Assembly: GCA_000165345.1 (NCBI GenBank)
Contig: CM000429.1
Location: 192,001-256,000, forward strand
Direction of reading: 5' to 3'
DNA: 64,000 nt
In this document: piece by piece, positions 1 to 64,000 of the stretch
How the letters are laid out: the number at the start of each line of letters is the position of its first letter
Position numbering within the stretch: the first letter of the stretch is position 1
Program-made: the position numbers and the translations under genes
Notes under the pieces: generated by a model
Told to the model about the DNA's origin: nothing
What the model saw: the letters and a program-made list of their open reading frames with translations, nothing else
Database searches by the model: none

Positions 1-3000
1 AGAAGTACAGAACAAGAAGTTGCTACTCTTCAACAAGAACTTGGTGAAAAAGAAAAGATATTAATAGCTAAAAATGTTGAAGCAGAACAAAAAATGCAAC
101 AAATGATTAAAGAACAAGGAGAAGCTGAAGAAAAGAAGAAAACTACAGAAACTTTAGCAAAATCATTAGATGAACAACAAAAAGTAATAGCTGAAAGATC
201 AAGTGAAGTAGAAATACAATTAAAAGATGTTGAACCAATACTTAGAGAAGCAGAAAATGCTGTTTCAAATATTCCAAAGAAGAATTTGGATGAATTAAGA
301 TCAATGGCAAATCCTCCTGGTCTTGTTAAGAAGACGATTGATGCTGTTGCAATATTACTTACAAATAATTCAACAAAACCTCAAGCGTGGGAAGAGAGTA
401 GAAAATTACTCAAGAGTTCAGATTTTATTACAAAAGTATTAAATTTTGATTCAAATACAATAACTTTAAAAACTATGCAAAGATTACAAAAAGAATATTT
501 AGAATCACCAGAATGGGATACAGAAAAAATTAATAGAGCAAGTCATGCAGCTGGTCCTTTATCTTCATGGGTATCGAGTATATTACAATATTCATTAATA
601 AGTGAAAAAGTACAACCATTAAAAACAGAGATTAGTCAATTAGAAAAATCAAAATTAGAGAATGAAAAGGGATTAGAAGCAGCTCAAAAATTGGTTGGTG
701 AATTACAAGAACGTATAGATGTTTATAAGAAAGAATATGCAGAATTAATATCTCAAGTACAATTAATAAAAAGAGAAAAAGATCTTGTAACAAATAAAGT
801 AGAAAGAAGTATAAGATTATTAGGTAATTTAACAACAGAACAAGATAGATGGAGAGAAGCTAAGGAAGGATTTAAGACAGAATTTTCAAATATTATGGGA
901 GATTGTCTTTTATCAGCAGCATTTATATGTTTTGCAGGAGGTTTAGATCAGATTTTAAGATCACATTATATAAAATTATGGCAAGAGATTTTGGATGAAT
1001 TTCAATTATCACATACAAATGCTAATACTTTTAAGATTGTTGATTATTTATCAAAACCAAATGAAAGATTATTATGGCAAAGTTATGGTTTATCAAATGA
1101 TGATTTAAGTGTAGAAAATGCAATAATAATAAAGAGACATATTCGATACCCATTTATAATAGATCCATCAGGATATGCAACAAGTTTTCTATTAGAGATG
1201 AATAAGCATAGTAATAGTAATGCAAATCAAGGGAAAGGAGGAGGTAAACTTCAGACAAGTACTTTTTCTGATTCAAATTTTCCAAAATTATTAGAATCAT
1301 CATTAAGATTTGGTTCATCATTATTAATTCAAGATGTAGGATCATCATTAGATCCTTTAATATATAATGTATTAAATCAAGAAATTCATTTACATGGAGG
1401 AAGATCATTAATAACAGTAGGAGATAGTGAGGTTGATTTTTCTCCTCATTTTAGAGTTTATTTAACAACTCAAGATCCAACAATCCAATATGGTCCAGAT
1501 CTAACAAGTAGGGTAACGATGGTAAATTTTACTGTAACACCAACATCACTTTTAGAACAGAGTAGAAATATTATTTTGAAAGAATTACGTCCAGATATTG
1601 ATAAGAAAAGAACAGATTTACTTAGATTACATGGTGAATATCGTGTACAATTAAGAGAATGTGAAGATAATTTGTTATTAGCTTTATCAAATGTGAAGGG
1701 TAATATTTTAGAAGATGAGACAATTATTAATACATTAGAAGTACTTAAAAAGAAAGCTCAAGATATACAAATAGAGACAGCAAAAATGGAGAATACTATG
1801 GAACATATAGATCAAGTACTTACTCATTTACTTCCATTATCATTAACAGCAACAAGAATTTACTTTACTTTACAACATTTATCATCAATTAGTCCAATAT
1901 ATCAATATGATCTTGAATTTTTTAATAGAATACTATATGGAGTATTAGAAAGAAATAAATCAAAGATTAATTCAAATTCAAGTGATAATGGAGGAGATCA
2001 TGAAGGAGATAATGGAGAAGAAAGTAGTAATAATAATATAGAATTTGATCACAAGATACAAAAGATTATAATCTTAGATCTATTGCATGAAGCATATTTA
2101 AGAGTTGCTCAAGGTTTATTACATAATGATAGAATAGTATTTGGATTACATTTGATGAGAATTTATATTGAATCATATTGTAATCTTTCTTTAGATAATT
2201 TAATGGGAAAAGAAATTGATCTTTTAACAAAATCAGCATCAGCAATCAATATATCAAGTTCAAGATCTTCTTCTTCAAATAACAATATATTGGATTCTAT
2301 ACCAAAATCTTTTGGATTAGATCGAGAACAAATGAATCAACTTTCTGTAATGATTTCATCAATTAAATCGTTTTCTAAACTTTGTGAATCATTTAATTCA
2401 AATAAAAATGAATGGGAGCAATTAATGATTTCAACAGAACCTGAAGTAATATTAGATACCTTAGGTACCGGTATATGGGATGATCAGGAATTATTAGATT
2501 CAATATTCAATAATGATGATAATAATAATAATCAGATGAATTCTGAAGAATTTAATGAGAAGAGAGAAATATTAAAGAACTTTAAAAAAGGTGTATTAAA
2601 ATGTTTATTATTAAAGATTATTCGTCCTGATCGTATTGTTACTTTATTTAACAAGTTAATATCAGATACATTAGGATCTGAATTTTCTAATATCAGTGAA
2701 TTTTCTAAGGATTTACTTAAAGAGATTGTTTTGAAGCAAATAACTGAAATAACACCAATATTATTTGTAACTTCACCAGGTTTTGATGCTTCTTTGGTGG
2801 TTTCTCAATTAGCAAATGAACAGAATTCGAATTTACTTTCTATTGCAATAGGATCAGCAGAAAGTTTAGAAAAAGCTGAATCATCAATTAAGACAGCAAT
2901 GAGAAAAGGTACATGGGTTATGTTAAAAAATGTTCATTTATCTTCAGGTAATTTGGATTATTTGGAACAATTACTTCAAAATCGTCAAAATAGACCAAAT

Positions 3001-4974
3001 AAAGGATTTAGATTATTTTTAGCAACAGAATTACCAAAAAAGATTTTGAATCCAAGTCATAAAGATTCAGTTATTGGTGCATCATTTAATACATCAGATT
3101 CTTCATCAGGTTCATTATCACCACTTGGTATATCATTTAATTTAATTCGTATTTCAATGACAATAGTACTTGAATCTCCTGTTGGACTTAAAGCAGCATT
3201 ACAAAGAGCAAGTGAGATTACTATTAAGACTGTGGATGATTCTCAATCTTCTTCAACAATAAGAATAAAATTATACTTTTTATTAGCATTTTTACATTCA
3301 GTAATATTAGAAAGAAAAAGATATACACCATTAGGATGGACAAAGTTTTATGATTTTAGTGAAGCAGATCTTCAATGTTGTATTAATATAGTAAATCAAT
3401 GGACAATAACAAATATATCAGGAGATCCTGAACAGATTCCATGGGAAGCAGTACGTAAATTAGTATCACAAGTAGCATATGGAGGAAGATTGGATAATAT
3501 TGTAGATAAACAGATTTTATATATATTAATAGATGAGATTTTATCATCAAAATCATTTGAAGATGGATCAGAATTAATAAGTTGTACAAGTGAATGGAAT
3601 AAATTATATAGAAATGATCAAATAAAGCCAAATATTTTATTAGCTCCAGATACATCTAAAAAAGTTCAGAATTATTTGGATTGGGTAGAAAAATTATCAA
3701 GTACAAATTGGCCAACTTGGCTTGGGTTATCTCCTTTAGCAGAGAATGTGATTTCAGCACAAAAAGGACAAAAGATGAGTTTAAATTGGAGTGTATTAAT
3801 AATTAGATCAAGAAATGAAACACCAGATTTGATCCCAAAAGATAAAGGTAATATGATTACAAATATAGAAGAAAATGAAGAATTAATGGGAGATGGAGGA
3901 TTATCAGGAGGAGGAAATAATAAGATAGAACAAGAAGAGGCATTAAAATCAGATACAACAGGAATACCAAGTTGGTTATTAAAGATTAGTGGAAAATTAA
4001 CAAAAATGGAGAATAGCTTAAGAATATTTTCAGAATATATAATAAAGAATTCAAGAAATATTATAGAATATTCAGAGAATAATAGTTTGGATCCAATATT
4101 AAGATATTATGTTTCAGAGATTTCGAAATTCTATAGAGGATTTAAAAATATTTGGGAAAACATTCATGAATTATTAAATATTCTTGGAGGTGAATCAAAA
4201 CTAACAAATAATTTAAGAAGTATAGGATTAAGTATACAATCAGATTTAGTACCAGATTTATGGCTAAAATTATTACCAATATTACTTTATTCATTAGATA
4301 TTTGGCTTTCAGATTTGATTCGAAAACTTTCACAGAATTGTTTATTAATTTCAAGTATATGTAAGAAATTGGATATAAAAGTAATAGAAGGAGGAGAAGA
4401 TTCAAGTAAGATGGATATTTTCTTATCAAATGTATTAATATCATCACCAGGAATAAAGAAGATTGGATTAAAAACAATTTGGGTAGGAGGAGTATGTGAT
4501 CCAGGAGCTTTCTTTACAGCAAGTAAACAATATGCAGCAAAGAGATTTGGATGTAGTTATAATGATATAGTTCCAAGAATAATATCAATAGGAGAAATGG
4601 TGGAAAATGAGAATGAAGATGGAGATGAGGCAAAATTTGTATTAGGAGGATTAACAGCAGTAGCTTTAGAATGGAAACAAGAATCAAAATTATTTGAATT
4701 AAGTACAGAAAAGGCAGTATCTGAAGTTCCTCCCATATTAGTAGAATGGATAAAGGGAGATTTAGATATGATTACAAATCATAATATTTCTGACAACAAT
4801 TATGAATTGAATATAATTCCTCAAAATTCTTTGGATAATTCGATTGCAATTCCAATATTTAAAGATTCAAACAGATCGCAAATATTGATGTGGATAAATG
4901 TTCCAGCAAAAGCAAATGAGAACATTAAACAATGGAGACTTGCTTCAACTTCATTAATTTTATGGAAGGGATAA
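1..4974 (+). CDS. Dynein heavy chain, C-terminal ~1650 aa (stalk coiled-coil/MTBD, AAA5-AAA6, C-terminal domain). It is 5'-partial: the frame is open from base 1.
   Basis: Frame 1 is open from nt 1 through the TAA at 4972-4974. It contains the coiled-coil stalk and an ANPP motif typical of the dynein stalk/MTBD region, then large AAA-like blocks. At 1626+ aa with no stop, this is far beyond chance in 70% AT DNA. Confidence 0.88.
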   Translation, partial: RSTEQEVATLQQELGEKEKILIAKNVEAEQKMQQMIKEQGEAEEKKKTTETLAKSLDEQQKVIAERSSEVEIQLKDVEPILREAENAVSNIPKKNLDELRSMANPPGLVKKTIDAVAILLTNNSTKPQAWEESRKLLKSSDFITKVLNFDSNTITLKTMQRLQKEYLESPEWDTEKINRASHAAGPLSSWVSSILQYSLISEKVQPLKTEISQLEKSKLENEKGLEAAQKLVGELQERIDVYKKEYAELISQVQLIKREKDLVTNKVERSIRLLGNLTTEQDRWREAKEGFKTEFSNIMGDCLLSAAFICFAGGLDQILRSHYIKLWQEILDEFQLSHTNANTFKIVDYLSKPNERLLWQSYGLSNDDLSVENAIIIKRHIRYPFIIDPSGYATSFLLEMNKHSNSNANQGKGGGKLQTSTFSDSNFPKLLESSLRFGSSLLIQDVGSSLDPLIYNVLNQEIHLHGGRSLITVGDSEVDFSPHFRVYLTTQDPTIQYGPDLTSRVTMVNFTVTPTSLLEQSRNIILKELRPDIDKKRTDLLRLHGEYRVQLRECEDNLLLALSNVKGNILEDETIINTLEVLKKKAQDIQIETAKMENTMEHIDQVLTHLLPLSLTATRIYFTLQHLSSISPIYQYDLEFFNRILYGVLERNKSKINSNSSDNGGDHEGDNGEESSNNNIEFDHKIQKIIILDLLHEAYLRVAQGLLHNDRIVFGLHLMRIYIESYCNLSLDNLMGKEIDLLTKSASAINISSSRSSSSNNNILDSIPKSFGLDREQMNQLSVMISSIKSFSKLCESFNSNKNEWEQLMISTEPEVILDTLGTGIWDDQELLDSIFNNDDNNNNQMNSEEFNEKREILKNFKKGVLKCLLLKIIRPDRIVTLFNKLISDTLGSEFSNISEFSKDLLKEIVLKQITEITPILFVTSPGFDASLVVSQLANEQNSNLLSIAIGSAESLEKAESSIKTAMRKGTWVMLKNVHLSSGNLDYLEQLLQNRQNRPNKGFRLFLATELPKKILNPSHKDSVIGASFNTSDSSSGSLSPLGISFNLIRISMTIVLESPVGLKAALQRASEITIKTVDDSQSSSTIRIKLYFLLAFLHSVILERKRYTPLGWTKFYDFSEADLQCCINIVNQWTITNISGDPEQIPWEAVRKLVSQVAYGGRLDNIVDKQILYILIDEILSSKSFEDGSELISCTSEWNKLYRNDQIKPNILLAPDTSKKVQNYLDWVEKLSSTNWPTWLGLSPLAENVISAQKGQKMSLNWSVLIIRSRNETPDLIPKDKGNMITNIEENEELMGDGGLSGGGNNKIEQEEALKSDTTGIPSWLLKISGKLTKMENSLRIFSEYIIKNSRNIIEYSENNSLDPILRYYVSEISKFYRGFKNIWENIHELLNILGGESKLTNNLRSIGLSIQSDLVPDLWLKLLPILLYSLDIWLSDLIRKLSQNCLLISSICKKLDIKVIEGGEDSSKMDIFLSNVLISSPGIKKIGLKTIWVGGVCDPGAFFTASKQYAAKRFGCSYNDIVPRIISIGEMVENENEDGDEAKFVLGGLTAVALEWKQESKLFELSTEKAVSEVPPILVEWIKGDLDMITNHNISDNNYELNIIPQNSLDNSIAIPIFKDSNRSQILMWINVPAKANENIKQWRLASTSLILWKG

Positions 4975-4997
4975 AAGTTTGGAAATGGGTGGAATTT

Positions 4998-5066
4998 GCG
5001 TCAAGTGCATGCACGAGACGGCGCGCGGTGGTCTGCATGCATGCCGGTAAAAATGGGTACCGTAGG
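4998..5066. promoter_or_regulatory. GC-rich island in the convergent spacer between the dynein 3' end and the phosphatase 3' end. It holds GCATGC at 5007-5012, a GCATGCATGCCGGTA run at 5035-5050, and GGTACC.
   Basis: Seen directly: gcgtcaagtgcatgcacgagacggcgcgcggtggtctgcatgcatgccggtaaaaatgggtaccg. This is a local GC spike in otherwise AT-rich DNA. Confidence 0.4.
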
Positions 5067-5212
5067 TAATAATAATTGTTGATAAGAGAGAAGAAAGGAA
5101 ATAAGAGGTGGAGAATTGTTGTAAATGTTATTATTTTAAATATAAGAATAAAATACTTACATTTTAATTTTAATCTACTTATGTATTATTTGTATGATTG
5201 ATTGATAATTGA

Positions 5213-7570
5213 CTATTGATAGAAATAGTTCCAAAAACTGTTAGATTCTTCACCTTCGAACTCAAAGTAAATAGAACTGATTTCTTTTATACTCAATTTT
5301 GAATTGTTTCTAATTAGTAGAATTAAAAGTTGGGTAATATCTAACTCGAAATGATGATTATTAATTTGTTCATTGAGGTTAGTTTTCTCATAATCCTTTA
5401 AACTTTGATTTTCAGCAGTACTTAATATTAATGAAGATACATCTGCATGGTTATGACTATCATTTCCTTGAAAATGTTCGGAAAGAATTTGTTTGGCTTG
5501 ATTAAAGTACGTAGTCTTAGATCCAATCCAAAGATAAACCATAATGTTTTTAATAGGATTTTTTTCTAAGGGTGAAAGTGGGAGATTGGTTTGTTCTTTG
5601 TCTTTTTCTTTTTCTTTATCTTTTCTCTGTTCTTCTTGTTTCTTTTTCTGTTCTTCTTTTTCTTTATTTTTTTGTTCATCTGAAGTGATTTCTCCAATGA
5701 TAATGAGAGGACAGACTGAGGTAGGAAGAAGATCCTCAGAATCAAAAAAGCGAAGAGACTCTGATCCAAAATAATCTGGAAATCTAAATAATAAAACTTT
5801 CATTCTTCCACTATCTAAAGTACTGTGGCAATCCTCATTCATAGAAAGATTTTCTTGAGATATAGAACTTCTTTTTGAGTAGCTGCTATTATTAAAACAG
5901 AAAACCTCTTCCTGGAAAAAATGTATTGAATGTTGCTTCTTTACAGGAGCAGAATCTTCTTTAGTAGAAAATGAATGAACTTTTAAGTCTTTCATTTCTG
6001 ACTCTTGTGACTGAGAATGATCTTCCAAAGATTTATCTCCACCTTTGAAAGCAAAATTCAACTTTGGTATCACAACTTTACCAAAAGTCAAAGGACAACT
6101 TTCAATTTCTCTACTTTCCTTTTCCAGAAGATTATCTCTTGAGTAGATAATTCTCCGAGAATCTAATGAAAAATGATGTTGGTTGATTCGTCCCATTTCT
6201 TTAATAGATTCTGTATCAGAGCTTTTGAAATTATCAGGTGAATTTTTTGAAGGAATTGGAGATCCATTTGAAGACGGAAAAGAAGAAAAGTATGGCAAAG
6301 ACTCGTCCAAAGATATTAAAGATGATAACTCTGAGCTTGATTGAGAATCTGAACTCAATCTATCTATTTGGTTGTAATTTCTTTCATTATTATCAACCCC
6401 AACATCTTCGGCCTCATCTTCGACATCATTCTCATAATCCAAAATAATGGCATTTTTGGAAATACTTTTTATCGATGGAGAGGAAAATGACCTTTGTATT
6501 ACGTCATAGGAATTACATAAATGCAAATCTGTTGGCGCCAGAATTTGCATGAATTCCCCGCTCTCTGAGAATTCGTGAAAGTATTCGAGAATAATGGTGG
6601 AAGAAAGGATATTTGTAATACATTCAGAGGCTGAATTTCGGTCATCTGCAAGAGCTCCAATTATCAAGTCTGCTCTGATTTCTAAGTTTTCCAGCTCTAA
6701 AGATGAGTCATATCCTATTTCGATTTTGAGAATTTGTCTGCAAAACCTCAAAACCGCTAGAATTGACTCCCTAACGCCCTCATTAACTTGGCTTCCAATC
6801 CAAATCCAAAGTTTCTCACGACGAATAGAGTCTGCTTCCTCTAGAAGACTTTGTCTTAATAGATAGATTTTATTTGAATTTAGACTAAATTTATTACTTC
6901 CGTCCCCTTTCCAATGAATTAACGAAACTGGAATGCCATGTTTAGATATATAGTAAATCTTTGAAGAAGTAATCCAATGTTTCTTTCCAAGATGGTCTAT
7001 TGAAGGAAGCTCAGCTTTTTCTCCCCCTCCTTCTTCTTTTTCATCCCTAGTTGGAATCCCAAATTTTACCAAACTCAGAGCTTTCTGAAATAATAATAGC
7101 TGATAAGTAAACCCAATATTTGGACTTGAAGTGCCCCTTCTTTCTCTTACATATTCTGAAGCATCATTAAAGCTTTTATTATATTTCCACATTAAATAAC
7201 CGATTACTATACTAGAGGATCTAGAAACACCCTCTTGACAATGTACATATATCCTGTTTTCATTGCTTTCCTTGAATTTTGCATCAATCCATTCAATACT
7301 ATCATAAAGCACTCCTTCAATGCTTTCTTGAGGAGTATCCAAAACATAATAAGTCCTGTACTCTAGCTTATTTTGAAACACATTCTTGCAAACATCTCCT
7401 GAAACATTAATTATATGCGTTATCTTGTTTTTTTCCAACTTATTCCAATCACAAGCTACCTGATATCCTCCGAGATACAGTCTACCTTCAATTATCTCAC
7501 TACAAACTGTTCTATACCTTTTAATTATATTCAAACGTTCATTCGTTAGCATATTAACTTTTTCCCCCAA
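5213..7570 (-). CDS. Dual-specificity protein phosphatase. The DSP catalytic domain is N-terminal; the long C-terminal part is low-complexity and K/E-rich.
   Basis: A 785-aa ORF. It carries the active-site signature VHCQEGVSRSSSIVIGYLMW (HCxxGxxRS P-loop), preceded by a DSP-like fold (YLGGYQVA...). The C-terminus has KEKEEQKKKQEEQRKDKEKEK repeats. Confidence 0.8.
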   Translation of the reverse strand: MGEKVNMLTNERLNIIKRYRTVCSEIIEGRLYLGGYQVACDWNKLEKNKITHIINVSGDVCKNVFQNKLEYRTYYVLDTPQESIEGVLYDSIEWIDAKFKESNENRIYVHCQEGVSRSSSIVIGYLMWKYNKSFNDASEYVRERRGTSSPNIGFTYQLLLFQKALSLVKFGIPTRDEKEEGGGEKAELPSIDHLGKKHWITSSKIYYISKHGIPVSLIHWKGDGSNKFSLNSNKIYLLRQSLLEEADSIRREKLWIWIGSQVNEGVRESILAVLRFCRQILKIEIGYDSSLELENLEIRADLIIGALADDRNSASECITNILSSTIILEYFHEFSESGEFMQILAPTDLHLCNSYDVIQRSFSSPSIKSISKNAIILDYENDVEDEAEDVGVDNNERNYNQIDRLSSDSQSSSELSSLISLDESLPYFSSFPSSNGSPIPSKNSPDNFKSSDTESIKEMGRINQHHFSLDSRRIIYSRDNLLEKESREIESCPLTFGKVVIPKLNFAFKGGDKSLEDHSQSQESEMKDLKVHSFSTKEDSAPVKKQHSIHFFQEEVFCFNNSSYSKRSSISQENLSMNEDCHSTLDSGRMKVLLFRFPDYFGSESLRFFDSEDLLPTSVCPLIIIGEITSDEQKNKEKEEQKKKQEEQRKDKEKEKDKEQTNLPLSPLEKNPIKNIMVYLWIGSKTTYFNQAKQILSEHFQGNDSHNHADVSSLILSTAENQSLKDYEKTNLNEQINNHHFELDITQLLILLIRNNSKLSIKEISSIYFEFEGEESNSFWNYFYQ

Positions 7571-8001
7571 AAATCCAGAATACTTATTATACTAATTATC
7601 AACTTATCTGTGTTTTCTATTCCCAAAATCTCCTCCCCCCTATTCTCTTCCCTTATTTTCATCAAGCTCTCTTCTGAAAGCGATTTAAAAGAATCCTTTT
7701 TTCAAAAATAAAAATACCAAAAATAAACCCAAAAACTATATCAGATATTTTGTATTCGTTAAGTCTTATCAAGCCTTAATTATTTAATTGTTCGTTTCCC
7801 CCTCCCCTCCTTTTCCTTGGGCTTTTCCCTTGGAAGAAGAAAAAAATCTTTTAGCCAAAATAATACCTCGGAAACAATCTTCTTATTGCCACTAGATCTA
7901 TTATCTTTATCTATAATTTTGTGAAATTTCTCTCTTTTCCTTCCCTTAACCTATTATTTTCCACTTTTTTATCCAAAAAATTATCAAATCCTATTTTTCT
8001 A

Positions 8002-8092
8002 TTTTGGCGGGAAAGCATGCTTACAATTTTACGAGACTGCTTTCTATATGTGAGAAATAAGTTTTCATGTTTTTTTTAGTTTTGGCGGGAAG
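8002..8092. promoter_or_regulatory. Two E2F-like sites, TTTTGGCGGGAAAG (8002-8015) and TTTTGGCGGGAAG (8080-8092), plus GCATGC (8015-8020). They sit in the divergent spacer between the phosphatase (-) and the 8261 gene (+).
   Basis: Exact motif instances are seen in the sequence. From memory, TTTGGCGGGAAA and GCATGC are known over-represented upstream motifs in Cryptosporidium. Confidence 0.55.
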
Positions 8093-8260
8093 TTGGTTCA
8101 GAGCTAGAAAATAATTAAAAGTAATTGTGGGAAAACAAGAGAAAGTCTATGTATATTGAAGACTAAGTTATGGAAAGCAAAGGTGAACTTTTTTCTTTTT
8201 TTTGATGTCTCACTGTAATTTTTTATTGATTGATTTTGAATCCTAAGAAACCTGGAAATA

Positions 8261-9745
8261 ATGAAGGTGGAGACTACTCCTCAGGAACATAAAGGTAAAA
8301 TCAACTTGGATAAAGGTCAGCAATTGAGAATACTGTCATCTAATAGCCATAATGGCGGTGAACAGGCTTTGAGTCATAAAGTAAGAGAAAAACTAAGTTT
8401 GGAACAAGTTCAAAAGTTAAAAGACTTGTTAGTAAATAGAGAATATAGCCAAAGTCTTGAATTGTTGCTTGAATATTATTATAATGGATCCATTATTGAG
8501 AGTTGGATGGAGAGCTTAATTCCTGAGAAAATAAACTATAAATATGTAAACAATGAGCTCAAAGATTCTCCAGACTTTCACCTATATGATATTTCTGGGA
8601 TCATTATACTTAGCTATATAATCCATTGTTATATATGTAAGAACGATATTTTTGGAGCAATCCAATTAATCAAAAGCTTTGAGAGGGCTTGTTTTATTTT
8701 AAAGATTGGTGAAAATGATAAGAATCACCAATCAGATGTTGTAGATAACGTTAATTCGCATTTTATTTCATGGTGTAACTGTTTTTCAATTCGAGATGTA
8801 TTTCAAGAAAACAAAGGTATCATTAAACACGAATTAAGATCACGAAAGCATTTCCTAAAACTAATTGACATTTACTACTTTTTTAGGATACAAATAATCT
8901 TCTGGAAGTTAGCTATGTACAAAACTTATCATATTCCAAATGCTTCAGTATTCTTGCCTGAAAATAAACATGGCAAAGATCTGAGTGAGAATATTAAGAT
9001 TGAGGACTACTTTGTATTTTTTGACCAAGCAATTGATGAATTGTATGTGATCATTAATGAAATTGATTACATTTTAGAACTTTTCAAAGATTTTGATAAG
9101 CAAGTCACAAATAAATGGCTTCTCAAATATAAAGTAGTTCTTTTCATCCTTGTTGAGGCTTTAACCCTCAGAGACTACTATAATGAGGCTATACAAATTT
9201 TGAATGATTCAATGCAGAAACACTTTCCAGATGATATATCTTTGTATTCTTTGATTGCTAGAATATCCCTCCAATATGGGAACTTTCCTTTGGTTCACTC
9301 TACTCTAAATACTATTGAGGAACGCCTCCAACACCCAAAGCATAATACAAATTTTAATATTGCTCACTATAGATTTACTCTTGGACTATTAAATATGGCT
9401 CAGGATGATCCAGTTACTGCCTCCCTTAATTTCAATACTTCAGCTGCCTTGTATAAAGAACTTGCTATTAACTTTAACAAAGAATACTTACTTCCATGCA
9501 GTACTTCCTTCAACAATCTTTCTGTTGCTTCATTTTATTCAAGTAAGCTTCCCAATTCTGTATCCATTCTTGAGAACCAGATCTACAACCAAAACAACTT
9601 CTTTTTCAATTCCCAGCAACTTTTTGCTACCAACTTTAAGAATCTAAAAACTTTGTATCAGTTTTCATCCGATAAAGATAAGCTAATCAACGAGCTTAAA
9701 AAAATTTCCAAAAGCTCACTTAGATACTCAATCATGATTAATTAA
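8261..9745 (+). CDS. Hypothetical protein, 494 aa, no domain I can recognise.
   Basis: Long ATG-initiated ORF in AT-rich DNA, with promoter motifs just upstream. Composition is helical and hydrophobic-rich. No motif identified. Confidence 0.5.
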   Translation: MKVETTPQEHKGKINLDKGQQLRILSSNSHNGGEQALSHKVREKLSLEQVQKLKDLLVNREYSQSLELLLEYYYNGSIIESWMESLIPEKINYKYVNNELKDSPDFHLYDISGIIILSYIIHCYICKNDIFGAIQLIKSFERACFILKIGENDKNHQSDVVDNVNSHFISWCNCFSIRDVFQENKGIIKHELRSRKHFLKLIDIYYFFRIQIIFWKLAMYKTYHIPNASVFLPENKHGKDLSENIKIEDYFVFFDQAIDELYVIINEIDYILELFKDFDKQVTNKWLLKYKVVLFILVEALTLRDYYNEAIQILNDSMQKHFPDDISLYSLIARISLQYGNFPLVHSTLNTIEERLQHPKHNTNFNIAHYRFTLGLLNMAQDDPVTASLNFNTSAALYKELAINFNKEYLLPCSTSFNNLSVASFYSSKLPNSVSILENQIYNQNNFFFNSQQLFATNFKNLKTLYQFSSDKDKLINELKKISKSSLRYSIMIN

Positions 9746-9978
9746 TTTCTATGATTACCTTAAATACTTTTATAGCTAACATTTTAAAAATGCAAGACAA
9801 ATATAAACACCTTTGTTATGTCAACTTTAACTTTTTCTTACCCCTTTCCCTAATTATCGCAGCTGTTTTTATATCAATAATCTTGTTTGCATGCAATTTT
9901 ATGAACTAAGATTTCTTTTATGCCCCCACAACCACATGTTTCCTTTATGTGAATTTGAAAATCTATCTACACCACTTT

Positions 9979-10167
9979 TTATACTAAATCCAACTCTTTT
10001 CTCTTTAGGTCATTATTTTTAGTTTTTTGTCCAAAAGGGTTTATAAATCTATCCATTTTGAACCACTCTTTATTGTAATACCTAAATAAGTCTGACTTTA
10101 TTCTCTTCCAGCTCTCTACTTTTGGGTACAAATAACTAATAAATGTGTTATCAGAATTCAACAACAT
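9979..10167 (-). CDS. Possible small protein (62 aa), unassigned.
   Basis: Only an ATG-initiated 62-codon ORF in an otherwise gene-free 1-kb spacer. Weak. Confidence 0.2.
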   Translation of the reverse strand: MLLNSDNTFISYLYPKVESWKRIKSDLFRYYNKEWFKMDRFINPFGQKTKNNDLKRKELDLV

Positions 10168-10771
10168 CTTCTAGATCTTCCCAAATCTTTCAAATTATTA
10201 AGCTCCTATATTATATTTTTATATTTATCTATATATTTATCTTCTTTGAATTCACGCTCTTCATTTTATTTTTCAGTCCAAAGCTGAATTGTTGCATGCA
10301 AATTTTACTCGCATGAGCCCGCCTTTCCAATAATTTGTAAAGCCCCCATGTCTCTTATTAAAAAAAAAAATGAATCAAATTCAAAATTAATATCAAAATA
10401 GAATTTTGACAAAAAAATTATTATTTTTGATTGTTTAGTATGTTCACACTTAATTAATCTTAGTGTGAAGTCTTTCTGTTATCATTTTACCCTTGCATTT
10501 ATTTTTTTTTTTTTTTGAAAATTTATGTTTAAATTACGTTGATTTTCTGTATGTTTGAGCGGGCTCAATAAGTTTATTTATAATAATAAATTGCAATGTT
10601 ATTAATAATATTTGAAATAACTATTTGAGGTAACGGGATATATAATGGACGGAAAATTATTATAAGAGAAAATATTATTATCATCATTAATATTATTGAG
10701 AATTAATTGAGCGTTGTTTGGAGAAAATTGAATCTAAAATTTGACTTAAAACCACAAGTTGATAAGGAAAG

Positions 10772-11419
10772 ATGAGTACTCAAGCATTGGAGAAAATTAC
10801 TAATAAATCAGAAAAGGAAAAGATCAAAAAGGAACTATACGATGAGTACGAGATTTTCAAAGTTTCAAACATTTACAATGAAATGGACTTGACCAAAGCC
10901 ATTTCAAATGTGATTTCCTCGATTATTACTCTCTCAGGCCTGGAAGAACAGATTCAAATTTACCACAGAAAAAATATCCTAATGTTAATTGCAACTGTTT
11001 TTGGAATATTTGGAGCTGTAGTATTCAAATTTCCAAAAGATCAATGGTTTATTCTTATTTGTGTTGTAGGATTCTTTCTTTCCATGTTTGGTACATTTCT
11101 AATTGATGTAAAATCTCCATTTTCAGGTTTCACAAACTCATATATTGTTCCCAAAAAACTCCAAGAGAAAGGTGGATTTTCCTTAAAGAATATATGGAAC
11201 TATGATAAGGATGCATGCTACATTACACCAAAATTAAATCGTGCTTCAAACGATATTGAATTTTTGCTTCAAAATCAAAACCACCAAGTGTCAAAAACCA
11301 TATATGTTGGAAAATTATTCACACTTGACGGTTATATAAATACTGATGAAATTTTTGAAGTTATTAGCAAGCTAATTGTGGAATTATATGAAAAATCTAA
11401 CGAAAAGAAGAAGAAATAA
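10772..11419 (+). CDS. Small membrane protein (215 aa) with two closely spaced TM helices. Its size and topology resemble signal peptidase complex subunit 2 (SPC25), but that assignment is tentative.
   Basis: ATG start. Two hydrophobic spans (ILMLIATVFGIFGAVVF and FILICVVGFFLSMFGTFLI) sit mid-protein, followed by a charged tail. The resemblance to SPC25 is by topology only. Confidence 0.5.
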   Translation: MSTQALEKITNKSEKEKIKKELYDEYEIFKVSNIYNEMDLTKAISNVISSIITLSGLEEQIQIYHRKNILMLIATVFGIFGAVVFKFPKDQWFILICVVGFFLSMFGTFLIDVKSPFSGFTNSYIVPKKLQEKGGFSLKNIWNYDKDACYITPKLNRASNDIEFLLQNQNHQVSKTIYVGKLFTLDGYINTDEIFEVISKLIVELYEKSNEKKKK

Positions 11420-12198
11420 ATAAATAATTTACATTTTGATTTTTTCACTTCCAAATGAAATTATTCCTATATTACGTGTATTAGTTTCAAGGCAAAATGC
11501 CAGGAAATGGGCTGGCTTTTAGATATTTACTTAGCCAGATATCGCTAATTATAAAGTTATCTTCTTTAATTTCCTATCCCAATTGTTATTTCTTTTTTCT
11601 CCCTGTTCACACGAAATTCCCTTTAATTTATCTTATTTTACCCACAGCCATGTAAAATAACTGTTCCACCCCCCATTCTGACTGCACTGATTAAACTGCG
11701 GGTGAATGGCGCCAATTCCACTTTGACATTTAATTAATAATCAAGTCAAAAAAATCCTAATTCCAATAAATCAAAAAAAAAAAGAAATCCCATTAAAATG
11801 GGAAGAGTATATATTTGAGATATTTTCGGAAGGGATTTGATAAAATGCCGAAGTTATCTGAATATTCAAAAGAAATTTCAAAAATAAGACGTAAGTTTTA
11901 CTTTTCCAGGCTCCGACTTAGTATTTCCAGCCCAGCAGCGCAATGTGGGAAATTGCATGCATGCAACACTGTTTGCAAATTTGCTGCCATTTATGTGTGC
12001 TGACATTAACAGAAAATAATTAACTTGAAAAATGTGAAATTTTAGAATCTCTAAATTATTCCCTTTTGGAAAATGACTCTGAAGTTCAGAGGTTAATTCA
12101 AAACAACGATCGTGCCCCTAAGAACAAAAACAAGACTTTTAATACTAAGAATGTGTGTGAATCATTTGCAATATTGTCAAATATGGAGGATCCTGCAG

Positions 12199-12273
12199 GT
12201 AAGTAAAGAAACATGAATTGCACTCGAATTCCTCACTTTAAAACAACTAACAATTCAATATTTTTTCAATTTA
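12199..12273 (+). other. Predicted 75-nt GT-AG intron (GTAAGTAAAG...TTTTTCAATTTAG). It joins a short first exon (ATG at ~12183, encoding MEDPA) in frame to the 12277 ORF.
   Basis: The sequence ATGGAGGATCCTGCAG|GTAAGT...TTTAG|AGTTGGATTTAGTC splices in frame to give M-E-D-P-A-E-L-D-L-V-T-E-G. The unspliced read hits TAA inside the intron. The ORF-track start at 12277 is a TTG, not ATG. Coordinates are +/-1. Confidence 0.45.
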
Positions 12274-12276
12274 GAG

Positions 12277-15200
12277 TTGGATTTAGTCACGGAGGGCCCA
12301 AAGGAAAAATACAAAAAACAGATTCTAGGACTAATGAAGAATGATTTAAAGAAGAATAAGGAATTAAAAAGTGTGAGACAAGATAGAAACTATACGACAA
12401 AGAGTATTGGAATGGAATCATCTCTGAAACTTGGAATGAAAGCATTTTCATATTCAAGTGGTGCAGAGTGGAATCCAATGAATCCAAGCCTAATATGGAG
12501 AAAAAACAAGGAAAATGACGATGCATCCACAATTTCTTCATCATTCTCAAACCAAAAAGCTTTAATGAACAACCCAGGAATTATTCGAGAGTTGGAGAAT
12601 GAACTTGGACCAGTTAAAGGTTCAATCATGCTTGCAGCAACAGGAGAAAAGCTTCGAGATATTAATATTGGAAACTCTTCGATTGCAAAAGAAGTTTGGA
12701 AAGATGAACCTTTGTCTCATATTACAAAACTTACTCAGCAAGAAAGAGAGAAACAACAACTGGGATATAATTACCAAGAATCGATATATGACAATTTTGG
12801 GGTAAAACCAACAGAACTGGTAAAAATGACTGATTTTGGAAACATTAAATTACCAGTGAGAAGTGTCTTGACAATGTCTCAAGAAGCATCAAAAGAGGTG
12901 GAAAAGAAAATTTTGGATAAAGAAGGAAATCTAGAAATGAAACTTTTGAATGCAGTAGATCCCTTTAAGCAAAAATTCCACCATAATGATATGCCAGAGA
13001 ATAGGATGTTCTGTGATAGGAAGTCTTCAAAAATAGATAGACTTTATAAAAACCTTAATAATTTGAAGGATCAGATTCTTTTTGAGGATGAAATTTCCAA
13101 AGATAGAGAGAAAGAACATGAAAATGACTTGATGAAGTTACGAGCTTTTAATACTAACTTTGAAAAGCATCTTGGATTTAAACTTAGTGGGAAAGTTTCT
13201 TTAGATAATATTGGAGAACGAGTCATTTCCTTGGGAACTGATAATACTTCAAAGCAAATAGGAAAAGAGTTCAAAGAATTAAGACGACAACTTGGTTGGG
13301 AAAAAAATACAGAAAAAAATTTTAAGAACGAAGAAAAAGAATTTAATATGTATGGAAATCTTTTGGACCAAAAAAATATATCAAATGAAGCTCTCATTGA
13401 TCGTCTAATTGAAAATACAACTCTTTATCCTTGTTTTGATGAGGTACTCTTTGAAAATACTTTCAGAATACATCCTGACAAAAATAGAAATCATGTCTCA
13501 TTGATAACAGACTATTTGGATGCTACCTCAGTCTTAAGTTCCAGTGATATCCTTCTTAATATTCACAAAAAACAGTATACTCCTCCTTTGGCTGAGAACT
13601 TTCCCAAAGGTCTCCCATCCATTGTCCAAGATCCTCGTGTAATTTGGCAAAAAGAGTTCCTTAATATTCCATATGAAGTTACAGCTGATTTGATTAGAAA
13701 GATTCAAAGAGGTTTCTGGGACGAAATTTCGAATGATATAGCAAAAAGCAGTTATGGATCAATTTCAATATCTTCTGTTGAATCTATTACTAATATCAAG
13801 AAGTTTATTTTGAATGAACTCAGCTATAATTCCATATATAACGTTGATGAACCATTTGATGTCTCACCACCGAAACTACCTCCTATTGAAAGAGAACAAC
13901 AAGGAAGGATGTTAGGATCTAGTTCAAAATTTCAGCAACAAAATAACAAACTCGTTATAACTCCAAAGTTGAAATTTGGATTTGGAGGTACGAACCTAAT
14001 TTCTGGATCTATCTCTAAAATTGGAAATAAAATATTTAAAGGATCTATTTCTAGTCCTAATTCTAATGAGAGTTCCAAACCAGAGACTTTCAGAAATGAT
14101 GTCACTGTTGTTAAGTACATTCCTGATTGTGAACTATATGAGACAGCACTTTGGGGTAGATATGAATTTCCAAATGATGATTCCAATAAAGGAATTATAC
14201 GAAAAGTTAAGAATACAGAAATTAATGAAGGAGAACCTTTATATAGAGAGAATGTAATCTCAATGTCAAATGAATGGAGAGAAGATATGGAAAAGCAAAT
14301 TAGTGAAAGAAAGAAAGGAGTAGAGATGCTCGTTAATTCTCAAGAAAATAGGTCTTCTCTTCAAAACTTTACTTTGAACTTAAACAAAATTATTGATTCA
14401 AAGATTCAAAATATGGATAAAAAAGAACTCTCAAAGTTGAAAGAAATCCTTAAAGATCGTGAAGGTTTAGAAGAATTAAGTAAGACTCAGATTTCTGGAA
14501 AAGGAACAACTCTAGGAGACAATAATAAGATTCATAAAAATAGTGGACAGTTAAATATAACAGGATTTAAAAATATTGGATTTTCTAGTATTGGAATCAA
14601 TAAAGAAGGTACTTATAATCATTTGGATTCTCCAGATATCAGTAAAATTGGAATTCAACAAAACAATATCTTCAAAAAGATTAAAAATTCTCAGAAAACT
14701 GTTAAGAATAAAGTTGGTATGGCAAATATAAATGATGACTATGATGATGATGAAAGTTCTGTTAGGGACGATGATTCAGAAGAATTTGAAGATCTTTCAA
14801 GTGAAAATGAGGAAGATTATAGACAAATCTGTGAGACAATTCACATTGCTCCATGGGAGCCAACTAACTTAATGATGACAAAGAATCTATTCAAATCAAC
14901 AAATAATCTCTTTTCTACTTTATCTATTTTGATAACAAAAGATTCAAAGATTAAGAGTAGAGTTGAGCTTCATGAACTTGGAGAACATGGAATTATTGTT
15001 TGGATGTCTCGTGATCCTATTGGACTTAAAGAGAAGATCTTAAATTGTTGTACCGATATTAAAACAAAATTAAGAGTTAAAGGTGGGATATACTTCACTC
15101 CTGATAGTGATATATCTCCAATTGAACCTTGTACTGAAATCCCTGGAAATTTTACTTTTTCAGTAACTGGAGTTAATTTGCCTCATCTTATTTTGAATAA

Positions 15201-16530
15201 GAGTTCTATCAAACAATTGGAATGTGTTAAGAAATATGTCAAAAATTATGAGAATTCATTCAATGAACTTTCTAATAATGGTAGTATAAGTAATTTTAAT
15301 GGGAATGATCCAATGTATCAAAAATCTCTAAATACAGGAATTAAATACAATGAAAATAATCTTGTTAATGATTCTCCAATATTAGAACAAACTCAATTTG
15401 GAATCAATGCAGATACAGATATTGAAATAATTACAAGATATGATAAGAAAAGCATTAATAATATTGATGTAATGAATTTGATTCCAGCATTGAATAATAA
15501 TCAGATTTCTGGTCAGAATACAATTTTGGTAGTATCAGAAAATCCTTTTATAAAAGGAATACTTCCATTAACTTTGTCAGATTTTCCAAAGACTACAATG
15601 AAGTTTAGTTTAAGAAGGAATCGTTTATTATTGTGGAGATCAATAAAGTGTCAGATTTGGAAGACTCAATATATTGAATATTGTTTTAAGAGTTCAGTAG
15701 TTCCAGCAAAAAAGGTGATAACATTTATTTCAAATGCTTTTTTGAAATCAAATACTTCAAATTCTTTTGATATGGGAGGATTAATATTTAACGAGACTTT
15801 ATTTTCTCATTGTATTAATGTTGCTTTATCCAGAAAAGACCCTAAAGAAATGATTTTCAGGGGTTGTTATATGGGAGATGATGGTTTTCATGCAATTTTC
15901 CCTTTACTAACTCAAGTAAAATCTTTAGGAAAATTGGATTTGGGGATGAATAATTTAACAGCTCGTTCTTTACCTTTAATATTAGAGGTTGTGAAAGGAT
16001 GTAATTGTAAGAAACTCTTATTGGACTTTAATAATTTGGGTCCAAACAAGACAAAGCGTGAATTTTCAGTCTTCTTTAAACATATACTATTTTCAACGAG
16101 TATAGAACATTTGAATCTTTCAAGAAATAAAATTAATGGAAGATGTATTGACTCTTTGGATACTATTTTGGATAACTTGGGGATGAAAAATAAGACTTTA
16201 GAGACTTTAAGTTGGTGTTCAAATGGAAATACTCAACCTGAGATTGAGACATTATTACTTGCTCTTCAACCTTGTTGTGTAAATCTTTCAAAGGTGTTTT
16301 TAGGAGGAAATCCTATTGAAAGGATTGATGCTTTTAAAAGGAGATTTAGTCCAATTCGTATAATCATGGAGGATATAAGTTCTCATTATGTTACCAAAGC
16401 TGGAGTTAATCAAGGAGAAGGTAGCTACTTTTCAGATTCTAAAGAGAGAAAATCAAGAGGAATGAGTAGGAAAAGTCTTACATCAAATTCTAATTTGAGT
16501 TATACAAACTCTGGTTTGTTTAGTCAGTGA
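12277..16530 (+). CDS. Large hypothetical protein (about 1420 aa) with a C-terminal RNI-like leucine-rich repeat domain.
   Basis: A 4.25-kb open frame. The C-terminal ~250 aa show LxxLxLxxN repeats (LDLGMNNLT, LNLSRNKING, LETLSWCSNGN) typical of ribonuclease-inhibitor-like LRRs. The rest has no recognisable domain. Confidence 0.75.
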   Translation: MDLVTEGPKEKYKKQILGLMKNDLKKNKELKSVRQDRNYTTKSIGMESSLKLGMKAFSYSSGAEWNPMNPSLIWRKNKENDDASTISSSFSNQKALMNNPGIIRELENELGPVKGSIMLAATGEKLRDINIGNSSIAKEVWKDEPLSHITKLTQQEREKQQLGYNYQESIYDNFGVKPTELVKMTDFGNIKLPVRSVLTMSQEASKEVEKKILDKEGNLEMKLLNAVDPFKQKFHHNDMPENRMFCDRKSSKIDRLYKNLNNLKDQILFEDEISKDREKEHENDLMKLRAFNTNFEKHLGFKLSGKVSLDNIGERVISLGTDNTSKQIGKEFKELRRQLGWEKNTEKNFKNEEKEFNMYGNLLDQKNISNEALIDRLIENTTLYPCFDEVLFENTFRIHPDKNRNHVSLITDYLDATSVLSSSDILLNIHKKQYTPPLAENFPKGLPSIVQDPRVIWQKEFLNIPYEVTADLIRKIQRGFWDEISNDIAKSSYGSISISSVESITNIKKFILNELSYNSIYNVDEPFDVSPPKLPPIEREQQGRMLGSSSKFQQQNNKLVITPKLKFGFGGTNLISGSISKIGNKIFKGSISSPNSNESSKPETFRNDVTVVKYIPDCELYETALWGRYEFPNDDSNKGIIRKVKNTEINEGEPLYRENVISMSNEWREDMEKQISERKKGVEMLVNSQENRSSLQNFTLNLNKIIDSKIQNMDKKELSKLKEILKDREGLEELSKTQISGKGTTLGDNNKIHKNSGQLNITGFKNIGFSSIGINKEGTYNHLDSPDISKIGIQQNNIFKKIKNSQKTVKNKVGMANINDDYDDDESSVRDDDSEEFEDLSSENEEDYRQICETIHIAPWEPTNLMMTKNLFKSTNNLFSTLSILITKDSKIKSRVELHELGEHGIIVWMSRDPIGLKEKILNCCTDIKTKLRVKGGIYFTPDSDISPIEPCTEIPGNFTFSVTGVNLPHLILNKSSIKQLECVKKYVKNYENSFNELSNNGSISNFNGNDPMYQKSLNTGIKYNENNLVNDSPILEQTQFGINADTDIEIITRYDKKSINNIDVMNLIPALNNNQISGQNTILVVSENPFIKGILPLTLSDFPKTTMKFSLRRNRLLLWRSIKCQIWKTQYIEYCFKSSVVPAKKVITFISNAFLKSNTSNSFDMGGLIFNETLFSHCINVALSRKDPKEMIFRGCYMGDDGFHAIFPLLTQVKSLGKLDLGMNNLTARSLPLILEVVKGCNCKKLLLDFNNLGPNKTKREFSVFFKHILFSTSIEHLNLSRNKINGRCIDSLDTILDNLGMKNKTLETLSWCSNGNTQPEIETLLLALQPCCVNLSKVFLGGNPIERIDAFKRRFSPIRIIMEDISSHYVTKAGVNQGEGSYFSDSKERKSRGMSRKSLTSNSNLSYTNSGLFSQ

Positions 16531-17498
16531 TCTGTGAGATGGGGGTCATTAGAAAAAAGGATTAAAAGAGATGGAGGAAGAGGGGGAGGGGAGAGTAGTA
16601 AGAATATCGTAATAGAAATCAAGGAAAGAAGAAGAAGCTATTTCCTACCTTTTTATTAGGTATAATTATTATCTAGATAGAGTTTAAACATATTAATTTA
16701 TATAATAACTTTTTCCCCAATAATAATATTAAATATGAATAAAAAAATAGTATGAAAAAAAAAAATGAAGAAGAAAGTAAAATCCTTCCAATATAAGATA
16801 TAAAGGATAAAAAAAAATCTACGAATTTTCCACTTTTCAACACTTTCTTTAACTTTGATGATGTGTTTTTATTTACAAACTTTATTTGTTTTTCTTTCTT
16901 TCATTCATTCTTTCTCTTTCTAAATATTTTTATCTATCTTTATTTACTCCTGGAGATCACCCCCTTTACCTGGATCTATTTTTCAAACCTAATGAAGAGG
17001 CAGCGCATGCAAGATCGGCATGCAAAAAAATTCCCGCCACCTGTACTAAGAATGGGCGGGTTTTGCCAATAAGTAAAATGATGTGGTGCAATAGTTGATT
17101 GATTAGTTGGAGGAATATAGTTAAGAGATTGGTTATAGGTTGGAAATAGGGAACAGTAGCTTAAAGTAGTAGGTGAATAGATATAAAGGGCTTATTATTA
17201 TAATTATAGCTATTTTCTGTACTTGTTATTACGAGGGATAAACACAAGGGGTAAATAATAGGAATAGAGGAGAAAAAAAGAAAGGAGAGGAATTCCAAGC
17301 TCATTGAAAAGAGGATTAATCAGAGCAGTTATTATAATTATTATAGTAATAAATAAGCTTTAAGAAAGCGGAGAGGAAAGGATATAAAAGGAAAGAAAAG
17401 AAAGAAACTGAAAGTTTATAAGAATATAAAAGGAAGAGTTTATTGTATTAACTGGAAATTGAATATCAAATTTTCATCATTTATAAAGTAAATATAAA

Positions 17499-19472
17499 AT
17501 GAATTATATTATTTTTCTGCATACAGCTTACCTAATACTTGCTAGAATAAGTTTTGGTTTTGGGGAAGAACTTCGTCTCTCAAACTCGAACAATTTCGGA
17601 AAGAATGATATTAACAATGGTAATAATTCACTTTATGTAAGTAATTCAACCAATAATAATTCTTCCAATAATAGATTTACAACAACAACAACAACAACAA
17701 CAACAGTTAGCACATTAATGACAGCAAATACCATTATTAATAAAAGTAATGAAATTGATGTTGGATTTCAAATAACAACTCCTGGTCCAAAATATGTACA
17801 GAATCTGTTAAATGCTGGTGGAGTATCCAATAGTGAGTCATTAGTAAAACAACTGGGGCTTGAAGATCTCTCAGAATTTACAAAAATAGACTCAGTAGTA
17901 TTATTTTATGTACCATGGTGTGTATATTGTCGAGGAATTATGCCTGAATTTGAAAAAGCTGCAAATATATTTAAAGGGAAGAAAATAAGTTTTGGGAAGA
18001 TTGATTGTAATGAGCATCGTAAAGTAGTATTATTGGAACAAGTAATTAGATTTCCAACAATTAAAATATATTCTGAGGGTCAAAGCCAATATTATTCTGG
18101 GCTTCCAAATTCTGTTTCAATTGTCAATTTCGTGAATAGCGAATTCAACAGAGATATTTCAATTTCCAGTTTGAGTGTACTTGAAGTTTTCCTAAATACA
18201 GATAACAGTTCTATCAAAGCAGTAGCAATCGTTGATCATGAAAATAATGATGAAAGTGATTCAATGTCTTTAGTTTCTTCTTCATATTCAAAACTGAGCC
18301 ATAAATATCATAATATTTTCTTTGCACATACTTTAACTAATAATACTGAAGTTTTGAACTTTATCAAAAATTATTCAAAAGATAATAATAAATCAAGAAA
18401 TGTGATAAACCATAGTAATTCAATAAAGGAAAATACTTTAGCAATTTTTACACCTTGGGATGATAATTCAGATAAACAAGATGATTTTAATAAAAATGAT
18501 GGGAATAAACATGGGCTGATTTTGATTGATAAAGTAGATTTTAGTAACTTTGAGAATTTGGAGAAACAAATTTTAAAATACCAATATCCATTAATTACTG
18601 AATTTGATCCTTTAATTGCTCAAAAATTATTTTTGGGTGAAAAAACAATTTCTTTCCTCTTCGTCAACAATGATGTACCAAATTTGAAATTAATAATGGA
18701 GAAATATAGAGAAATAGCAAGGCAATTCAGAGGGGAGATCCTCTTTGTTAAATCAGGAACTAATCTTGCTCATGAGAGAAGAATTGCCCAAGTTTTGATA
18801 CCAGAAGAATGTAAACTTCCTTGTATTTCCATAATAAAGTTTCCAAGTGTTGATGAAGGGAAGATGATCGCTCCAACCTTACCAAATATGCCTCCAATGA
18901 AACGCCCTCAAGCTCCACTAATTTATAGATGTCGGTTTTCTGGGCCAGACTTACTGAAAAATTCAAATCTTGAACACTTTATTCAAGATTTTGTATCAGG
19001 AAGACTGAACCCATATTTTAAAAGTGAAGAACCTCCATCTGAAGAGGATAACGATGGACCAGTTCGTATAGTAGTTTCAAAAACATTCAAAAAAGAAGTA
19101 ATTGAAACAAATTTGGATGTCTTGATAGTTTTTTATGCTCCTTGGTGTGGTCATTGTAGAAAATTGGAACCAGATTATAATGTTCTTGCTCAAAGACTAC
19201 GTGGCATTAGTGATAAGCTTAAGATTGCAAAGATTGATGGATCTCAGAATGAAGTTGAGAATATACAAATTTTGGGTTATCCCTCGATTCTATTATTTAA
19301 ATCAGAAATGAAGACTGAACCAATTTTGTATAATGGCGACAGATCTGTTGCAAACATGATAGAATGGATTTCTAAAAATGCAAGCTTTAAATTTGACCAT
19401 ATGCAGTATTTAAATCCTGAGCTAGCTTTTGAAGATGATGATCTTGATATGGCAATTTCTCATGAATTATGA
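17499..19472 (+). CDS. PDI: Protein disulfide isomerase: signal peptide, two thioredoxin domains (WCVYC and WCGHC), and a C-terminal SHEL ER-retrieval-like tail.
   Basis: The N-terminal hydrophobic signal is MNYIIFLHTAYLILARISFGFG. The active sites are VPWCVYCRG and APWCGHCRK. It ends in ...AISHEL. Confidence 0.88.
   Translation: MNYIIFLHTAYLILARISFGFGEELRLSNSNNFGKNDINNGNNSLYVSNSTNNNSSNNRFTTTTTTTTTVSTLMTANTIINKSNEIDVGFQITTPGPKYVQNLLNAGGVSNSESLVKQLGLEDLSEFTKIDSVVLFYVPWCVYCRGIMPEFEKAANIFKGKKISFGKIDCNEHRKVVLLEQVIRFPTIKIYSEGQSQYYSGLPNSVSIVNFVNSEFNRDISISSLSVLEVFLNTDNSSIKAVAIVDHENNDESDSMSLVSSSYSKLSHKYHNIFFAHTLTNNTEVLNFIKNYSKDNNKSRNVINHSNSIKENTLAIFTPWDDNSDKQDDFNKNDGNKHGLILIDKVDFSNFENLEKQILKYQYPLITEFDPLIAQKLFLGEKTISFLFVNNDVPNLKLIMEKYREIARQFRGEILFVKSGTNLAHERRIAQVLIPEECKLPCISIIKFPSVDEGKMIAPTLPNMPPMKRPQAPLIYRCRFSGPDLLKNSNLEHFIQDFVSGRLNPYFKSEEPPSEEDNDGPVRIVVSKTFKKEVIETNLDVLIVFYAPWCGHCRKLEPDYNVLAQRLRGISDKLKIAKIDGSQNEVENIQILGYPSILLFKSEMKTEPILYNGDRSVANMIEWISKNASFKFDHMQYLNPELAFEDDDLDMAISHEL
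17679..17705 (+). repeat. (ACA)n coding trinucleotide repeat, giving a poly-Thr run inside the PDI N-terminal region.
   Basis: acaacaacaacaacaacaacaaca encodes TTTTTTTT. Confidence 0.8.
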
Positions 19473-19620
19473 TTCAAAAAGCTCAAAAGTTTTAATTATT
19501 TGTTTAATTATGCTTTCTCATTAGTGAAATATAATTTATATAATAATTTTTTTTCTTTTAATTCTTTGATTATAATTATATTATTTTTCCTTAAATTTAG
19601 AAGAGTTTTAACATATTTGT

Positions 19621-21423
19621 CTATCTATTTTGAGTATTCATATTTTGTTCATTATATATGTTATTACCACCATTATTTAGAATTTGTCCTCTTTGAACTA
19701 AAGAGTTTCTTACTGCTTGCTTATTCATTTTTTCATTACCAACATGAGATTTATTAAAGTAAGCTGTTCCAATTGGATTTTTCCAAGTACAATACGTATA
19801 GAATGTATTTAAGCTTGGGAAACAACTTGATGATATTCTTGAAGTTGGGGCAATATTATAATTAAAATGATGATTTATATTCATTTGATTTGAACAGCAT
19901 TTACAACTCGGAAGATATGTATTGGCTTCTTCTGATTCGTGCTGAACTGGAATATTTTCATCAAGAATTTTAATTAACTGCAATTTAGTTGTACATTTCC
20001 AAGAATTATCTATTGTTATTGGTTGGTAATTTGTAAAAAAGTGATGAGATAAAGATTCTTGGGCAGAAATTCTTTTTGAGGGACTTTTTTCTAACAATCT
20101 CCTTAATAAATCAATTACATCTTCAACCCAATTAACATCTCCAAAAGTATAATGAGTTGAAATATGCTCATTAATTTTTTTTTCAATATTTGAAAAATCA
20201 AATCGAAGTATCTTTTCATTTGCATTGCAGTGGATTTGATGATTGCATTCAATCAATCTTTGACCTGTAATTAATTCATATAAAATAGTTCCAATAGACC
20301 ACATATCAACCTTTTCATCATAGTCATTATTTAAATATACTTCAGGAGCTGTAGCAAAGCATGTACAACAATGTCCTTTGAGTCTTCCACCAATTGACAT
20401 TCCTGAGTTTCCCAAATCACATATTTTCATTTGAGAGTTACAAGTATTAATATCTCGTACAACATCAGTTAACATCAAGTTTGCTGTCTTTAAATCTCTA
20501 TGAACAACTCCTTTTGAATGCATTTGACTTATTCCAACCAATAAAGTATACATTAGATTTCTCACAGAGTTTATTGGAAGACCGTTTTTGTATTTAAATC
20601 TTAAAAGCTGACGTATTGTTCCTCCATGAAATAGTTCCATAATCAAATACTCTCTATTGTCGGTTCTGTTTTGGAACCAATCCAATTTTTTTACAACATA
20701 ATCACTTTTGCATTTCTCCAAATAATCTGCTTCCCTAGAAAGTGAACCTGACATTTCTGATTTAACAGCAACAAATTCAAAAGTTTCTCTGTTTAAGCCT
20801 AAAAATACTTCTCCATTACCTCCCTTTCCAAGTGAAGCTTCAGTAAAAACCAAATAGCTTTTTCCCATATCCTCTTGGAGCTTTTTTTCGGTTGTATCTT
20901 TATATTTAGTTTTTGAGTTAGATATTTCATCTATTAACATTTTATGAGAATTTTCCTTGGAATTAATTTTATAAGCTTGGATTTCAGTATTGAACATAAT
21001 CTTTGAACCAATCAAATCGGAAACATCCTGGGTTTTCAATACAAATGCAATATTACACTCATTTGGTTGAGATGTCATTACTCTTAATTTAGTACCAGAA
21101 GAAACCACAATAATATCTGGAAATAGTGGGATTGGTAAATAAGATCCTGTAACACAATCTTTGTAGAAGTATTTACATGACTCTGCTTGATTGTTGTCTC
21201 CTTTTCTTGTTAGCCTAAATTCACGATCCTCATTCTTAATCCATAGGTCAAAACTTGTTGTAATGCAAGCTGGTGGATCCGGATATGAAATATCAACGTC
21301 TGTGATTCCATCTTCAGGACCTATTCTGTATCTCACGTTTGCCCTCAGAGTGTGGACTTGTACAATTGGAGAGACTTGAAGTAGGAAATAAATGTTTTCT
21401 AAATTATTCAAAATTGAAACCAT
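19621..21423 (-). CDS. Ser/Thr protein kinase (600 aa) with a ~200-aa N-terminal extension.
   Basis: It has a glycine loop GKGGNGEVF, VAVK, HRDLKTANLML, DLGNSGM, the APE-region APEVY, and DMWSIG. Confidence 0.8.
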   Translation of the reverse strand: MVSILNNLENIYFLLQVSPIVQVHTLRANVRYRIGPEDGITDVDISYPDPPACITTSFDLWIKNEDREFRLTRKGDNNQAESCKYFYKDCVTGSYLPIPLFPDIIVVSSGTKLRVMTSQPNECNIAFVLKTQDVSDLIGSKIMFNTEIQAYKINSKENSHKMLIDEISNSKTKYKDTTEKKLQEDMGKSYLVFTEASLGKGGNGEVFLGLNRETFEFVAVKSEMSGSLSREADYLEKCKSDYVVKKLDWFQNRTDNREYLIMELFHGGTIRQLLRFKYKNGLPINSVRNLMYTLLVGISQMHSKGVVHRDLKTANLMLTDVVRDINTCNSQMKICDLGNSGMSIGGRLKGHCCTCFATAPEVYLNNDYDEKVDMWSIGTILYELITGQRLIECNHQIHCNANEKILRFDFSNIEKKINEHISTHYTFGDVNWVEDVIDLLRRLLEKSPSKRISAQESLSHHFFTNYQPITIDNSWKCTTKLQLIKILDENIPVQHESEEANTYLPSCKCCSNQMNINHHFNYNIAPTSRISSSCFPSLNTFYTYCTWKNPIGTAYFNKSHVGNEKMNKQAVRNSLVQRGQILNNGGNNIYNEQNMNTQNR

Positions 21424-22604
21424 GAGTTTTCTTCTTCAGTGGCTTGAAATATTAACACATCCCTACTAATTTGTCAAAGTAGACTCTGTTTTTTTTTTAA
21501 ATAGATTTAATAATTTTCTTTAATTGTTATTAAATTAATTAGTAAAATATTAGTTAATTATTGAATAAACAAATTCATATATAAATATATATATTTTGAT
21601 ACTTAATTTTTTTTTTCTCAATTTTTTAATTCTTTCTGCAAATTATTATTTCAAGATGAAAGCACTTTATAATTGAATAAAAGACAAACTCTAATTATTT
21701 TTTTTTTCTTCTCTTGTGAGAAAATTGAGCAGTCTTTTATGCTGTCCTTTTCCCTAATACTCTCAAAATCCCATTATTTTCTTCTTTATTAATAAAATTC
21801 ATATATTACATATATACCCATGCACGTATTTAAATATAGTCAATTTTTTTTTTAAAAATTTGCAACAAGACTGCACACAACACGTGTCATTTTGCATGTA
21901 CAAAATTGCAATACCGGCGTGGCAGCAGTTCCACATGAAAATACACCGGTACTAAAACACTTGCATAAATTTTTGTCCACATGACATTGGAATTATAAAA
22001 AAAATGACAACGGATGAGATACAAAATTTGAATATTTTACTTTAAATAATTGACAAAATAATGAGTTTTTAATACGAAAACAAGATATGAATTTAATGCA
22101 AACATATAAATGTATATATTTTTAAAATTATTCTCTCGATAATTGGGGACTTTTATATTAGTCTAACCATTTTCAAAAGGAGCGCATGCAGGTTATCCAC
22201 ATGCACATGCACTTTGGCAAACATTTTTTTAGCAATAAATTACCGGCATGATAATACAGATTTTAAGTCTTAACTAGAAATTGAGGATTTTTTTTTAATT
22301 AAAAATTAAGATGCTAGTTATTTTAAAAAGATTTAATCTATAAAAAAAAATTGACTTTTTATTCCAAATTAATATTTTAATGAGGGGACAAGGTAGAAAT
22401 ATATTTGTGGGGAGCTTGGTGGGGCAATGCAAAAACAATAGATTTAATTAGGCGGAAACAGAATAAAAAAAAAAAAAATTAAGATCACCAAGAGAAAAAA
22501 GACCAAGTTTGAATAGGTAACAAGAATCAATTAGCTAAATATCGAGAATTTAAGTTCGACCCAGTATTGCCAAATTTTCTATAAAATAGTGAAATGTTGG
22601 CCTG

Positions 22605-24899
22605 ATGGAACTGAGTAAAAGGTCGAACTGTTATGAAGCAGAATACACTGCTAACGAGTTAGCAATAGCAGCTCAAAGAAGAGATAAAAACACACTACAT
22701 AATATTATTCAACAATTAATAGAAACAGGGAATACTGGCATTTTGAATGAATCAAATGCGCTCCACTGGTCTGTATATTATAGATGGGATGATGTTTCCA
22801 TTCACTTATTGAGCTTAGGTTGTGATCCATTTATGGGAGATATTAATGGAGATACAACTGTGCATTACTGTATTAAATCTGGAAACTTTTCCATGCTAAA
22901 GTATTTATATGAAAAACATGGGAACAAAATTTTTTATGTTAAAAATAGGAACCAGTTTGGATTAATGCTCACTGCTGCATCAGAAGTGGCCGAAGGTAGA
23001 GTTCAAGACTTACTGAGAGTAATGGAATGGCTTTATCTTCAAGGATATTCTCTAGAAGAGCAGGATATTTTAGGACAAACTCCTATATTCTGGGCAACTA
23101 AAAGAGGAAATTACGGTATTATTCAGTGGCTAATAAGTCATGGAGCAAACATAGGACATAGAGATCATAAAGGGAATACATTGCTACATGCTGCGTGTTC
23201 AGGAGATGTTGATGATGAAACAGTTAGCTTTTTGTGCGATTTAGGTCTAATTCATCTAATATCCCATTCAAATTACGAAAATCCGGCTGTTGGCAATACT
23301 GCTTTCCAGATTTGCTGGACTAGGAAAAATTATTGGTTGGCATTAATGCTTAATTTTTGGTATTATCATAATAAATTATTTGGAAGGATTTCCCTACTTA
23401 GAAACCCATATGCTGTATACTACTGGTTTATTTCTATTCTGAATTTATTGGTAGTTTTTATTATGGTCAGCACCCTCAAATCATATAGAGAATACTTGGA
23501 TGGAATTTACCTGGGTTATTTCTATACTTGGATGATTTTATTTGCAGCAGCTCAACTATTTTGGGTGTTATCAAATATTGGAAATGATAATTATGTTAAA
23601 CATCCGATCTATCAAAAAATAATCCCCAAACTTCCACGCGATAAATTACTTTTATTAGAGTCACATGGACTTTACTTACCTTTGCTAACTCCACAAGCTA
23701 ATAAGCTGGGAAAGAATTCCAGTATTTATCAGTTAATGCTTAAGGAAAATGAACAGATTCAGCTTAATAATCAACTTATTGACATGAACAAACTCTTATT
23801 TAATGGCGATCATTTTAACATTAGCAAGTATAGAGAAAAATATAATAATCACATTAGTAGACAAATTGAACTTTCCAATGAAATTATTGGGCTGATGCCT
23901 TTTGTTGCAAAGGAAAGGCAATCTAATAATTCAAAGATTTATATTGATATTGTTGAAGGAAAACCAATAAATTCGACTGCTCCAGTTTTACCAAAAATAT
24001 GTGTTACTTGCAGAACAGAAAGGCCATTTAGAGGACATCATTGTTCAGATTGCGGATATTGTATACAAAGATTTGACCATCATTGCGTATGGATTGATTC
24101 TTGTGTTGGCTATGGGAATCAAAGAGCATTCTTCTTCTTCCTAAAGTTTCTCACAATCTCATTCTTCCTCTACTACTACTTGTTCCAACAATATTGCTCT
24201 TTCAGATTCAAGTTTTCAGCATCTCTCAAGAAGATTTCATCCACTGATTCGAATAATAACTGGTTTACAATGCAGACTGGAGATCTTTTCCTTGGAGTTG
24301 GTGACACTGAGGGTATTTATTTCCACGAAAAAGCCTATTATTTCATGACATCTGATCCTTGGTTCGCTTTAATAATGTTCAACAGCATTATGAATATCCC
24401 ATGGATGATTTTCGTATTGTATCTATTTATCAGACATGTTAAATCAATCATGTCTAACGTGACATTTTATGAGTATTATAAGAAACCTGAAGCAATTAAG
24501 AAGAGATTTGCTGGACGTAATACAGAAGGATTTTGTTATGACATGCAGGGGAGGACATTTTCCACTTGTATTCGAAGTGCTTTTGCTTACTTTACCAAGA
24601 ATAACTCCTGGGATAATTTGGATTTCTTTACTCATATTAGAGAGCCTGAAAAGATTCTTGGTAATACTACAATGCCTATTCATATTGAAAGCAACGCTCC
24701 ATATCAGAGTTTATCTCAAGTTCCTCCAAGTAATGATATTACGTTTATTAACGAGAATGGAGATCCTATACCAAATATATTTCCTTCTCACGTTTCCACA
24801 AGCCACCCATACTATCATTCCCAATTTAACTTCCCATCAAACTCATCATCAACTTTTTATCAAGTTAATCCATATGCTGGCAACCATATGTATAATTAA
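22605..24899 (+). CDS. Ankyrin-repeat DHHC-type palmitoyltransferase (Akr1/zDHHC17-like).
   Basis: The N-terminal ~250 aa contain ankyrin repeats (GDTTVHYCIKSGN, GQTPIFWATKRGN, GNTLLHAACSG). Multi-TM segments follow. The DHHC-CRD is CVTCRTERPFRGHHCSDCGYCIQRFDHHCVWIDSCVGYGN. Confidence 0.85.
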   Translation: MELSKRSNCYEAEYTANELAIAAQRRDKNTLHNIIQQLIETGNTGILNESNALHWSVYYRWDDVSIHLLSLGCDPFMGDINGDTTVHYCIKSGNFSMLKYLYEKHGNKIFYVKNRNQFGLMLTAASEVAEGRVQDLLRVMEWLYLQGYSLEEQDILGQTPIFWATKRGNYGIIQWLISHGANIGHRDHKGNTLLHAACSGDVDDETVSFLCDLGLIHLISHSNYENPAVGNTAFQICWTRKNYWLALMLNFWYYHNKLFGRISLLRNPYAVYYWFISILNLLVVFIMVSTLKSYREYLDGIYLGYFYTWMILFAAAQLFWVLSNIGNDNYVKHPIYQKIIPKLPRDKLLLLESHGLYLPLLTPQANKLGKNSSIYQLMLKENEQIQLNNQLIDMNKLLFNGDHFNISKYREKYNNHISRQIELSNEIIGLMPFVAKERQSNNSKIYIDIVEGKPINSTAPVLPKICVTCRTERPFRGHHCSDCGYCIQRFDHHCVWIDSCVGYGNQRAFFFFLKFLTISFFLYYYLFQQYCSFRFKFSASLKKISSTDSNNNWFTMQTGDLFLGVGDTEGIYFHEKAYYFMTSDPWFALIMFNSIMNIPWMIFVLYLFIRHVKSIMSNVTFYEYYKKPEAIKKRFAGRNTEGFCYDMQGRTFSTCIRSAFAYFTKNNSWDNLDFFTHIREPEKILGNTTMPIHIESNAPYQSLSQVPPSNDITFINENGDPIPNIFPSHVSTSHPYYHSQFNFPSNSSSTFYQVNPYAGNHMYN

Positions 24900-25233
24900 A
24901 CAAAAAATCTCAATTACTAAAATTCAACTTGGATATAAGACAGGTAAATCTTAATATTGTTTTCACCTTCTAAATTCCAGCATTCAATAATCTCGTCAAT
25001 TTATTCTGAATTCAAATATTCACATTTTTTTTGCATGCTTTCTATAATTTAATTCCGGTTGCCTTGCAAAGTTCCAAAGTTTTGGCGGGATATTCAAAGT
25101 CAATTTTTACAAGTGAAATTAGTTCTACGAGGAGAAAATATAAATACTATTAAGGAAAAATATTACTCTGAAATAAAGGATCACTGTTGAGCACTGAGAT
25201 ATGAAAGTGGAGAGTTAGGGGACTAAGGCTAAG

Positions 25234-28218
25234 ATGACAAAAAAGAGACAGGCTAGTCAATCGAATAATGAAGCCAAATTAGTAGAAAGTGATACGGATT
25301 TGGGGTCAATATACTCAATTAGCAATTTCGACAGTATTCTATTGGCTTGGGATTTTTTTAAAGATATTAAGGAGGAAGTTTTTGGGGTGGAAAGGCCAGA
25401 TGTCGTTAATTCATTTGATATTTCTGGAGAAACTTGTCAAGTTAGAGATAACCCAACAAGATTTGCTACTTCCAAGGAGTATTTGGATTATTTTTTCCCA
25501 CTCTTTTTGTTGGAATGCCAACAATCTATTCAGAGAGCTAAACAAATAGAGATGAGTGACTTTGACACTTTTTCACTCAAGGATATTAGAGCTAATAATT
25601 CAAATAAATTGGAAGAGTCGAACTTTCTAACCTTGGTATTTGAAAGAAGGAGGGCTGATGAATTAATATACTTTTCTCCACAAGATTTAGTACTGATCAT
25701 ATTTGACCCTGAGTTTAAGTCGGAGGAATTTGATGATAATTTAAAGCACGTAATAGGGGTAGTTCAAGGTTCAAATTCAAATGGGAGAGTGACTATCACA
25801 GTCTTAAATCCTAATTATTATGTTGATGATAAAACAATGAAAAGAAAGATAGCATCTTTTACTAGTCAAGATCGGTTGGTTTCGAGAATGAAATCTTTCA
25901 GTGATTCATTGGGAAATAAGGAGTTTGGACAAGATACTTCCAATGCTTTGTCACAAAGCTCCTCTCAAGCTTGGTATTTATCAAGAATAACCTCATTTTC
26001 GACCAACTATAGGGAGCTTAGCGGCTTATTTTCACTTCCGGATCTTTTATTAAAAGATGAACTTTTGTGCAGAGGCCTAACTTGTGAGCACACTATGAAA
26101 ATTCCCACTTTATTGCAGGAAAAGTTGAAAGAAAAATATAATCCTTCTCAAATGAGCGCATTAAGCGAGTGTCTTAAATATAGTGGAATAAGCCTTATTC
26201 AAGGCCCACCTGGGACTGGTAAAACTACCACAATTATTGGAATCATTAGCGCCCTCTTGTCATCAACATTTGAAGTTAAGAATGCTTCAGAAGACAGTAG
26301 CGATGAAGAGAATATTGAAACTAAGAAAAGGAAATCTAATGAAGAAAATATCTCAGAAATGTATGCACCAATTCTTAGAGCTAAACCCTGGTGTTACGAT
26401 CCAGACTACGTACCTTGGTATGACTCAGAAATGAAAAATCTCAGGATTTTCAGGCATAACAAAGTTGAAATTAAAAAAGTAACTTTGGACACAAGTAGTA
26501 GAAAAATGGGGCCTCGAAAATTACTTGTTTGCGCTCCTTCTAATGCTGCTATTGACGCCATTGTTAGAAAACTAGTCAGGAACCCTATAACTGGAGAAGG
26601 TGGTATATTAGACAATACCGGTGAATATTATTCCCCCACATTAGTTAGGGCGGGACCAAATTTTCACCCAGATTTGCATGACTTAAGTTTAGAGTACAAG
26701 TTACAACAAAGACTACAAAGAAATGGATTTGATGCAAAGAATTGTAAACAAGAAATACGTCAGCAAACTCAGTGGAAGATTTTACAAGAGTCACAAATTG
26801 TTTGTGCAACTCTCTCAGTATGTGGGAGCAAGGAGCTAATTTCAATACTAAGTCAGAATGGCAGAATGCAGGCCGCGGGAAGTGGTGACAGGACCGCATT
26901 GTCATTTGATACTGTTATAATTGATGAAGCTTCTCAAGGCGTTGAGTTATCTACTTTGATTCCATTGAAGCTTGGATGTAAGAGGCTGATTTTAGTTGGG
27001 GATCCAAAACAGCTTCCAGCAACAGTACTTTCGAGACGAGCAATAGAACGAAAATATGACATTTCTCTTTTCCAGAGACTTCAAATGAGTGGACAACAGG
27101 TAGTAATGTTGAGTGTTCAGTATAGAATGCACCCACAGATTTCTGCTTTCCCCTCGAAGCATTTTTACGACGGAGAATTACATGATTATAAGGATATACT
27201 CAAAACAAGAGCTCCTGTTGTAACTTGGCAAGATATCCCAATTTTTAAACCTTTCACTTTCTTTTCAGTGAATTCAGAAGAGGAGCAGGGAAAATCGATT
27301 TCAAATCTACTAGAAGCAGACTTTGTTTGCCAAATTTTGGAGCTTCTAGGGCTTATTCTTTATGAACATCAAAAGAAATTAACAGAAAATACAGACTTGG
27401 GAGAACCCAGTAAAAGATGGTATGAAAGGATTGCAGTCATTTCTCCATATAATGAACAAGTTAAAATTATAAGGAAGAAAATCAAAGAGAAGTTTGGACT
27501 AAGTCCTGAAACTATTTGTCCTATTGATGTTTCAACTGTTGATGGTTTTCAAGGTCAAGAAAAAGATTTTATAATATTTTCAGTTGTAAGATCTCAGTAT
27601 ATAGAAGAAGATTCTCTGAATAACGCTGATAATAGGAAGACAAATGCAGGGTTTATTGCAGACAGGAGGCGTATAAATGTTGCTTTAACAAGAGCAAAAT
27701 ATAACTTATGGATTGTAGGTAATAGTAGATATCTTCTTGGAAATCCAGAATGGCGTAGTCTTTGGGATTATTCTTGTAAGAACAATTCTCAATTTTCTGT
27801 TGACTTTAAGAGGATTGGTTCAACAGAAAATTATTTGAAACTTTGGTTATATGGGTTTCTACAACGTAAGGAATCTTGTAGAAATGCTCTTCGACAAGAG
27901 GTTCCTGAATTTGTTCAAAATCTTACATTGGATTGTTCAGTACTTGAGAAGAATAAGGATACTTTAAATTCAGTCACGGAAATTAAGGCAAAAGTGGATT
28001 CATCATTCTTTGTTGACCTTAAAGAAGATAGCCAAGGCTATGAATCCAAGAATAAAAGAGGTTCTAAAGTTTTCCAGACTGAATCAAAGCCTATTGAAAT
28101 TGAGGAAAACGGAGTAATTCGTAAATTCAGAAATCTAGACCTTGATCTTTTCTGTGATATTAATGAGTATGAATCCAGTAAAAATAAAGATCTTGAGTCA
28201 GAAAATGCTGCTGAGTAA
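25234..28218 (+). CDS. Superfamily-1B RNA/DNA helicase of the UPF1/SEN1/DNA2-like family. It has no UPF1 CH zinc-knuckle domain.
   Basis: Walker A GPPGTGKT, motif II DEASQ, VGDPKQLPATV, QYRMHPQISAFPSKHFY, DGFQGQEKDFIIFSVVRS, RRINVALTRAK. Confidence 0.85.
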   Translation: MTKKRQASQSNNEAKLVESDTDLGSIYSISNFDSILLAWDFFKDIKEEVFGVERPDVVNSFDISGETCQVRDNPTRFATSKEYLDYFFPLFLLECQQSIQRAKQIEMSDFDTFSLKDIRANNSNKLEESNFLTLVFERRRADELIYFSPQDLVLIIFDPEFKSEEFDDNLKHVIGVVQGSNSNGRVTITVLNPNYYVDDKTMKRKIASFTSQDRLVSRMKSFSDSLGNKEFGQDTSNALSQSSSQAWYLSRITSFSTNYRELSGLFSLPDLLLKDELLCRGLTCEHTMKIPTLLQEKLKEKYNPSQMSALSECLKYSGISLIQGPPGTGKTTTIIGIISALLSSTFEVKNASEDSSDEENIETKKRKSNEENISEMYAPILRAKPWCYDPDYVPWYDSEMKNLRIFRHNKVEIKKVTLDTSSRKMGPRKLLVCAPSNAAIDAIVRKLVRNPITGEGGILDNTGEYYSPTLVRAGPNFHPDLHDLSLEYKLQQRLQRNGFDAKNCKQEIRQQTQWKILQESQIVCATLSVCGSKELISILSQNGRMQAAGSGDRTALSFDTVIIDEASQGVELSTLIPLKLGCKRLILVGDPKQLPATVLSRRAIERKYDISLFQRLQMSGQQVVMLSVQYRMHPQISAFPSKHFYDGELHDYKDILKTRAPVVTWQDIPIFKPFTFFSVNSEEEQGKSISNLLEADFVCQILELLGLILYEHQKKLTENTDLGEPSKRWYERIAVISPYNEQVKIIRKKIKEKFGLSPETICPIDVSTVDGFQGQEKDFIIFSVVRSQYIEEDSLNNADNRKTNAGFIADRRRINVALTRAKYNLWIVGNSRYLLGNPEWRSLWDYSCKNNSQFSVDFKRIGSTENYLKLWLYGFLQRKESCRNALRQEVPEFVQNLTLDCSVLEKNKDTLNSVTEIKAKVDSSFFVDLKEDSQGYESKNKRGSKVFQTESKPIEIEENGVIRKFRNLDLDLFCDINEYESSKNKDLESENAAE

Positions 28219-28544
28219 CTCAGTTGCTTTGTAATTAGATTCTCCATTATTTACTATATACCAATCTCTTCTTTGATTTAAATAACGCAAATAATATAAT
28301 TCTAATTTAGTTTTTATATTAAATTCTATTATACTAGTTTTAGTTATTGCAATTTTTCTTATCCACTTTTTTTCTCATTTCAATTTTCTCCTATACCGGT
28401 ATTTCCATATATTCATATTGTAATCACATGCTTATGTGGACAAATTAATTATTAACATTTTCCGCATGCAAATACCGGTCAACCATAATTTATGGGAATG
28501 TTATGAAAAGGAAAAAAGTTTTTTTTTTATTATTAAATGTAAAG

Positions 28545-29453
28545 TTAGTCATCATCTGGAAGTCCAAAGTTATTATTGATTTCTTTTTCAGAAATTCCAG
28601 GCATTTTTTTTTTGATCCATTGTCTTAGACTACAGACATTATCTTCCCAAATAGATAATTCTTGGTTAGTATTTGATAAATTTTCATTCAGGATTTTAGG
28701 ATTATCTTTGATTATAATGTTGATATTATCTAACCTAATAACAAGTTCTTTCTGTTCTTTCAGAATTTGATCTAATTCTTGACTTTTTTTTTCTCTGATT
28801 TGATGCTCAGGAGAATCAGTTTCTTTAGAATCTTTGATCATTTTTTCAAGTGATTTAATTTGTTCTTTGGAATCTTGGATTGAATTTCTGTTTCAATATA
28901 ATAAGATAAAATTCAAGTATAAGTGAGTTATATATGTTTAATAACGTAAGTATACAATGATAAAAATATTAATAAGAATTTGAGATATTCTAATTTTTGT
29001 GATTAAACTTACTTTAAATATTCCAACCTGTTTTCTTTGCTAAATTTAGCAGCACTAGGAAGAGCCCAAAAAATATTAAGAGATCCAATTTTGTCACTTA
29101 CAACCAAAGAATCGTCTACAAGACTTTGCAAAACGTCTTTGACAGTTTGTTCAATTATTCCACATTTCTTTCCTAATTTTTCTATTTCTTTTAAATTAAA
29201 ACATTCTTTCTATAATGAAATTATTAAAGGAAATAAATATTTGTAATTCAAAAATTATATTCACTTTTTATTGCTTTTCTCAATAATTTTCAAACTGATA
29301 AAACTTACTTTTTCGTATAGAGAGTTCAATAATCTAATGAATTGTTCGGAAAATAGAAATTTTAGTTACATAATTTTTACAAATTCTTTCATTTAAACAA
29401 TCATAAGCTTACCTTGAACGTTTCTCTTCCATAGAAACTCCTCTTTTAGACAT
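28545..29453 (-). CDS. MND1: Meiotic nuclear division protein 1 (MND1) homolog. It has 4 exons: complement join(29413..29453, 29309..29333, 29013..29209, 28545..28887), 201 aa.
   Basis: The hand-spliced product is MSKRGVSMEEKRSR-LLNSLYEK-KECFNLKEIEKL...VKDVLQSLVDDSLVVSDKIGSLNIFWALPSAAKF...WEDNVCSLRQWIKKK...FGLPDDD. It is collinear with human MND1 as I remember it (MSKKKGLSAEEKRTRMMEIF...VKEVLQSLVDDGMV...YYWAFPSKA...RWTDNIFAIKSWAKRKFG...GIPEDFDYID). All three introns are GTAAGY...YAG (79, 99, 125 nt) and all phases are consistent. The ORF track shows only the last exon (28545..28841). Confidence 0.75.
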
Positions 29454-29722
29454 TTTTTTTTATTATAAATATCAATTCCAGTAATCTCCTTATAAACTCA
29501 ATAAATAAATTTTTATTTTTTTTTGAATATATTATAATTTATTCAACACAAATTCGGAAAAAAATGACGTAATATATTTGCATGCATGCAATTATACCGG
29601 TATGGTATTTTCATCATACATGCAGAGTTTAAGGTGGAGGCAAAGGGAAAAAAGAAAATAGTTGTAAAATATCAAATAAAATTAATATATACTTTTAAAG
29701 AAGAATTCTAAAGTTTTATTTA

Positions 29723-30182
29723 TTAGTTACTTTTATTAGCTTGCCTTTTTTCAAATTCTTGTAATTCGTGGTGCAGTTGTTTAATAAACTCATCATCCAC
29801 ATCCTCGTCATCCCAACCTAAAATAAAAAAAAAATAAATATATATAAATAAAATTTGTTCATGTTTATCATTAAAATGATAATTCAAATAAGGAGTAATC
29901 TTACCTGTTGCATCCCAGTTTTCATCCCATTCTCCAACATCAGGATCAATCTGGGTCTCAATATTGTCTAATTTGGGGTTAGTATAATTCTATAAGAACT
30001 TAATGGAGGACTATGAAAGATGATATGAATAATTCTTCCCTTATTATTTGATCATATATCTTTTTCCGTCCACAAATTAAAGAAAATTACTTACCTAAAT
30101 CATCGAACTCCTCAAGTTCATCATCTATTTCATCAATAAATGAGTTAATGTTATCATTTCCAGTTTCCTCATTGGATGCCAT
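29723..30182 (-). CDS. DSS1: DSS1/SEM1 (26S proteasome / BRCA2-associated small acidic protein) homolog. It has 3 exons: complement join(30095..30182, 29905..29967, 29723..29817), 81 aa.
   Basis: The spliced product is MASNEETGNDNINSFIDEIDDELEEFDDL-DNIETQIDPDVGEWDENWDAT-GWDDEDVDDEFIKQLHHELQEFEKRQANKSN. It has the conserved acidic W-rich core (WDENWD...WDDEDVDDEF) of DSS1 (human, as I remember it: ...EEDDEFEEF...[24 protein letters not shown]). The introns are GTAAGT...TTAG (127 nt) and GTAAGA...TTTTAG (87 nt). Both junctions are phase 1 and consistent. It is absent from the ORF track. Confidence 0.75.
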
Positions 30183-30620
30183 CTTGACAAGTTTACTATC
30201 TTTCAATCAAATATGTTTATATTTATATATATATATTCCTGTAAAGATATCTTCTATTAATATAATAATATTATTATTTTATTATTGTAGCAAAAATTTA
30301 TTCCAGAGGGGAACTCAACGCAAAAATTTTATCCTCAAATATATTAGGGATAAAATTCAAGCATTATTTTAATATGTACAAGTGTGGTGTAATGTTAAAA
30401 ACTATTTTTGCCGTCTAAAAAATAAAGAGATTAAAGATGGACAATACAAGATTTGAGAGAAATTCAGAGGTAAACATTTTAAAAACTAACAAAATTTGCA
30501 TAAAATAAACAAAAGAGTGAATAGTTCTGCATGCCATATTAAACAATTATTTTATAACTATTGATCAAATTTCTTTTGCCCTCCATTTCCCCCCACAAAG
30601 CCTAGAAGCAAAACCACGAG

Positions 30621-30648
30621 CACCCGCCAAAAAGTAGGCGCCAAAAAC
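30621..30648. promoter_or_regulatory. Two adjacent E2F-like sites (CACCCGCCAAAAAG and TAGGCGCCAAAAAC) in the divergent spacer between DSS1 (-) and RPS19 (+).
   Basis: Seen in the sequence: cacccgccaaaaagtaggcgccaaaaacg. Confidence 0.4.
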
Positions 30649-30979
30649 GAGACAAATATATGTTTGACATTTAAAAGTAGAGGCAATGTAAAGAAGGTAT
30701 TAAGTTTTAAATTAATGAATAGATGAAAGCAAGCATATGTTTGTTTAACTACGTGTCTCTTTGAATAATTAATAAAGAATAATACATTTTATAGTTGAAA
30801 GTCAAGTAATTATTAGATAATTCCCAAAGAATAGGTTTATACGGGAAAACGGCAAAAAAAAAAAAGAATTCCAAATCGGGTTTTAATAAACACCATTAAT
30901 AATAATTGGAATATTACATTCAAAGTGAGACTTTGAAGAGCAAGAAGCTTGATATTACTATATTTAGTGGTTTGAAAGG

Positions 30980-31432
30980 ATGACATTGTATGAAACAGCA
31001 GCTCCAAGAGTAATTAAAACAGCTAAGGATGTTCCAGCTGGAATCTTGATTGAAAAATTCGCTCAACAATTAAAGAAGGGTGGCAAGATGACAATGCCAG
31101 AATGGGTTGACCACGTTAAGACTGCTTCATCAAAGGAGTTACCACCACAAAACTCAGATTGGCTCTACATTCGTGCTGCTTCAATTTTGAGACACTTATA
31201 TGTCAGACCAAATGTTGGTGTTGGTGCTCTTTCTAAGTTCTATGGTAGAAAGCAGCGCAATGGGACAGCTAGAAACCACTCAGCTGTTGCTTCACGTGGA
31301 ATTATTCGTTACTGCTTAATTCAGCTCCAATCTCTTGGTTTAGTAGAATTCAATCCAAATACAGGTACCCGTAGACTTTCTCCACAGGGTCAACGCGAGC
31401 TTGACTCCATTGCTAGACAATGCAAAGCATAA
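30980..31432 (+). CDS. RPS19: 40S ribosomal protein S19e.
   Basis: A 150-aa ORF with the S19e hallmarks PEWVDHVKTASSKELPP, WLYIRAASILRHLY, GVGALSKFYGRKQRNG and LSPQGQRELD. Confidence 0.9.
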   Translation: MTLYETAAPRVIKTAKDVPAGILIEKFAQQLKKGGKMTMPEWVDHVKTASSKELPPQNSDWLYIRAASILRHLYVRPNVGVGALSKFYGRKQRNGTARNHSAVASRGIIRYCLIQLQSLGLVEFNPNTGTRRLSPQGQRELDSIARQCKA

Positions 31433-31670
31433 GCCTGAGGATCTTTTCCTTCTTGCACTTTAAAGAAGGTATGATCTTAAATATGAAATCTACTTTAAAT
31501 CTTATTAAGATAAACTTGTTGAGGTGAAATACCGTTATTTATCTTTCTAGTTTTATCGTATTTTATTATTAGCCATTAATTTTTAGTAAATCACGCAGTT
31601 TTTTTGTCTAATTACTCTATTAATCACGGTTGTAATTGCTGACTTTTGGGATGCAGAATATTTGAATGGA

Positions 31671-31790
31671 AGGAGGGGGATCTGAGTAGGGAAGGGTAAG
31701 GGGGAAAGGCTGGAGATGAGGGGAGGAGGCGGAGGTGAGATAAGAGGAAAAAAGGTAGGATATCAGGGGGAGAGGAGAAGATAAAATCGA
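31671..31790 (+). repeat. A ~120-nt purine/G-rich tract with multiple GGGG/GGAGG runs. It lies in the convergent spacer between RPS19 and UBL5.
   Basis: ggaaggagggggatctgagtagggaagggtaagggggaaaggctggagatgaggggaggaggcggaggtgagataagaggaaaaaaggtaggatatcagggggagaggagaag. It is strongly strand-asymmetric, almost pure purine. Confidence 0.6.
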
Positions 31791-31957
31791 GATTAATGTA
31801 TATACATATAATCTTAAAACAAACTTTCTGTGGTTCTAAGGTTAGTGGAATACCTAGTAAGAATCAAACAAAATCAAGAATTGTATGGTTCTTTAATATA
31901 GCTACTAAGAAATTCTCATTTACCCAATCTGCTTCTTACAGTAATAATCTCGTCAAA

Positions 31958-32317
31958 TCAATTATAATACAGTTCCAGACCCATTCCATCCTTGATTTCG
32001 TAGTCTTCCAAAGTAATATGATCTTTGTAAACATTGTACCATTTCTGAATTCTTATTTTGTCCCATCTTGTACCTAATAAAATTTCAATAAGAATTAATA
32101 TTTCATGTTAATATGTATAAAAATGATTCTAATATTGTAAGTTCCCAAATAAAAATTACCACATGAAAAAAATATAGGCAGAATCATTTTGCAATAACCA
32201 GTCAAACTCACCTGTAACTTCAGCAACAAGCTTTTTCAAATCTCCAATTGTATCATCTGGGTTACACTTGACCCGAATCTTCTTCCCCAGCCGATCATTT
32301 AAAACAACCTCGATCAT
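31958..32317 (-). CDS. UBL5: Ubiquitin-like protein 5 (UBL5/Hub1) homolog. It has 2 exons: complement join(32212..32317, 31958..32073), 73 aa.
   Basis: The spliced product is [73 protein letters not shown]. Against human UBL5 as I remember it ([73 protein letters not shown]), most positions are identical. The intron is 138 nt (GTGAGT...TTATTAG) and the junction is phase 1. It is absent from the ORF track. Confidence 0.82.
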
Positions 32318-32572
32318 TAAAGAAAATCAGCTGAAAGTGGAAGAAGAATAGCTTTTTTTTCCCCTCCACTCAAAAAATAATTTTATCATTATTACGTGTC
32401 TCCTGCAAATCGCCTATACCGGCATTCATGCAGAAATCTTTGCACATGCAAAAAAAAAAAGTTGCACATGTGGACAACAAAACACAAAAATATAATTATT
32501 GGGGCTCGCCCATCATAATCTACGATAAACTAGTAATCTTAAAGAAATTTTCATTTTTATTTCTTAAAAAGA

Positions 32573-33205
32573 TTACAATTCCAGTTTGGCAGAAGGAGCA
32601 GTACCAGAGTAATGAGAACAGGCAGTGACCTCAATACGCTTTGAAGTTCTTCCAGAGTAAGAACCAAGCTGCTCAATCTTAGTGAGTGTGAGCTTACTCT
32701 CATCATCAACCAATTTTCCAAAAACTACGTGTCTTCCATCAAGATGAGGAGTGGGGGTGAAAGTGATGAAGAATTGGGATCCATTGGTATTAGGACCTCT
32801 ATTAGCCATTGAGACTACATGAGATTCATGAACAAACTTAAAGTTTTCATCCTCAAAAGAATCACCATATATGCTTTTTCCACCAGTTCCATTACCATTA
32901 GTGAAATCACCACCTTGAGCCATGAAACCTGGAATAACTCTATGGAAAATACTTCCAATATAACTCATTTCTTTACCATCTTTATCCTTCATTCCACCAA
33001 CACAAAGGGAGTAGAAGTTATTGGCAGTCTTTGGCACTTCTACACCAAAAAGACCAATTCTCAACTTGCTCTCTTCCTTATCAATGGAGACCGTGAGCTC
33101 AACAACTACTGAAGGGGTTACTGTACTTGGACGAACACCTTTCTCTGCAAAAACCGAGACAATTAGCCCAAGTAATAGTGAAATAAAAGCAAAGATAAAT
33201 CTCAT
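32573..33205 (-). CDS. Cyclophilin-type peptidyl-prolyl cis-trans isomerase with an N-terminal signal peptide (ER/secreted cyclophilin-B-like).
   Basis: The signal peptide is [20 protein letters not shown]. The cyclophilin core contains [27 protein letters not shown] and [20 protein letters not shown]. Confidence 0.9.
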
Positions 33206-34055
33206 TTTTTTAAAAGAATACTATAAGCAGAATTGGACGATATTTATATTTATTTTCAAATTGTCTTTGAGTTAACCACAAAAATTGGATTAGAACTTAA
33301 AATAAATAATTCCAGTAAAAAAAATCACAGTATACTAAGATTTAACTATGATCTAAAATCCAACAAAGTTTTCGAGTAAATAATTCAATAAAGCAATTTG
33401 AAAATAAAGGCACCCCACAGAATTTTGAATAATTTACTATATATAATTTACAATACAAAATATATGGTAACTTAAGTTAGCGCAAAAAGTTTTAAGATCG
33501 AATTGATTTGATAAAGCAATATATGGTATTAATAATATTGTAAATATACTCAGCAACACCCCCATAAATAAAACAAGTAAAGCCGTTGCCTTTTTTAATG
33601 AGGGGAGTAGCTTCTAATATATATACATATATATAAATATATGTATTCAGTTCCCCTCTCCACCATTCATATTCATAATTAACAAGAAGAAGCCCTTTAC
33701 TGTTTTCTATATATTTCTACTTCCCCTCTTATCCTATTCATTTCTCACCCCCACTAAAATATATTAAATTCAACAGTTAATATATTTTGGTATCCTATAC
33801 GTGTCGCATTTGGGCGGGTTGTCTCGAAGTGCTGGAAAAATGGAGACAATTAAAGAGGTAATGGAGGAAAGTAAAGAAAATATAGAGTAAGGTCTTTTTT
33901 TTCCATTTTGCGTATTTAAGCGCAACGACAAGTTCTTTTAGCAGTGAAAAAACATAAAAAAGCGAGAGGTTTTTTTTTGAATAAAAACCCTGTTGGATAT
34001 TACAAGTTCAAGGTAATTTGTAATATTTTCTTCTTTTTAAAATCGATCAACTAAA

Positions 34056-35273
34056 ATGACAAATAGTGAGCAAAATCCTCCTTCAGAGGAGAACGTACAA
34101 GTAGCTTCAACTGGTGAAATTGAGAGTAATTATGATGAAATTGTGGAGTGTTTTGAAGCTTTAAATTTAGAGGGTGATTTATTGAGAGGTATTTTTGCTT
34201 ATGGTTTTGAAAAACCATCAGCAATTCAACAGAGAGGTATTAAACCGATTTTGGATGGATATGACACAATTGGGCAAGCTCAATCTGGTACTGGTAAGAC
34301 AGCAACATTCGTTATTGCAGCTCTTCAGAAAATTGATTATTCACTAAATGCTTGTCAAGTACTTTTACTTGCTCCAACTCGCGAATTAGCTCAACAGATT
34401 CAAAAGGTAGCTTTGGCATTGGGAGATTATTGTGAACTTAGATGCCATGCTTGCGTTGGTGGTACTTCAGTTAGAGATGATATGAATAAACTGAAGAGTG
34501 GCGTTCATATGGTTGTTGGTACTCCCGGTAGAGTTTTCGATATGCTTGACAAGGGTTATTTGAGAGTTGATAACCTCAAGCTTTTCATATTAGATGAAGC
34601 AGATGAGATGTTAAGCAGAGGTTTCAAGGTTCAAATTCACGATATCTTTAAGAAGCTCCCTCAAGATGTTCAGGTAGCTCTGTTCTCCGCCACAATGCCA
34701 AATGAGATTTTACACCTCACAACTCAGTTTATGAGAGATCCAAAGCGTATTTTAGTAAAACAAGAGGAGCTCACTTTGGAAGGTATTCGTCAGTTTTATG
34801 TTGGCGTTGAAAAGGATGAGTGGAAAATGGATACTTTGATCGACTTATACGAGACTCTTACAATTGTCCAAGCAATTATTTACTGTAACACAAGAAGACG
34901 AGTTGACCAACTCACAAAGCAAATGAGGGAGAGAGACTTTACATGTTCATCTATGCACGGAGATATGGACCAAAAGGACCGTGAAGTCATTATGAGACAA
35001 TTTAGATCAGGCTCATCTCGTGTTCTAATTACAACAGATTTACTAGCAAGAGGTATCGATGTTCAGCAAGTTTCTCTTGTAATTAATTATGATTTGCCTG
35101 TCTCACCAGAAACTTATATTCATAGAATTGGCAGATCCGGTCGTTTCGGTAAGAAAGGTGTTTCAATAAACTTTGTTACTGACGACGACATTGTCTGTTT
35201 GAGAGATATTGAGAGACATTATAATACTCAGATCGAGGAGATGCCAATGGGTATCACTGATATTCTCCAATAA
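34056..35273 (+). CDS. EIF4A: Translation initiation factor eIF4A (DEAD-box helicase).
   Basis: A 405-aa ORF with the Q-motif region [37 protein letters not shown], and [10 protein letters not shown]. Its length and order are typical of eIF4A. Confidence 0.9.
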
Positions 35274-35977
35274 GCCATTATTTACTTAAGTAGTAGTAAA
35301 CTTTACTTGCTTGATTTCTTTATTTCGCTTTAATCTTTCCTCCATATTCTTGATTTCTATATATTCATATAAACTTAAAGTTTAGACCGTCCCAAAACCT
35401 AAGCTTTAGGGAATCTTCAATCCGAAACAAGTGACCGTTTAGAATTCTAAAACCTTGTGAGCTTGCATTTATCCACCACTGCCGCTACCACCACCACCAC
35501 TTCATCTCTTGACTTCTATGCCTTTTCTAAACTCAAGCCGCCATAATTTCCCGCCCCACTAAAAGTACCATACACGTCATTTCTTTATTAATTGCATGTG
35601 GTTACATGCATCCACATAAAAAAGAAAAGCTTGTAATAATTAAGAGCACAGAAGAACAGTAGGTTAATTAATAAAGGTAACAGATCTTCTTTATCCTATT
35701 CTAAAAGCAAAATGTAATTCAAATAATGAGCGAACAAGTATATATTCAATGCATACAAAGAAAAAATCATAATCTACAAGTAGTATTAAATAATTAGAAT
35801 TAATATAAGTAGATAAATAATAAAAAAGTACAATTTAACTATATAAATATAAAGTTTGAATCCACTCTTGTTTGTACTTTGTCTTTCTAGAGAGAAACTG
35901 AGAGGGGATTCAGGTGTTTGCTTTTAACAGTTTGTCGGAAACTAATCAAGTTTTCATCTTCTCTCTGGATTTACCTT

Positions 35978-38900
35978 TTAAATAACCTTTTTCTTCTTAA
36001 TTAAATCTTTCACAATTCTGTACGTGTTTTCAGCTGATGGTCTGAATTCAGGGTCCTGATAAGTCATTGATCTAAGTAAAGGAATCCAAGCATCGTGATT
36101 CTTCATAATAGAAACAGGAACGACCCCTTTGCTTCTAAAACTATCTAGAACATGAATTCTTTCCATGGCTGTAGTGAATCTTGGGCAAAGGAGCTCGAGT
36201 AGGATAAGGGCTGCCGAATATATATCTGCCTTTTCATTACATAAAGCTCCTCCTTCTGGAGCAGTATATCCAGGAGTACCAATTACTTGACCGCGTACAC
36301 TCATTTGGGAGTCCAATCTCGAAAGAGGATTGTTCATCTGAGCTTCCATTTGGCTTTGTCTTCTTCTTTCGTCCATAAATCTATTCAAATCATTGTTAAC
36401 TGCAGCTCCATTTTTTTCAAGTTTGTAGGAAGGAGTAAAAGAGGAGGGTGGTTGAGACATTAATTGAGTATCACCACTAATCACATTACTATTACCATTA
36501 TTAGTCTTAGAGTCACCGTCAAACATTAATCTAGCAAGCCCAAAATCACCAATTTTGATCTGGAGGGAGTCTGGGTTCACAAAAATGTTTTCTGGTTTTA
36601 AATCACGATGAACTATTCCCTTCTCATGAATATCTCTGATACCCTTAATAATTTGTTTGAACATATTAAGCTCAACATCAGTTCCACCATATTCGGTACT
36701 TCTGCTTGCGTCTCCAAGCCAGGATCGTAAAGTTACTCCAATGCAGAGCTCCATTTGTATCATCATAATTACCTCATAAATTGGATCGTTATCTTTACGA
36801 TTTGCTGGAGAAAGATATACAAGAGATCTATGGTGGTGATTATGATTGTTATTATTGAGGCTTTTGCTATTGTCAGTAACGGAAGATATTGAACTGACTT
36901 GTGGGAAGTTTCCAGACGATAATACAAAGAGCTCGTGATTGTTTTGAGTATTAGTAGAAATAGTCTTAGTTCGGTACAATAATCCATTATCATTTGGTTG
37001 ATTGTGAACGTCGTCAATATATATATTTGGTATTTCTTCGATATGTTCTGGAGAAGACTCCTCAAGTTCAGACTTCTCAAGAACATGAGATTCATTCTCA
37101 AAAGCTATAAAGTTTAGATCATGAGAGTCGTTCTCAAACCCATCTTGTAAAGAAGAGTTTGAAGCTAAACTCAGATTTCCAAATCTCTCACTATATCCAA
37201 TACTTAATTTATCATCAGAATGTAAACCAAAACCCTCACTTCCATCAGCGTACCTATTTCCATTTATATGTGAGTCACCATTAAAAGCGGATTCTTCAAT
37301 ACCTTGGTAATTATCTTCGCCATCTAGGTCAAAAGGAGCCCTGCTAAAGCAGGAGTCAGAGTTACTAGACTGGGAACGTTCGTCTTCGTTATAAAAGCCA
37401 AATTCATCATTACGGCGTCCTTTTCGGTTCTTTTGTGTAAACTCTAATGAGAAACGTCCTATACTGTCATTAGAAGAGGTTTCCATTAGAAGATCCTCAT
37501 CTTCTTGTGATAATTCATCAATAATGAAACGTGCTTTGATTTTGTTTGGACCCCGATCCAAAGTCTCCGAGTTATCTGCAAGTTCTTTTTTCGAGTTTTT
37601 CTTTCGTCCTTTTAGACCACTAGAGTCAGATTTACGATTCTTATGCTTCTTTGTTGGTTTCCTAGTCTCAAGAACCTTCGGCTGAATAGAAGAGTGGGAT
37701 GCAGATTTGGAACAGCCGAGACTATCAATCCCATCTACATAATTCTGTAGGGCCTCTGGTTCTTCGCACCACCAAGTATAATATCTGACCACATGCTTAC
37801 TCAAAGTAGTACGGTTTGCAGTAATTTCCCTAAAATAACGAATTCTAGTAATGTCATCGTTTGCTCCAATCCCTAATCTTAGGAACTTGATTGCATAATA
37901 AGTTCCTCTTTCCAGTTTGTGCTCGACTTGATAAACCTGACCGAACCCGCCACTTCCTATAAGCTTCACAATCTCGAAGTTCTTAGAAAATCGGCCATTA
38001 TCAATACATCTTGCAAGCTCACAACGAGGAGGAATATTGTAGAGAGAGGATGACTTAGGTCCACTGGCAGCAGATTTTGGAGTGAATGCATTTTGGCTTT
38101 CCTGGAGATTTGTTGGGGTATTTGCATTGCTTGCATTAAGATTAGCTTGACCGCGCGTTGTGGAGGCTCCAAGATGGGCGGTAATACTTGAGTTGGGCAA
38201 GTCAATTGTGAGCTTGGAGTCATCTTCAAAGCTTGTTCTTGCTCCTAAGTTATCAAAGTGATTGTTGTAATTGGGGCTTTTAGATATAGAATCATTTTTA
38301 TTATTGAGTGCTTTGAAGAAGGCATTCTTTGAGATTCCAATGAAGTTCGTACGCATATCGACCATGGAATAGCTTTTAGAGAGGCGCATGTACTTGTCAC
38401 CTGAGCTACGGGAAGGAGGGAAGTCGGTTTCTGTTTCTTCAGAATTAAAAGTAGTGACATATGAGGAGCCGAGGAATGAATTCCGGAGGTTTCCGCTCTG
38501 TTGTTGATTGTTTACACTTGCAGTATGTTTTCGTTTAGAGAGTAGTACGAAGAGCAGGATTACGTTGACTATGAAAAGTATTATTCCAGTGGTCATTGCG
38601 AGGTGATTTCTGTGATACAGAATAGAAAGGGAAGATAGGATAGAATTGGAGCCATTCTCTGACTCTAACTCGGGTGGTTTAGGAGATTCTGAGTTGGTTC
38701 CTAAGCCTACAGCTTCCGTCTGGTTGTGTAAGTTTTGCAGAGTTACCTCTTCTTCAGAAGTTTCAGTCTTATTGCCTGGGAGAGGAAGCATAGGTCTGGG
38801 AACAGGCCTGTTTGAGTTAATAACCATAGGAGTAAGGCCTTTGAGCTTGCTACCAATAAGATGACTGATCTCAGAATTTACAGGCTTAGATTTGCTATGA

Positions 38901-39976
38901 GCAAAGTCATCTAGCAAAATGTTGTTGTTAGTTCCAATTAGAGGACCAACAGCAGAGTTGGAGTAGTTACGAAGACGGCTGACATGCACCTGCTCAATAT
39001 AGTAGAAGTTAGAAGGGAAATATGGGAGAGATAACCCCTCTTTAAGAATAAAGACTTTGGAAATAATACTGTTAAATCCCAATGAAATATTTTTCAAGTA
39101 TAGAGAATTTCGTGAAGAACCAAAGAAGATAGGTATTTCTCGATCTGCTTGACCAGACTCCAATAGATGAACATTCTGGAGGCTTTGAGAATATTTGTTA
39201 TAGTTAATTCCATTAACATCTGAGTATCTGATATCCCATTCTAACTTGTTTGTGGGGATGTTTAGGGCAAGAATCTTCCAAGTAGTAACTCCAATTGCAA
39301 TGCTAACTTGAATTTTTGGATTAAGGGATGCCTCTTGATCATAAGCTTCGCATTGTTGGGACGAGGCAGAGTTTGAAAGAATTCTTCCAGTAAATAGATC
39401 AATAGCTAGGACATCAGATGTTCTGGAACCAGTAAGATATAATCCAGGAAAGAGGGAGGAGTGGAACGGACACCTTTCGACTAGATCTCCGATACTGATA
39501 CCCTCTATTGGTATAACTCCTCCTGGTAAAACTGATTTTTCAGAAAAGATATTTTCATAGGTGTTTTGGGTATTATGGAAACCTTGAGTGCTTTCAGAAG
39601 ATGTTCCAAAAAAAATCTTTCCTTGAAAAGAACAGTATAAACGAGTTGATTTAATGCTTGATTCATCGTTCCCATGGTCATAAAAGACCCTACTAGGATA
39701 AAATGTACCTTCCTCAAGGATCTTCCTTTTCCACAAGATCTTTCCATTCTCTCCAATTGACCATAAAGTACCATCCACTGTCAATACAAAGTAGATTTCT
39801 GGTAGGCTAATTCTACTAGACTCACTATTTCTGCTTGGCAAATCCAGATCACCAGCCTTGACAAGCAAGGAAAAAAATAGCTGAAAAATTAGCACTACTA
39901 ATCCCCATTTAACTAGCATTCCCTTCGTTCCTGCATCTCTATATGAGACCTGCCAAATTCTCTTTCTACCTTTCAT
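35978..39976 (-). CDS. Membrane-anchored eIF2alpha-kinase-like protein kinase with PERK/PEK-type architecture: signal anchor, luminal WD/PQQ-like domain, TM helix, and a split kinase domain with large inserts.
   Basis: The N-terminal hydrophobic segment is followed by repeats (TVDGTLWSIGENGKILWKRK). There is an internal TM (MTTGIILFIVNVILLFVLL). Kinase subdomains I-II (LIGSGGFGQVY, YAIKFL) are separated by a ~350-aa S/N/D-rich insert from subdomains VIb-VIII (HRDLKPENIFV, IGDFGLAR, GTPGYTAPE). The family call rests on the architecture. Confidence 0.62.
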   Translation of the reverse strand: MKGRKRIWQVSYRDAGTKGMLVKWGLVVLIFQLFFSLLVKAGDLDLPSRNSESSRISLPEIYFVLTVDGTLWSIGENGKILWKRKILEEGTFYPSRVFYDHGNDESSIKSTRLYCSFQGKIFFGTSSESTQGFHNTQNTYENIFSEKSVLPGGVIPIEGISIGDLVERCPFHSSLFPGLYLTGSRTSDVLAIDLFTGRILSNSASSQQCEAYDQEASLNPKIQVSIAIGVTTWKILALNIPTNKLEWDIRYSDVNGINYNKYSQSLQNVHLLESGQADREIPIFFGSSRNSLYLKNISLGFNSIISKVFILKEGLSLPYFPSNFYYIEQVHVSRLRNYSNSAVGPLIGTNNNILLDDFAHSKSKPVNSEISHLIGSKLKGLTPMVINSNRPVPRPMLPLPGNKTETSEEEVTLQNLHNQTEAVGLGTNSESPKPPELESENGSNSILSSLSILYHRNHLAMTTGIILFIVNVILLFVLLSKRKHTASVNNQQQSGNLRNSFLGSSYVTTFNSEETETDFPPSRSSGDKYMRLSKSYSMVDMRTNFIGISKNAFFKALNNKNDSISKSPNYNNHFDNLGARTSFEDDSKLTIDLPNSSITAHLGASTTRGQANLNASNANTPTNLQESQNAFTPKSAASGPKSSSLYNIPPRCELARCIDNGRFSKNFEIVKLIGSGGFGQVYQVEHKLERGTYYAIKFLRLGIGANDDITRIRYFREITANRTTLSKHVVRYYTWWCEEPEALQNYVDGIDSLGCSKSASHSSIQPKVLETRKPTKKHKNRKSDSSGLKGRKKNSKKELADNSETLDRGPNKIKARFIIDELSQEDEDLLMETSSNDSIGRFSLEFTQKNRKGRRNDEFGFYNEDERSQSSNSDSCFSRAPFDLDGEDNYQGIEESAFNGDSHINGNRYADGSEGFGLHSDDKLSIGYSERFGNLSLASNSSLQDGFENDSHDLNFIAFENESHVLEKSELEESSPEHIEEIPNIYIDDVHNQPNDNGLLYRTKTISTNTQNNHELFVLSSGNFPQVSSISSVTDNSKSLNNNNHNHHHRSLVYLSPANRKDNDPIYEVIMMIQMELCIGVTLRSWLGDASRSTEYGGTDVELNMFKQIIKGIRDIHEKGIVHRDLKPENIFVNPDSLQIKIGDFGLARLMFDGDSKTNNGNSNVISGDTQLMSQPPSSFTPSYKLEKNGAAVNNDLNRFMDERRRQSQMEAQMNNPLSRLDSQMSVRGQVIGTPGYTAPEGGALCNEKADIYSAALILLELLCPRFTTAMERIHVLDSFRSKGVVPVSIMKNHDAWIPLLRSMTYQDPEFRPSAENTYRIVKDLIKKKKVI

Positions 39977-41158
39977 AAAAAAAGTTGTCCCAAGAACGAT
40001 TTGTCAAATCAGTTCAGAGACTACATTAACTCTCTCATTCAACCGAACCTTATTTGAGCCTCTTTATCCATATACTATTATTTTTAAAGGCCCTCTGTAC
40101 CTTTAGCTATTTAGCTTCTTATTATCTTCCTACCTGACGAAAAAAATTCCGGCTGTAACTCTCTCAGAGAAAGTTCGCGCAATTATCTTCAATCTTCTAT
40201 TGTACTTTCAACTTATTTCGGAAATTTGTCTTTTCAATTCTTTATTTTCTTCTACTTTTCCGAAGTAACCTAGCTATTTCCTTGTAAATTAAACCTTTTC
40301 CACCATAATTTGCCCGCCTAAATGATCAATTTTTAAAAAATTTAATATTAAGCCACAGCTTTAAAACTTGAATGACTAGAGCCTGTTTTGACCTAAAGTA
40401 TAAAGTTTTTGCAAATTCTGTTAATTTGTGCTTTTTAATGGAATTTTACCTTTATTCGGTTCTAAGTTTTACTTTCAAAACACCATTTAGTATTATTGTC
40501 TTTATTCATGCAATAAACTTTATTGAGTGGTTTAAATTGGGGGAGCTATCAGTATTTGAAAGCTTATTTTATTTACCGGCATTTGCATGTTATCCACTCT
40601 GCATGGCTTGCATACTATTTCTGGCATTTGCATGCAAGCCGGTATTCAGACTATTACTCCCCAAATTGTTAATTATTACTTTTTTTTAGGCAATGCGAAA
40701 GCAAACTTTAGATTGGTTGATAAACTTGCTACTGTCTTATCATTATTATTATTACTATTATTATTGCTTCTATTAGTGAACTAGTTTGGCTAAATGCGAT
40801 AATAGAAATTCTATTATAATCAGGTTAGCTATTAAAAAAATAGTATCCCAAAAAATTCCAGGTAAAATTCAAACCTTTCTGGTTGAAATTCTAACACCTA
40901 TTTATTTCTAAAGGGTTCGTTAACTTGACAAAATTTTTCAAATATCGACTTTTTAATTAAACTGACGTAAAAATAAAACACACCCAAAAGTACCTTACTA
41001 AGGGTTACAAAATATCAAATTAGTACAAAATTTCTTAAAATGGCTTTCGTTTCGATATAGTTCATTATTTTCTTGTTCAAATATTAAAAAAATTTTCGCC
41101 ACAAATTAATATTTTACTTTAAGAATAACTTATAATTCAACCCTACCCACTCACGTGA

Positions 41159-41232
41159 GCTGTCTTAGCTCAGCACGGTAGAGCGCCAGCCTTTTAAGCT
41201 GGTGGTCATGGGTTCGATCCCCATAGACAGCG
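41159..41232 (+). tRNA. tRNA-Lys (anticodon TTT/UUU), 74 nt. A T5 tract immediately 3' fits a Pol III terminator.
   Basis: I folded it by hand as a cloverleaf: acceptor GCTGTCT/AGACAGC, D-arm GCTC..GAGC, anticodon stem CCAGC/GCTGG with loop CTTTTAA, T-arm ATGGG-TTCGATC-CCCAT, discriminator G, then TTTTT. Confidence 0.85.
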
Positions 41233-42268
41233 TTTTTGTCCAACAGATCGGTGTTTCCCGCCTTGTCTTTTGAAATCATTTTGTTAAATAGCAAATTAAT
41301 ATTAATAAGTTAGAGGTAATACAAATTAATAGTCTCTGTTGACAAACTGGAAAGCCAATTTTATTCAATTTTTTTTTTTTAAATATATTAATTTTCCCCT
41401 CTATAAATTTTTAGCTATTTAAGCTAAGAAAAAAATTTTGTATAAAAAGTTAAGTACATTAGTGTGAATAGTTTTAGGTTTTGGATTTTTTTTAGAACCT
41501 TCATAAAGTCTCTTATAAGGAAAATATCAGCAGGTTCTTGACAAAAAGAGAAAATAAGGACAGAAGTAGATAATTTTTTATTTGGGCAAAAAAGTGATTA
41601 TTGAAATTAGTATTGATGTTATTACATGTACTTTAACTTGCCCCCCTCATAAATAAAGTAGTTTGCAAAATAATTACACACTAAAATTAATAGTAAATTT
41701 GTGCGAGTGCAAATTATGGATTAAGTTCATACTTGCTATAGAAAATAATTTTTTTAAGTAAATAATTCAGTATTTGCTATAATATATTCCCATTTCATGG
41801 GAATTATTAAATATAAATTATTCATATATTTTTAAGTTTGTGAAAAATATTTACGTATATAATTATTTTTACCCTCGCAAGTTTCTCCACCTGCATGGCT
41901 TGTCGGGTTTGATATTTAGGCGGTACAATCCTCTCTGAATAAACGGAAGAAAAATATTCCCCTTTTTGGACTTTTCACATTTTCTGGAATTAGAGAGGAA
42001 AATAAAAATAAAAATAAAAATAAAAAAACAAAAATTAATTCAAAGACGATTGGAAATAGATTTATTAAATATCAACTTATTTGAAGCATTTTTTTCAAGT
42101 ATTTTAGAAACAGTTGGTATTAATTCAAGTATTTGCCAGACATTATATAACTTCAAAACTTGAATATAAAATAATATTCTCTTTTTATTTGATATAAAAT
42201 AAAAAAGACTTAAATTAATAGCAAATATAGATTTTTTTTTTTGAATACAGAAATTAATAATATTCATA

Positions 42269-42844
42269 ATGGATTCAAATACGCCTCCAGTCTCATCTAG
42301 TCCAGCCCATTCTCCTTCATTATGTTTAAATAACTGTGGCTTTTATGGAAATCCAACAACAAATAACCTCTGTAGCAAATGTTATAAAGATAGTATTTCA
42401 GGAAACAGTGTCAGTAATCAGAGCTCAGTAAGTCATCCTCAGAGTAGTGATTCAGTAGGCCCCTCAAAAGATTCTGAATGCGGTTTCTTAGAAACTTCAA
42501 AAGAATTTAAACAAGAATCAAGTAGCCCTACACTAATTGAACAAGAAATCACTTCTATAGAAACAACAAAAGAGAAAGACTCCCAAGATTTGACTACGGA
42601 ACCTGCATCTTCTTCGGCTTCATTATCCTCACCCACTGAAAAACCTTCAATCCCAGGAAGATGTTACCATTGTAATAAAAAGGTTGGGATTTATGGATTT
42701 AACTGCCGATGTGGCTTCAACTTCTGTAGTACTCACAGATATGCAGATGCTCATGATTGCACATTTGATTATAAGACATTTGAAAGGGAGCAGCTTAGAA
42801 AGACTAACCAAGCAGTTATTGCTGACAAAATCCAAAGAATTTGA
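42269..42844 (+). CDS. A20-type and AN1-type zinc-finger protein (stress-associated-protein family).
   Basis: The N-terminal A20 finger is CLNNCGFYGNPTTNNLCSKCYKD. The C-terminal AN1 finger is CYHCNKKVGIYGFNCRCGFNFCSTHRYADAHDC. Confidence 0.85.
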   Translation: MDSNTPPVSSSPAHSPSLCLNNCGFYGNPTTNNLCSKCYKDSISGNSVSNQSSVSHPQSSDSVGPSKDSECGFLETSKEFKQESSSPTLIEQEITSIETTKEKDSQDLTTEPASSSASLSSPTEKPSIPGRCYHCNKKVGIYGFNCRCGFNFCSTHRYADAHDCTFDYKTFEREQLRKTNQAVIADKIQRI

Positions 42845-43646
42845 CTCTACTGTTTTCACTGGGGTATTATTTATAATCAAAATTATAATATAGAGAATAC
42901 CCGGAAGATTGACTTCTCTCAATTAGGAATTTGGAGAATTCATATAAGAAAAGCAATGCCTTTTTATTCAAATGTTTTTCCCCTCATATTTATTACTAGT
43001 TTTTCAACCTAATTTCCATTTAAATTAATTGTTATCTACTTTCTACTTGTTTTGACTATTTTTCTATTCTCGACAAATCTTTTGTATTTTCTAGTTTAAC
43101 AGACTACTTGCTTAACCTAAGAAGCTGTATTTATAGGTTTAATCAATAGCACCTCATATCTAGAGTTTTTGAGGATTGAAGCAAAGCTTTAATACAAAAT
43201 ATTCATATTAAAACAATCTCATTTCTTCCTATTATTTCCACTTAGTGCATGCAATAAATACAAAAATCATTTTAGGCGCCACCCGACGCCACGTGTGCAT
43301 GCAATTATCTTGGTAAACTAGATGAGCTGGGTCAAGGGTTGACCTAGAAAAAGAGAGAAAAATTGAAATTCTGAAAATTAAGTAAATTAGAGCGATTTAA
43401 AGAGGAAAATTGGAAGGTTTAAGATAAGTAAAGGAAATTAGGATTCTTAATCCTTTCTTTAGTGTCGATTGTTAATTCAATAATTAAACAGAGGTGCTAA
43501 TTTACTAATTTAGGTAGAGAATAGACAACATAACATAATTCAAGTCCACTTTTTTTTTCAGAAATTCCAAAGAATTAATTAAAAATTAACAGTTTTAATT
43601 AAAACAGAATTGTGTAATCAAATTTTAACTTTATTTGAAAAAAAAA

Positions 43647-44846
43647 ATGTCGTCTTTCTCAGGAGATCAAGCTGCAAATGGAGAACAATGCATAGTAATT
43701 GACTGTGGATCAGCTTATATGAAGGCAGGAACTGACAGTGATAAAAGTCCAACATGCATTTTCCCTTCAATGGTAGGCCAGTATAGATCAAGATATGTTC
43801 CAGAAGATGAGGATAATAACCCTATTTTTGTAGGAGAGGAAGCAATTGCGCAAAGAAAGAAGTTATCTTTAACATTTCCAATTGATCATGGCCATATTGA
43901 TGACTGGACAAAGTTTGAAGAGTTATTAAATTATCTATTTTATAGAGGCTTGGATATTGATCCTATTGATAGCTCAGTAATTATCACAAAACCTCCTTTA
44001 TGTAGTAACAGGCATGAAGAAAAAATTACAGAGTTAATGTTTGAGATGTTTCAGACGCAAAGCTTAAATATAGCTTTACAGGGATTAATGGCATTATATA
44101 GTGCAGGTAGAACAACAGGAGTTGCTTGTGATATTGGAGAAGGAGTTACACAAGTTGTTCCAGTTTATGATGGTTATTGTGATTCCAGCTCTCTCAGAAG
44201 GGCAGATATTGGCGGACAAGAAATTACTATGTATCTACAAAAGCTTTTATCTGACAAGGGTTATATTGCAACAACTAGGGATGACTTAGAACATGTAAGA
44301 ATTATTAAAGAAACTTTATGTTATATTGCAAAAGACCCTGCAGCAGAAAATGAGCGTCCTGAAGAAGAGATTAATGAGGTATATACTTTACCTGACGGAC
44401 TAACACTTCATGATGAACATACAAATAAGATTGAAATTGACAAGGAAAGGTTCTATGCTCCTGAGGTTATTTTTGACCCAAAACTTATAATGAGAGATGT
44501 ACAGCCAGTTCACGAACTGATCATGGAATCCATTATGTCTTCTCCTATGGAAGTTAGGAAAACACTTATGGGTTCTATATTACTTAGTGGAGGTACATCT
44601 CTTACAACAGGTATTGAAGAGAGATTAGAAGAAGAGTTAATGTATATTTGCCCTTCCCAGGCTAAAAGTAATATTAGAGTTACTCCTGCTGACGATCGTA
44701 ACTATGCTATTTGGAAAGGAGCTCAGTTATTTAGTGCTTTAAGAGATTATCAGGAGAATCTTTGGATATCAAGAGATGAGTACTTAGAGGAAGGAGTTAA
44801 TATTTGTATCAAGAAACAGCCTTTCTTCAGTTCTATACCAAAGTAA
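43647..44846 (+). CDS. Actin-related / actin-like protein, a divergent actin-fold ATPase. The ORF-track start at 43635 is a TTG; the ATG at 43647 is the likely start.
   Basis: It has actin-fold phosphate-1 and other motifs: CIVIDCGSAYMKAG, VGEEA, LMFEMFQT, ALYSAGRTTGVACDIGEGVTQVVPVYDGY, ILLSGGTSL. Identity to conventional actin is low, so it is an Arp/ALP rather than actin. Confidence 0.8.
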   Translation: MSSFSGDQAANGEQCIVIDCGSAYMKAGTDSDKSPTCIFPSMVGQYRSRYVPEDEDNNPIFVGEEAIAQRKKLSLTFPIDHGHIDDWTKFEELLNYLFYRGLDIDPIDSSVIITKPPLCSNRHEEKITELMFEMFQTQSLNIALQGLMALYSAGRTTGVACDIGEGVTQVVPVYDGYCDSSSLRRADIGGQEITMYLQKLLSDKGYIATTRDDLEHVRIIKETLCYIAKDPAAENERPEEEINEVYTLPDGLTLHDEHTNKIEIDKERFYAPEVIFDPKLIMRDVQPVHELIMESIMSSPMEVRKTLMGSILLSGGTSLTTGIEERLEEELMYICPSQAKSNIRVTPADDRNYAIWKGAQLFSALRDYQENLWISRDEYLEEGVNICIKKQPFFSSIPK

Positions 44847-45709
44847 TTCATTGACAAGTACAATGTAAAGCAATATTACAGATTGTTGGGTTTGAAAGCC
44901 GTTTAATAGTTTCTGGCCCTAAAGTAAAAACACATATTTTACGCGGTTAGCTATCATAATCTCATTATACCCTCATCAAAATTACTTCATTTCTCTCTTC
45001 AACAATCTGTGATTTCAATGTTATTGCTTGTAAGTAATAAAGTAATTTATGTGTAATATTCCCGCCAAAACGGTTTAATTAGTTAATTGCATGCATATAT
45101 GCAGAGCACAAAATTCTTTGAAAATATATACATATATGTATTAATATAGCGGCAGAGTATATATTTACAACTGGCAATTATTCAATATTTTCGTGATTAG
45201 ACACTAATATTGATAAGAAGTATTTAACTTGACAAATCGTGTCGGTATTGCGGCGATTCAGGGGGTCCTTCCTCGCTTTTCATTACAATCTATGTATAAT
45301 CCTTTCTCTTTCTATATAGTTGCTCTTTACACCAATTCCTTTCTTTTGCACTAATAGGCTAATACTATCTAGTAATAGGAGAGATACAAAGGATGGATAG
45401 GGAAATAATGAAATAAGAAGAATAATTAACAACCATATTTGGAGATATTTCAAACATACAGTAACTGCTTTCATTGATAATTGCTTAACCTAATTTCTAG
45501 ACCTTGGATACAAATAAGAATATTACCTACATTTTTTTTAAAAGTAAGGCGGCAGTGTGTGGGGAGTTGCCGCCCAAATTTTACTAGTTGGTAATATAAA
45601 TAAATTATATTACCAGAATATAGTAAAAGTATATGTAAATGTAGAATTAGTTGCGCGCCAACCCCCATAAGCTACATCCTAAATGGTGGGGCCAAGCTGG
45701 TAGAAGAAA

Positions 45710-46609
45710 ATGGAAGCTTCAATAAGGAATCGTCTTAGAAAGCAGGATTTGGTTTTACCAGACGAAGAAGTTCCAAATAGTCAGGACAGTAATATAAATA
45801 GCATAGATTACTCAGAGGTCAAAGAGTTGGTTTTAGACGGAGTAAAACTTAGAGAGCTAACACAGCAAGATAGTGAATTTCTTGGTAGATTTTCAGAGTT
45901 GCAATATTTAAGTTTGAACGCAACAGGTCTTCAAAGATTAGATAACTTTCCTTTACTAGAGAACTTGAAAGTTTTAGAGATTCAGGACAACCATATTTCT
46001 GGTGGGCTTGATATTTTACAGAATTATAAGAATCTTCGTTGTTTATTATTAGGAGGGAATAAGATTAAAGATTTTTCAGAACTAATAGTATTGAAGGAGC
46101 TTCCTAAGTTAGAGACACTTTCATTATTACTTAATCCAATAGCTGAGAAGAATTCAGAATCTTATAGATCAATCGTTTTTGAGACCTTACCAAACTTACA
46201 GATTTTAGACGAAATGAATAAAGAAGGAAAGGAAGTCGAAGATTACGGTTATGATGATGAGGAGGTTGAAATAATAGATGATGATACTGAGGGAGGTGAT
46301 GAGGAAGAAACTAGTGTTCATGCTGACAGTCATGGGTTGCCTGATGACGATGACGATGATGACTTTGACGATGACGATGACGAGGATGCAGGCCAAGTGG
46401 ATCTCAAGCAGTTCTATGAAAATGATCTCGAAGATGATGATGATGAGGATGAATTTGAGCCAGGAGATGTAGATATCGATGAAGCTGAAGATTTTGAGGA
46501 GGAGGAAGAGGAGGATGACGAGGAAGATGAGGAAGATGAGATTCAGGCCAGTAGCTCCAAGAAGCAAAGAATTGAACAGGATGACGATGATGACGATGAG
46601 GATGAGTAA
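45710..46609 (+). CDS. ANP32/LANP-like acidic leucine-rich nuclear phosphoprotein: N-terminal LRR + LRR-cap, and a long D/E-rich tail.
   Basis: The LRRs are LDNFPLLENLKVLEIQDNHISGGLDILQNYKNLRCLLLGGNKIKDFSEL...LETLSLLLNPIA. The C-terminal ~120 aa are almost pure D/E (DDDDDDFDDDDDEDA...EEEEEDDEEDEEDE). Confidence 0.75.
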   Translation: MEASIRNRLRKQDLVLPDEEVPNSQDSNINSIDYSEVKELVLDGVKLRELTQQDSEFLGRFSELQYLSLNATGLQRLDNFPLLENLKVLEIQDNHISGGLDILQNYKNLRCLLLGGNKIKDFSELIVLKELPKLETLSLLLNPIAEKNSESYRSIVFETLPNLQILDEMNKEGKEVEDYGYDDEEVEIIDDDTEGGDEEETSVHADSHGLPDDDDDDDFDDDDDEDAGQVDLKQFYENDLEDDDDEDEFEPGDVDIDEAEDFEEEEEEDDEEDEEDEIQASSSKKQRIEQDDDDDDEDE

Positions 46610-46861
46610 CCGCCATCTCAGTAGTTTGAATTGAAATAGTTGAGAAATTAAGAAACTATAAGTACTATTTTGAAGTTTCTATTATATTCATAAAGTTAGT
46701 CAAATTTGAAAACGAATTATTTTTTCTTTTGTTTTTCTAAATCTCACAAAATCTATAGTTTAGTAAAGGAAATAATCCTTATTGATTATTTGGTTTTTTG
46801 ACTTTAATGTAATTGTCAGCGTAGAAAACTTATGCAAGTATTCATTCAAAGACTTCCTGAG

Positions 46862-47401
46862 TTACCAGAAGAAAATTAATGGTTTCAGTGAAATAGCCTC
46901 GAGTTTTGTTCTCTCTTTGTCAATCCACATCCAACAAAGAGTTCCCAAAACTAATTTGAGAATAAAGTTTATACTAGATCCCCAAATAATATATTGGTGT
47001 AGTTTGTATTCCCAATTCATCTGAAAGTCTTCAACAAAACAGACATCAGGGTTTTGGTTATTTGGACACAGCCATGCAGATACTGCAAAAGAGAGCCAAA
47101 TTGCCTCAATGGCTGTTGCAAGTATGATTAACATTAGAAATCTTCTTATACCTGTGATCTTCCTAATTAATCCATTTACATCCAGAGGAGGCATTTCCAC
47201 ACAAAATACTCCATATCCCAATAAATATAACGTAAAGTTATAGTCTGTTCTTCCAATACATAGAAAGAGCGAAATTACAAGCTGGGAATATATAACTAAT
47301 TCAATGATATACTCCAAATTTGAGGGACAGGACTCTTTTGATGTTGGGGAGTCTGAACCCAAATCTATATAGCTCATTGAAATGCTTCTGTCATTATCCA
47401 T
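46862..47401 (-). CDS. Hypothetical small multi-pass membrane protein (179 aa, about 4 predicted TM helices).
   Basis: An ATG ORF with four hydrophobic spans (e.g. IIELVIYSQLVISLFLCIG, FLMLIILATAIEAIWLSFAVSAWL). No family recognised. Confidence 0.5.
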   Translation of the reverse strand: MDNDRSISMSYIDLGSDSPTSKESCPSNLEYIIELVIYSQLVISLFLCIGRTDYNFTLYLLGYGVFCVEMPPLDVNGLIRKITGIRRFLMLIILATAIEAIWLSFAVSAWLCPNNQNPDVCFVEDFQMNWEYKLHQYIIWGSSINFILKLVLGTLCWMWIDKERTKLEAISLKPLIFFW

Positions 47402-47594
47402 TTCTTTACCTCTTTTCCTTCATTAATTCCGTATGCATTTAAATATGCCAGATTTATTAATTTCGTGAGTTTTTAAAACTTGGTTTGTTCTTTGCCGCTG
47501 TGTGGAAAATCCAGCTATTCTTACCCCCACTACAATTAAATTGTCTGGCTCAAAAATTGTGTTAGCAATAAAAACATATCAATTTTGTTTGATT

Positions 47595-47673
<79 letters not shown>

Positions 47674-47853
47674 TCTTAATAAAGTTTAACTTTTAACTTC
47701 CCTATTTCAGATTTTACCTGCTCATGCACTGTATTTACTTTTTATTGAAAAAAAAACACATCCTTTTCTCCCAAATCAAAATTCAAACATTTAATTAACC
47801 CAAAAAGTATTATCATTTTTGTCTATTTGCATGCAATTTTATTATTGTTTATT

Positions 47854-47899
47854 TTGACACGTAATGCAAATAATAAAATAAATTTGTATTACGTGTCAA
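47854..47899. repeat. Imperfect 18-bp inverted repeat (TTGACACGTAATGCAAAT / ATTTGTATTACGTGTCAA) with a 10-nt spacer. A third TTACGTG copy and GCATGCA boxes lie nearby.
   Basis: The arms differ at one position (G/A). Downstream is aattacgtggcaaaattgacag, and GCATGCA occurs at ~47828, 47920 and 47953. It sits in the divergent spacer between the 46862(-) and 48448(+) genes. Confidence 0.6.
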
Positions 47900-48447
47900 T
47901 CATAATATTGCATGCAATCTAATTACGTGGCAAAATTGACAGTGGAATTGCATGCAGACGGCAGTTTAACACAACCGTTCGATTTAAATCTAATTAAATG
48001 AAAAAATTATTATAATTATTTTTTTCGCAAAAATAAACAGCAATTTCGAGTATTAAAGATAAAAGCTAGGTTCTAAAGTTATTAATTGATTATTGGAAGT
48101 AGTTAAGCAAGTGTTTTTACTCAAGTTTGAAAACAACATAGTTAATAAAGCTTCAGAATTTACTCAGAAAGTAAAATGGCAAAAAAAAGATATAAATTAT
48201 AATGGGTATAAAGTTAGTGTGCGCTTTGAAAAAAAAATGTGATTTTACATTTAAAAAGTTCACCCGAGGTAGTTTTTTTTTTCTCCAAATTGCTATGGGT
48301 GCAAAATTTTTAAGATTTTAGCTAAATAATTACACACTTCAAAAGAAAGCTAATTTTAAGCCAAACAAAGTTTATTACAATATATCACAAGGAAAATAAG
48401 TATTAATAGGGAAAAAAGTTCGTTATATGTAGATTTTGCCAGAAAAA

Positions 48448-49893
48448 ATGGCATCTATCAAAATATTTAAAAGTTTACCATTCAACTTCTTGCTACTGTT
48501 TACATTACTGGTTTTTAGTATTGGAGTGGTATCGGTAAAATCCAATGATAACTCTGAAAAGCTTCCAGTTTTTGCATTAGTAGACATTTTTCATGTACCA
48601 CCAGAGTCCAGACAAAAATGTTCAACTATTTTAGGATGGCTTGCAACCAAATACCCAAACAATTATGTCCTAATGAGTGTTAGAAACATTATTTATCAAC
48701 TTGCACTTCCTCATAGTATGCTACAGGAAAATGCGGAAAAGGAGTTAATTGCAGCAATGGATAGTCTTCAAGGAACAATGTCGAATGTTTCTGGACTTGA
48801 ACCGGGTACTTATATAAGTATATTAACTTGTTCTGTGGATAATAAAGGAAGAACAATCCTTCAAAAAATGGTTGAGCATGGTCTAGTACAGGCTCTTTCT
48901 CACACTTTATCTCAAAAATTCTGGGTTGGAGCAAAACTGAACAAGTTATTAGATACAGAAGGAAATAATTTAGCACACTTGGCAGCAATGTCAGAAAATG
49001 ATGAACTGGTACATTATGTTCTTGGAATTATGTTTAAGTCAAATATTGTTGCTGAAATGTTGGAATCTCTTAATTCAAATGGTCAAAAGCCTATTGATAT
49101 TGCAATATTTCACAGAGACCAGCAAACTGTTGATACTATGAAGAATTTCTTCCGAGTAACTACTTTAGCAGAGAGGGAAGGATTTGTAGATGGTGTTGAG
49201 GTTATCGAGGATTCTGTAGCTTTAGCTGAGAAGGAAGCTGAGAATAAAAGGTTTAAAGAGTTTATTGAGAAAGAGGAAGATGCAGCAAGTAAAATCACTA
49301 ACGCTGAAATTACTAGGGATATTGAATATGCAAAACAAGATAATTATAAAGAAAGTATTAATGATGATATTTCAGACTCTCAAAGTCAGTCATTTGAGTC
49401 ATCTGCTGCTGAAGATTCGATGAATTCTAGCCAATTAACTCAAAGTCTTGAGGACGAGTTTAGTATTAAGCCTAGACTCAAAGATCAAGATATTCTACAA
49501 AACGAAAATAATCAGCAAGAACAAACATTCTCTGATGAAAACATTTATGATGAACAAATGGAAGATAGTATTATTAATGGAAATCAAAGATTTTCAGCGA
49601 TTAATAAGATAGAAAATACAGAGAAGGGAGATGAGCCTAGAGAAACTGAATTAAATTTCTCATCTCTAAGAGGAGCCGTTGAAAACAATATGGATCAAGA
49701 AACTCAACATCATCATTATCAAGATGACCAAGAAGAGATTAAACAAGTTAATAAAGAACCTCAAAGTAAATGGAATGCAACAGCTAAGGCTATTGTTGGT
49801 GCTTCTATTCTTGTAGGTACCTCTATACTTGCTGCAACCGTTGTGTTTATTGTCTGTAAAGGATATGGAAATAAGGAAGAAAATAGTTTTTAA
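48448..49893 (+). CDS. Predicted type I membrane or secreted protein with a signal peptide, ankyrin-like repeats, an acidic S/E/D-rich region and a C-terminal TM. The ORF-track start at 48436 is a TTG; the ATG at 48448 gives MASIKIF...
   Basis: The signal peptide is MASIKIFKSLPFNFLLLFTLLVFSIGVVSVKS. An ANK-like block spans GRTILQKMVEHG...GNNLAHLAAMSEND...GQKPIDIAIFH. The C-terminal TM is AIVGASILVGTSILAATVVFIV. Confidence 0.6.
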   Translation: MASIKIFKSLPFNFLLLFTLLVFSIGVVSVKSNDNSEKLPVFALVDIFHVPPESRQKCSTILGWLATKYPNNYVLMSVRNIIYQLALPHSMLQENAEKELIAAMDSLQGTMSNVSGLEPGTYISILTCSVDNKGRTILQKMVEHGLVQALSHTLSQKFWVGAKLNKLLDTEGNNLAHLAAMSENDELVHYVLGIMFKSNIVAEMLESLNSNGQKPIDIAIFHRDQQTVDTMKNFFRVTTLAEREGFVDGVEVIEDSVALAEKEAENKRFKEFIEKEEDAASKITNAEITRDIEYAKQDNYKESINDDISDSQSQSFESSAAEDSMNSSQLTQSLEDEFSIKPRLKDQDILQNENNQQEQTFSDENIYDEQMEDSIINGNQRFSAINKIENTEKGDEPRETELNFSSLRGAVENNMDQETQHHHYQDDQEEIKQVNKEPQSKWNATAKAIVGASILVGTSILAATVVFIVCKGYGNKEENSF

Positions 49894-49925
49894 TTCACAT
49901 AGCTTGTTTTAATCCCAAATCTACC

Positions 49926-49946
49926 TGCATGCATGCATGCATGCGG
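49926..49946. repeat. Tandem (GCAT)5 / overlapping GCATGC x4, in the convergent spacer between the 48448(+) and 50137(-) genes.
   Basis: cctgcatgcatgcatgcatgcggtac. Confidence 0.8.
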
Positions 49947-50136
49947 TACAAAGTAGTAATAATACTAGTTATTTAAGTTTACATTTAAAATTTTTGTAAA
50001 AAGTACAATAAGAAATAGTTTTGGTTTTTATTAACAAAACATTAAGCTAATATTAACATAAAAGAGTACTATTGGAAATGGTGGTAATAAGCAGAACTTC
50101 CATCTTTTCTCCAATTGAACAATTAGCACAAAGATC

Positions 50137-51594
50137 TCACACTGGAGGGTTAAGCAAACTTCTCCTCCAAGAGACAAAAATATCGGGATAAATGTTGTAG
50201 GTTCGCGCCCAAGCAACATTCTTATTGCTCTCGTAATCTCTTTTTCCTTCCTCATATTCTGTTTCTACTTCGTATTCCGTGGTTATTTCTTCTTCACTTT
50301 CTAAGGTACTTGAGACAGAAGTGTCAATATTAGCACAAATAGTTGTAGTATTGCATGAAGGAGCAGTAGTTGAGGCACTTGTATAGCTAATAGCATAAGA
50401 GTAATAATTTGGGTCTATATTAGCTTGGGAGTGAACTTCAAGCTTGCTTGTAATGCTGCTTCCACTGTTGCTATTGGAGCTGTTACCACTGTTATTGTAA
50501 TCTTTGATTGGCTTAAAAGGCTTAAACCCATCGTTTTTATTAGAGCCAGTTAAGTTCAAATTCTCAAGTTCTAGAGTTTTATTACAAGAATCCAAGCAAA
50601 ATTGTTCCACCCTTTCAGGCTTGAAGAACTTGTCATAAGAATCTAAGCCGTTTATAAGCTCTAAATAATGCCCAAAAAGAAACTGAGTTACTTTTGGTTT
50701 GACGGAAAAATCTATTTTATTTCCATATATGATGTACGAAGGAACTCCTTTAGGGAAAAAAGATTGAATTACTTGAAAAGCTTCCCCTTGTCTCTCCTCA
50801 GCATCACAGAGAGACATAAGTGGGAATTGTTTGGCCTCAAGAGATAAAACAATGTAAGGTTTCATCTTTGTCCAATCTAAAGAAATATGACAAAATGGAC
50901 ACTCAGCCCTACATTTATCCCAAATATCATTTTTTGCTGCCCAATATTCTACATGTAAAGCCTTTCTTAGACAATGGTAGCAACTTACGTGTTTGCATAC
51001 CTTAAATCTGGCCTTTGTACTTCTTGGTTTAAACTGATTACAAGAAAAGCAGAAAAAATGTCTTGGCCTCTTATTACCACTATTACAATTATTATTATTA
51101 TTATTGTTATTAATAGCACTAATATTTCCATTAATACTTTTAGTAAATCCATTTCCAGCTAACTCACACTCTTCTTCTATGTTACTAACAATATTTCCGT
51201 CATAGTGATTCTCTCCAAAGTAAGTGAATTTATTGGAAGTATTAATTGGATTCTGCTCAAATTCAGATTTTTTGTTTTGAATCATACCATAATTGTTATT
51301 GATCCATTCTGGTATTAGTGAATAAACTGTAGCAGTAATATTACCACCAATATTATTGATATGAAGCTCATCAACCTCAAATCTATCTGCAACAGAATCT
51401 TGAGCATTATTGGTATTTATATCGCTTTTTGCAGCTTTATAATTAAATGAATGAACTGAATTATATTGTTTCAAATTATTATTTGTGGTAAAGCTTTGCG
51501 AAAATTGTGTACCCTTTGAGTTATTTAATGCCGAAGATAATCCATTTCTTGGGTACGAAGGATATTTCGGTTTTTTTGGAATATAATAATTCAT
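50137..51594 (-). CDS. N/S-rich protein with a C3HC4 RING-type zinc finger; paralog of the 53793 gene.
   Basis: The RING is CFSCNQFKPRSTKARFKVCKHVSCYHCLRKAL...CRAECPFCHISLDW. It is preceded by a poly-Asn run and followed by low-complexity S/N-rich sequence. Confidence 0.75.
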   Translation of the reverse strand: MNYYIPKKPKYPSYPRNGLSSALNNSKGTQFSQSFTTNNNLKQYNSVHSFNYKAAKSDINTNNAQDSVADRFEVDELHINNIGGNITATVYSLIPEWINNNYGMIQNKKSEFEQNPINTSNKFTYFGENHYDGNIVSNIEEECELAGNGFTKSINGNISAINNNNNNNNCNSGNKRPRHFFCFSCNQFKPRSTKARFKVCKHVSCYHCLRKALHVEYWAAKNDIWDKCRAECPFCHISLDWTKMKPYIVLSLEAKQFPLMSLCDAEERQGEAFQVIQSFFPKGVPSYIIYGNKIDFSVKPKVTQFLFGHYLELINGLDSYDKFFKPERVEQFCLDSCNKTLELENLNLTGSNKNDGFKPFKPIKDYNNSGNSSNSNSGSSITSKLEVHSQANIDPNYYSYAISYTSASTTAPSCNTTTICANIDTSVSSTLESEEEITTEYEVETEYEEGKRDYESNKNVAWARTYNIYPDIFVSWRRSLLNPPV

Positions 51595-53792
51595 TTGACC
51601 TTCTATTTGACCTGAATTCTATAATATATAAATATATATTTACATTTATACCAATGTTAATTTTCATGCAAATAACACATATATAAATGAAATCTTTCCT
51701 TATTTACCTGCTTTAGCTTTATTTTCTGAGTTAAATATTCTTTCTCTTCAAATTACTAGTTTCATTAAAAAATTATTAACCTGCGAAACTTCAATTCAAT
51801 ATATACCTTTCAAAATGATGATTAAAAATCTAATACAATTTCTTCATAACATTAAAAATTTTGTATTAAATCATTTCCAGATAGATTACATTTATTTATT
51901 GATTTTCTTCCAACTTATTAAATCCAATAATAAAAACCTTTGATAGCTAGGAAATATTTATATCCTTCAAGTAATACCTAGTTGATCAATTTAAATTCCT
52001 GGCCTTATTCCAATAAAATCAGCCTTAATAGTCTCTGAAAAATTTAGAGGTTTTTAAGAGTTAACTAGCATTCAGTTATTATTGATAATATTCTTTTTAT
52101 TGTTAAATTAATAGGAAAGCCTTTTTTGTAATGGTTAAAAGATCTACCACACAGATATCCTATACACCGCCAAGTTTCATGTTTTTTTAATCTTGTCTTA
52201 TCTTTAGATAGATAACTGATTTTATTTACTTCATGCTTTCAGATTTGGCGCCCAAATCTTTATTATTTGTAATTATCCTCGGGATTTCCCCACATTAAGT
52301 ATCTTAATGATCTTGGCAGATGTTTTACCAGCTTAAATTAATTTCTTAAAAGTATAAATATTAAAGTAGCTTTAAACTTCATTTCATACGAGAAGCAAAA
52401 TATGACCAGCTGAATGCTCAATCTTAATAATATTTTTCTTTCTGAATAACTTACTTAGAGTATTTATTTTTTTTATATTTCTTTTTAAAAAAAACATGGA
52501 GGAAGGTTTTGTTTCTGATTTATCAATTGAAATACTATGTTGAAAATAATTTTATAATAATTAGAAAAAAATTTATAATTTATCCACATGAAAACGTTGA
52601 AATTTTTTCATCGCATGTAAAATTTTGTCCTCACTTGCAATGCCGGTATAGAATATTGCGTGCACACAAATTTTTAAATAAAATGAATAATAGACACGTG
52701 TACTAATAATAAATATCAATAAATTTATTGTAAATGTTAATTTTTATTAATAAAGTTTAGAATTCTTATTTATTTTTTTTTTAATAATATTTTATTGATG
52801 TAATGTGAATAATTGAAAACTATTATTTTTTTTCCGATAAAAAAATCCTGGTTTATTATAGAGAATATTATGATATATAATTTTCAATTATAAAATATAA
52901 AAAAGGATTGAATCAAATTTTTATTAATATTGTATTATTGCTCATTTTAGACGTGTTATTTCGATGAAATAAAATGGGGGATAGGCGTGGCAAGGCTCAA
53001 GAAAATGACTAGATAATAAGCATTAAATCTAATTTTATTAGAAATACTTTGTTTTTAAATACAACTTTAAATTAAATTCTTACCAAAACTCAAAAATTAT
53101 AGAACATTATTACTTCAATCTCAATTATTGTCATAAAATTAAAAAAAAAAAAAAAGAAAAAATAATAAATTGTCAGATTGCATGCAACTTCATTTTAATG
53201 TGGATAAATGCACACGCACTGCATGCATTTTGCAGATAATATTTTCGATAGCTAAGAATTAGATGAAATAAAAACAATTAAATAGATTTAAGAAATTAAA
53301 ATTTGATTAAAAAAATTAAAATTAACCATGGATAAAATATTTTTTTTAATTAATTTAACAAGTAATATACTTTTTTCAGAGGCTGTATAAGGTATATTTT
53401 TTGCATTAATTATGTACTTGTCTTCATACACACACGCTTTGTCTTCAGTTATTGACTGAAGATGCCCTTAATTGAGCATACTGCATTATCTGGTTATGAT
53501 GTTCGTTATACAGTAATTAGAGGTCGAAACAATAATTGTGAAAATAGAGGAATATACAAGATATCTAAAAGTAAAGATCGGAATTAAAGCATTGCAAAAG
53601 TATTAGATCAACGGTGAATGTGAATGGAGCTTTGAAAAATAAAAAGGAAGTAATTCAGCTCAATTTAAGTGATAAAAACGCGTCCTGTTGGGGTTAGTCA
53701 AAGTGATAACAATAGTAAAATATTTTGAAACATTCTAATAAAGAAAAAAAGGTTGAATACATTTTTTTAAATCTAAAAAATATTATAATAGA

Positions 53793-56294
<2,502 letters not shown>

Positions 56295-56812
56295 TAAATG
56301 ATATAAAAGATAATATAATTACTTTATTATTACAAAAGATTCAAAGGTAATGAAAATAATGTCATTAAATAAAGCATATTTATAGGATTAGTAATAGTTG
56401 TACTATGGTAAAGTAATCATATTATAATTTATTATTTTATGAGTAAATAAAGCATATGATGATTTTGGTAAGTGAGTGTGTATAATATCATAGAAGAATA
56501 TTTTGAAGAAAATCAGTTTTATTGTAAAAGATATAAATGAATATTGTCATTATTATTAATATAATAAAAACAAATAATTATATTATTACCAAATAACCAT
56601 ACAAATGAACTTATTTCTTTCCTATTTAACATTAATTTATTTATTTATTCAAAAACAAAAGGAAAAGAAAAAATAAATAATAAACAAATTTATTTAATAA
56701 ATTCCCTTATAATATACCTTTTCTCTATTTGGCAAGAAAAAAAGTGAGTTGAAATAATTATATTTTAATAATTTAAAGTTTGAAAGCAATCCCATATTCA
56801 AATATACGTGGT

Positions 56813-56900
56813 GCCGGTATATAAAAATTGACTAGGATGACATTTTTATTTGGCGCATGTTAGTGCATGCACTTACACATGCACTGTTTTGGCGGGAAAT
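56813..56900. promoter_or_regulatory. Promoter-like cluster: TGCCGGTATATAAAAATT (a CCGGTAT element plus a TATA-like box), GCATGCAC x2 and an E2F-like TTTTGGCGGGAAAT. It lies in the convergent spacer between the RING gene 3' end and the ABCE1 3' end.
   Basis: ggtgccggtatataaaaattgactaggatgacatttttatttggcgcatgttagtgcatgcacttacacatgcactgttttggcgggaaatctgggacgg. Confidence 0.45.
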
Positions 56901-57452
56901 CTGGGACGGTAAGTGATTTGTTTATAGAAAATAAAATTATTAGAGTTATAGTCAAGAGGAAGTGATAGTGAATAAGTAGATGTAAATTTAAGAGAGAGAG
57001 AGAGAGAACGAGTGGATTCAGAGTAAATGAAGGTAAATTTTTCAAGAATTGATCAGAAAAAAAAAGAAACAAGTAAGAGTAAATCAATGGAAAATGAGGG
57101 GTGGTATGAAAGAACTAAGGTAGTGATAGAGAAGAGGTATGTTTAAGGAATTTATACAATAAATAGGCGAATAGGGAAAATGTTCGTGTATTCAAGGCGG
57201 CAAAGCCACACTTGTTTAGAATTGATTCTCTTAGACTTTTTGAGTTTATGTGAATAATTTTACTTCTGTATGACCTAAAATGATTATATTATTGTTTAAC
57301 AATATATAAAAAAAGTTTGTAAAAAAAAAGAATGACGTATTAAAATTATATAATTATTATAAAGGAAGCGAAAGAATCAAGTTAAGAATGTTTCTTGGCT
57401 TGTTTGTATTAAGGATTTGTGAGGTTTTTTCTTTTTTTTTTTCTCTTGATAT

Positions 57453-59309
57453 TTATTCCTCAAGGAGGAAATAATTTCCGGACATTTTTTGTTCTTTATC
57501 TTTGACAGAATCAAGTTTGTTAATTCTAGGTCTAAAGTTCATAGGATCTCTTCTGAAAGAGATTTCAAGGATTTTAAGGAATTTATTCATGCCAGTAACT
57601 AAATTCTCAGGTCTATGAGCAAAGCAATCAACACCAGGAGTACCGGTAAATAATATAACACGGTCAGCAAGATATGTAGCCATAATAAAGTCATGCTCAA
57701 CAACGAATGCAGTTTTTTGTGAGTGGAGAATAAATCTTTTAATGATTTTAGAGGCTGTAATTCTTTGCTCAGAGTCCAAGTAGGCCGATGGCTCATCAAT
57801 AAGATATATATCTGCTTTCTTACCAAGGGCAAGGATTAAAGCAACTCTTTGAAGCTCACCACCAGAAAGGAGCTTTACTTGTTGGTCAGAAATTCTCTCA
57901 ATATTGAATGGTTTTACAACTTCTGAGGTGAATTGAACATCCATAAATGAGTCTCTAATCTTCATCAAGAATAAATCTCGAACACTACCTTCAAATTTTG
58001 GTGATATAGTTTGTGGTTTGTATGATACATTAAATTCTGGCATTTGGTAATGATCTTTGTCAATTACATCAGAGTCATCAGGCTTGCTTACTCCTGCTAA
58101 AATCTTAATAAAGGTAGTTTTACCACATCCATTTTGTCCAAGCATAACAATAATCTCAGAATTTCCAAAATCTCCAGCTTCAGCTGAAAGCTTGAAAGAT
58201 CCCATTGTTTTTGTGAATCCTGGATACTTTACAAAATTAGATCTTTGCATCGCAATTTCATCTTGATCTACAATCTTGAAATTCAGTCCTTCTTCTCTAA
58301 ATCTCATATTTTCAGTAGGAACGAAACCATCCAGAAATATATTAATACCTTCTCTAACACTAAAAGGAGTAGTTACCACTCCATATACTCCAGGACTTCC
58401 CCATAAACAACAAACTAGATCTGATAAATAGTCTAATACTGAGAGATCATGCTCAACTACTATTACATAGTTTTCATGATTAAGTACATTTCTAATAACT
58501 TTAGCAGCATTAATTCTCTGCTTAATATCCAAATAGCTACTTGGCTCATCGTACATGTAAACCATACTAGCAACTGAAGTACTTACACATAAAGCAAATC
58601 TCTGTAGTTCTCCACCGCTTAATTCACCAACTTGTCTATCTAGTAAATGTCTTAGTTCAAGCTGATCTATTAGGGTTTCTGCAATAGACTTCTCATCTTT
58701 GGCATTAATAATATCACCAACTCTACCTTTAACTCTTTTTGGAATATGATCAACATATTGTGGTTTAATTACCGTCTTAAGCTCTCCATTCTGCATCTTG
58801 TTAAAGTATGTTTGCAATTCACTTCCTCTAAAATAAGCTATTACTTCTTTCCATTCTAACTCCTTTGTGTAATCTCCAAGATTTGGACGAAGCTTTCCAC
58901 TCAATATTTGCAAAGCTGTACTCTTTCCTATACCATTGGTACCAACTAATCCTAAAACTTGCCCTGGACGCGGTACAGGTAATCTATGTAATTTAAAGCT
59001 ATTCTTACCGTATCTATGTGTTGTGTCTTTACTCATATTCTTTGGCAAATTAATAATTGTAATTGCAGAATATGGACATTTCTTAACACAAATACCACAC
59101 CCAATACAGAGAGGTTCTGAAATGGAGGCAATTTTACTTGAAGAATCCACCTCTACACAAAGCTTTCCTGTTCTTACCACTGGACAGAACGATTTACATT
59201 CTTGTCGACAATTCTTAGGCTTACATCTATCCGCTTCCACAATAGCTATTCTCAAACGACTTTCATTTTCGTCCCCTCCGCCACTCTTTGTACTCTTTTT
59301 TGGTGGCAT
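57453..59309 (-). CDS. ABCE1: ABCE1 / RNase L inhibitor: N-terminal 4Fe-4S ferredoxin-like domain plus two ABC ATPase domains.
   Basis: The N-terminal Fe-S cysteine clusters are [16 protein letters not shown] and [12 protein letters not shown]. There are two Walker A sites ([18 protein letters not shown]), the ABC signature LSGGELQR twice, and Walker B DEPSSYLD / DEPSAYLD. Confidence 0.92.
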
Positions 59310-59569
59310 TCTTCCTTTATAAATAAATATATATTTTCAGCTATTTTAGCCCTATTTTCTTCCTTGTATTGATTTATTAGTACTTTGATTTTTAAGAGTT
59401 AACAATCAAAGTATTTAATTTATGTATCATGTATAATATTAAATGCTTGAATTAAATAATTATTTAATCAATTTTAATCAAATTGCTATTTATTAATTAT
59501 TAAATTTTTATTTTATTTAATATTATACATAATAAATATATTTAATTACCCTGCCAAATTCCAACAAAC

Positions 59570-59962
59570 TTTAGGCGGGAACCATTGAAGTCTGACATTT
59601 TCTTTATAAATAAATAAATTAATCCTTTTATTAAAAATTTGTGGGCATTTTGGAATATAAATGCGAGGAAAAGCATAAATATTTCCAAAAATTTCTCTTT
59701 AAAATCTTTTTCTTGAGTTTCTTTTGGAATTTCACTCTGAAAGAATTGTATAAAACAAAATAGGGCCAATTAAAAAAAGGTAAGAACTGTAGCTGGAAGT
59801 AGTTATAACAGAAAGCAGAGACTATTTGTAAAGTTAACAAGAGAAAGGAGCTATTTAAGCACAAAATGTCCTTGCTCTGGTTTCTTCTGAGAACCCGCCT
59901 AATACTTTGATTTAAAAAAATCAATGCATGCACAAAGGCTGAATGTGGATTTGGCGGGAATC
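59570..59962. promoter_or_regulatory. Upstream region of ABCE1. It has E2F-like sites TTTAGGCGGGAACC (59570-59583), AACCCGCCTAAT (59892-59903) and ATTTGGCGGGAATC (59949-59962), plus GCATGCAC (~59927).
   Basis: Motif instances are seen directly. The ABCE1 start codon is at 59309 on the minus strand, so these are 260-650 bp upstream. Confidence 0.5.
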
Positions 59963-60085
59963 TCGAGTTTAGTCTGATTACTTGTAGTTCTTGAACAGTT
60001 ACTCTGAATATGAAATTACTGCTATTATTTTAATATATAAAGTTTGGGATGATTTGAGAATGCTATAAAGTTGAAAATAAATTAT

Positions 60086-63000
60086 TTAGGATGTAAAAAG
60101 AGTAAGCATTTTGTTTGTGACGTAGAATCCACCAAAAGTATTGATAGAGGCCAAAAATGTAGAGAACATGGACATTAAGGTAGTATATGTTACAGTTTGG
60201 TTCCCATATTGCATCATACTACCAATGATGATTACTCCAGAAAGAGCATTAGTTACTGACATTAAAGGTGTATGTAGTTTAGGATCCACATCCCATACAC
60301 AGTAATATCCCAACATGGTTGAAATGATAAAGGAAAAGATATTTTGGATCTGAATTGTAGTCATTGTGAGTCCTAATACTGTGAAGAAAAGAGTAGCAAG
60401 TATTACTCCAGCATAAAAGTTTACTCCTCCATTCAATTGCTTATCAAAGTTTTTAAATTCTTTCATGACTTTTTGTAAATACCCATCGATTTCAGTTTTT
60501 GAGCAAAAAACAGAAGTTTTACTTGTGGTTGTATCTTCATCCTTGATAGAAATGAGAGTTGACTGCTTTGAAATATTTTCAAGAAGACTCTTCTTTTCTA
60601 ACATTTCTTGGTTTTCGTGCTTCTCTTGATTTTGTTCAGTAAAAGGTCTCCAAAGCATCTTATTTTCATGAGCAACACACATTTTTGAAATGATTTCATT
60701 GTTCAAATCACATTTAAACCTATCAGATGTTGGCCCTAATTCACTAATTAAAGATAATAAGTTTCCAGAAAACAATTCACTGCTTTGTAATGGCATTGAA
60801 AATACATAGTTACATTTTCCAATAATTGTTGTTCCTGATTGAACATCAGAGAATGTTCTGTCTTTCTGGGTTAATTCACAGTTACCTCCAAATTCTGAGC
60901 AAAGATCTACAATAACTGATCCACTCTTCATCTTTCTTACAGCTTCTTTTGTAATCAAAATTGGGCATTCCTCACCAGGTTTACATGCTGATGTGATTAC
61001 AATATCTGAGATACACAAATACTTTTCAATTAAATCCCTCTGCTTTTTCAATATTTCCTCTTTTCTGAGAGATTCTCCCTCACTTGGGACTTGGATAAAC
61101 CTTGCTCCACAGCTTTCTGCTTCTTCCTTTGAAGTAGATCGTGAATCCATTGCAAACACTTTTGTTCCCATACTTTTTGCTGTAGCAATGGCCTGTAGAC
61201 CAGCAACACCTGCTCCTATGACTAATACTGTTGACTCTTCAACATTACCCGCTGCACTGGAAATTGATTTACTAATTCTTGGAAGATAATTAAAAGCATC
61301 AACTACTGCTCTATATCCAGAAATTGTGCTTGTTGTAGTTCTAATATCCATAGTTTGAGCACGAGAAGTTCTTGGAACTTCATCCAAAGCTATCACAGTT
61401 ACTCCATTCTTTGTTAAGCTTGCTAGTAGTTGATCTTGGCTGTTCTCCTTATCTTGGTACTGACTTATATGCATGTTACAAATTAAAAACTGTCCTTGTT
61501 TCATGCACTTTGCTTCCTTCTCACTTGGTCTAGCCATCTTGATCACTACATCACATTCCTTGATTAACTCCTCAATATTTTTATATACAAGAGCTCCACT
61601 TCTCATATATATCTCCTCTGAGAAATATTTGGACTGGAATGATGAAGTTAAAACATCTCTGGAAATTGCTACTTCATATCCCTTTTCTCTAAACTTATAC
61701 ACTTTAGAAGGAGGTATCGGGAATAATAAAGTTTTATCTTGTTCTGAAACTATTGGTAAAAGAGCAATTTTTTTTGAACCTTTGTTAGCACTCATAGATA
61801 CTTTCTCTGTCTCTGTTTCTGCTCCACCGGCTTTCTTGCTCCTAGAACTAACATTTCCTGAAGTCTTGGATGATTTTCTTTGCTTTGAAGAAAGTAAAGC
61901 TGTCGTAACCTCATCAGTATCTTCAACTTCTTCTATCTCTTCTGTTACCCTTGAATCTATATATTGCCTTGGAACAAATCCTGCACATCCTTTTAATATC
62001 TTATATACTTGTTGAAGAGTTTCTCTTGAATCACCAAGTAACATTCTGGTTCTTTCACATGTAAAGAGTTCATTTTCAATGCATGCATATCCATATGCTA
62101 AGGATCTTTTTGAAACTACGACTTGTTTTGCTTTCCAAACATTTATTACTGGCATTCCTGAAATCTTACTTTGAGGGTCCAAAGCTGCAGGATTAACTAT
62201 ATCATTAGCTCCTACCACTAATACCAAATCATACTCGTGCATGCAATTGTTCACAGCATCCATCTCTTTAACAATTCTGCTTGGTACTCCTGATTCAGCA
62301 AGTAAAACATTCATATGGCCTGGCATTCTTCCAGCCACTGGATGAATTCCAATTTCTACTATTGTACTTCTAGACTCTAATTCTTTAATTATATCAGAAA
62401 TTATATCTTGACATTTACTTACTGCCATACCATATCCTGGTACTATAAGTATCTTTGACGATTCAGCTAATATCTCAGCAGTTTCTTTTGAACTTGTAGT
62501 ATAACATTTTGTATCTCCTACCATCTTTTCTGTCTCTTCCTGATCAAATCCTCCAAGAAGAACTGAAACAAAGTCTCTATTCATTCCTTTACACATTATA
62601 TATGAAAGTATTGCACCACTTGAACCAATTAAAGCTCCACTTATAATTAAGAGACTATTGTCCAAAAGAAATCCTGTAATAGCCGTAGACCAACCACTGT
62701 AGCTATTTAACATACTTATTATTACTGGCATGTCAGCTCCTCCAATACTTATAATCATAAATATCCCAAATAAAGCTGAAAGAATCATTCCACAATGTAA
62801 GTTGGTTGTTATTACTAACTCGTTATTGGATACACAAAATGATAATCCTGTCATACATATTGAAAAAAGTAAAATTGAAAGTGATACATTCTTTAATGGT
62901 ATCTTTACACTCTTACTTGGAATAATATCATCCAACTTCAATGCTGCAATGACCGAACCAACAAAAGTTATCATACCCATAACACCTCCTACAAATAATT

Positions 63001-63529
63001 CCATTCTTCTTAAGACATAGATTCCTTCCTTCATCCCAATAGAAGAATAGAAATAAGAATATGATACAAATAATGCTGCCAATCCAACAAGACTGTGAAA
63101 TATCGCAACCAATTGTGGCATTTTTATTAATTGAGTTTTATCTGCAATATAAACACCAACAGCTCCTGATACTATTGTTGCCAAAAAGAATACAAAGTAG
63201 TGATTTCCAAAACCTTCTTCTGATAACGATACCAATATTGCTACCATCATTCCTACAAACCCTACTATATTACTTCTATATGCAGTCTTTTCAGATGATA
63301 ACCCTTTAATGCAATAAATAAAGCATAAAGCTGCAAAAAATTGGCCTGCCATTGTCAAAGACCCTGAATTACTTGTTTGATAAATCTCTGAGAGTCCCAA
63401 AAACAAGCTTTTACCACCTTCCTCCATTAACTTTCCTTGTAGTCTTGCATCCACACCATTAAGTGCAAAAATCACTAATAATACCACTGAAAATACTAAT
63501 AATCCTAATTTCATACTTAATTTCCTCAT
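60086..63529 (-). CDS. Single-polypeptide proton-translocating NAD(P) transhydrogenase. The domain order is dIIb(TM)-dIII(NADP)-linker-dI(NAD)-dIIa(TM), with an N-terminal signal/targeting peptide.
   Basis: The beta-type part comes first: GGADMPVIISMLNSYSGW, PGYGMAVSKCQ, AGRMPGHMNVLLAE and VVGANDIVNPAA. Then comes an S/K-rich linker. The alpha-type dI follows, with VIGAGVAGLQAIATAKSMGTKVFAMDSR. The C-terminus has TM helices. Confidence 0.9.
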   Translation of the reverse strand: MRKLSMKLGLLVFSVVLLVIFALNGVDARLQGKLMEEGGKSLFLGLSEIYQTSNSGSLTMAGQFFAALCFIYCIKGLSSEKTAYRSNIVGFVGMMVAILVSLSEEGFGNHYFVFFLATIVSGAVGVYIADKTQLIKMPQLVAIFHSLVGLAALFVSYSYFYSSIGMKEGIYVLRRMELFVGGVMGMITFVGSVIAALKLDDIIPSKSVKIPLKNVSLSILLFSICMTGLSFCVSNNELVITTNLHCGMILSALFGIFMIISIGGADMPVIISMLNSYSGWSTAITGFLLDNSLLIISGALIGSSGAILSYIMCKGMNRDFVSVLLGGFDQEETEKMVGDTKCYTTSSKETAEILAESSKILIVPGYGMAVSKCQDIISDIIKELESRSTIVEIGIHPVAGRMPGHMNVLLAESGVPSRIVKEMDAVNNCMHEYDLVLVVGANDIVNPAALDPQSKISGMPVINVWKAKQVVVSKRSLAYGYACIENELFTCERTRMLLGDSRETLQQVYKILKGCAGFVPRQYIDSRVTEEIEEVEDTDEVTTALLSSKQRKSSKTSGNVSSRSKKAGGAETETEKVSMSANKGSKKIALLPIVSEQDKTLLFPIPPSKVYKFREKGYEVAISRDVLTSSFQSKYFSEEIYMRSGALVYKNIEELIKECDVVIKMARPSEKEAKCMKQGQFLICNMHISQYQDKENSQDQLLASLTKNGVTVIALDEVPRTSRAQTMDIRTTTSTISGYRAVVDAFNYLPRISKSISSAAGNVEESTVLVIGAGVAGLQAIATAKSMGTKVFAMDSRSTSKEEAESCGARFIQVPSEGESLRKEEILKKQRDLIEKYLCISDIVITSACKPGEECPILITKEAVRKMKSGSVIVDLCSEFGGNCELTQKDRTFSDVQSGTTIIGKCNYVFSMPLQSSELFSGNLLSLISELGPTSDRFKCDLNNEIISKMCVAHENKMLWRPFTEQNQEKHENQEMLEKKSLLENISKQSTLISIKDEDTTTSKTSVFCSKTEIDGYLQKVMKEFKNFDKQLNGGVNFYAGVILATLFFTVLGLTMTTIQIQNIFSFIISTMLGYYCVWDVDPKLHTPLMSVTNALSGVIIIGSMMQYGNQTVTYTTLMSMFSTFLASINTFGGFYVTNKMLTLFTS

Positions 63530-63808
63530 TTTTACCCTTTACAATAATTTTTAATAATTTTTGTAAATTATTACTTTTTTTTTCTCTATTACAGAGATGA
63601 CGCTCTATTGTGCATATCCACATGCAATGACGAATTTCATGCAATTTTGAAAAATGCATGCATGCAAAAACATTCCGGTATATAAACTAATAATTATTTG
63701 AAAGAGAGGAAATAAAGTTAAAATTGAGAGTTGTTAATATATATATTAACAATAAAAAGAAAGAATTGAGATAATTATTATATAATCCTTTTAGTAATAA
63801 TTAAAAGT

Positions 63809-64000
63809 TTAAAATGATATAAACCACCAATAAGAATCAGGCGAAGTTTCAACTTGGACCATTGTATTTATTCCAGAACCAAGATTACACCATTCAGTTG
63901 GATCAAACCCTTGAAAATTGGTTTCTGAAAATACTTCCTCATTCTGAATAGAAGTAATATCTGTTTTATTTAAATTCTCACATTGCTGTTTCCAAAAATC
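63809..64000 (-). CDS. Possible 3'-terminal fragment of a minus-strand gene that continues beyond the window end. About 63 codons, ending ...SYWWFISF-stop.
   Basis: A 64-codon open frame from the window edge to TAA at 63809-63811 in AT-rich DNA. It has no start within the window, so it is absent from the ORF track. Weak. Confidence 0.3.
   Translation of the reverse strand, partial: DFWKQQCENLNKTDITSIQNEEVFSETNFQGFDPTEWCNLGSGINTMVQVETSPDSYWWFISF

Follow-up and report, generated by a model that had tools for sequence, protein, structure and literature searches.

A palindromic CCGG element, ATRCCGGYAT, recurs in intergenic DNA of a Cryptosporidium chromosome window

Described motifs closest to the element

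A palindromic promoter motif, TACCGGTA, was described in oomycetes as M94 of P. infestans (Roy et al. 2013) and as motif-9 of Phytophthora (Seidl et al. 2012), and streme-5 of Plasmopara halstedii, ATACCGGTAT, is the same palindrome. This high-confidence predicted promoter motif is over-represented upstream of many genes and is tied to infection-stage and effector genes. The P. infestans Myb protein PITG_08960 selects array 8-mers of the form [A/T/C/G]ACCGGTC (NACCGGTC, ACCGGTCA/G). In C. parvum, the AP2_1 word TGCATGCA is bound by cgd2_3490, among other ApiAP2 domains. In sporozoites, open chromatin is dominated by E2F words, with AP2 motifs absent and CCGG not reported (Xiao 2025). Antisense lncRNAs start near gene 3' ends, with E2F or TGCATG promoters (Li 2021). 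Arrays yielded no motif for several C. parvum AP2 domains, and none of the array-tested domains has a primary motif containing CCGG (2025 review). The genome also has 16 annotated Myb/SANT proteins, none with a known motif.

The window analyzed here is 64 kb of Cryptosporidium (C. parvum-type) chromosome DNA, with 19.4 kb of spacer DNA at 27% GC. Its CCGG element is not new to biology, since TACCGGTA and ATACCGGTAT are already published for oomycetes. Two window copies are exactly ATACCGGTAT, the core TRCCGGYA fits M94, and both elements are palindromic, conserved between related species and over-represented in the DNA upstream of genes. However, the host is an alveolate with AT-rich spacers, whereas oomycetes are stramenopiles with promoters of roughly 50% GC, and a tie to infection-stage and effector genes is described for the oomycete motif. 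A short palindrome can arise independently, and shared ancestry of the factors is unproven. The likeness to the PITG_08960 target lies in the ACCGG(T/C) core: the site at 28472-28481 includes TACCGGTCA and several others include ACCGGC; however, the array motif is the asymmetric ACCGGTC, while the window consensus runs on as TA(T). As with AP2_1, the element is a palindromic and highly enriched intergenic word, and the two are physically adjacent in eight of 12 cases, but their cores differ and AP2_1 is about five times commoner in the window. The E2F/DP site (TTTGGCGGGAAA / TGGCGCCA) likewise forms a GC-rich island within AT-rich spacers and is a candidate marker of a promoter class; its sequence is unrelated and it lies largely apart from the element.

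An earlier note on this window had proposed that the element might be undescribed beside the E2F, GCATGC and G-box motifs. This agrees with the Cryptosporidium motif lists examined, although the palindrome itself is published for oomycetes: it is not among the 25 motifs of Oberstaller 2013, in the text of the 2014 ApiAP2 array study, in Mullapudi 2007 or Cohn 2010, among the lncRNA promoter motifs of Li 2021, among the ATAC-seq motifs of Xiao 2025, or in motif tables 3 and 4 of the 2025 review. The silence of three genome-scale motif studies and one ATAC-seq study would be unexpected if the element were as common genome-wide as in the window.

Enrichment, form and location of the sites

The 14 instances that the earlier note had listed are all present, at coordinates 0-9 nt from those given, with CCGG starting at 5044, 21914, 21946, 22243, 25055, 28396, 28475, 29597, 32419, 40576, 40639, 52643, 56814 and 63675. 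Strict sites were defined as CCGG with a YAT or ATR flank. Twelve are intergenic where 0.89 would be expected, no more than four appeared in any of 1000 shuffles of each spacer singly, and the same analysis placed coding DNA at expectation (2 vs 1.25), so the claimed intergenic enrichment holds; all statistics come from one 64-kb window and from orthologous, hence non-independent, loci. Dinucleotide shuffles of the whole window gave 18 CCGGYAT strand-hits vs 2.2. Bare CCGG is not enriched across the whole window (29 vs 25) and is about 2-fold enriched in spacers (16 vs 8.4). When k-mers in the 19.4 kb of spacer were ranked without supervision, TACCGG/CCGGTA occurred 15 times (2.3 expected, p = 2e-8) and ATACCGG 11 times (0.86 expected); TACCGG ranks fourth among enriched intergenic 6-mers, behind TGCATG, GCATGC and the E2F word GGCGGG. 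The palindrome ATRCCGGYAT thus recurs far above chance in spacers and its excess is confined to non-coding DNA. Further C. parvum sequence (2.9 kb of spacer) shows no sites, where about 1.8 would be expected at window density, a number too small for the absence to carry weight.

The element is a 10-bp palindrome, consensus ATRCCGGYAT and core TRCCGGYA, with information content only at positions -3 to +6 and a sharp 10-bp boundary. No sequence information was found among the sites beyond these 10 bp, which argues for a short site and not a repeat. YAT is present on both sides in four of 12 sites (p = 0.006), and the second side carries YA in eight of 12 (p = 3e-4). The CCGG(T/C)AT element as given earlier is corrected to this palindrome. 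ATACTAGTAT exemplifies a core mutant of ATACCGGTAT. The sites are:

5041-5050, no strand: ATGCCGGTAA, overlapping TGCATGCATG; convergent 3'-3' spacer, dynein heavy chain / dual-specificity phosphatase.
21911-21920, no strand: ATACCGGCGT; divergent kinase / DHHC gene spacer, in a block of ~130 nt conserved in five species; core retained in C. ubiquitum, C. felis and C. andersoni, CCGT in C. ryanae.
21943-21952, no strand: ACACCGGTAC, a variant with the ACCGGTA core and without T/A flanks, in the same conserved block; retained in C. ubiquitum, C. felis and C. ryanae.
22240-22249, no strand: TTACCGGCAT; 362 nt upstream of the DHHC start codon; absent in C. ubiquitum and C. felis, retained in L012.
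28393-28402, no strand: ATACCGGTAT, perfect palindrome; convergent 3'-3' spacer, Sen1-like helicase / Mnd1; C. ubiquitum counterpart ATACCGTTAT.
28472-28481, no strand: ATACCGGTCA, 4 nt past GCATGCA; same helicase / Mnd1 spacer.
29594-29603, no strand: ATACCGGTAT, perfect palindrome, 6 nt from TGCATGCATGCA; the Mnd1 start codon is 144 nt downstream; retained in C. ubiquitum and L012, core retained in C. felis.
32416-32425, no strand: ATACCGGCAT, followed by TCATGCA; 102 nt upstream of a ubiquitin-like gene; retained in C. ubiquitum, C. felis and L012.
40573-40582, no strand: TTACCGGCAT, followed by TTGCATG; 600 nt upstream of the start codon of a 1332-aa kinase; retained in chipmunk genotype I and C. 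canis.
40636-40645, no strand: AAGCCGGTAT, 2 nt past GCATGCA and 63 nt from the preceding copy; both copies are retained in chipmunk genotype I and C. canis, 53-55 nt apart.
52640-52649, no strand: ATGCCGGTAT, palindromic; 2.2-kb divergent spacer, RING-finger gene / 833-aa gene; retained in chipmunk genotype I, core retained in C. canis.
56811-56820, no strand: GTGCCGGTAT fused to TATATAAAA; convergent 3'-3' spacer, 833-aa gene / ABCE1/RLI; identical in chipmunk genotype I and in the top 1% of conserved 10-nt windows of its spacer.
63672-63681, no strand: ATTCCGGTAT fused to TATATAAAC, 10 nt from GCATGCATGC; 279-bp tandem spacer, with the transhydrogenase start codon 146 nt downstream.

A 105-aa gene call overlapping 40573-40582 is not conserved.

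Conservation across species

Of 11 sites, seven retain the CCGG core in C. felis or C. canis, the distant intestinal species, against a background of 12.7% (all 4-mers, p = 1e-4) or 25% (GC-rich 4-mers, p = 0.008), and nine retain it in nearer species. Six well-conserved sites rank within the top 1-23% of 10-nt windows in their own spacers. The core-only matches 25055 and 40149 rank at 79-86%, are not conserved in other species and are probably non-members; the first of them had been counted as an instance. Conservation of the sites exceeds the average without being extreme; the per-site window percentiles, combined by Fisher's method (hand calculation), gave p of about 0.02. In the helicase / Mnd1 spacer, C. 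ubiquitum and L012 retain a CCGG motif together with GCATGCA, and both sites (28396 and 28475) are only loosely kept across species.

Orthologous loci show four sites vs 0.26 expected in C. ubiquitum, five vs 0.46 in the chipmunk genotype, four vs 0.93 in C. canis and three vs 0.51 in C. felis. The GC-rich species L012 retains matches for 22243, 29597 and 32419 and one in the spacer of 28396 and 28475, and has gained new sites elsewhere, a turnover as expected of binding sites. Judged from these comparisons, the element is kept in related species and selectively maintained. The motif is rare or absent (0-1 sites) at the C. ryanae, C. bovis and C. andersoni loci, which counts against a regulatory site.

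Neighboring words, placement and interpretation of the element

The reading that we consider fairly probable is a cis-regulatory site, palindromic over 10 bp and read with two-fold symmetry by a sequence-specific DNA-binding protein; the element is most likely where a gene regulator docks. The main competing reading, to which we give a rather small chance, takes the element as part or flank preference of the ApiAP2 TGCATGCA site, or as the site of an ApiAP2 domain that partners AP2_1. TGCATG/CATGCA lies within 30 nt of eight of 12 sites (11% expected, p = 7e-6) and TGCATG is present in all nine motif-bearing spacers; in comparison, five of 16 E2F, six of 13 ACACGT, none of 17 G-box and one of 13 TAGCTA words lie as near. 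The composites GCATGCAAATACCGG and TACCGGCATTTGCATG recur and are conserved across species, and the AP2 domains that yielded no array motif leave room for such a partner. The plant AP2/ERF DRE element TACCGACAT is one base off TACCGGCAT. However, the gap varies from overlap up to 9 nt or more in either orientation, four of 12 sites lack TGCATG within 30 nt, the element is symmetric by itself, and array-tested C. parvum AP2 domains show no primary motif containing CCGG. The proposed coupling to GCATGC holds statistically (five of 12 sites within 30 nt, 7.5% expected) and is looser than the 5-20 nt claimed for most copies. The suggestion of an AP2-site component is not supported, the element being a self-contained palindrome.

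Slightly less probable is a role for a general Reb1-like Myb factor: from these sites it would establish nucleosome-free regions and block read-through between closely packed genes, making the element a boundary or terminator rather than a classical activator site. The yeast Reb1 site TTACCCGG resembles TTACCGGC, and a P. infestans Myb protein binds ACCGGTC. Three convergent 3'-3' spacers hold four of the 12 sites, with the others in promoters, and the density is high (nine of 26 spacers) in a genome where mean intergenic distance is only 504 bp (Li 2021). Against this, the motif is missing from 17 of 26 spacers and is scarce in C. andersoni, C. bovis and C. ryanae, whose genomes are equally compact, and the 3'-3' copies adjoin TGCATG and TATA words as in a promoter.

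A TATA-tied core-promoter element resembling the TFIIB recognition element, at a fixed position from the transcription start, seems improbable. As noted earlier, two copies (56814 and 63675) abut a TATA-like box, being fused to TATATAAA, the former conserved along with it, and in three cases a very short spacer places the copy 102-146 nt upstream of a start codon. However, no TATA box adjoins the other ten of the 12, the nearest start codon is anywhere from 102 to about 1150 nt away, four sites are in convergent 3'-3' spacers, a palindrome has no orientation, and direct comparison gave no match to the BRE consensus SSRCGCC. We judge that the element does not extend the GCATGC box, and the earlier note's suggestion of a core-promoter component finds no support as far as a fixed position is concerned. 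Chance, composition or a repeat or structured RNA is largely refuted and very improbable: bare CCGG shows no window-wide excess and 21914 and 21946 can pair as an inverted repeat, but the shuffles never approached 12 sites, the sites are conserved across species, the flanks carry no information, the only Rfam match in the window is a tRNA, with 21424-22604 empty at E <= 1, and RNAalifold gave -6.6 kcal/mol with no compensatory pairs.

For the regulatory site, we infer protein binding, dimeric binding, a transcriptional outcome and the identity of the factor. In the simplest case the predicted DNA-binding protein would recognize the palindrome as a homodimer. A Myb-like factor seems likelier to us than an AP2 one: a Myb-domain protein is our leading guess and an ApiAP2 domain without an array motif the second. 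Against this reading, the usual Myb target is an asymmetric site bound by a monomer. The element would sit in intergenic control regions of intestinal-clade Cryptosporidium and usually work beside TGCATG(CA), the site of ApiAP2 proteins, and copies in convergent 3'-3' spacers may drive or delimit antisense or unannotated transcripts. An E2F-like word lies within 200 nt of one of 12 sites (37% expected, P = 0.03), a tendency to avoid E2F, and the element would act mostly in spacers without E2F sites. E2F-rich, AP2-free sporozoite open chromatin fits a separate promoter class for the element, and since its spacers are mostly E2F-free, it may mark an E2F-independent class of control regions.

Intergenic enrichment and shape of the CCGG element

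The gene map of the window was built from long ORFs, the gene calls on CP029780.1 and Pfam. The encoded proteins have exact copies on this NCBI record (GCA_031892065.1 CP029780.1), and their best homologues show 99% identity in C. tyzzeri and 93% in C. hominis, which marks the window as chromosomal DNA of C. parvum type. The DNA is AT-rich (GC about 31%) and was partitioned into 44.6 kb of coding sequence and 19.4 kb of spacer. The gene order is as follows:

Genes 1-7: dynein heavy chain (ORF 94-4974, a C-terminal fragment), dual-specificity phosphatase, protein disulphide isomerase, kinase, DHHC palmitoyltransferase, Sen1-like helicase, Mnd1
Genes 8-14: ribosomal protein S19e, ubiquitin-like protein, cyclophilin, eIF4A, 1332-aa kinase, tRNA-Lys, zf-A20/AN1 protein
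Genes 15-20: actin, LRR protein, RING-finger protein, 833-aa protein, ABCE1/RLI, transhydrogenase

The CCGG element has the consensus ATRCCGGYAT and the core TRCCGGYA (ATACTAGTAT being its core mutant), and its sites are named by the start of CCGG. A strict site was defined as a spacer CCGG with a 3' YAT or a 5' ATR, and each spacer was shuffled singly (1000 shuffles). All 14 instances in the earlier note exist, at coordinates that were off by 0-9 nt, and the intergenic excess that it had estimated (about 10 against less than 1) was confirmed, with 12 strict spacer sites against 0.89 expected and a shuffle maximum of 4. Coding DNA, under the same strict rule, contains 2 sites against 1.25 expected. 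On both strands CCGGYAT is found 18 times against 2.2 in whole-window shuffles; CCGG alone is unremarkable across the window (29 vs 25), and therefore the signal is the flanked word in spacers. Furthermore, an unsupervised ranking of spacer k-mers against an order-2 Markov background placed TACCGG/CCGGTA as the fourth 6-mer (15 vs 2.3), below TGCATG, GCATGC and the E2F word GGCGGG, and the high-ranking 7-mers include ATACCGG (11 vs 0.86) and TACCGGC (8 vs 0.36). The right-hand extension beyond the window, with 2.9 kb of extra C. parvum spacer, contains zero CCGG-element sites. These statistics come from one 64-kb window and its orthologous loci in C. ubiquitum, chipmunk genotype I, C. canis, C. 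felis, C. ryanae, C. bovis, C. andersoni and L012, a GC-rich Cryptosporidium contig, which are non-independent samples.

Alignment of the 12 sites on CCGG shows information in ten positions only, A-T-R-C-C-G-G-Y-A-T, with an information content of ≤0.4 bit at each position beyond -3 to +6. Since information falls to background outside these ten positions, and no similarity extends past the short core, a dispersed longer repeat or the end of a mobile element was rejected. Once the selection rule has fixed the first half of the site, the second half shows YAT in 4/12 (p = 0.006) and YA in 8/12 (p = 3e-4), and CCGG is flanked by YA or TR at both ends in 8/12 sites: the CCGG element is a palindrome. 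The perfect form, ATACCGGTAT, is found at 28393-28402 and 29594-29603.

Position, neighbouring words and conservation

Three sites are located in short spacers, 102-146 nt 5' of the start codons of Mnd1, the ubiquitin-like gene and the transhydrogenase. The remaining promoter-side sites are found in long divergent spacers, 360 to about 1150 nt from the nearest start codon, and four of the twelve are in three convergent 3'-3' spacers (5044; 28396 and 28475; 56814). The two copies previously described as abutting a TATA-like box are 56814 and 63675, and both are fused to TATATAAA. These fused copies are 2 of 12, and start-codon distances range from 102 to about 1150 nt.

TGCATG or CATGCA is found within 30 nt of 8/12 sites, with a median distance of 13 nt, against 11% of random spacer positions (p = 7e-6), and TGCATG is present in 9/9 of the motif-bearing spacers. 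Other enriched words lie near TGCATG less often: E2F in 5/16, ACACGT in 6/13, G-box in 0/17 and TAGCTA in 1/13. The coupling to GCATGC proposed from the first reading was borne out as a proximity above chance (5/12 within 30 nt vs 7.5%), but it does not extend to most sites when the strict hexamer is counted. The gap between the CCGG element and TGCATG differs from site to site, the two overlapping at one extreme and standing 9 nt or more apart at the other, with TGCATG on either side, and 4/12 sites lack TGCATG inside 30 nt; no fixed composite with the TGCATG-type AP2_1 (ApiAP2) motif TGCATGCA, of constant spacing and orientation, was found among the 12 sites. Because this gap is variable, they are read as two elements in one module, not as one long site. 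The separation of the CCGG element from E2F-like words is suggestive: among the nine motif-bearing spacers only the three longest have any such word, and one lies within 200 nt of 1/12 sites against 37% of random positions (P = 0.03).

Sites 40576 and 40639 overlap a gene call of 105 aa (40372-40689, + strand). The call was rejected as a real gene, as every frame is interrupted by stop codons in both chipmunk genotype I and C. canis; since the ORF is not conserved in these two species both sites are considered non-coding, and the hypothetical gene of the NCBI record was probably called in error across regulatory DNA.

Each of 29597, 32419, 40576, 40639, 52643 and 56814 is kept in the near species (C. 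ubiquitum or chipmunk genotype I), and C. canis or C. felis mostly keep them too. Site 21914 is kept in five aligned species (C. parvum, C. ubiquitum, C. felis, C. ryanae and C. andersoni), with CCGT in C. ryanae. The exact CCGG core is retained at 9/11 sites in the nearer species, against a background of 34% (p = 0.002), and at 7/11 in the distant intestinal species, against 12.7% for all spacer 4-mers (p = 1e-4) and 25% for GC-rich 4-mers (p = 0.008). When each site was ranked among the 10-nt windows of its own spacer, six sites were in the top 1-23% and the two of the helicase-Mnd1 spacer showed only an average rank; the core-only hits 25055 and 40149 ranked at 79-86% and are not conserved. 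In the intestinal clade the orthologous loci show enrichment of the element; it is rare in the loci of C. ryanae, C. bovis and C. andersoni. L012 retains matches to 22243, 29597 and 32419 and one in the 28396/28475 spacer, and has extra CCGG-element sites in other spacers; this pattern of kept and extra sites is the turnover typical of binding sites.

The L012 contig (Logan SRR31860986, from a public sequencing run) has 16.3 kb and 43% GC, its helicase is 81% identical to that of the window, and gene order and several CCGG-element sites are common to both. In C. ryanae (L005 13331-23330) the gene order breaks directly 3' of the Sen1-like helicase and continues with His_Phos_1, ribosomal protein S7 and TRAPPC8, in place of the Mnd1, S19e and cyclophilin seen in the intestinal clade and C. 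andersoni.

The conserved block 21858-22000 and other spacer words

A block of approximately 130 nt, 21858-22000, in the divergent kinase-DHHC spacer shows conservation across five Cryptosporidium species, the distant C. andersoni among them (counterparts: L003 6623-6775, L004 6658-6830, L005 6625-6790 and L006 2870-3020). Two CCGG sites are found in it within a cluster of short conserved words: the palindrome GACACGTGTC, TGCATG, TTGCAATACCGGCGTGGCAGC, TCCACATGA twice and ACCGGTAC. A structured RNA at 21858-22015 was ruled out by zero Rfam matches and no covariation: Rfam gave only tRNA-Lys 41159-41232 in the whole window and no match even at E <= 1 in 21424-22604, and RNAalifold found no compensatory pairs in the block. 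With neither Rfam match nor covariation, the block looks like a dense cis-regulatory module.

Other words and features of the spacers are:

(T/A)ACGTGTC / GACACGT, 7 vs 0.19 expected: 21882, 30751, 32394, 33799, 47856, 47891, 52693
CCACATG / TCCACATGA, 8 vs 0.59 expected: for example 21931, 21977, 22197
TAGCTA palindrome, 13 vs 2.7 expected, near TGCATG in one case
(GCAT)n runs: 49927-49944 (up to four overlapping GCATGC copies), 5035-5044, 11955-11964, 29580-29589, 63656-63665
tRNA-Lys(UUU) gene, 41159-41232 (+): 5' of the 1332-aa kinase, within its 2.3-kb spacer; the paired CCGG sites 40576 and 40639 are about 520-580 nt away
Long spacers of 1.2-2.3 kb: 39977-42268, 51595-53792, 56295-57452

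The first of these words is conserved beside the CCGG site 5' of the ubiquitin-like gene and is absent from the published Cryptosporidium motif tables examined. The TCCACATGA word agrees with Motif5 (TTGTCCACATK), which Li et al. 2021 reported 5' of lncRNAs of C. parvum. GCATGC boxes are often overlapping (GCAT)n runs. The three long spacers, compared with a reported genome mean of 504 bp, are all well conserved, the two longest with 73-77% identity to chipmunk genotype I, and may contain unannotated transcripts.

Candidate factors and significance

The best-supported reading of the CCGG element is a putative site of a sequence-specific factor. Such a candidate factor would read the element with two-fold symmetry, and the element would act beside TGCATG(CA) sites, in control regions mostly without E2F sites.

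The same palindrome is established in oomycetes as a predicted promoter motif. In P. infestans, M94 is TACCGGTA, included in a high-confidence list based on palindromy, conservation or positional bias; motif-9, an abundant inverted repeat, precedes 1,284 genes in Phytophthora, and in Plasmopara halstedii ATACCGGTAT (streme-5) is found upstream of 206 genes. Like these motifs, the window sequence matches TACCGGTA, with the extended form in two exact copies; it is over-represented between genes, in this window alone (spacers 12 vs 0.89; coding 2 vs 1.25), and it is retained in the orthologous loci of relatives (9/11 near, 7/11 far). On P. infestans arrays, the sole protein with ACCGGT in its top 8-mers is the Myb protein PITG_08960, which binds NACCGGTC and ACCGGTCA/G; CCGG appears only in the supplementary 8-mers of this one protein, not in the main text of the array paper. 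One exact TACCGGTCA is found, at site 28472-28481, whereas the other window sites, unlike the ACCGGTC of PITG_08960, show ACCGG(T/C) followed by A(T) instead of C. From this single oomycete array result we infer that the factor may be a Myb-type protein, the candidate we favour. Sixteen C. parvum proteins are annotated as Myb/SANT, and a motif is known for none of them; Myb proteins of this species include cgd6_4510, cgd3_2510, cgd3_1120, cgd6_2250 and cgd5_110.

An ApiAP2 domain to which no motif has been assigned is a possible alternative; the AP2 domains of cgd3_2970, cgd6_5320, cgd3_1980 and cgd6_1140 gave none. The published primary motifs of C. parvum AP2 domains are TGCAT-like, CACACA/GTGTGT, G-box, GCGTGCA and AAAA, and none of the domains giving a motif shows CCGG. 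The suggestion of an AP2-site or core-promoter component is thus only partly supported: a motif-less ApiAP2 domain is possible, but there is no array-motif match and no fixed composite with the AP2_1 motif, and the Myb-type protein is favoured.

In C. parvum, antisense transcripts were published to start near gene 3' ends, from promoters with E2F or TGCATG, and the copies in 3'-3' spacers fit with such starts. Alternatively, the element could be a boundary or roadblock site of a Reb1-like Myb factor. The Ets, HSF, E2F, GATA and BRE consensuses mismatch the element and were dropped, as was Grainyhead (AACCGGTT), whose flanks are unlike those of the element and whose family is not known from Apicomplexa.

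Rather unlikely, in our estimate, is the widest extension of the Myb-type reading: that the TACCGGTA palindrome and a putative, probably Myb-like factor would be an ancient pair common to oomycetes (stramenopiles) and Cryptosporidium (alveolates), and that in Cryptosporidium this pair would, together with TGCATGCA, set apart a second major class of control regions independent of E2F, including promoters or boundaries in convergent 3'-3' spacers where antisense transcripts are launched or stopped.

The expectation that the word had not been described beside E2F, GCATGC and G-box motifs agrees with the Cryptosporidium motif lists examined: a CCGG motif is absent from Oberstaller 2013 (25 motifs), the ApiAP2 array study, Mullapudi 2007, Cohn 2010, the lncRNA promoter motifs of Li 2021, the ATAC-seq motifs of Xiao 2025 and the motif and AP2 tables of a 2025 review. 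In sporozoites, the ATAC-seq motifs were E2F and poly-T, with no AP2 motif (Xiao 2025). Motif4 of Li et al. 2021 (CCCATACCAGGTGGA, instance CCTATACCGGCTGTC) has most of its instances in a 15-nt tandem repeat that precedes a single lncRNA, and was therefore rejected as an artefact, not the CCGG element. Literature matches to CCGGTAT/CCGGTA were mostly PCR primers. The silence of genome-scale motif searches on a word so enriched here is puzzling; either their cluster-based designs missed a motif that is not cluster-specific, or its density in the window exceeds the genome average.

The CCGG element is one new putative binding-site motif for Cryptosporidium, known from this window and its orthologous loci, the palindrome itself being already described in oomycetes. 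Gene regulation in this genus is poorly understood: about six motif families are recognized, and most predicted regulators have no known site (2025 review). A frequent, conserved and unlisted motif is a probe for assigning a Myb or a motif-less AP2 domain. It may mark an E2F-independent promoter class, which is relevant as sporozoite open chromatin shows only E2F motifs, and the copies in 3'-3' spacers are relevant to the antisense transcription that is abundant in the parasite. Its identity with an abundant oomycete motif leads to the testable idea of a regulator conserved across distant lineages.

Follow-up and report, generated by a model that had tools for sequence, protein, structure and literature searches.

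A GC-rich island of ApiAP2 and E2F sites, conserved across Cryptosporidium species, between two convergent genes: a candidate promoter of non-coding RNA

The convergent dynein/phosphatase spacer and its GC-rich island

The DNA considered in this study (the window, that is, the whole stretch of 64 kb) is AT rich, with 31.3% GC, and dense with long intron-free open reading frames (ORFs). A dynein heavy chain gene and a dual-specificity phosphatase gene converge 3' to 3' in it, with 238 nt between their stop codons (Table 1). The dynein product has 5245 aa and contains the Pfam domains DHC_N1/N2, AAA_5-9, and Dynein_heavy, which were called on identical Logan contigs. The phosphatase protein is 100% identical over 779 aa to C. 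parvum QOY43552.1, with 96% identity to its C. hominis counterpart; its name, cgd1_760, is taken from the UniRef entry Cgd1_760 in its 90%-identity cluster, and adjacency to this gene suggests that the dynein gene is cgd1_750. On the basis of these proteins, the window is assigned to chromosome 1 of C. parvum. In a full-text literature search, cgd1_750 and cgd1_760 occurred in a variant list only. The initial annotation had placed the end of the dynein gene at 4974 (+ strand) and that of the phosphatase gene at 5213 (- strand), in agreement with the ORF coordinates. An ORF scan of the spacer found none longer than 45 aa, and the ORFs antisense to the flanking genes, of up to 111 aa, were only of low complexity. 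An unannotated small protein gene was rejected, with no credible ORF starting downstream of the island described below.

The spacer contains a GC-rich island, located 24 to 108 nt past the dynein stop and 131 to 215 nt past the phosphatase stop, in which the GC content over 60 nt peaks at 0.62 to 0.63, compared to a window mean of 0.313. Elsewhere in the 64 kb, a 60-nt GC content of at least 0.58 is reached at two places only, a tRNA-Lys gene (41159 to 41232) and a G-rich tract (31664 to 31731). The GC spike with three copies of GCATGC (at 5007, 5035, and 5039), GGCGCGCGG, and CCGGTA was found as it had been described, and the island was extended from 4998 to 5066 up to 5082, because the conservation runs on through GGTACCGTAGGTAATAATAATTG. 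A blastn search of positions 4990 to 5085 against the window returned only motif-length matches of 20 nt or less; a repeat or mobile-element fragment was rejected, there being no further copy within the window.

Table 1. Positions of the flanking genes, the island and its parts, and a second island in the same window
Feature	Position	Strand	Basis or detail
Dynein heavy chain CDS, 3' part	94..4974	+	ORF list; stop TAA 4972-4974
Conserved GC-rich island, transcription factor (TF)-site module plus conserved 3' tail	4998..5082	.	GC content and cross-species identity
TGCATGCA, palindromic ApiAP2 'AP2_1' site	5006..5013	.	Exact match
GGCGCGCGG, two overlapping E2F/DP1 cores [C/G]GCGC[G/C]	5020..5028	.	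GGCGCG 5020, CGCGCG 5022
TGCATGCATGC, two overlapping ApiAP2 AP2_1 sites	5034..5044	.	
Co-motif TACCGGCAT (sequence forms TACCGGCAT / ATACCGGTAT)	5041..5049	-	Over-representation; CCGGTA on + strand, 5044-5049
AT-richer conserved tail AAAATGGGTACCGTAGGTAATAATAATTGTTG	5050..5082	.	Includes GGTACC at 5056-5061
Dual-specificity phosphatase cgd1_760, 779 aa	5213..7552	-	Pfam DSPc; stop 5213-5215 (TAG, reverse complement)
Second island TACCTGCATGCATGCATGCATGCGGTAC	49922..49950	.	29-57 nt past stop of ORF 48436-49893 (+), convergent spacer 49894-50136

The octamer TGCATGCA is the 'AP2_1' motif of C. parvum (PMC4117751, PMC3734150), and in protein-binding microarrays it is bound by the AP2 domains of cgd2_3490, cgd1_3520, cgd8_3230, and cgd5_4250 (PMC4117751). 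The pattern of the cgd2_3490-type ApiAP2 domain, TGCATGCA or [T/C]GCATGC[A/G], has three overlapping matches in the island, and the ApiAP2_1 form BGCATGCAH fits at TGCATGCAC (5006 to 5014) and TGCATGCAT (5034 to 5042). The hexamer [C/G]GCGC[G/C] corresponds to the E2F/DP1 motif, which in C. parvum is more abundant than any other TF site (PMC12246861; the motif definition is also given in PMC7840661). For this motif, an extended consensus, 5'-[A/T][C/G]GCGC[G/C][A/T]-3', has been reported as well (PMC12246861), from which the island departs, since its cores stand in the contexts C-GGCGCG-C and G-CGCGCG-G, with no A/T flanks. Similarly, the canonical TGGCGCCA (PMC3734150) is not matched in the island, whose sites correspond to the 6-nt core definition alone, whereas in the orthologous spacer from SRR18693150 the E2F context CGGCGCCT shows one A/T flank. 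The island's sites may be occupied by TFs; a point against this is that sporozoite ATAC-seq peaks have been reported without AP2 motifs.

All three motif types are far more frequent in the window than in dinucleotide shuffles, 0 of 100 of which reached the observed counts. In particular, we counted 27 copies of TGCATGCA (0.81 expected), 11 of SGCGCS (1.12 expected), and 21 of CCGGTA (3.6 expected). Of the 38 occurrences of GCATGC, 33 are not within any ORF of 150 aa or more; nearly all of these are in spacers holding a 5' end, mostly 130 to 650 nt upstream of start codons. Because of this distribution, it is fair to speak of promoter-type motifs. The initial annotation had stated that the island's motifs otherwise mark promoters in the window, which is mostly right, with two reservations: GGCGCGCGG has no other copy in the window, and a second convergent spacer (49894 to 50136) also bears (TGCA)4TGC. 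Since that spacer also carries TACCTGCATGCATGCATGCATGCGGTAC, the situation of the island is not unique in the window. An arrangement with an E2F core between two AP2 sites (TGCATGCA - GGCGCC - TGCATGCA) also occurs at 43246 to 43303, 332 to 389 nt upstream of the ORF at 43635; the TGCATGCA sites of the island are closer to each other, with starts 28 nt apart, compared to 50 nt at 43246/43296. Another copy of TGCATGCA, at 10293 upstream of the ORF at 10772, is also kept across species.

In addition to the ApiAP2 and E2F sites, the analysis allowed us to identify a co-motif. CCGGTA is about six-fold over-represented in the window, and 9 of its 13 intergenic clusters have a TGCATG-type hexamer no more than 40 nt away, compared to 1.7 expected. 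The longer form TACCGGCAT has 5 exact copies in the window and 19 with at most one mismatch, compared to 2.9 expected. No description of the CCGGTA / TACCGGCAT motif was found in PMC4117751, in PMC3734150, or by full-text literature search. The island and positions 32417 to 32434 have in common an 18-nt composite, TCTGCATG[C/A]ATGCCGGTA.

A pair formed by an E2F core and CATGCA is also present within the phosphatase coding sequence (6533 to 6551) and was considered as an internal promoter. This candidate was rejected: since the peptide EFMQILAP is itself conserved, and explains the conservation of the pair, the latter is no evidence of an internal promoter.

Cross-species comparison of the spacer

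The orthologous spacers of C. meleagridis, Cryptosporidium chipmunk genotype I, C. canis, C. ryanae, and C. muris and those of SRR31860986 and SRR18693150 were retrieved by using the phosphatase as an anchor, while C. felis was left out of the comparison of this island, as its contig ends inside the phosphatase gene. The initial annotation had proposed comparing the island with related loci, and the comparison speaks in favor of conservation: six species (C. parvum, C. meleagridis, chipmunk genotype I, C. canis, SRR18693150, and SRR31860986) share a module, located 26 to 86 nt past the dynein stop, in which an E2F core is accompanied by TGCATG runs at a distance of about 20 nt or less. The module is absent from C. 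ryanae and C. muris, whose spacers are AT rich and devoid of these motifs. Promoter-type TF sites sit, as initially remarked, where no coding gene starts, since both neighbors end here, and they do so in all six module-bearing species.

The E2F core occurs at +40 to +60 nt from the dynein stop in six of six module-bearing species, in the form GGCGCG, GGCGCC, or CGCGCC. On the side of the core that corresponds to 5006, TGCATGCA is kept in C. meleagridis and C. canis, with only its TGCATG core left in chipmunk genotype I and SRR31860986, and no TGCATG run is found in SRR18693150. On the side that corresponds to 5034, a TGCATG-type run occurs in C. meleagridis, chipmunk genotype I, SRR18693150 (where GGCGCC is followed by CATGCATGtaTGCATGCATGCA), and SRR31860986; in C. 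canis, the run is on the opposite side of the core, as (TGCA)4TGC and then GGCGCGCGC. The tail (5050 to 5082) is near-identical in C. meleagridis and chipmunk genotype I and partly recognizable in SRR18693150 and SRR31860986; it is possible that it represents an initiation region or a dynein 3'-end signal. The identity of the motifs is therefore constant, while their order, copy number, and spacing drift between species, a pattern that, judging from these alignments, is one of TF-binding-site turnover and not of a structured RNA.

In every comparison, the island exceeds the rest of the spacer (5083 to 5212) in identity to C. parvum, with values of 0.91 versus 0.82 for C. meleagridis, 0.69 versus 0.48 for chipmunk genotype I, and 0.53 versus 0.37 for SRR31860986. 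As a measure of neutral divergence, identity to C. parvum at four-fold sites of the dynein C terminus is 0.79 for C. meleagridis and 0.76 for chipmunk genotype I, and it is only 0.29 to 0.30, i.e., saturated, for C. canis and SRR31860986. Because of this saturation, the retention of the module in the latter two cannot be neutral inheritance. Not one of 20,000 shuffles of the C. parvum spacer produced an E2F core at 25 nt or less from a TGCATG hexamer, and the module appeared by chance in at most 30 of 20,000 shuffles (0.15%) for each of the six spacers. From these comparisons we conclude that purifying selection acts on the module, because it is conserved in six species, two of which have saturated synonymous sites.

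The same data bear on the view that the island has no function and is a chance or mutational GC-rich patch of microsatellite-like nature, generated by (TGCA)n slippage together with a (GC)n run. The length of (TGCA)n does vary from 1.5 to 5 units across species, as slippage predicts. However, a module that six species have retained at one offset, although neutral sites are saturated, that shuffling so rarely produces, and that belongs to an island conserved above its flanks makes this explanation very improbable.

As regards the second island, chipmunk genotype I retains TGCATG/TATGCA, C. felis has GCATGCA and TGCATGTATGCA together with a GGCGCC core, and C. canis shows a degenerate motif. The spacer around it (49894 to 50136) is conserved almost throughout, with a mean column identity of 78%, C. 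canis included. Such a high conservation is unexpected given the saturated neutral sites, and this spacer may contain a conserved non-coding RNA or an untranslated region (UTR). A downstream signal common to both islands, GGTAC...GTAG.TAATAATA, was also considered and dropped as unproven: GGTAC-N0-8-GTAG occurs 5 times, compared to 0.6 expected, yet three of the five copies are inside ORFs, and GTAGKTAATAATA is not enriched in the window (12 copies, compared to 8.2 expected).

RNA-level tests and candidate functions of the island

The island probably belongs to the dynein mRNA, because its start is only 24 nt beyond the dynein stop codon and no canonical AATAAA appears on the + strand before about 5148. 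This location would suit an element acting at the RNA level, either within the dynein 3' UTR or as a small stand-alone non-coding RNA, where a GC-rich hairpin or a protein-binding site would serve 3'-end formation, stability, or translation. Moreover, where an AT-rich genome shows a GC spike, a structured RNA is often present, the tRNA at 41159 being an instance here, and 43 novel intergenic is-ncRNAs exist in C. parvum (PMC9465071). Pairing between two TGCATGCA palindromes gives the - strand a folding z score of -2.7. On the + strand, which is the mRNA sense, the z score is instead -0.78; 37 of the 200 shuffled sequences fold with equal or greater stability, and different hairpins are predicted for the different species. 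The RNAalifold consensus of five species, at -6.8 kcal/mol, amounts to the two palindromes pairing with each other, its covariation term is +0.4 (against structure), and a double-sided change is present in only 1 of 11 pairs. Over the whole window, Rfam with the gathering threshold matched only the tRNA-Lys at 41159, and it gave no match at an E value of up to 10 on positions 4900 to 5300; ARAGORN found no tRNA at the island. A tRNA, snoRNA, snRNA, or other Rfam family at the island was rejected on these grounds, as neither Rfam, ARAGORN, the folds, nor RNAalifold lent support, and the short or non-coding transcript listed in the initial annotation is, in the form of a structured RNA gene encoded by the island itself, not supported by the same results. 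Since, in addition, the conserved part consists of the DNA palindromes known from promoters elsewhere, in an order that is altered in C. canis, we regard an RNA-level role as decidedly unlikely.

Given the lack of an Rfam or tRNA match, of covariation, of a credible ORF, and of a repeat copy, the island most probably acts at the DNA level. Its sequence has the appearance of a cis-regulatory module in which an E2F/DP1-type core, GGCGCGC, is placed between TGCATGCA-type sites, with CCGGTA abutting.

[quoted passage not shown] The antisense lncRNAs begin at the end of the sense coding sequence, and the top two motifs in the 100 bp or less upstream of lncRNAs are E2F/DP1 and ApiAP2_1, which occur together at 17 lncRNAs (PMC7840661). 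Three of the four features that we compared with these lncRNA promoters are present at the island, namely, an E2F/DP1 core, an ApiAP2_1 motif, and a location at the 3' end of a sense coding sequence. The island probably belongs to this published class of lncRNA promoters, which are located at the 3' ends of genes and marked by E2F and ApiAP2 motifs, and because of this fit we favor an antisense or otherwise non-coding promoter. The second short convergent spacer, with its similar and conserved TGCATGCA island past a stop codon, speaks for this reading as well.

It is possible to hypothesize the following mechanism. The factors of ordinary C. parvum promoters would be recruited to the E2F and ApiAP2 sites of the island, and RNA polymerase II would then start a non-coding RNA there. 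The direction is not derivable from the sequence itself; the one we favor is leftward, on the - strand. Because the island begins 24 nt past the stop, a - strand transcript from its left edge would start approximately at the end of the dynein coding sequence, and it would continue leftward as an antisense RNA of the dynein 3' end. Two other possibilities are a rightward transcript, which would be antisense to the phosphatase, and initiation in both directions.

We searched for such transcripts among 324 of the 396 lncRNA sequences of PMC7840661. Twelve probes taken from the island, the remainder of its spacer, and the ends of the two genes gave no match in either orientation, nor did four probes from the second spacer, also in both orientations, while a positive-control probe was found. 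This negative result is softened by the fact that about 18% of the sequences lie outside the 324 covered and that the published pipeline discarded transcripts continuous with an upstream mRNA on the same strand. The antisense promoter that was listed among the options in the initial annotation thus agrees with the E2F/ApiAP2_1-marked lncRNA starts, while the locus itself is absent from the 324 sequences. That the island starts a non-coding RNA, antisense or otherwise, is the most likely of the explanations considered, although, given the absence of a matching lncRNA, our confidence in the promoter reading stays somewhat below one half. The missing A/T flanks of the E2F cores and the absence of the module from C. 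ryanae and C. muris weigh against this reading, too.

The same absence would be expected of elements that initiate no transcript. One of them is a 3' regulatory element, i.e., an enhancer or silencer whose target would be either dynein expression or the phosphatase promoter, at a distance of about 2.4 kb. The conserved TF-site module speaks for it as much as for a promoter, and C. parvum offers little intergenic room for cis-elements, the average being 504 bp (PMC7840661). Nevertheless, no distal enhancer is described for Cryptosporidium in the literature searched, the motifs of the window otherwise lie about 130 to 650 nt upstream of start codons, and over 15 kb separate the island from the dynein promoter, so that we consider such an element rather unlikely.

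Alternatively, as a termination or boundary element, which the initial annotation had also listed, the island could separate the two converging transcription units. Proteins on the E2F and TGCATGCA sites, together with the nucleosome-free patch that they create, would halt or separate the converging polymerases without any transcript of the island's own, keeping phosphatase read-through out of the 15.7-kb dynein gene, and vice versa. Termination by a roadblock of DNA-bound general regulatory factors (Reb1, Rap1, and Abf1) is established in budding yeast. In the window, both islands are in convergent spacers of about 240 nt, 130 to 190 nt past the stop of the gene on the - strand, which is about the length of one 3' UTR, and abut the stop of the gene on the + strand; in the case of the dynein gene, the position relative to the stop is retained in the six species. 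The lack of a lncRNA of this locus among the 324 sequences would also fit. However, the window has four short convergent spacers, and two of them (19473 to 19620 and 46610 to 46861) are without such motifs, so a boundary element is no general requirement. Furthermore, an island that begins 24 nt past the dynein stop would be inside, not beyond, the dynein 3' UTR, ApiAP2 and E2F factors are not known to act in this way, and the sample amounts to two loci. A boundary of this kind therefore appears to us improbable.

A broader hypothesis, to which we assign a similarly low probability, is that the island and its twin at 49922 represent a conserved class of ApiAP2/E2F-bound post-stop elements in convergent spacers of intestinal Cryptosporidium, working either as boundaries or roadblocks or as obligatory antisense 'terminator-promoters'. 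Such elements might use a composite site not described before, TCTGCATG[C/A]ATGCCGGTA, in which TACCGGCAT abuts TGCATGCA. If this were true, the composite site would point to a further partner factor of the TGCATGCA-binding AP2 proteins.

Relation to known systems and significance

The preferred reading of the island as a promoter of non-coding RNA can be set against several known systems. The lncRNA promoters of C. parvum (PMC7840661) share with it the organism, the E2F/DP1 motif [C/G]GCGC[G/C], and the ApiAP2_1 motif BGCATGCAH, but their transcripts are known, while that of the island is inferred. Conservation of the module across species, which we show here, does not appear to figure in the motif analysis of PMC7840661. 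Ordinary 5' promoters of C. parvum (Oberstaller et al. 2013, PMC3734150; 2014, PMC4117751) use an identical motif vocabulary; different from them, the island has no protein-coding gene start on either side, and its E2F core is GGCGCGCGG, without A/T flanks, in place of the canonical TGGCGCCA.

In P. falciparum, antisense transcription is biased toward gene 3' ends, with initiation that is bidirectional or driven by nucleosome-depleted regions, according to the studies cited in PMC7840661 (Siegel 2014, Broadbent 2015). As far as this summary goes, the 3'-end antisense bias and the AT-rich apicomplexan genome are common ground with the island, whereas initiation in Plasmodium falciparum has been proposed to be promiscuous, from open chromatin, and the island has specific conserved TF sites. 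Moreover, E2F factors are absent from Plasmodium (PMC12246861).

The resemblance to the yeast roadblock is positional only, in that a cluster of sequence-specific binding sites follows immediately on the ends of genes in a compact genome; neither the factors nor the organisms are related.

What is new here is the six-species phylogenetic footprint, the presence of another island of similar type in the window, and the co-motif CCGGTA / TACCGGCAT. If the island is merely another lncRNA promoter, it adds one conserved example to a published class, and no more. However, little is understood about gene regulation in Cryptosporidium, in which functional validation has been obtained for hardly any cis-element (PMC12246861). 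In this context, a compact, footprinted ApiAP2-E2F module outside any protein-coding promoter represents a clean test case, in which it could be asked whether these motifs are sufficient for antisense or non-coding starts, whether convergent genes need a bound boundary between them, and which role is played by the CCGGTA / TACCGGCAT motif.

Conservation of a second short convergent spacer

A near-palindromic motif site also occurs in spacer 49894-50136 (see the table), where TACCTGCATGCATGCATGCATGCGGTAC lies 29-57 nt past the stop of ORF 48436-49893. At this site, TGCATG/TATGCA is retained in chipmunk genotype I and a degenerate version of the motif is found in C. canis, while the spacer of C. 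felis features GCATGCA, TGCATGTATGCA and a GGCGCC core. The conservation is unusual and extends over all 243 nt, with 78% mean column identity among C. parvum, chipmunk genotype I and C. canis, the last of which retains blocks including TAATTTAAGTTTA and GCAGAACTTCCACCTTTTC. Four-fold sites are saturated between C. parvum and C. canis (0.29), yet the spacer is still conserved. It could correspond to a conserved ncRNA, to conserved overlapping 3'UTRs, or to part of the RING-finger gene, whose stop may be misplaced or which may have an additional exon; the sole Rfam match was a weak one to the C/D snoRNA DdR13 (17 bits, E = 0.47, 50085-50169, minus strand).

Motif clusters and the CCGGTA co-motif across the window

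In the window, CCGGTA and TACCGGCAT, whose palindromic form is ATACCGGTAT, are strongly overrepresented: CCGGTA occurs 21 times against 3.6 expected, and TACCGGCAT with at most one mismatch 19 times against 2.9 expected. Furthermore, CCGGTA usually abuts a TGCATG-type ApiAP2 site, which falls within 40 nt at 9 of the 13 intergenic CCGGTA sites (1.7 expected). In the papers that we searched, we found neither CCGGTA nor TACCGGCAT described as a Cryptosporidium cis-element.

The AP2-E2F-AP2 sandwich is identical in its architecture to the island, i.e., the GC-rich patch between the dynein and phosphatase genes, but differs in its setting, which is an ordinary 5' region. The cluster at 56811-56890 is placed in a long spacer without ORFs, bounded by two gene 3' ends, and may point to a small gene or lincRNA absent from the annotation; a single adjoining probe gave no match among the 324 searchable sequences of the 396 lncRNAs of Li et al. 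2021 (PMC7840661).

Features of interest, in window coordinates
Feature	Position	Setting or property
Near-palindrome TACCTGCATGCATGCATGCATGCGGTAC	49922-49950	Short convergent spacer 49894-50136
AP2-E2F-AP2 sandwich, TGCATGCA ... GGCGCCA ... TGCATGCA	43246-43303	332-389 nt upstream of ORF 43635-44846
Cluster of CCGGTA, TTTGGCGC, TGCATGCA, CATGCA, GGCGGG	56811-56890	Middle of 1158-nt "convergent" spacer 56295-57452
Purine-/G-rich GC spike GGAAGGAGGGGGATCTGAGTAGGGAAGGGTAAGGGGGAAAGG...GGAGGCGGAGGTGAG	31664-31731	60-nt GC up to 0.63
TGGCGCCA, canonical E2F site, beside CATGCA hexamer	6533-6551	Inside phosphatase CDS
CCGGTA / TACCGGCAT, examples	5041-5049 (-), 22241, 32417, 40574, 52640 (-), 28393-28402, 29594-29603

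Putative unannotated transcription units

The 2.7-kb stretch 28219-30979 is AT rich (25-26% GC), has no ORF of at least 150 aa and encloses both the palindromic ATACCGGTAT, at 28393 and 29594, and TGCATGCATGCA, at 29579; it may contain genes that are small or interrupted by introns, or else a lincRNA. The GC spike falls in the 1140-nt gap from ORF 30980-31432 to ORF 32573-33205, where the minus strand probably also carries a gene that is unannotated or has introns.

Motif use at the dynein/phosphatase locus among species

The E2F/CATGCA pair of the phosphatase CDS is kept across species, with an adjacent TGCATGCATGC in C. canis and the Cryptosporidium assembly SRR31860986. Since this segment codes for the conserved peptide EFMQILAP, protein constraint accounts for most of its conservation. 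C. ryanae and C. muris lack both TGCATGCA and the SGCGCS core (E2F/DP1 type) throughout their 8-kb syntenic loci, where bare GCATGC hexamers number one or two per locus, different from the parvum-clade loci, which hold several each of TGCATGCA and the SGCGCS core. This small sample hints that only the intestinal parvum/canis clade uses these motifs at the locus.

Follow-up and report, generated by a model that had tools for sequence, protein, structure and literature searches.

The one-intron Hub1/UBL5 gene of Cryptosporidium parvum and its genomic neighbourhood

Gene model and annotation status

The DNA analysed here, called the window in the following, is a stretch of 64,000 nucleotides from chromosome 1 of Cryptosporidium parvum. 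Its minus strand carries a two-exon gene for a small ubiquitin-like protein of the UBL5/Hub1 type. Exon 1 (32212..32317, 106 nt) starts with the ATG at 32317, contains codons 1-35 together with the first base of the Gly36 codon, and has the 3' end ...GTT ACA G. It is separated from exon 2 by a phase 1 intron of 138 nt (32074..32211) with the donor CAG/GTGAGT and the acceptor TTTTATTAG/G, so that the intron ends in TTATTAG/G. Exon 2 (31958..32073, 116 nt) provides the last two bases of codon 36 and all codons up to 73, and closes with the TGA at 31960..31958. Joined, the exons give a 222-nt coding sequence for 73 amino acids, in which the split codon reads G/GT (Gly36, after CDS nucleotide 106). 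These bounds come from a splice reconstruction made from the sequence and are equal to those of the public gene model. The initial annotation had proposed a UBL5/Hub1 gene with one 138-nt intron, a junction 32212/32073 and an interruption of codon G36, and the same coordinates and split codon were recovered here.

When the intron is left in place, the reading frame stops after 53 codons, and two more stops lie in the intron (three in-frame stops in total). There are 22 single GT..AG excisions that keep the frame open from the ATG to the TGA, and only one of them, the removal of the 138-nt intron, yields a product that is colinear with the family. The intron has a GC content of 22.5% as compared to 36.5% in the exons. 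For the whole C. parvum genome, 22% GC in introns, 32% in exons and introns of 99 nt on average have been reported (Isaza et al. 2015, PMC4637869); thus, by its GC content, the intron looks typical for the genome. It has the sequence properties of a U2-type spliceosomal intron, i. e. GT...AG ends, a GTRAGT-type donor, AT-richness, in-frame stops, a frame that is restored on removal and a conserved position. In an Rfam scan of the whole 64,000-nt window, the intron and its surroundings showed no structured RNA.

In four fetched segments the window showed 0 mismatches to the C. parvum record CP029780.1 (GCA_031892065.1), to positions 197478..261477 of which it corresponds. In the annotation of this record, a gene of 360 nt that encodes 73 aa occupies exactly the site of UBL5, surrounded by genes for a protein kinase, an eIF4A-type DEAD-box helicase, a cyclophilin, ribosomal protein S19e, an 81-aa protein, MND1 and a helicase. 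The product is found letter for letter in EAZ51324.1, QOY43541.1 (CPATCC_000336), WKS75985.1 and KAL5370325.1, the first of which bears the title 'ubiquitin-like protein, partial [Cryptosporidium parvum Iowa II]'. The CPATCC annotation, the introns of which are stated to be 100% RNA-seq supported (Baptista et al. 2022, PMC8744675), contains exactly the spliced 73-aa product. As the same gene is called in a C. parvum record with which the window agreed wherever the two were compared, the gene and its exact product were already known, and the initial annotation had correctly found an annotated gene once more.

The gene had initially been described as absent from the list of open reading frames. 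This holds at the default cut-off of that list (at least 60 aa), because the ORFs that contain the exons of UBL5 measure 53 and 34 aa. The idea of an unannotated gene was nevertheless rejected, as the gene is publicly annotated and its exons are simply too short for a prokaryote-style ORF list.

Identity and fold of the product

The product was expected to match human UBL5 at most positions, and 54 of its 73 residues (74%) are indeed identical (E 3.3e-35 in a search of PDB sequences). Mouse and human UBL5 were the top PDB matches, with E values of 3e-35 to 1e-34. Yeast Hub1 was found with E 7e-23, and single-domain ubiquitin-type chains reached at best about 1e-5 to 1e-3. A database of 5.8 billion proteins gave 1,494 homologues (E 2e-42 for the product); among the matches listed, the named ones are UBL5/HUB1 proteins from alveolates, plants, oomycetes and others, with 79-99% identity. 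Pfam placed the product in the generic ubiquitin family only (PF00240, 29.7 bits).

Alignment to the ubiquitin-like protein 5 family, which had been suggested as a check of the gene, was colinear, with D22 and the di-tyrosine end conserved in 25 homologues. In this alignment 31 positions are invariant, including D22, G36 and Y72, and Y71 is nearly so. The C-terminus of the product reads ...LELYYN, and there is no Gly-Gly anywhere near the end. A C-terminal Tyr-Tyr followed by one variable residue, in place of Gly-Gly, is the hallmark of the UBL5/Hub1 family (literature including PMC2408969).

An AlphaFold2 model of the product (pLDDT 94.7) has the order strand-strand-helix-strand-strand. The best Foldseek match to the predicted fold was 4PYU, human Hub1 with the HIND peptide of Snu66 (TM 0.98, rmsd 0.6 A), and after it came the yeast Hub1 structures 1M94, 3PLU and 3PLV (59% identity) and then ubiquitin (25-28% identity). 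Four properties of UBL5/Hub1 proteins are thus found in the product: a similarity far above that to ubiquitin, a length of 73 aa with a YYN end and no flexible C-terminal tail, a predicted beta-grasp fold and the Asp22 surface. The C-terminal Gly-Gly for E1 that marks conjugatable modifiers (ubiquitin, NEDD8, SUMO) is absent. Assignment of the product as a UBL5/Hub1 orthologue is supported by its sequence and diagnostic residues, and by the fold predicted for it.

The surface by which human Hub1 contacts HIND is formed by M1, V16, K17, C18, N19, D22, K29, L30 and A33 (Ammon et al. 2014, PMC4141198). In the C. parvum product, D22 and seven of the eight others (M1, V16, K17, C18, N19, K29, L30) are as in the human protein, and A33 is replaced by E33. 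Hub1 binds HIND non-covalently, with a salt bridge between D22 and R127, and activates Prp5 (literature including PMC4141198); human cells do not strictly require the contact between D22 and HIND (PMC4141198). In Plasmodium, HIND is present on both Snu66/SART1 and Prp38 (literature including PMC4141198). A six-frame translation of the window contained no HIND-like motif, which is expected as the genes for the partners may well lie elsewhere.

Residues 33-34 of helix 1 (encoded at 32212..32230 of the window) vary within the genus. C. parvum and C. hominis have Glu-Val here, C. bovis/xiaoi have Ile-His, and most eukaryotes have Ala-Gln. Judged by their position, these changes could have a slight effect on how Cryptosporidium Hub1 binds its partners.

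Conservation of the intron

An intron after CDS nucleotide 106, in phase 1 and within Gly36, is common to C. parvum, C. hominis, C. bovis/xiaoi, Plasmodium relictum and Theileria annulata. The C. hominis intron likewise measures 138 nt and differs from that of C. parvum at 7 positions, as compared to 5 differences in the 222 exonic bases. The intron of C. bovis and C. xiaoi has 75 nt and the donor GTAAGT, and except for its ends it is unalignable with the C. parvum intron. Between the coding sequences of C. parvum and C. bovis/xiaoi, 27-29 codon differences are synonymous and only 7 non-synonymous, and third positions take 31-33 of the 43-45 substitutions in the exons. The HUB1 intron of P. 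relictum has 80 nt. T. annulata has an intron at the equivalent codon; in the annotation an N-terminal extension of 3 aa offsets its position. Over the apicomplexans compared, intron lengths are 138, 75, 80 and 86 nt, and the donor hexamers at the conserved site are GTGAGT, GTAAGT, GTTAGT and GTAAAT. This conservation of position across Apicomplexa supports the gene model of UBL5.

The extension in the T. annulata model (CR940352.2), MGQ, is brought about by an extra 80-nt intron with the odd donor GTACCT. T. parva UBL5 begins with MIEV like every other orthologue, and from the sequences the MGQ extension looks like an annotation artefact.

Outside the Apicomplexa, the coding sequence of UBL5 has no intron in the oomycete Aphanomyces or in banana (Musa). 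The intron is therefore common at least within the Apicomplexa and not universal. For UBL5 of Symbiodinium microadriaticum, no model with GT/GC-AG boundaries and up to three introns reproduced the protein, which is probably due to the non-canonical splice sites of dinoflagellates.

The donor GTGAGT had been singled out in the initial annotation as differing from the GTAAGT of the other local introns. It does differ from the donors of all five neighbouring introns, which are of the form GTAAG-N. The exact hexamer GTAAGT applies to three of the five only; the others are GTAAGA and GTAAGC. The notion of a special or weak donor was rejected: GTGAGT fits GTRAGT, it is preceded by a consensus CAG, and the C. 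bovis/xiaoi orthologue has GTAAGT. Nothing in the UBL5 sequence itself suggests an unusual behaviour.

Neighbouring genes and other features of the window

Two more spliced genes lie on the minus strand next to UBL5. A DSS1/SEM1-like gene (29723..30182) codes for 81 aa and has introns at 30094..29968 (127 nt, GTAAGT) and 29904..29818 (87 nt, GTAAGA). MND1 (28545..29453) codes for 201 aa and has three introns, at 29412..29334 (79 nt, GTAAGC), 29308..29210 (99 nt, GTAAGT) and 29012..28888 (125 nt, GTAAGT). Both models were rebuilt from the annotated spans and the lengths of the products. The rebuilt proteins have exact copies in public records, and both genes are already annotated. MND1 bears the public name 'Meiotic nuclear division protein 1' and matches the Pfam family Mnd1 with E 2e-23; the DSS1-like protein matches DSS1_SEM1 with 21.9 bits, below the cut-off of 32.2. 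The gene for ribosomal protein S19e (RPS19, 30980..31432, plus strand) is intronless and lies between the DSS1-like gene and UBL5, convergent with the latter. The proposal that MND1, DSS1 and UBL5 form three spliced genes within 4 kb is thus accurate, the span being 3,773 nt with RPS19 among them.

The acidic 81-aa protein (on the record 'hypothetical protein CPHLJ_1g845') is called 'hypothetical' or 'uncharacterized' in C. parvum, C. hominis, C. ubiquitum and C. tyzzeri, and only a single C. meleagridis record names its relative 'DSS1/SEM1 family protein'. At the C. bovis/xiaoi loci no gene is called between RPS19 and MND1, the syntenic place of the DSS1-like gene, which may simply be unannotated there.

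RPS19 and UBL5 converge on an intergenic region that contains a G/A tract, purine-rich and about 120 nt long (31667..31790, plus strand). This tract consists of 85% purines and reaches up to 63% GC as compared to 31% in the window. The tract is almost unchanged in C. hominis and absent from the shorter spacer of C. bovis/xiaoi. It would fall within the 3' UTRs of RPS19 and UBL5 or immediately past them.

A further claim was that the local intron density is far above that of the rest of the window. This is true in so far as six of the eight introns counted lie in the cluster, a count in which 21420..25957 is covered by prokaryote-style calls only and the dynein gene runs off the start of the window; it is weakened by another spliced gene at 11845..16530 (plus strand). 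This gene codes for a protein of 1,484 aa with no Pfam match on record, contains 231 nt of intron and has a long ORF (12277..16530) after short 5' exons. Most likely it has two introns, 11891..12045 (155 nt) and 12199..12274 (76 nt), both with the donor GTAAGT. In all other annotated genes of the window the span equals three times (product length + 1), so that outside the cluster only 11845..16530 adds introns. For the left part of the window, Logan assemblies carry prokaryote-style gene calls, which are uninformative on introns, and the NCBI-annotated loci were used.

Two features lie farther from the cluster. A tRNA-Lys (anticodon TTT) at 41159..41232 on the plus strand, in a 2.3-kb gap between a kinase gene and a zf-A20/zf-AN1 gene, is the only Rfam match at the gathering threshold in the window. 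A 215-aa protein encoded at 10772..11419 (plus strand), unannotated on the record, shows a near-threshold match to the Pfam family SPC25 (signal peptidase subunit). The match scores 22.8 bits against a cut-off of 24.3 and covers 155 of the 159 profile positions.

Discussion

We consider it very probable that the locus is the single-copy C. parvum orthologue of Hub1/UBL5, transcribed from the minus strand and carrying one U2-type GT-AG intron of 138 nt, the removal of which gives a 73-residue beta-grasp protein; a role in splicing would be assigned to it by homology.

The protein could in principle be a conjugatable modifier of the ubiquitin/NEDD8 type that is covalently attached to substrates and is not Hub1 at all. 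Such a reading could draw on the Pfam result, which gives only the generic ubiquitin family PF00240 (29.7 bits), on the ubiquitin fold, which also matches the model with a TM of about 0.94, and on Hub1 conjugates in the early yeast literature (PMC2408969). However, the protein ends in YYN and has neither a C-terminal Gly-Gly nor a tail, its identity to ubiquitin is 25-28% as compared to 74% for UBL5, the E values of about 1e-5 to 1e-3 for ubiquitin chains are far from the 3e-35 for UBL5, and Hub1 is regarded as acting non-covalently in the current literature (including PMC4141198). A covalent modifier is therefore extremely improbable. Hardly any more credit can be given to unproductive splicing of the locus, be it a pseudogene or a gene whose intron is mostly retained to yield a truncated 53-aa peptide. 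The unspliced 53-aa ORF is present, as such a peptide would require, but across Cryptosporidium and Plasmodium strong purifying selection acts on the two exons, and the splice-site dinucleotides and the phase are kept while the body of the intron diverges. Moreover, the donor context CAG/GTGAGT is near-consensus, the introns of the published annotation are reported as RNA-seq supported (PMC8744675), and the gene is apparently the sole Hub1 copy, in line with one copy of HUB1 in the apicomplexans surveyed (PMC2408969).

As to the grouping of MND1, the DSS1-like gene and UBL5, one could think of a meaningful intron-rich or co-regulated domain. Six of the eight introns counted in the window are crowded into 3.8 kb. 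The order eIF4A / cyclophilin / UBL5 / RPS19 / (DSS1-like) / MND1 is conserved in C. hominis and, without a called DSS1-like gene, in C. bovis/xiaoi. When 10.8% of C. parvum genes are spliced (PMC4637869), each position has a chance of 0.0046 that at least three of four neighbours are spliced, and only about 0.11 such clusters would be expected in one window of 26-27 genes. Over the genome, however, simulation gives about 11 non-overlapping clusters by chance, so that a whole-genome scan should meet them, and genome-wide significance of the three-gene cluster was rejected on this ground. The functions of the three genes are also unrelated (meiotic recombination; proteasome lid/BRCA2 cofactor; splicing), the intronless RPS19 stands among them, and a further spliced gene lies 12 kb away. 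We therefore think a functional domain improbable and chance the better explanation of the grouping.

Returning to the Hub1 orthologue, we infer a mechanism as a splicing modulator by analogy with its relatives. Homology with Hub1 of yeast, human, plants and nematodes suggests that C. parvum Hub1 would be an unconjugated protein, a view taken because it has a Tyr-Tyr-Asn end and no Gly-Gly. The surface centred on Asp22 would make a non-covalent contact with the HIND helix of a tri-snRNP protein. In yeast and animals the partner that carries HIND is Snu66/SART1, in plants it is Prp38 (literature including PMC4141198), and in C. parvum it could be either or both. The opposite surface of Hub1 would bind the helicase Prp5/DDX46. 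By such binding Hub1 may tune how efficiently splicing proceeds and how far weak splice sites are tolerated in C. parvum, where roughly 10% of the genes bear introns. One might go further and regard the intron of the gene as an autoregulatory sensor by which Hub1 controls the splicing of its own pre-mRNA. What suggests this is that the gene for a factor promoting the use of weak 5' splice sites has kept its one intron at the same codon and phase in Cryptosporidium, Plasmodium and Theileria, whose genomes have lost most introns, with donors that drift from GTAAGT (GTGAGT, GTTAGT, GTAAAT). We regard it as very unlikely.

The finding in itself is of little importance, as the gene and its product were already public and apicomplexan HUB1 has been on record since 2008, as a single copy throughout those surveyed, Cryptosporidium included (Ponts et al. 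2008, PMC2408969). What the comparison adds is documentation of an intron position in Hub1 that is common across the Apicomplexa. The case also shows how short genes with several exons escape a prokaryote-style ORF list in an intron-poor eukaryote. We found no functional study of Hub1/UBL5 from Cryptosporidium in the literature; the protein could be of interest for how a reduced spliceosome handles a genome in which about 10% of the genes have introns.

Comparison with known Hub1 proteins

Human UBL5 (4PYU, 1P0R; in spliceosome structures 6AHD and 7ABG) has 73 aa like the C. parvum product and is colinear with it without a gap. Both proteins have the C-terminal Tyr-Tyr-X, D22 and the residues M1, V16, K17, C18, N19, K29 and L30. 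They differ in helix 1, where A33 and Q34 of the human protein are E33 and V34 in C. parvum, and in the last residue, which is Q in human and N in C. parvum. Yeast Hub1 (YNR032C-A; 1M94, and 3PLU/3PLV with the HIND of Snu66) has the same length and fold, 59% identity, and D22 and the di-tyrosine end in common with the product. The C. parvum protein is nearer to the UBL5 of animals, plants and alveolates than to yeast Hub1, as seen for example in the WY motif at positions 47-48, where yeast Hub1 has GG. The C. hominis 'Ubiquitin-like protein 5' is one residue apart (V4I); the C. bovis/xiaoi product is 90% identical to that of C. parvum, and the P. relictum 'ubiquitin-like modifier HUB1, putative' 89%.

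Follow-up and report, generated by a model that had tools for sequence, protein, structure and literature searches.

The convergent spacer between the eIF4A gene (cgd1_880) and the gene of a PK4/PERK-like kinase (cgd1_890, the PfPK4 orthologue) on chromosome 1 of Cryptosporidium parvum harbors a conserved cluster of promoter motifs. With moderate confidence, this cluster is read as a cis-regulatory island that has been conserved, resembles ordinary C. parvum promoters, and would serve unannotated non-coding or antisense transcription. The island itself is not a gene product. Since the motif cluster is conserved and the spacer holds neither a protein gene nor a recognisable structured RNA, the cluster is most likely where a non-coding or antisense transcript begins. 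Such a putative transcript is most likely one more of a kind already common in C. parvum; its existence, start, direction, and end we infer from the DNA sequence.

All positions refer to the window, meaning the whole 64,000-nucleotide stretch of DNA that was analyzed. The eIF4A reading frame ends at 35273 on the plus strand and that of the kinase at 35978 on the minus strand, as the initial annotation had stated. The stop codon of cgd1_890 is taken to be right because the kinase C termini agree in seven orthologues. Public assemblies annotate cgd1_880 and cgd1_890 with nothing in between, so the claim that no gene is annotated here holds as well; for the gene identifiers cpbgf_100088x and Cdg1_FLc, no literature match was found. 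The description of the spacer as unusually long is fair in relative terms only, since the other convergent spacers of the window range from 148 to 1158 bp: four measure 148, 238, 243, and 252 bp, and a further two 1140 and 1158 bp, the 1140-bp one holding a spliced gene. The elements of the spacer are as follows.

35274–35329, plus strand: 3' UTR of eIF4A (cgd1_880) including AAGTAGTAGTAAAC; strongly conserved
35473–35500, no strand: (CCA)-rich run CCACCACTGCCGCTACCACCACCACCAC; conservation 0.02–0.16
35543–35559, minus strand: E2F-like site GTGGGGCGGGAAATTAT with the core GGCGGGAAA at 35547–35555, which fits TTTSSCGC; lineage-specific
35573–35582, plus strand: CACGTCATTT box, ACGT at its core; conserved, and bounds the regulatory island on the left
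35591–35617, no strand: ApiAP2-type dyad of TGCATGTGG (reverse complement of CCACATGCA) and CATGCATCCACAT; conservation 0.63–0.70
35618–35793, plus strand: AT-rich body of the proposed non-coding unit; conservation 0.3–0.56
35630–35641, plus strand: CTTGTAATAATT, 28 nt past the last GCATG; possible start-proximal element with weak support
35794–35863, no strand: AT-rich block AATTAGAATTAATATAAGTAGATAAA...ACAATTTAACTATATAAATATAA; the most conserved part of the spacer (0.73–0.94)
35855–35977, minus strand: probable 3' UTR of the kinase (cgd1_890); near-invariant between C. parvum and C. meleagridis

Motif content and conservation of the island

Nine Cryptosporidium spacers were compared, namely those of C. 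parvum, C. hominis, C. meleagridis, chipmunk genotype I, C. ubiquitum, C. canis, L016, C. felis, and C. bovis; conservation scores were taken from a six-species alignment. The identity of the C. parvum spacer is 88% to that of C. meleagridis and 75% to that of C. ubiquitum, close to the 92% and 79% found for the spacer upstream of eIF4A. Judged by these identities, it evolves in the manner of promoter DNA.

The center of the island is the sequence ATTGCATGTGGTTACATGCATCCACAT at 35591–35617, whose GCATG boxes the initial annotation had correctly noticed and placed one base short at 35591–35616. The dyad is flanked by T-rich and A-rich arms, which form an inverted repeat (35580–35598/35609–35627). 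Its GCATG/CCACAT boxes are kept in seven species, with a perfect GGATGCATGCA in several relatives. The CACGTCATTT box has a CACGT[CA]A counterpart at the equivalent place in C. parvum, C. hominis, C. meleagridis, chipmunk genotype I, C. ubiquitum, C. canis, and L016. Neither component occurs in C. felis or C. bovis. Conservation reaches 0.63–0.70 across the island and 0.02–0.3 in the 200 bp to its left. In the seven species with the island, the distance from the CACGT box to the TTAACTATA part of the AT-rich block is conserved at 209–276 bp, and in C. ubiquitum, C. canis, and L016 the island lies only 100–130 nt from the eIF4A stop codon. TGCATG occurs 96 times in the window versus 24 expected, a count reached in none of 100 shuffles, and CCACATGCA with up to one mismatch 19 times versus 6.8 expected; the CACGTCATTT box is not enriched as a word in the window (4 versus 3.1 expected).

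The E2F-like site, ATAATTTCCCGCCCCAC, is likewise present, shifted by one base (35543–35559) from the 35544–35560 first given for it. Herein, TTTCCCGC at 35548–35555 matches the E2F consensus TTTSSCGC as a predicted site. Words within one mismatch of GGCGGGAAA number 15 in the window versus 3.4 expected, and 0 of 100 shuffles reach 15. At the orthologous position, the site was found only in C. parvum, C. hominis (TTCCCCGCC), and C. meleagridis (CTTCCCGCC), with a conservation of 0.22, and it is absent there in the chipmunk genotype, C. ubiquitum, C. canis, C. felis, and C. bovis. The element that led the initial annotation is thus the least conserved of all. The (CCA) run exists as claimed (CCACCACTGCCGCTACCACCACCACCAC, 35473–35500); it falls within a 62-bp deletion of C. 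meleagridis and was not found in the spacers of the chipmunk genotype, C. ubiquitum, and C. canis. It lacks conservation and is probably without function. Hence, the promoter-like architecture proposed earlier persists in part: the GCATG portion is a true phylogenetic footprint, whereas the E2F-like site and the (CCA) run are not conserved. The same division emerges where absence of the motifs from orthologous spacers had been named as counting against the idea, with GCATG/CCACAT in seven species, E2F in three, and the (CCA) run not conserved.

To the left of the island, the eIF4A 3' UTR shows a conservation of 0.8–0.93 in six species and is recognisable even in C. felis. A transcript-like Logan contig (L010, 1440 nt) corresponds exactly to 33890–35329 of the window. 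According to it, the eIF4A mRNA stops at 35329, before the island is reached, and starts at 33890, approximately 75–90 nt downstream of ACGTGT...TTTGGGCGGG. This contig was counted as an internal positive control, the eIF4A promoter itself having ACGTGT plus TTTGGGCGGG.

Absence of coding capacity and of recognisable structured RNA

No ORF of at least 30 aa is present in any of the six frames of the C. parvum spacer. Substitutions between C. parvum and C. meleagridis are distributed over the codon phases as 24/24/24, compared with 1/0/37 in the eIF4A CDS and 44/5/6 in the kinase CDS as controls, and the indels between the two species (62, 24, 3, 3, 2, 2, 1, 1, and 1 nt) include frame-breaking ones. 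Six-frame tblastn against seven orthologous spacers yielded nothing past nucleotide-level identity. By ORFs, codon phase, and the ORFs of its relatives, the spacer therefore lacks coding capacity in the sense used for lncRNA loci. A small, possibly spliced protein gene that was missed by every annotation, as the initial annotation had considered, draws some appeal from the spliced small genes nearby (a 73-aa ubiquitin-like and an 81-aa gene, both with introns reconstructed), from GT 35633 and AG 35930 dinucleotides kept in several species, and from minus-strand ATG ORFs of 61 aa in C. hominis and 63 aa in C. meleagridis. However, GT 35633 reads GC in C. hominis and is lost by deletion in C. 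meleagridis, and the two ORFs—despite a common ATG—part into separate frames past a 1-nt indel; in C. parvum, the C. hominis frame is interrupted by a stop. Mini-exon models built with GT 35633 and AG 35930 were rejected, as their candidate first exons shift phase among species. Together with the ORF, codon-phase, indel, and tblastn results, this refutes a protein-coding reading as far as sequence analysis goes and leaves a missed gene a negligible probability.

The snRNA or snoRNA for which the initial annotation had proposed a scan fared no better, with box motifs that are not conserved and a covariance-model scan of the spacer that returned no credible family up to an E value of 10. In the whole window, Rfam at gathering thresholds reported only a tRNA-Lys (41159–41232). 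In the spacer, the five matches listed at E values up to 10 belong to unrelated families at chance level (E = 3.6–9.7), none of which is an snRNA, RNase P, MRP, or SRP family; the best, snoR64a, has an E value of 3.6 and 17.7 bits versus a gathering score of 45. Several candidates were rejected individually. The minus strand of C. parvum contains a C-box-like AAGAUGA and a D-box CUGA with a GAGAG/CUCUC terminal stem; as a C/D box snoRNA, this fails since CUGA becomes UUGG in the chipmunk genotype and CAGA in C. ubiquitum, where the C-like box is lost too; UGAUGA-like words, like CUGA, are gone from both of these relatives. An H/ACA snoRNA could draw on the ACA at 35928–35930, which lies 16 nt past the hairpin 35857–35912; its hinge would measure ~35 nt, and its lower stem UAAAG/CUUUUA is not maintained in C. 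ubiquitum and C. canis. For a Pol III gene, read either from a TATA element and a T-run or from a B box, the defining elements are not conserved, and in relatives the B-box-like GTTTGAATCC departs from positions that should be invariant. The defining elements of a U5-like loop, of RNase MRP, and of a SECIS-like K-turn are likewise not conserved on manual inspection of the alignments, and a telomerase template read from AAACCTAA at 35396–35403 is not conserved in C. meleagridis.

A small structured RNA (snoRNA, snRNA-like, or is-ncRNA), with the TATA-like block as promoter or the hairpins as body, is accordingly a very improbable reading of the spacer. It would accommodate the perfect TATA-like element conserved in eight of nine species, a compensatory change in the hairpin 35857–35912, and the C/D-box-like and ACA words just described, and 43 novel intergenic is-ncRNAs are reported for C. 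parvum by Li et al. 2022 (PMC9465071). In line with the is-ncRNAs and snoRNAs described there, the spacer unit is intergenic and conserved within the genus, and it would have a similar size (70–500 nt) if it spans 35625–35860; unlike them, it shows no conserved secondary structure or box motifs. The hairpin at the kinase side pairs 35857–35868 with 35901–35912 (GAATCCACTCT/AGAGGGGATTC), and its one compensatory change is C-G to A-U between C. parvum and C. meleagridis. Against this stand a weak consensus fold of the hairpin region (–6.97 kcal/mol, with an unfavourable covariation term), a consensus energy of –1.92 kcal/mol for the ORF-free stretch 35618–35793, which amounts to no structure, the lack of helpful covariation in either fold, and single-sequence z-scores of –0.74 and 0.17.

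Known lncRNA loci, promoters, and other convergent spacers

Li, Baptista, Sateriale, Striepen, and Kissinger (2021) catalogued 396 lncRNAs of C. parvum, of which 92% are antisense; the catalogued lncRNAs tend to lie toward the 3' end of the gene on the sense strand (PMC7840661). About half (190/396) carry motifs within 100 bp upstream, which comprise E2F/DP1, ApiAP2_1 (BGCATGCAH/ANTTGCATGYA), and motif 5 (TTGTCCACATK) (PMC7840661). The island uses the same vocabulary: the dyad boxes match motif 2 (ANTTGCATGYA) and motif 5, and among the motif instances given there, TATTGCATGTG and GGATGCATGAG are examples that the island motifs match (PMC7840661). This membership of the GCATG footprint in the motif class upstream of lncRNAs is why unannotated non-coding or antisense transcription stays the best reading. 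Further likenesses to those loci are the compact genome, the position just past where a protein gene ends, the missing coding potential, and palindromic motifs that suggest bidirectional firing. In contrast, the catalogued loci have documented transcripts and the island is known from sequence alone. It also lies ~360 bp from the kinase stop codon rather than at the CDS end and is followed downstream by a second, more strongly conserved AT-rich block. The spacer and the adjacent antisense regions have no match among the lncRNA sequences compared, a set without Cp_lnc_1 and Cp_lnc_20.

E2F/DP1 and ApiAP2 GCATGC are also promoter motifs of Cryptosporidium protein genes (Oberstaller et al. 2013, as cited in PMC7840661 and bioRxiv 10.1101/2025.01.17.633476). 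The island shares these words, which are enriched in the 5' intergenic regions of the window, and eIF4A provides a close parallel with ACGTGT and TTTGGGCGGG ~75–90 nt upstream of its apparent start. It differs from such promoters in having no downstream protein gene in either direction and in that its E2F component is lineage-specific, the ApiAP2-type boxes being the conserved part.

In yeast and other compact genomes, nucleosome-free regions where convergent genes end give rise to non-coding and antisense transcription. The spacer resembles this arrangement by its promoter-like dyad between two gene ends, which would give antisense RNAs over the neighboring 3' ends. The comparison is one of analogy only, and the factors differ (ApiAP2 and E2F here). 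Bidirectional promoters are known from Giardia, as cited in PMC7840661.

Within the window, GCATG and E2F-type clusters also occur in the convergent spacers of 238 and 243 bp, neither of which could accommodate a gene, and in two short convergent spacers GCATG clusters lie 30–60 nt past stop codons. Overall, GCATG and E2F clusters occur in three of the five convergent spacers of the window without a known gene. This pattern suggests that gene ends in C. parvum systematically bear promoter motifs without a gene to drive, so that this locus would be no anomaly. The premise of the initial annotation that such motifs are anomalous here is weakened to that extent.

Putative transcript, its direction, and rival explanations

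The core of the island consists of the CACGTCATTT box and the CCACATGCA/GCATG ApiAP2-type dyad (35573–35617), placed just past the eIF4A mRNA end (~35329), with the E2F-like site at 35547–35555 added only in the lineage of C. parvum, C. hominis, and C. meleagridis. ApiAP2 factors—in the parvum lineage together with E2F/DP1—would bind the island and thereby initiate synthesis of an unannotated non-coding RNA by RNA polymerase II. Its direction is most likely rightward on the plus strand, with a start near 35625–35660. The RNA would run via the AT-rich 35618–35793 to the TATA-like, AT-rich block at 35794–35863 and may go on, as an antisense lncRNA, over the 3' end of the gene for the PK4/PERK-like kinase. 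Given its dyad symmetry, the island may also fire leftward against eIF4A.

The plus-strand direction is suggested by weak hints. The right of the island is conserved and the left is not, a weak hairpin (35773–35815) is kept by G-U wobble changes that preserve pairing only on the plus strand, and GTAATAAT stands downstream of GCATG as in five other places of the window. This word is located 16–67 nt downstream of GCATG in 6 of its 12 intergenic occurrences versus 13.5% expected (post hoc p = 0.003), which include the two other convergent spacers with such clusters and the upstream regions of two minus-strand genes. Being palindromic or independent of orientation, the motifs for ApiAP2 and E2F do not establish a direction.

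The AT-rich block contains a perfect TATA-like TATATAAATA (35841–35850). Its part TTAACTATA is present in eight of nine species, C. felis included, and unique in the window at up to two mismatches. The distance from the block to the kinase stop codon is 121–145 nt in six of eight species, with 62 nt in C. felis and 249 nt in L016. On this evidence, the block could be a core promoter or the 3'-end signal of a plus-strand RNA; it could equally be a 3'-end or AU-rich element of the kinase mRNA with three AUUUA on the minus strand.

Several observations speak against the promoter reading. The island is missing in C. felis and C. bovis, and its E2F site is not conserved. C. hominis has the start-proximal GTAATAAT mutated to GCAATAAT, and a deletion removes it from C. 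meleagridis. The strongest conservation resides in the AT-rich block, which could just as well be a kinase mRNA signal.

The foremost competing explanation, though rather unlikely, is that no independent transcript exists and the conserved blocks are 3'-UTR or 3'-end-formation elements of the two convergent mRNAs. Herein, the kinase would have a 3' UTR of ~150–350 nt whose AU-rich block (three AUUUA, UAUAUA) controls cleavage, polyadenylation, or stability, and the GCATG island would mark or terminate the unit or act on eIF4A or the kinase as a boundary or distal regulatory element. The superior conservation of the AT-rich block and its steady distance from the kinase stop codon fit this, as do the near-invariant, UTR-like 35855–35977 between C. 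parvum and C. meleagridis, a loosely similar TATATA element in sense orientation in the eIF4A 3' flank, and the GCATG clusters shortly past stop codons in the two short convergent spacers. It is opposed by the fact that the GCATG/CCACAT/E2F words are documented promoter DNA motifs in the genus (PMC7840661) and that the eIF4A transcript-like contig stops ~245 bp before the island. Neither does the AT-rich block behave as a general 3' signal: of 25 gene 3' flanks scanned, all but one scored 14–18/27 on a background of 13–18/27, the lone exception being the flank of the 57453 gene (19/27), and sense 3' flanks show no enrichment of AAGTAG/TAGTAG words.

A further, improbable alternative has the island drive only a minus-strand RNA antisense to eIF4A with a start near 35470–35540, the right side being kinase 3' UTR and filler. 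The 100–130 nt between island and eIF4A stop codon in C. ubiquitum, C. canis, and L016 correspond to a typical start position of antisense lncRNAs (PMC7840661), and on the minus strand the order ACGTG...GGGCGGG is that of the eIF4A promoter, 75–90 nt upstream of the start. Yet the supposed start region (35380–35553) is the least conserved of the spacer and partly deleted in C. meleagridis, the GGGCGGG half is restricted to the parvum lineage, and the conserved 209–276-bp spacing to the AT-rich block would be left unexplained.

A more ambitious version of the preferred island reading, in which island and AT-rich block together form a non-coding RNA gene conserved across the intestinal clade of the genus, is unlikely. 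Such an unannotated gene would lie between two translation-control genes, its plus-strand transcript would be antisense to the 3' UTR of the PK4/PERK-like eIF2-alpha kinase mRNA and tune the kinase, and the gain of E2F in the lineage of C. parvum, C. hominis, and C. meleagridis would have coupled it to the cell cycle or early development.

If a transcript starts at the island, it adds one conserved lncRNA or antisense unit to a parasite in which ~10% of mRNAs already have antisense partners. The unit would face the eIF2-alpha kinase of a stress-response pathway beside eIF4A, which is currently pursued as a drug target (PMC12313074), and 35573–35617 would be a small, concrete element for testing antisense control of a translational-control kinase. 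Should no transcription begin at the island, the conserved blocks amount to ordinary 3'-end signals.

Some candidates to the right of the island were rejected. As a repeated element, the AT-rich block resembles 57295–57319 at the level of AT-rich background, and comparing the two spacers in full gave scores no higher than those of controls, so the apparent paralogy was dismissed. A stem of AAGTACAA and TTGTACTT (35827–35834/35873–35880) has uncompensated changes in C. hominis, the chipmunk genotype, and C. ubiquitum. An intron in the kinase 3' UTR, with GTAAAT directly after the stop codon and TTTCTCTCTAG further on, had the dinucleotides as its sole support; the kinase C terminus is the same in seven species.

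Locus and motifs of the convergent spacer

The spacer between eIF4A (cgd1_880; ORF 34056-35273, plus strand) and the convergent kinase (cgd1_890; 35978-39976, minus strand; described as the PfPK4 orthologue) is 704 bp long, about three times as long as four further convergent spacers of the window (148-252 bp), which is part of Cryptosporidium parvum chromosome 1. Its sequence is base-for-base identical in GCA_031892065.1, the eIF4A ORF is unchanged in several public assemblies of C. parvum, C. hominis, and C. meleagridis, and none of the public annotations compared places a gene between the two. The kinase C-termini agree across seven species; hence, the annotated kinase stop is right. An internal control for the promoter-motif reading is provided by the Logan contig ERR11479899 (L010; 1440 nt), which is an exact match to 33890-35329 and has the appearance of a complete eIF4A mRNA, its 5' UTR measuring 166 nt and its 3' UTR 56 nt. 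The start implied by this contig lies ~75-90 nt downstream of ACGTGT (33799) and TTTGGGCGGG (33809-33818). The implied mRNA end lies ~245 bp before the island, a dyad-symmetric cluster of a CACGT box and GCATG/CCACAT (ApiAP2-type) boxes at 35573-35617.

The initial annotation had pointed out an E2F-like site and GCATG motifs in this long spacer. The observation holds, and its coordinates fall within one base of the remapped positions:

35473-35500: CCA-rich run
35543-35559: E2F-like word, core GGCGGGAAA at 35547-35555, minus strand
35591-35617: GCATG boxes

Both motif classes are over-represented in the window, with 15 matches to GGCGGGAAA at no more than one mismatch (3.4 expected) and 96 to TGCATG (24 expected), counts that no shuffle attains.

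Conservation across Cryptosporidium

Orthologous spacers were compared from C. hominis, C. meleagridis, chipmunk genotype I, C. ubiquitum, C. canis, C. felis, C. bovis, and L016, a Cryptosporidium contig (Logan SRR31860986) whose kinase shares 68% identity with the C. parvum one. In all of them eIF4A is convergent with the kinase, and the spacer is long throughout, at 443-867 bp by annotation. The 514 bp annotated for C. felis are really ~330 bp and GC-rich; the value is inflated because the eIF4A model (L014, the C. felis sequence; GCA_014529505.1, 8290-8474) is truncated at 304 aa, and the true ORF end, ...ITDILQ*, falls in annotated intergenic DNA. A six-species conservation profile of the spacer shows three peaks.

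Conservation peaks of the spacer
35274-35320: eIF4A 3' UTR, conservation 0.8-0.93
35564-35613: island, 0.63-0.70, CACGTCATTT box followed by GCATG/CCACAT boxes
35794-35863: AT-rich block, 0.73-0.94, including ACAATTTAACTATATAAATATAA

The first ~35 nt of the 3' UTR (35274-35306; TTATTTACTTAAGTAGTAGTAAAC) are near-invariant across the genus, C. felis included, which suggests a conserved regulatory or processing element for eIF4A.

The island is missing from the C. felis and C. bovis spacers. The CCA run falls in sequence that cannot be aligned and, in C. meleagridis, within a 62-bp deletion. In the seven species with both elements, the CACGT box and the TTAACTATA block are 209-276 bp apart; the block is in turn separated from the kinase stop by 121-145 bp in most species, by 62 bp in C. 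felis, and by 249 bp in L016. Spacer identities of 88% to C. meleagridis and 75% to C. ubiquitum compare with 92% and 79% for the eIF4A promoter spacer; the spacer thus evolves like this promoter, which fits regulatory DNA. L016 and C. canis have extra spacer blocks in common, for example, GACTGGYAGKATT..CGGTGRTT, and in L016 a 30-bp insertion with GGGCGGG interrupts the TTTAACTATATA / TATATAAC block.

Protein-coding and structured-RNA readings

A small spliced gene, as the initial annotation had suggested, is rejected. The C. parvum spacer contains no ORF of at least 30 aa in any frame, and its substitutions relative to C. meleagridis split 24/24/24 by codon phase, compared with 1/0/37 in the eIF4A and 44/5/6 in the kinase coding sequence. 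Indels between these two species measure 62, 24, 3, 3, 2, 2, 1, 1, and 1 nt and include frame-shifting ones. On the minus strand, C. hominis has an ORF of 61 aa and C. meleagridis one of 63 aa; the two have a common ATG and run in different frames after a 1-nt indel, and a stop interrupts the C. hominis frame in C. parvum. Six-frame tblastn of the spacer yielded nothing past nucleotide identity. Candidate mini-exons ending at the GT at 35633 vary in phase between species, and this GT is itself unstable, being GC in C. hominis and deleted in C. meleagridis; in neighbouring genes, genuine introns have GTAAGT, GTGAGT, or GTAAGA.

The covariance-model scan proposed for an snRNA or snoRNA gave no credible Rfam match in the spacer, and this reading is likewise discarded. 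The only Rfam match in the window is tRNA-Lys(UUU) at 41159-41232; an exact GGCGGGAAA (minus strand) lies 22 nt downstream of it, at 41254-41262. None of the hand-built RNA models (C/D, H/ACA, Pol III, and others) holds up, since relatives do not conserve their boxes or stems. Folds of single sequences do not outperform shuffles, and the RNAalifold consensus reaches -6.97 kcal/mol for 35825-35985 and -1.92 kcal/mol for 35618-35860. A hairpin at 35857-35912 shows one compensatory change (C-G to A-U, C. meleagridis) and is lost in C. canis. At 35773-35815, G-U changes preserve a weak AU-rich hairpin on the plus strand alone, a hint of plus-strand RNA rather than evidence for it.

The island as a probable promoter-type element

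What stands of the initial interpretation is a real and conserved regulatory island, of which the GCATG boxes are kept; the E2F-like site has a conservation of only 0.22 and is present only in C. parvum, C. hominis, and C. meleagridis. Most likely, the element is a conserved promoter-type island for non-coding transcription. This reading draws on published lncRNA motifs, sister clusters in gene-less spacers, the eIF4A transcript control, and the dyad symmetry. GCATGCA (ApiAP2), TTGTCCACATK, and E2F/DP1 motifs were reported in the 100 bp upstream of 190 of 396 C. parvum lncRNAs (Li et al. 2021; PMC7840661), and the spacer has exactly these three motif types. Of the 396, 92% are antisense, with a preference for sense-gene 3' ends, and many of their upstream regions resemble bidirectional promoters (PMC7840661). 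The CpBGF annotation holds 766 lncRNAs, with UTRs from Iso-Seq. The portion of the Li et al. lncRNA sequences that was compared contains no match to the spacer. Two further convergent spacers of the window, both too short for any gene, have such clusters as well:

4975-5212 (238 bp): TGCATGCA..GGCGCGCG..TGCATGCATGC at 5006-5043, right after the plus-strand gene stop
49894-50136 (243 bp): (TGCA)n at 49926-49943, right after the plus-strand gene stop

In both, GTAATAAT comes 16-26 nt after the GCATG/E2F-type cluster. Promoter motifs that lack a gene to drive are, therefore, recurrent and not peculiar to this locus. The island is probably a further case of the known C. parvum lncRNA/antisense promoter type, and an lncRNA or antisense transcript arising from it is plausible.

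Sequence features mildly favour the plus strand, since conserved sequence, with conserved length, is found only on the right-hand side of the island, GTAATAAT follows it 28 nt downstream, and the wobble hairpin is kept on this strand only. Within the window, 6 of 12 intergenic occurrences of GTAATAAT lie 16-67 nt downstream of GCATG, compared with 13.5% expected (post hoc binomial p = 0.003), so that it may be a start-proximal promoter element; neither C. hominis nor C. meleagridis retains it at this locus. The intergenic examples are:

GTAATAAT: 5066, 32395, 35633, 49956, 53113, 63574

A minus-strand RNA against eIF4A, or bidirectional transcription from the island, is possible. The AT-rich block and 35855-35977 may instead be the 3'-end or AU-rich part of the kinase mRNA, with the island acting without an RNA of its own. 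However, the block is not a general 3' signal, as all but one 3' flank are at background, and its resemblance to the spacer at 57295 does not exceed that of controls.

A 1158-bp convergent spacer (56295-57452) contains GTGCATGCA..ACATGCA..TTTGGCGGGAAA at 56864-56899, followed by GGTAAGTG, which resembles a canonical 5' splice site, and (GA)n at 56990-57008; this spacer could contain a spliced gene or an ncRNA that annotation has missed.

Follow-up and report, generated by a model that had tools for sequence, protein, structure and literature searches.

The middle of the convergent spacer between a RING-like gene and ABCE1 on Cryptosporidium parvum chromosome 1 is probably a self-contained RNA polymerase II promoter, of the kind standard in C. 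parvum, that drives non-coding transcription. Its module most likely starts the catalogued antisense lncRNAs that lie over both flanking genes, rather than a hidden protein gene. An initial annotation of the spacer had proposed an unannotated small gene or ncRNA; as a whole, its observation was partly confirmed and its interpretation is partly supported, a possibly spliced ncRNA being the likeliest product of the module.

All coordinates refer to the window, the whole 64-kb stretch of DNA that was analysed. The spacer spans exactly 1158 bp (56295-57452) between two tail-to-tail genes, as initially described: the 833-aa ORF of the RING-like gene (53793..56294, + strand) and ABCE1 (57453..59309, - strand; CPATCC_000323). 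ABCE1 is an essential ribosome-recycling factor. The RING-like gene was identified as CPATCC_000324 by elimination, from the locus tags of PNT (CPATCC_000322), ABCE1 and a 485-aa gene (CPATCC_000325). The E2F/AP2 module lies ~520-620 nt from the RING-like stop and ~540-640 nt from the ABCE1 stop, in a genome with a mean intergenic distance of 504 bp (PMC7840661). Neither neighbouring mRNA accounts for it, in agreement with the initial annotation. Among the convergent spacers of the window, those without motifs are mostly 148-252 bp long, with one of 1140 bp. E2F or GCATGC motifs are present in four of the seven, including the spacer between CPATCC_0003250 and CPATCC_0003260, two genes that also have antisense lncRNAs.

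The promoter-like character first ascribed to the module looks genuine, given its conservation and its exact published C. parvum motifs. Specifically, TTTGGCGGGAAA fits a published E2F-like upstream motif exactly, as TGCATGCAC fits ApiAP2_1 and (AG)8.5 a GAGA-like motif (consensus sequences TTTGGCGGGAAV, which is Motif 4, and DTTGSCGCCH for E2F, and BGCATGCAH for ApiAP2_1; Oberstaller et al. 2013, PMC3734150). A conserved block, CGTGGTGCCGGTATATAAAAATTGAC (56807..56832, + strand), contains the TATA-like box TATATAAAAA (56818-56827); the first motif of the initial annotation is present here as CCGGTATATAAAA at 56814-56826, although its start had been placed one base off. It is followed by a cluster of ApiAP2_1-type boxes (56853..56884). 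Two boxes had been described, but there is a single exact GCATGCAC (56865-56872), within the TGCATGCAC (56864-72) that fits the BGCATGCAH consensus exactly, and the supposed second box reads ACATGCAC (56877-56884). GCGCATG (56853-56859) is a third box of the cluster. The E2F/DP site TTTGGCGGGAAA (56888..56899) matches Motif 4 exactly, and the perfect E2F-like motif reported earlier, TTTTGGCGGGAAAT, was recovered letter for letter at 56887-56900. The dinucleotide tract, initially given as (GA)11 at ~56993-57015, is really (AG)8.5, or (GA)8, at 56991-57007 (TRF), and is the exact match to the GAGA-like Motif 5.

These motifs are strongly enriched in the window relative to chance. The GGCGGGAA core of the E2F site was found 10 times, compared with 0.2 expected from shuffles, and GCATGC 38 times, compared with 5 expected; only three copies of the exact TTTGGCGGGAAV occur, the TTTGGCGGGAAA site among them. 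Nine of the ten GGCGGGAA sites are intergenic, with the majority in spacers adjoining the 5' end of some gene. Upstream of C. parvum lncRNAs, the two highest-ranking motifs are likewise E2F/DP1 and ApiAP2_1 (PMC7840661). Open-chromatin peaks of sporozoites are dominated by the E2F motif, and more than half of these peaks were called bidirectional promoters (bioRxiv 2025.01.17.633476).

Cross-species comparison points to constraint on the same elements. Six species bear the module (C. parvum, C. hominis, C. meleagridis, chipmunk genotype I, C. ubiquitum and C. canis), and the five-species set referred to below comprises these without C. canis; a Logan contig from an extra Cryptosporidium lineage (L022), which ends 34 nt after ABCE1, was left out. 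The GGCGGGAA core shows no change in all six species, C. canis included, and each keeps at least one GCATGC/CATGC pair. Across the five-species set, GGTAAGTGA, GTATGTTT and TTATATAAT are also unchanged, and the sequence between them has diverged: identity in the flanking spacer drops to 59-68% with many gaps, and the surrounding spacer is barely alignable. This pattern indicates purifying selection on the sites in the module. The TATA core is retained, although C. hominis reads TATATAGAAA and C. ubiquitum TATAAGAAA, and such differences in the TATA-like box among species count against a promoter. The GA tract is not kept in C. meleagridis or chipmunk genotype I. With respect to the initial concern that the motif cluster might be lineage-specific and unconserved, it is conserved in six species but absent from C. 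felis (where the spacer is 189 bp), C. bovis, C. muris and C. andersoni.

Two further conserved blocks lie outside the module. The first, TATTACCAAAT (ATTTGGTAATA on the - strand; 56584..56594), is identical in the five species; on a leftward transcript it might serve as a weak GTAATA donor or a U1 site, or it could belong to the 3' UTR of the RING-like gene. The second (block E, 57333..57354) combines TGACGT (57333-38) with the invariant, palindromic and TATA-like TTATATAAT (57346-54), ~100 nt beyond the ABCE1 stop, and may be part of the ABCE1 3' UTR, a poly(A) element of that gene or a second core promoter. Just left of TTATATAAT, an extra E2F-like G(G/A)GCGGG is found in chipmunk genotype I, C. 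ubiquitum and C. canis; it is missing from C. parvum, C. hominis and C. meleagridis.

Conserved donor-like sites accompany the module (splice boundaries are marked here with a slash). The element GGTAAGTGA (56908..56916, + strand; invariant in five species) carries a canonical donor, G/GTAAGT, that places an intron start at 56909. This GTAAGT (56909-56914), the most informative feature of the module, is 9 nt 3' of the E2F motif, was missed by the initial annotation, and is one of only 32 such hexamers in the window, both strands counted. GGTAAGTGA corresponds to the Cryptosporidium splice-donor consensus, with 84% of Cryptosporidium introns starting with GTAAGT (PMC2483917). Both of the donors that had been proposed initially are present, atgaag/gtaaat at 57027-57038 and agaagag/gtatgt at 57130-57142, but only the GTATGT of the latter is conserved; its hexamer (57137-57142) belongs to a second donor-like element, GTATGTTT (AG/GTATGT; 57137..57144, + strand), invariant in the five species. 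The alignment revealed no conservation of the atgaag/gtaaat site, the ATGs or the short ORFs.

Acceptor-like sites follow at 57213..57236 (+ strand): TTTAG/A, with its AG at 57218-19, and TCTTAG/AC, with its AG at 57233-34. The former (57215-19) is not universal, because C. hominis has TTTAA, and the TAG/A of the latter (57232-35) is invariant in five species. Putative introns would therefore be 83-98 nt long if the second donor were used and 311-326 nt long if the first were, and a conserved AG at 56944-45 would yield an intron of just 37 nt; Cryptosporidium introns have a median of 61 nt and a mean of 82 nt (PMC2483917). Between the donors lies a purine-rich, indel-rich and fast-evolving stretch (56917..57136, + strand), in which invariant columns are sparser than anywhere else in the spacer and GC skew reaches +0.69. 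It contains the (AG)8.5 tract and may be an intron or an exon under little constraint.

The transcripts that such a promoter might drive have candidates in the literature, which makes the initial description of the unit as unannotated doubtful. Li et al. (2021; PMC7840661) catalogued Cp_lnc_383 (CPATCC_0003233), antisense to CPATCC_0003230 (ABCE1), and Cp_lnc_384 (CPATCC_0003243), antisense to CPATCC_0003240 (the RING-like gene). The level of Cp_lnc_383 climbs to 7.84 at 48 h, and that of Cp_lnc_384 is ~9 in oocysts (PMC7840661). In the same catalogue, 190 of 396 lncRNAs have a significant motif within 100 bp upstream, a feature that is hence not strictly defining, and E2F and AP2_1 occur together upstream of 17 lncRNAs. 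Neither Cp_lnc_383 nor Cp_lnc_384 appears in the S3 upstream-motif sheet, and therefore either their assembled 5' ends are not close to the module or the short reads define those ends imprecisely. Starts of antisense lncRNAs typically track the 3' end of the sense CDS (PMC7840661). The upstream- and downstream-gene columns of the catalogue give no directional support, because strands disagree for Cp_lnc_384 and Cp_lnc_386. Cp_lnc_384-type antisense expression has been reported even in the distant C. baileyi, an observation that was counted against the promoter reading, as the module is absent from several other species. Exact-protein look-ups in Logan with ABCE1 and a 39-aa ORF of the spacer matched only genomic contigs of ~20 kb.

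Under the promoter reading, TTTGGCGGGAAA would be bound by an E2F/DP dimer and the TGCATGCA-like boxes beside the TATA-like element by a cgd2_3490-type ApiAP2 factor. Transcription could then proceed from the module in one or both directions, out across the 3' ends of the convergent genes. The products would be Cp_lnc_383, running rightward on the + strand of the window over ABCE1, and/or Cp_lnc_384, running leftward on the - strand over the RING-like gene. A rightward RNA would encounter the consensus GTAAGT donor within ~60 nt of the TATA-predicted start and would therefore probably be spliced to an acceptor near 57219 or 57234, which would skip the fast-evolving purine-rich stretch. A bolder version, which we consider quite unlikely, is that the spacer holds a conserved, spliced non-coding unit whose only selected parts are the E2F/AP2 promoter and the consensus U1-binding donors just downstream. 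The RNA sequence itself would then be of no importance; the effect would come from transcribing and recruiting U1 across the ABCE1 and RING-like 3' ends, by way of interference or promoter directionality. If true, this would be the first donor-enforced productive non-coding transcription in an apicomplexan.

Several alternatives compete with a non-coding promoter. The initial suggestion of a small protein gene with short exons and introns draws on the conserved donor-like sites, on ATG-initiated ORFs of 32 and 39 aa downstream of the module, and on a 62-aa, one-intron gene model placed in the spacer by the C. hominis 30976 annotation (L023 5481-5712). However, no reading frame is conserved at the orthologous loci: tblastn with all stop-to-stop segments gave only weak matches, to the same DNA in several frames and on both strands, with stops in the orthologues. 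The exon-1 ORF is interrupted in C. ubiquitum, and a search of 5.8 billion clustered proteins yielded no homologue of the 39-aa ORF, the only relative of this ORF and of a hypothetical junction-spanning 47-aa version being the unspliced C. parvum genomic ORF itself. As for the C. hominis model, a 1-nt indel at codon 3 destroys its frame in C. parvum, and chipmunk genotype I does not keep its GTGAGT donor. Protein accessions on the two sides of the spacer are consecutive in three C. parvum annotations and in that of chipmunk genotype I. A protein gene is thus highly improbable, and the 32-aa and 39-aa ORFs, the spliced 42- and 47-aa versions and the 62-aa model were all rejected for want of a conserved frame or homologue. 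We give similarly little credence to a small structured ncRNA gene resembling an snRNA, snoRNA or telomerase RNA. On the - strand, 56790-56925 does present CACUUACCG, a GUGCAUG...CAUGCAC hairpin, AAUUUUUAUA and an AUAUAC...GUAUAU stem, in which an ACUUACC resembling the U1 5' end precedes a hairpin, a U-rich stretch and a terminal stem. The apparent hairpin nevertheless arises because the GCATGC motif is palindromic and repeated. Folding z-scores are not significant (-1.16 on the - strand and -0.91 on the + strand), none of the 15 pairs predicted by RNAalifold is compensatory, and the covariation term is positive. Rfam returned nothing at E <= 10 across the 3 kb from 55500 to 58500 and nothing in the spacer at the gathering threshold in a search of the whole window. 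The sole match of that search was a tRNA-Lys elsewhere. A U1-like snRNA on the - strand was rejected on these grounds, the single C. parvum U1 having been recovered by Rfam elsewhere in the genome (PMC9465071). Sequence reading likewise led to the rejection of a telomerase RNA, with a lone CCTAAAA near 57270 and no 1.5-repeat template, and of a snoRNA in either 57137-57219 or the purine-rich stretch, neither of which has C/D boxes.

Two further alternatives remain. The spacer may contain no separate transcription unit, the conserved blocks being 3'-UTR, polyadenylation or termination elements of the convergent mRNAs, or the E2F/AP2 cluster a distal regulatory or boundary element without its own RNA. 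The position of block E close to the ABCE1 stop would fit this, as would blocks near 56311-56352 just after the RING-like stop and the lack of a flagged motif within 100 bp upstream of either lncRNA; Cp_lnc_383 is moreover co-directional with the RING-like gene (r = 0.78) and could be read-through. Against this, Cp_lnc_384 is anticorrelated with ABCE1 (r = -0.83) and is therefore unlikely to be ABCE1 read-through, and the distances from module to stop codons seem long for 3' UTRs when set beside the mean intergenic distance. The intergenic location of nine of the ten GGCGGGAA sites, mostly in spacers touching a gene's 5' end, is a further argument against it, and a conserved donor 9 nt from the E2F site serves no opposite-strand 3' UTR. 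We regard the absence of a separate unit as unlikely. There is a slimmer chance that the spacer encodes an independent, spliced intergenic lncRNA, one that is confined to it, is neither Cp_lnc_383 nor Cp_lnc_384 and was missed or filtered by the catalogues. The conserved donors and acceptor-like sites do lie entirely inside the spacer, and Li et al. report only 33 lincRNAs and 5 spliced lncRNAs, expecting more with deeper data (PMC7840661). However, no spacer-derived lincRNA is present among the part of their FASTA sequences that is listed, and a poly(A) site before ABCE1 lacks independent support.

[quoted passage not shown] If correct, it ties two uncharacterised C. parvum antisense lncRNAs to a defined, conserved promoter of ~110 bp, which offers a precise target for testing antisense regulation of ABCE1 or its RING-like neighbour. 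For annotators, it implies that long convergent spacers with E2F or GCATGC motifs mark ncRNA promoters and not missed protein genes.

The closest counterparts are other C. parvum antisense lncRNA promoters (PMC7840661, PMC3734150), with which the module shares the same two motif types as exact consensus matches, a position beyond the 3' ends of the sense genes, catalogued lncRNAs over both neighbours and a non-coding character. It differs in its mid-spacer position, >500 bp away from both stop codons and not where a CDS ends, in having candidate products outside the 190 lncRNAs with a nearby upstream motif, and in being followed by a conserved splice donor when just 5 of the 396 lncRNAs were reported as spliced. 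Bidirectional promoters are also described in compact protist genomes, for example that of Giardia lamblia (Teodorovic et al. 2007, as cited in PMC7840661). These resemble the module in their palindromic or orientation-independent motifs, the candidate transcripts on either side and the E2F hallmark of open chromatin (bioRxiv 2025.01.17.633476), but the spacer module would have the 3' end of a gene on each side, not a 5' end. The opposite stage profiles, with Cp_lnc_384 high in oocysts and Cp_lnc_383 at 48 h, argue against simple co-regulation.

Animal loci of the GAS5/UHG type conserve their promoter and splice sites and not their exons, and in the U1-PAS axis, U1 sites are enriched downstream of productive promoters. 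To our knowledge, the U1-PAS mechanism has never been shown in Apicomplexa, and unlike GAS5/UHG, the putative introns here yielded no snoRNA or other cargo and their splicing is predicted from sequence. The likeness to both systems lies in the pattern of conservation, which is concentrated in the promoter motifs and in GTAAGT and GTATGT donors facing away from them, with fast-evolving sequence in between.

The 1158-bp spacer between the convergent RING-like gene and ABCE1 (56295-57452) carries a motif cluster, or module, that is most likely a promoter of the E2F/AP2 type driving antisense lncRNA transcription, an arrangement of a known kind in convergent spacers. The module includes CCGGTATATAAAA (56814-56826), GCGCATG (56853-59), a single exact GCATGCAC (56865-72), ACATGCAC (56877-84) and TTTTGGCGGGAAAT (56887-56900), and an (AG)8.5 tract follows at 56991-57007. 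The initial annotation had described this cluster with small errors, listing two boxes where there is one exact GCATGCAC plus ACATGCAC and GCGCATG, and calling the purine tract (GA)11; its two short segments running from ATG to GT are present where it placed them. Within the window, GGCGGGAA occurs 10 times against 0.2 expected from dinucleotide shuffles, with 9 of these sites intergenic, and GCATGC is found 38 times where 5 are expected, so the spacer motifs are not a product of chance. Three spacer elements are also exact matches to published over-represented C. parvum upstream motifs (Oberstaller et al. 2013, PMC3734150): TTTGGCGGGAAA to Motif 4 (TTTGGCGGGAAV), which has just three exact copies in the 64-kb window, TGCATGCAC to Motif 1 (BGCATGCAH), and (GA)8 to the GAGA-like Motif 5.

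The ABCE1 locus was compared in C. hominis, C. meleagridis, chipmunk genotype I, C. ubiquitum, C. canis, C. felis, C. bovis, C. andersoni and C. muris. The spacer 3' of ABCE1 is long in most of these species (744-1581 bp) and just 189 bp in C. felis, where tblastn confirms that the RING-like orthologue truly ends. Identity to the C. parvum spacer declines from C. hominis (96%) through C. meleagridis (87%) and chipmunk genotype I (68%) to C. ubiquitum (59%), and the alignment has numerous gaps. Across these five alignable species, C. parvum included, five runs are invariant: TATTACCAAAT (56584-94), GGCGGGAA (56891-98), GGTAAGTGA (56908-16), GTATGTTT (57137-44) and TTATATAAT (57346-54). C. canis, with only 81% DNA identity in its ABCE1 CDS, retains GGCATGCATTTGTGCATGCC followed by TTGGGCGGGAAAT, and the module was undetected at the C. 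felis, C. bovis, C. muris and C. andersoni loci. The motifs are thus not lineage-specific and unconserved within the C. parvum-to-C. canis clade, as the initial annotation had allowed they might be; the module is conserved across this clade and not genus-wide.

Some turnover is visible around these elements. An extra E2F-like G(G/A)GCGGG (orthologous to ~57295-57325) is found in chipmunk genotype I, C. ubiquitum and C. canis and is missing in C. parvum, C. hominis and C. meleagridis; it lies beside block E, the pair formed by TGACGT (57333-38) and the palindromic TATA-like TTATATAAT. Near 56850, the TTTGGCGCATG of C. parvum corresponds to a second TTTGGCGGGCGCGC in C. meleagridis. The collapsed C. 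felis spacer (L010 7855-8044) is GC-rich, with a GA-repeat and no E2F or GCATGC motif, and the C. felis ABCE1 CDS is compositionally divergent (71% DNA identity to C. parvum versus 81% for C. canis).

ABCE1 (RNase L inhibitor; 57453..59309, minus strand) has a product identical to C. parvum EAZ51327.1 / QOY43529.1 (CPATCC_000323), and is followed by the NAD(P) transhydrogenase (60086..63529, minus strand; CPATCC_000322), the chromosome-1 transhydrogenase known in the literature as cgd1_990. With the 485-aa 'RING finger containing protein' (50137..51594, minus strand) placed as CPATCC_000325, the low-complexity 833-aa RING-like ORF that ends at the spacer (53793..56294, plus strand) is CPATCC_000324 by elimination. 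Protein accessions run consecutively over the gap in three C. parvum annotations (QOY43528/29/[30]/31, WKS75998/97/[96]/95 and KAL5370338/37/[36]/35) and in chipmunk genotype I (KAH8584902/03), and none of the four contains a protein gene in the spacer. The ATCC tag numbers of chromosome 1 run opposite to the window orientation. The RING-like gene contains a Ser/Asn-coding trinucleotide repeat (55344-55431), its protein differs in length among C. parvum assemblies (833 versus 831 aa), and roughly twenty Logan genomic assemblies have contig breaks inside it. The protein collection lacks the exact 833-aa product, though the gene is called on L001.

The small protein gene proposed in the initial annotation was not borne out. 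When all stop-to-stop segments of the spacer were searched by tblastn against the orthologous spacers, only weak matches were obtained; these fall in several frames and on either strand of the same conserved sequence, and stops interrupt the orthologues. Neither the 39-aa ORF (57027-57146) nor a hypothetical spliced 47-aa form has a relative among 5.8 billion clustered proteins, except the C. parvum genomic ORF itself. Exact matches to ABCE1 and the 39-aa ORF in Logan assemblies were all on genomic contigs. A 62-aa one-intron model is placed in the spacer by the C. hominis 30976 annotation (MKLISFLYNINLF...; L023 5481-5712, equivalent to ~56604-56834, plus strand). This AT-rich, low-complexity model is probably spurious: in C. 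parvum its frame is disrupted by a 1-nt indel, and its donor is unconserved in chipmunk genotype I. A structured RNA was likewise rejected, as the spacer has no Rfam match even at E <= 10, the module has folding z-scores of -1.16 and -0.91, and RNAalifold found no compensatory pair; the conspicuous hairpin amounts to no more than a palindromic motif present twice. The minus strand can be read as U1-like (ACUUACC), but this reading was abandoned, since Rfam identifies the only C. parvum U1 at another place in the genome (PMC9465071).

The proposal of an ncRNA promoter fares better, since the motifs match published upstream motifs and are conserved; the RNA is probably not unannotated, as antisense lncRNAs are already listed for both neighbours. 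Among motifs found upstream of C. parvum lncRNAs, E2F/DP1 and ApiAP2_1 rank highest; ~92% of these lncRNAs are antisense, with start sites tracking the sense CDS 3' end (PMC7840661). In sporozoites, E2F is also the dominant motif of ATAC-seq peaks, more than half of which were called bidirectional promoters (bioRxiv 2025.01.17.633476). Cp_lnc_383 (CPATCC_0003233) is antisense to ABCE1 (CPATCC_0003230), and so on the plus strand, with VST values of 5.3 in oocysts, 6.3 at 24 h and 7.8 at 48 h (PMC7840661). Cp_lnc_384 (CPATCC_0003243), antisense to the RING-like gene (CPATCC_0003240) and so on the minus strand, falls from 8.5-9.0 in oocysts/sporozoites to 6.4 at 48 h and is anticorrelated with ABCE1 (r = -0.83; PMC7840661). 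It is one of 167 lncRNAs detected also in C. hominis and C. baileyi. Under typical antisense geometry, both 5' ends would fall inside the spacer. Both lncRNAs are missing from the published set that has a motif <=100 bp upstream (PMC7840661), and Cp_lnc_383 could instead be read-through of the RING-like gene, with which it is co-directional and correlated (r = 0.78; PMC7840661). In the same paper, the text equates cgd1_380 with CPATCC_0039020, yet CPATCC_000xxxx tags belong to chromosome 1, and the 'upstream_gene/downstream_gene' columns misfit the strands of Cp_lnc_384 and Cp_lnc_386.

If the module is such a promoter, transcription could proceed in either direction. On the plus strand, the TATA-like box (56818-27) would direct a start near 56850 and an exon 1 of ~60 nt ending at a GTAAGT donor; after an acceptor near 57219 or 57234, the RNA would run across block E into ABCE1 as antisense. 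GTAAGT starts 84% of Cryptosporidium introns, which have a median length of 61 nt and a mean of 82 nt (PMC2483917). Here, it lies 9 nt after the E2F motif and is unlikely to be accidental, because it is invariant in five species and the whole window has only 32 such sites on both strands. A GTATGT 228 nt beyond it, equally invariant, also seems unlikely to be accidental. The purine-rich and indel-rich sequence between them (56917-57136) has the sparsest invariant columns of the spacer, as would be expected for an intron or unconstrained exon; conserved consensus donors flanking such apparently fast-evolving sequence are one modestly interesting feature. Two acceptor-like sites follow on the plus strand: TTTAG/A (AG at 57218-19), which is TTTAA in C. 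hominis, and TCTTAG/AC (AG at 57233-34), whose TAGA is invariant in five species. Leftward initiation appears at least as plausible as rightward, since the minus strand presents E2F, AP2 boxes and TATA in textbook order, with E2F oriented (TTCCCGCC along transcription) as it is in the upstream regions of ABCE1, the gene for U2 snRNP A' and the gene that begins at 17499. Block E, ~100 nt beyond the ABCE1 stop, could belong to the ABCE1 3' UTR or act as a second core promoter. A second plus-strand copy of GGTAAGTGA, a 9-mer with the consensus GTAAGT donor, lies at 56467-56475, 173 nt past the RING-like stop. C. meleagridis retains this copy (GGTAAGTGT) and chipmunk genotype I has part of it (GGTAAGA); it might mark a 3'-UTR intron or U1 site.

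Motif-bearing convergent spacers are routine within the window: four of seven contain E2F or GCATGC motifs, and the motif-free three measure 148, 252 and 1140 bp. For example, TTCCCGCC occurs at 35548-35555 in a 704-bp convergent spacer (35274-35977), and another of 238 bp (4975-5212) has GCGC-type sites along with three GCATGC (5007-5044). The same E2F core is found at 41255-41262 in a 2.3-kb divergent spacer, 23 nt downstream of tRNA-Lys(UUU) (41159-41232), the window's sole Rfam or ARAGORN match. The 2.2-kb divergent spacer between both RING-type genes (51595-53792; GC 19-25%), unusually long for C. parvum, contains two TGCATGCA boxes (53179-53228) and may harbour a further ncRNA or introns of a 5' UTR. 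A parallel case is the 243-bp convergent spacer between CPATCC_0003260 (48448..49893, plus strand) and CPATCC_0003250 (50137..51594, minus strand), where a (GCAT)n array (49926-49945) provides four overlapping GCATGC / TGCATGCAT ApiAP2_1 motifs. Antisense lncRNAs are catalogued for both genes (Cp_lnc_386 and Cp_lnc_385, respectively; PMC7840661), so that this spacer, like that between ABCE1 and the RING-like gene, combines ApiAP2_1 motifs with antisense lncRNAs on both sides.
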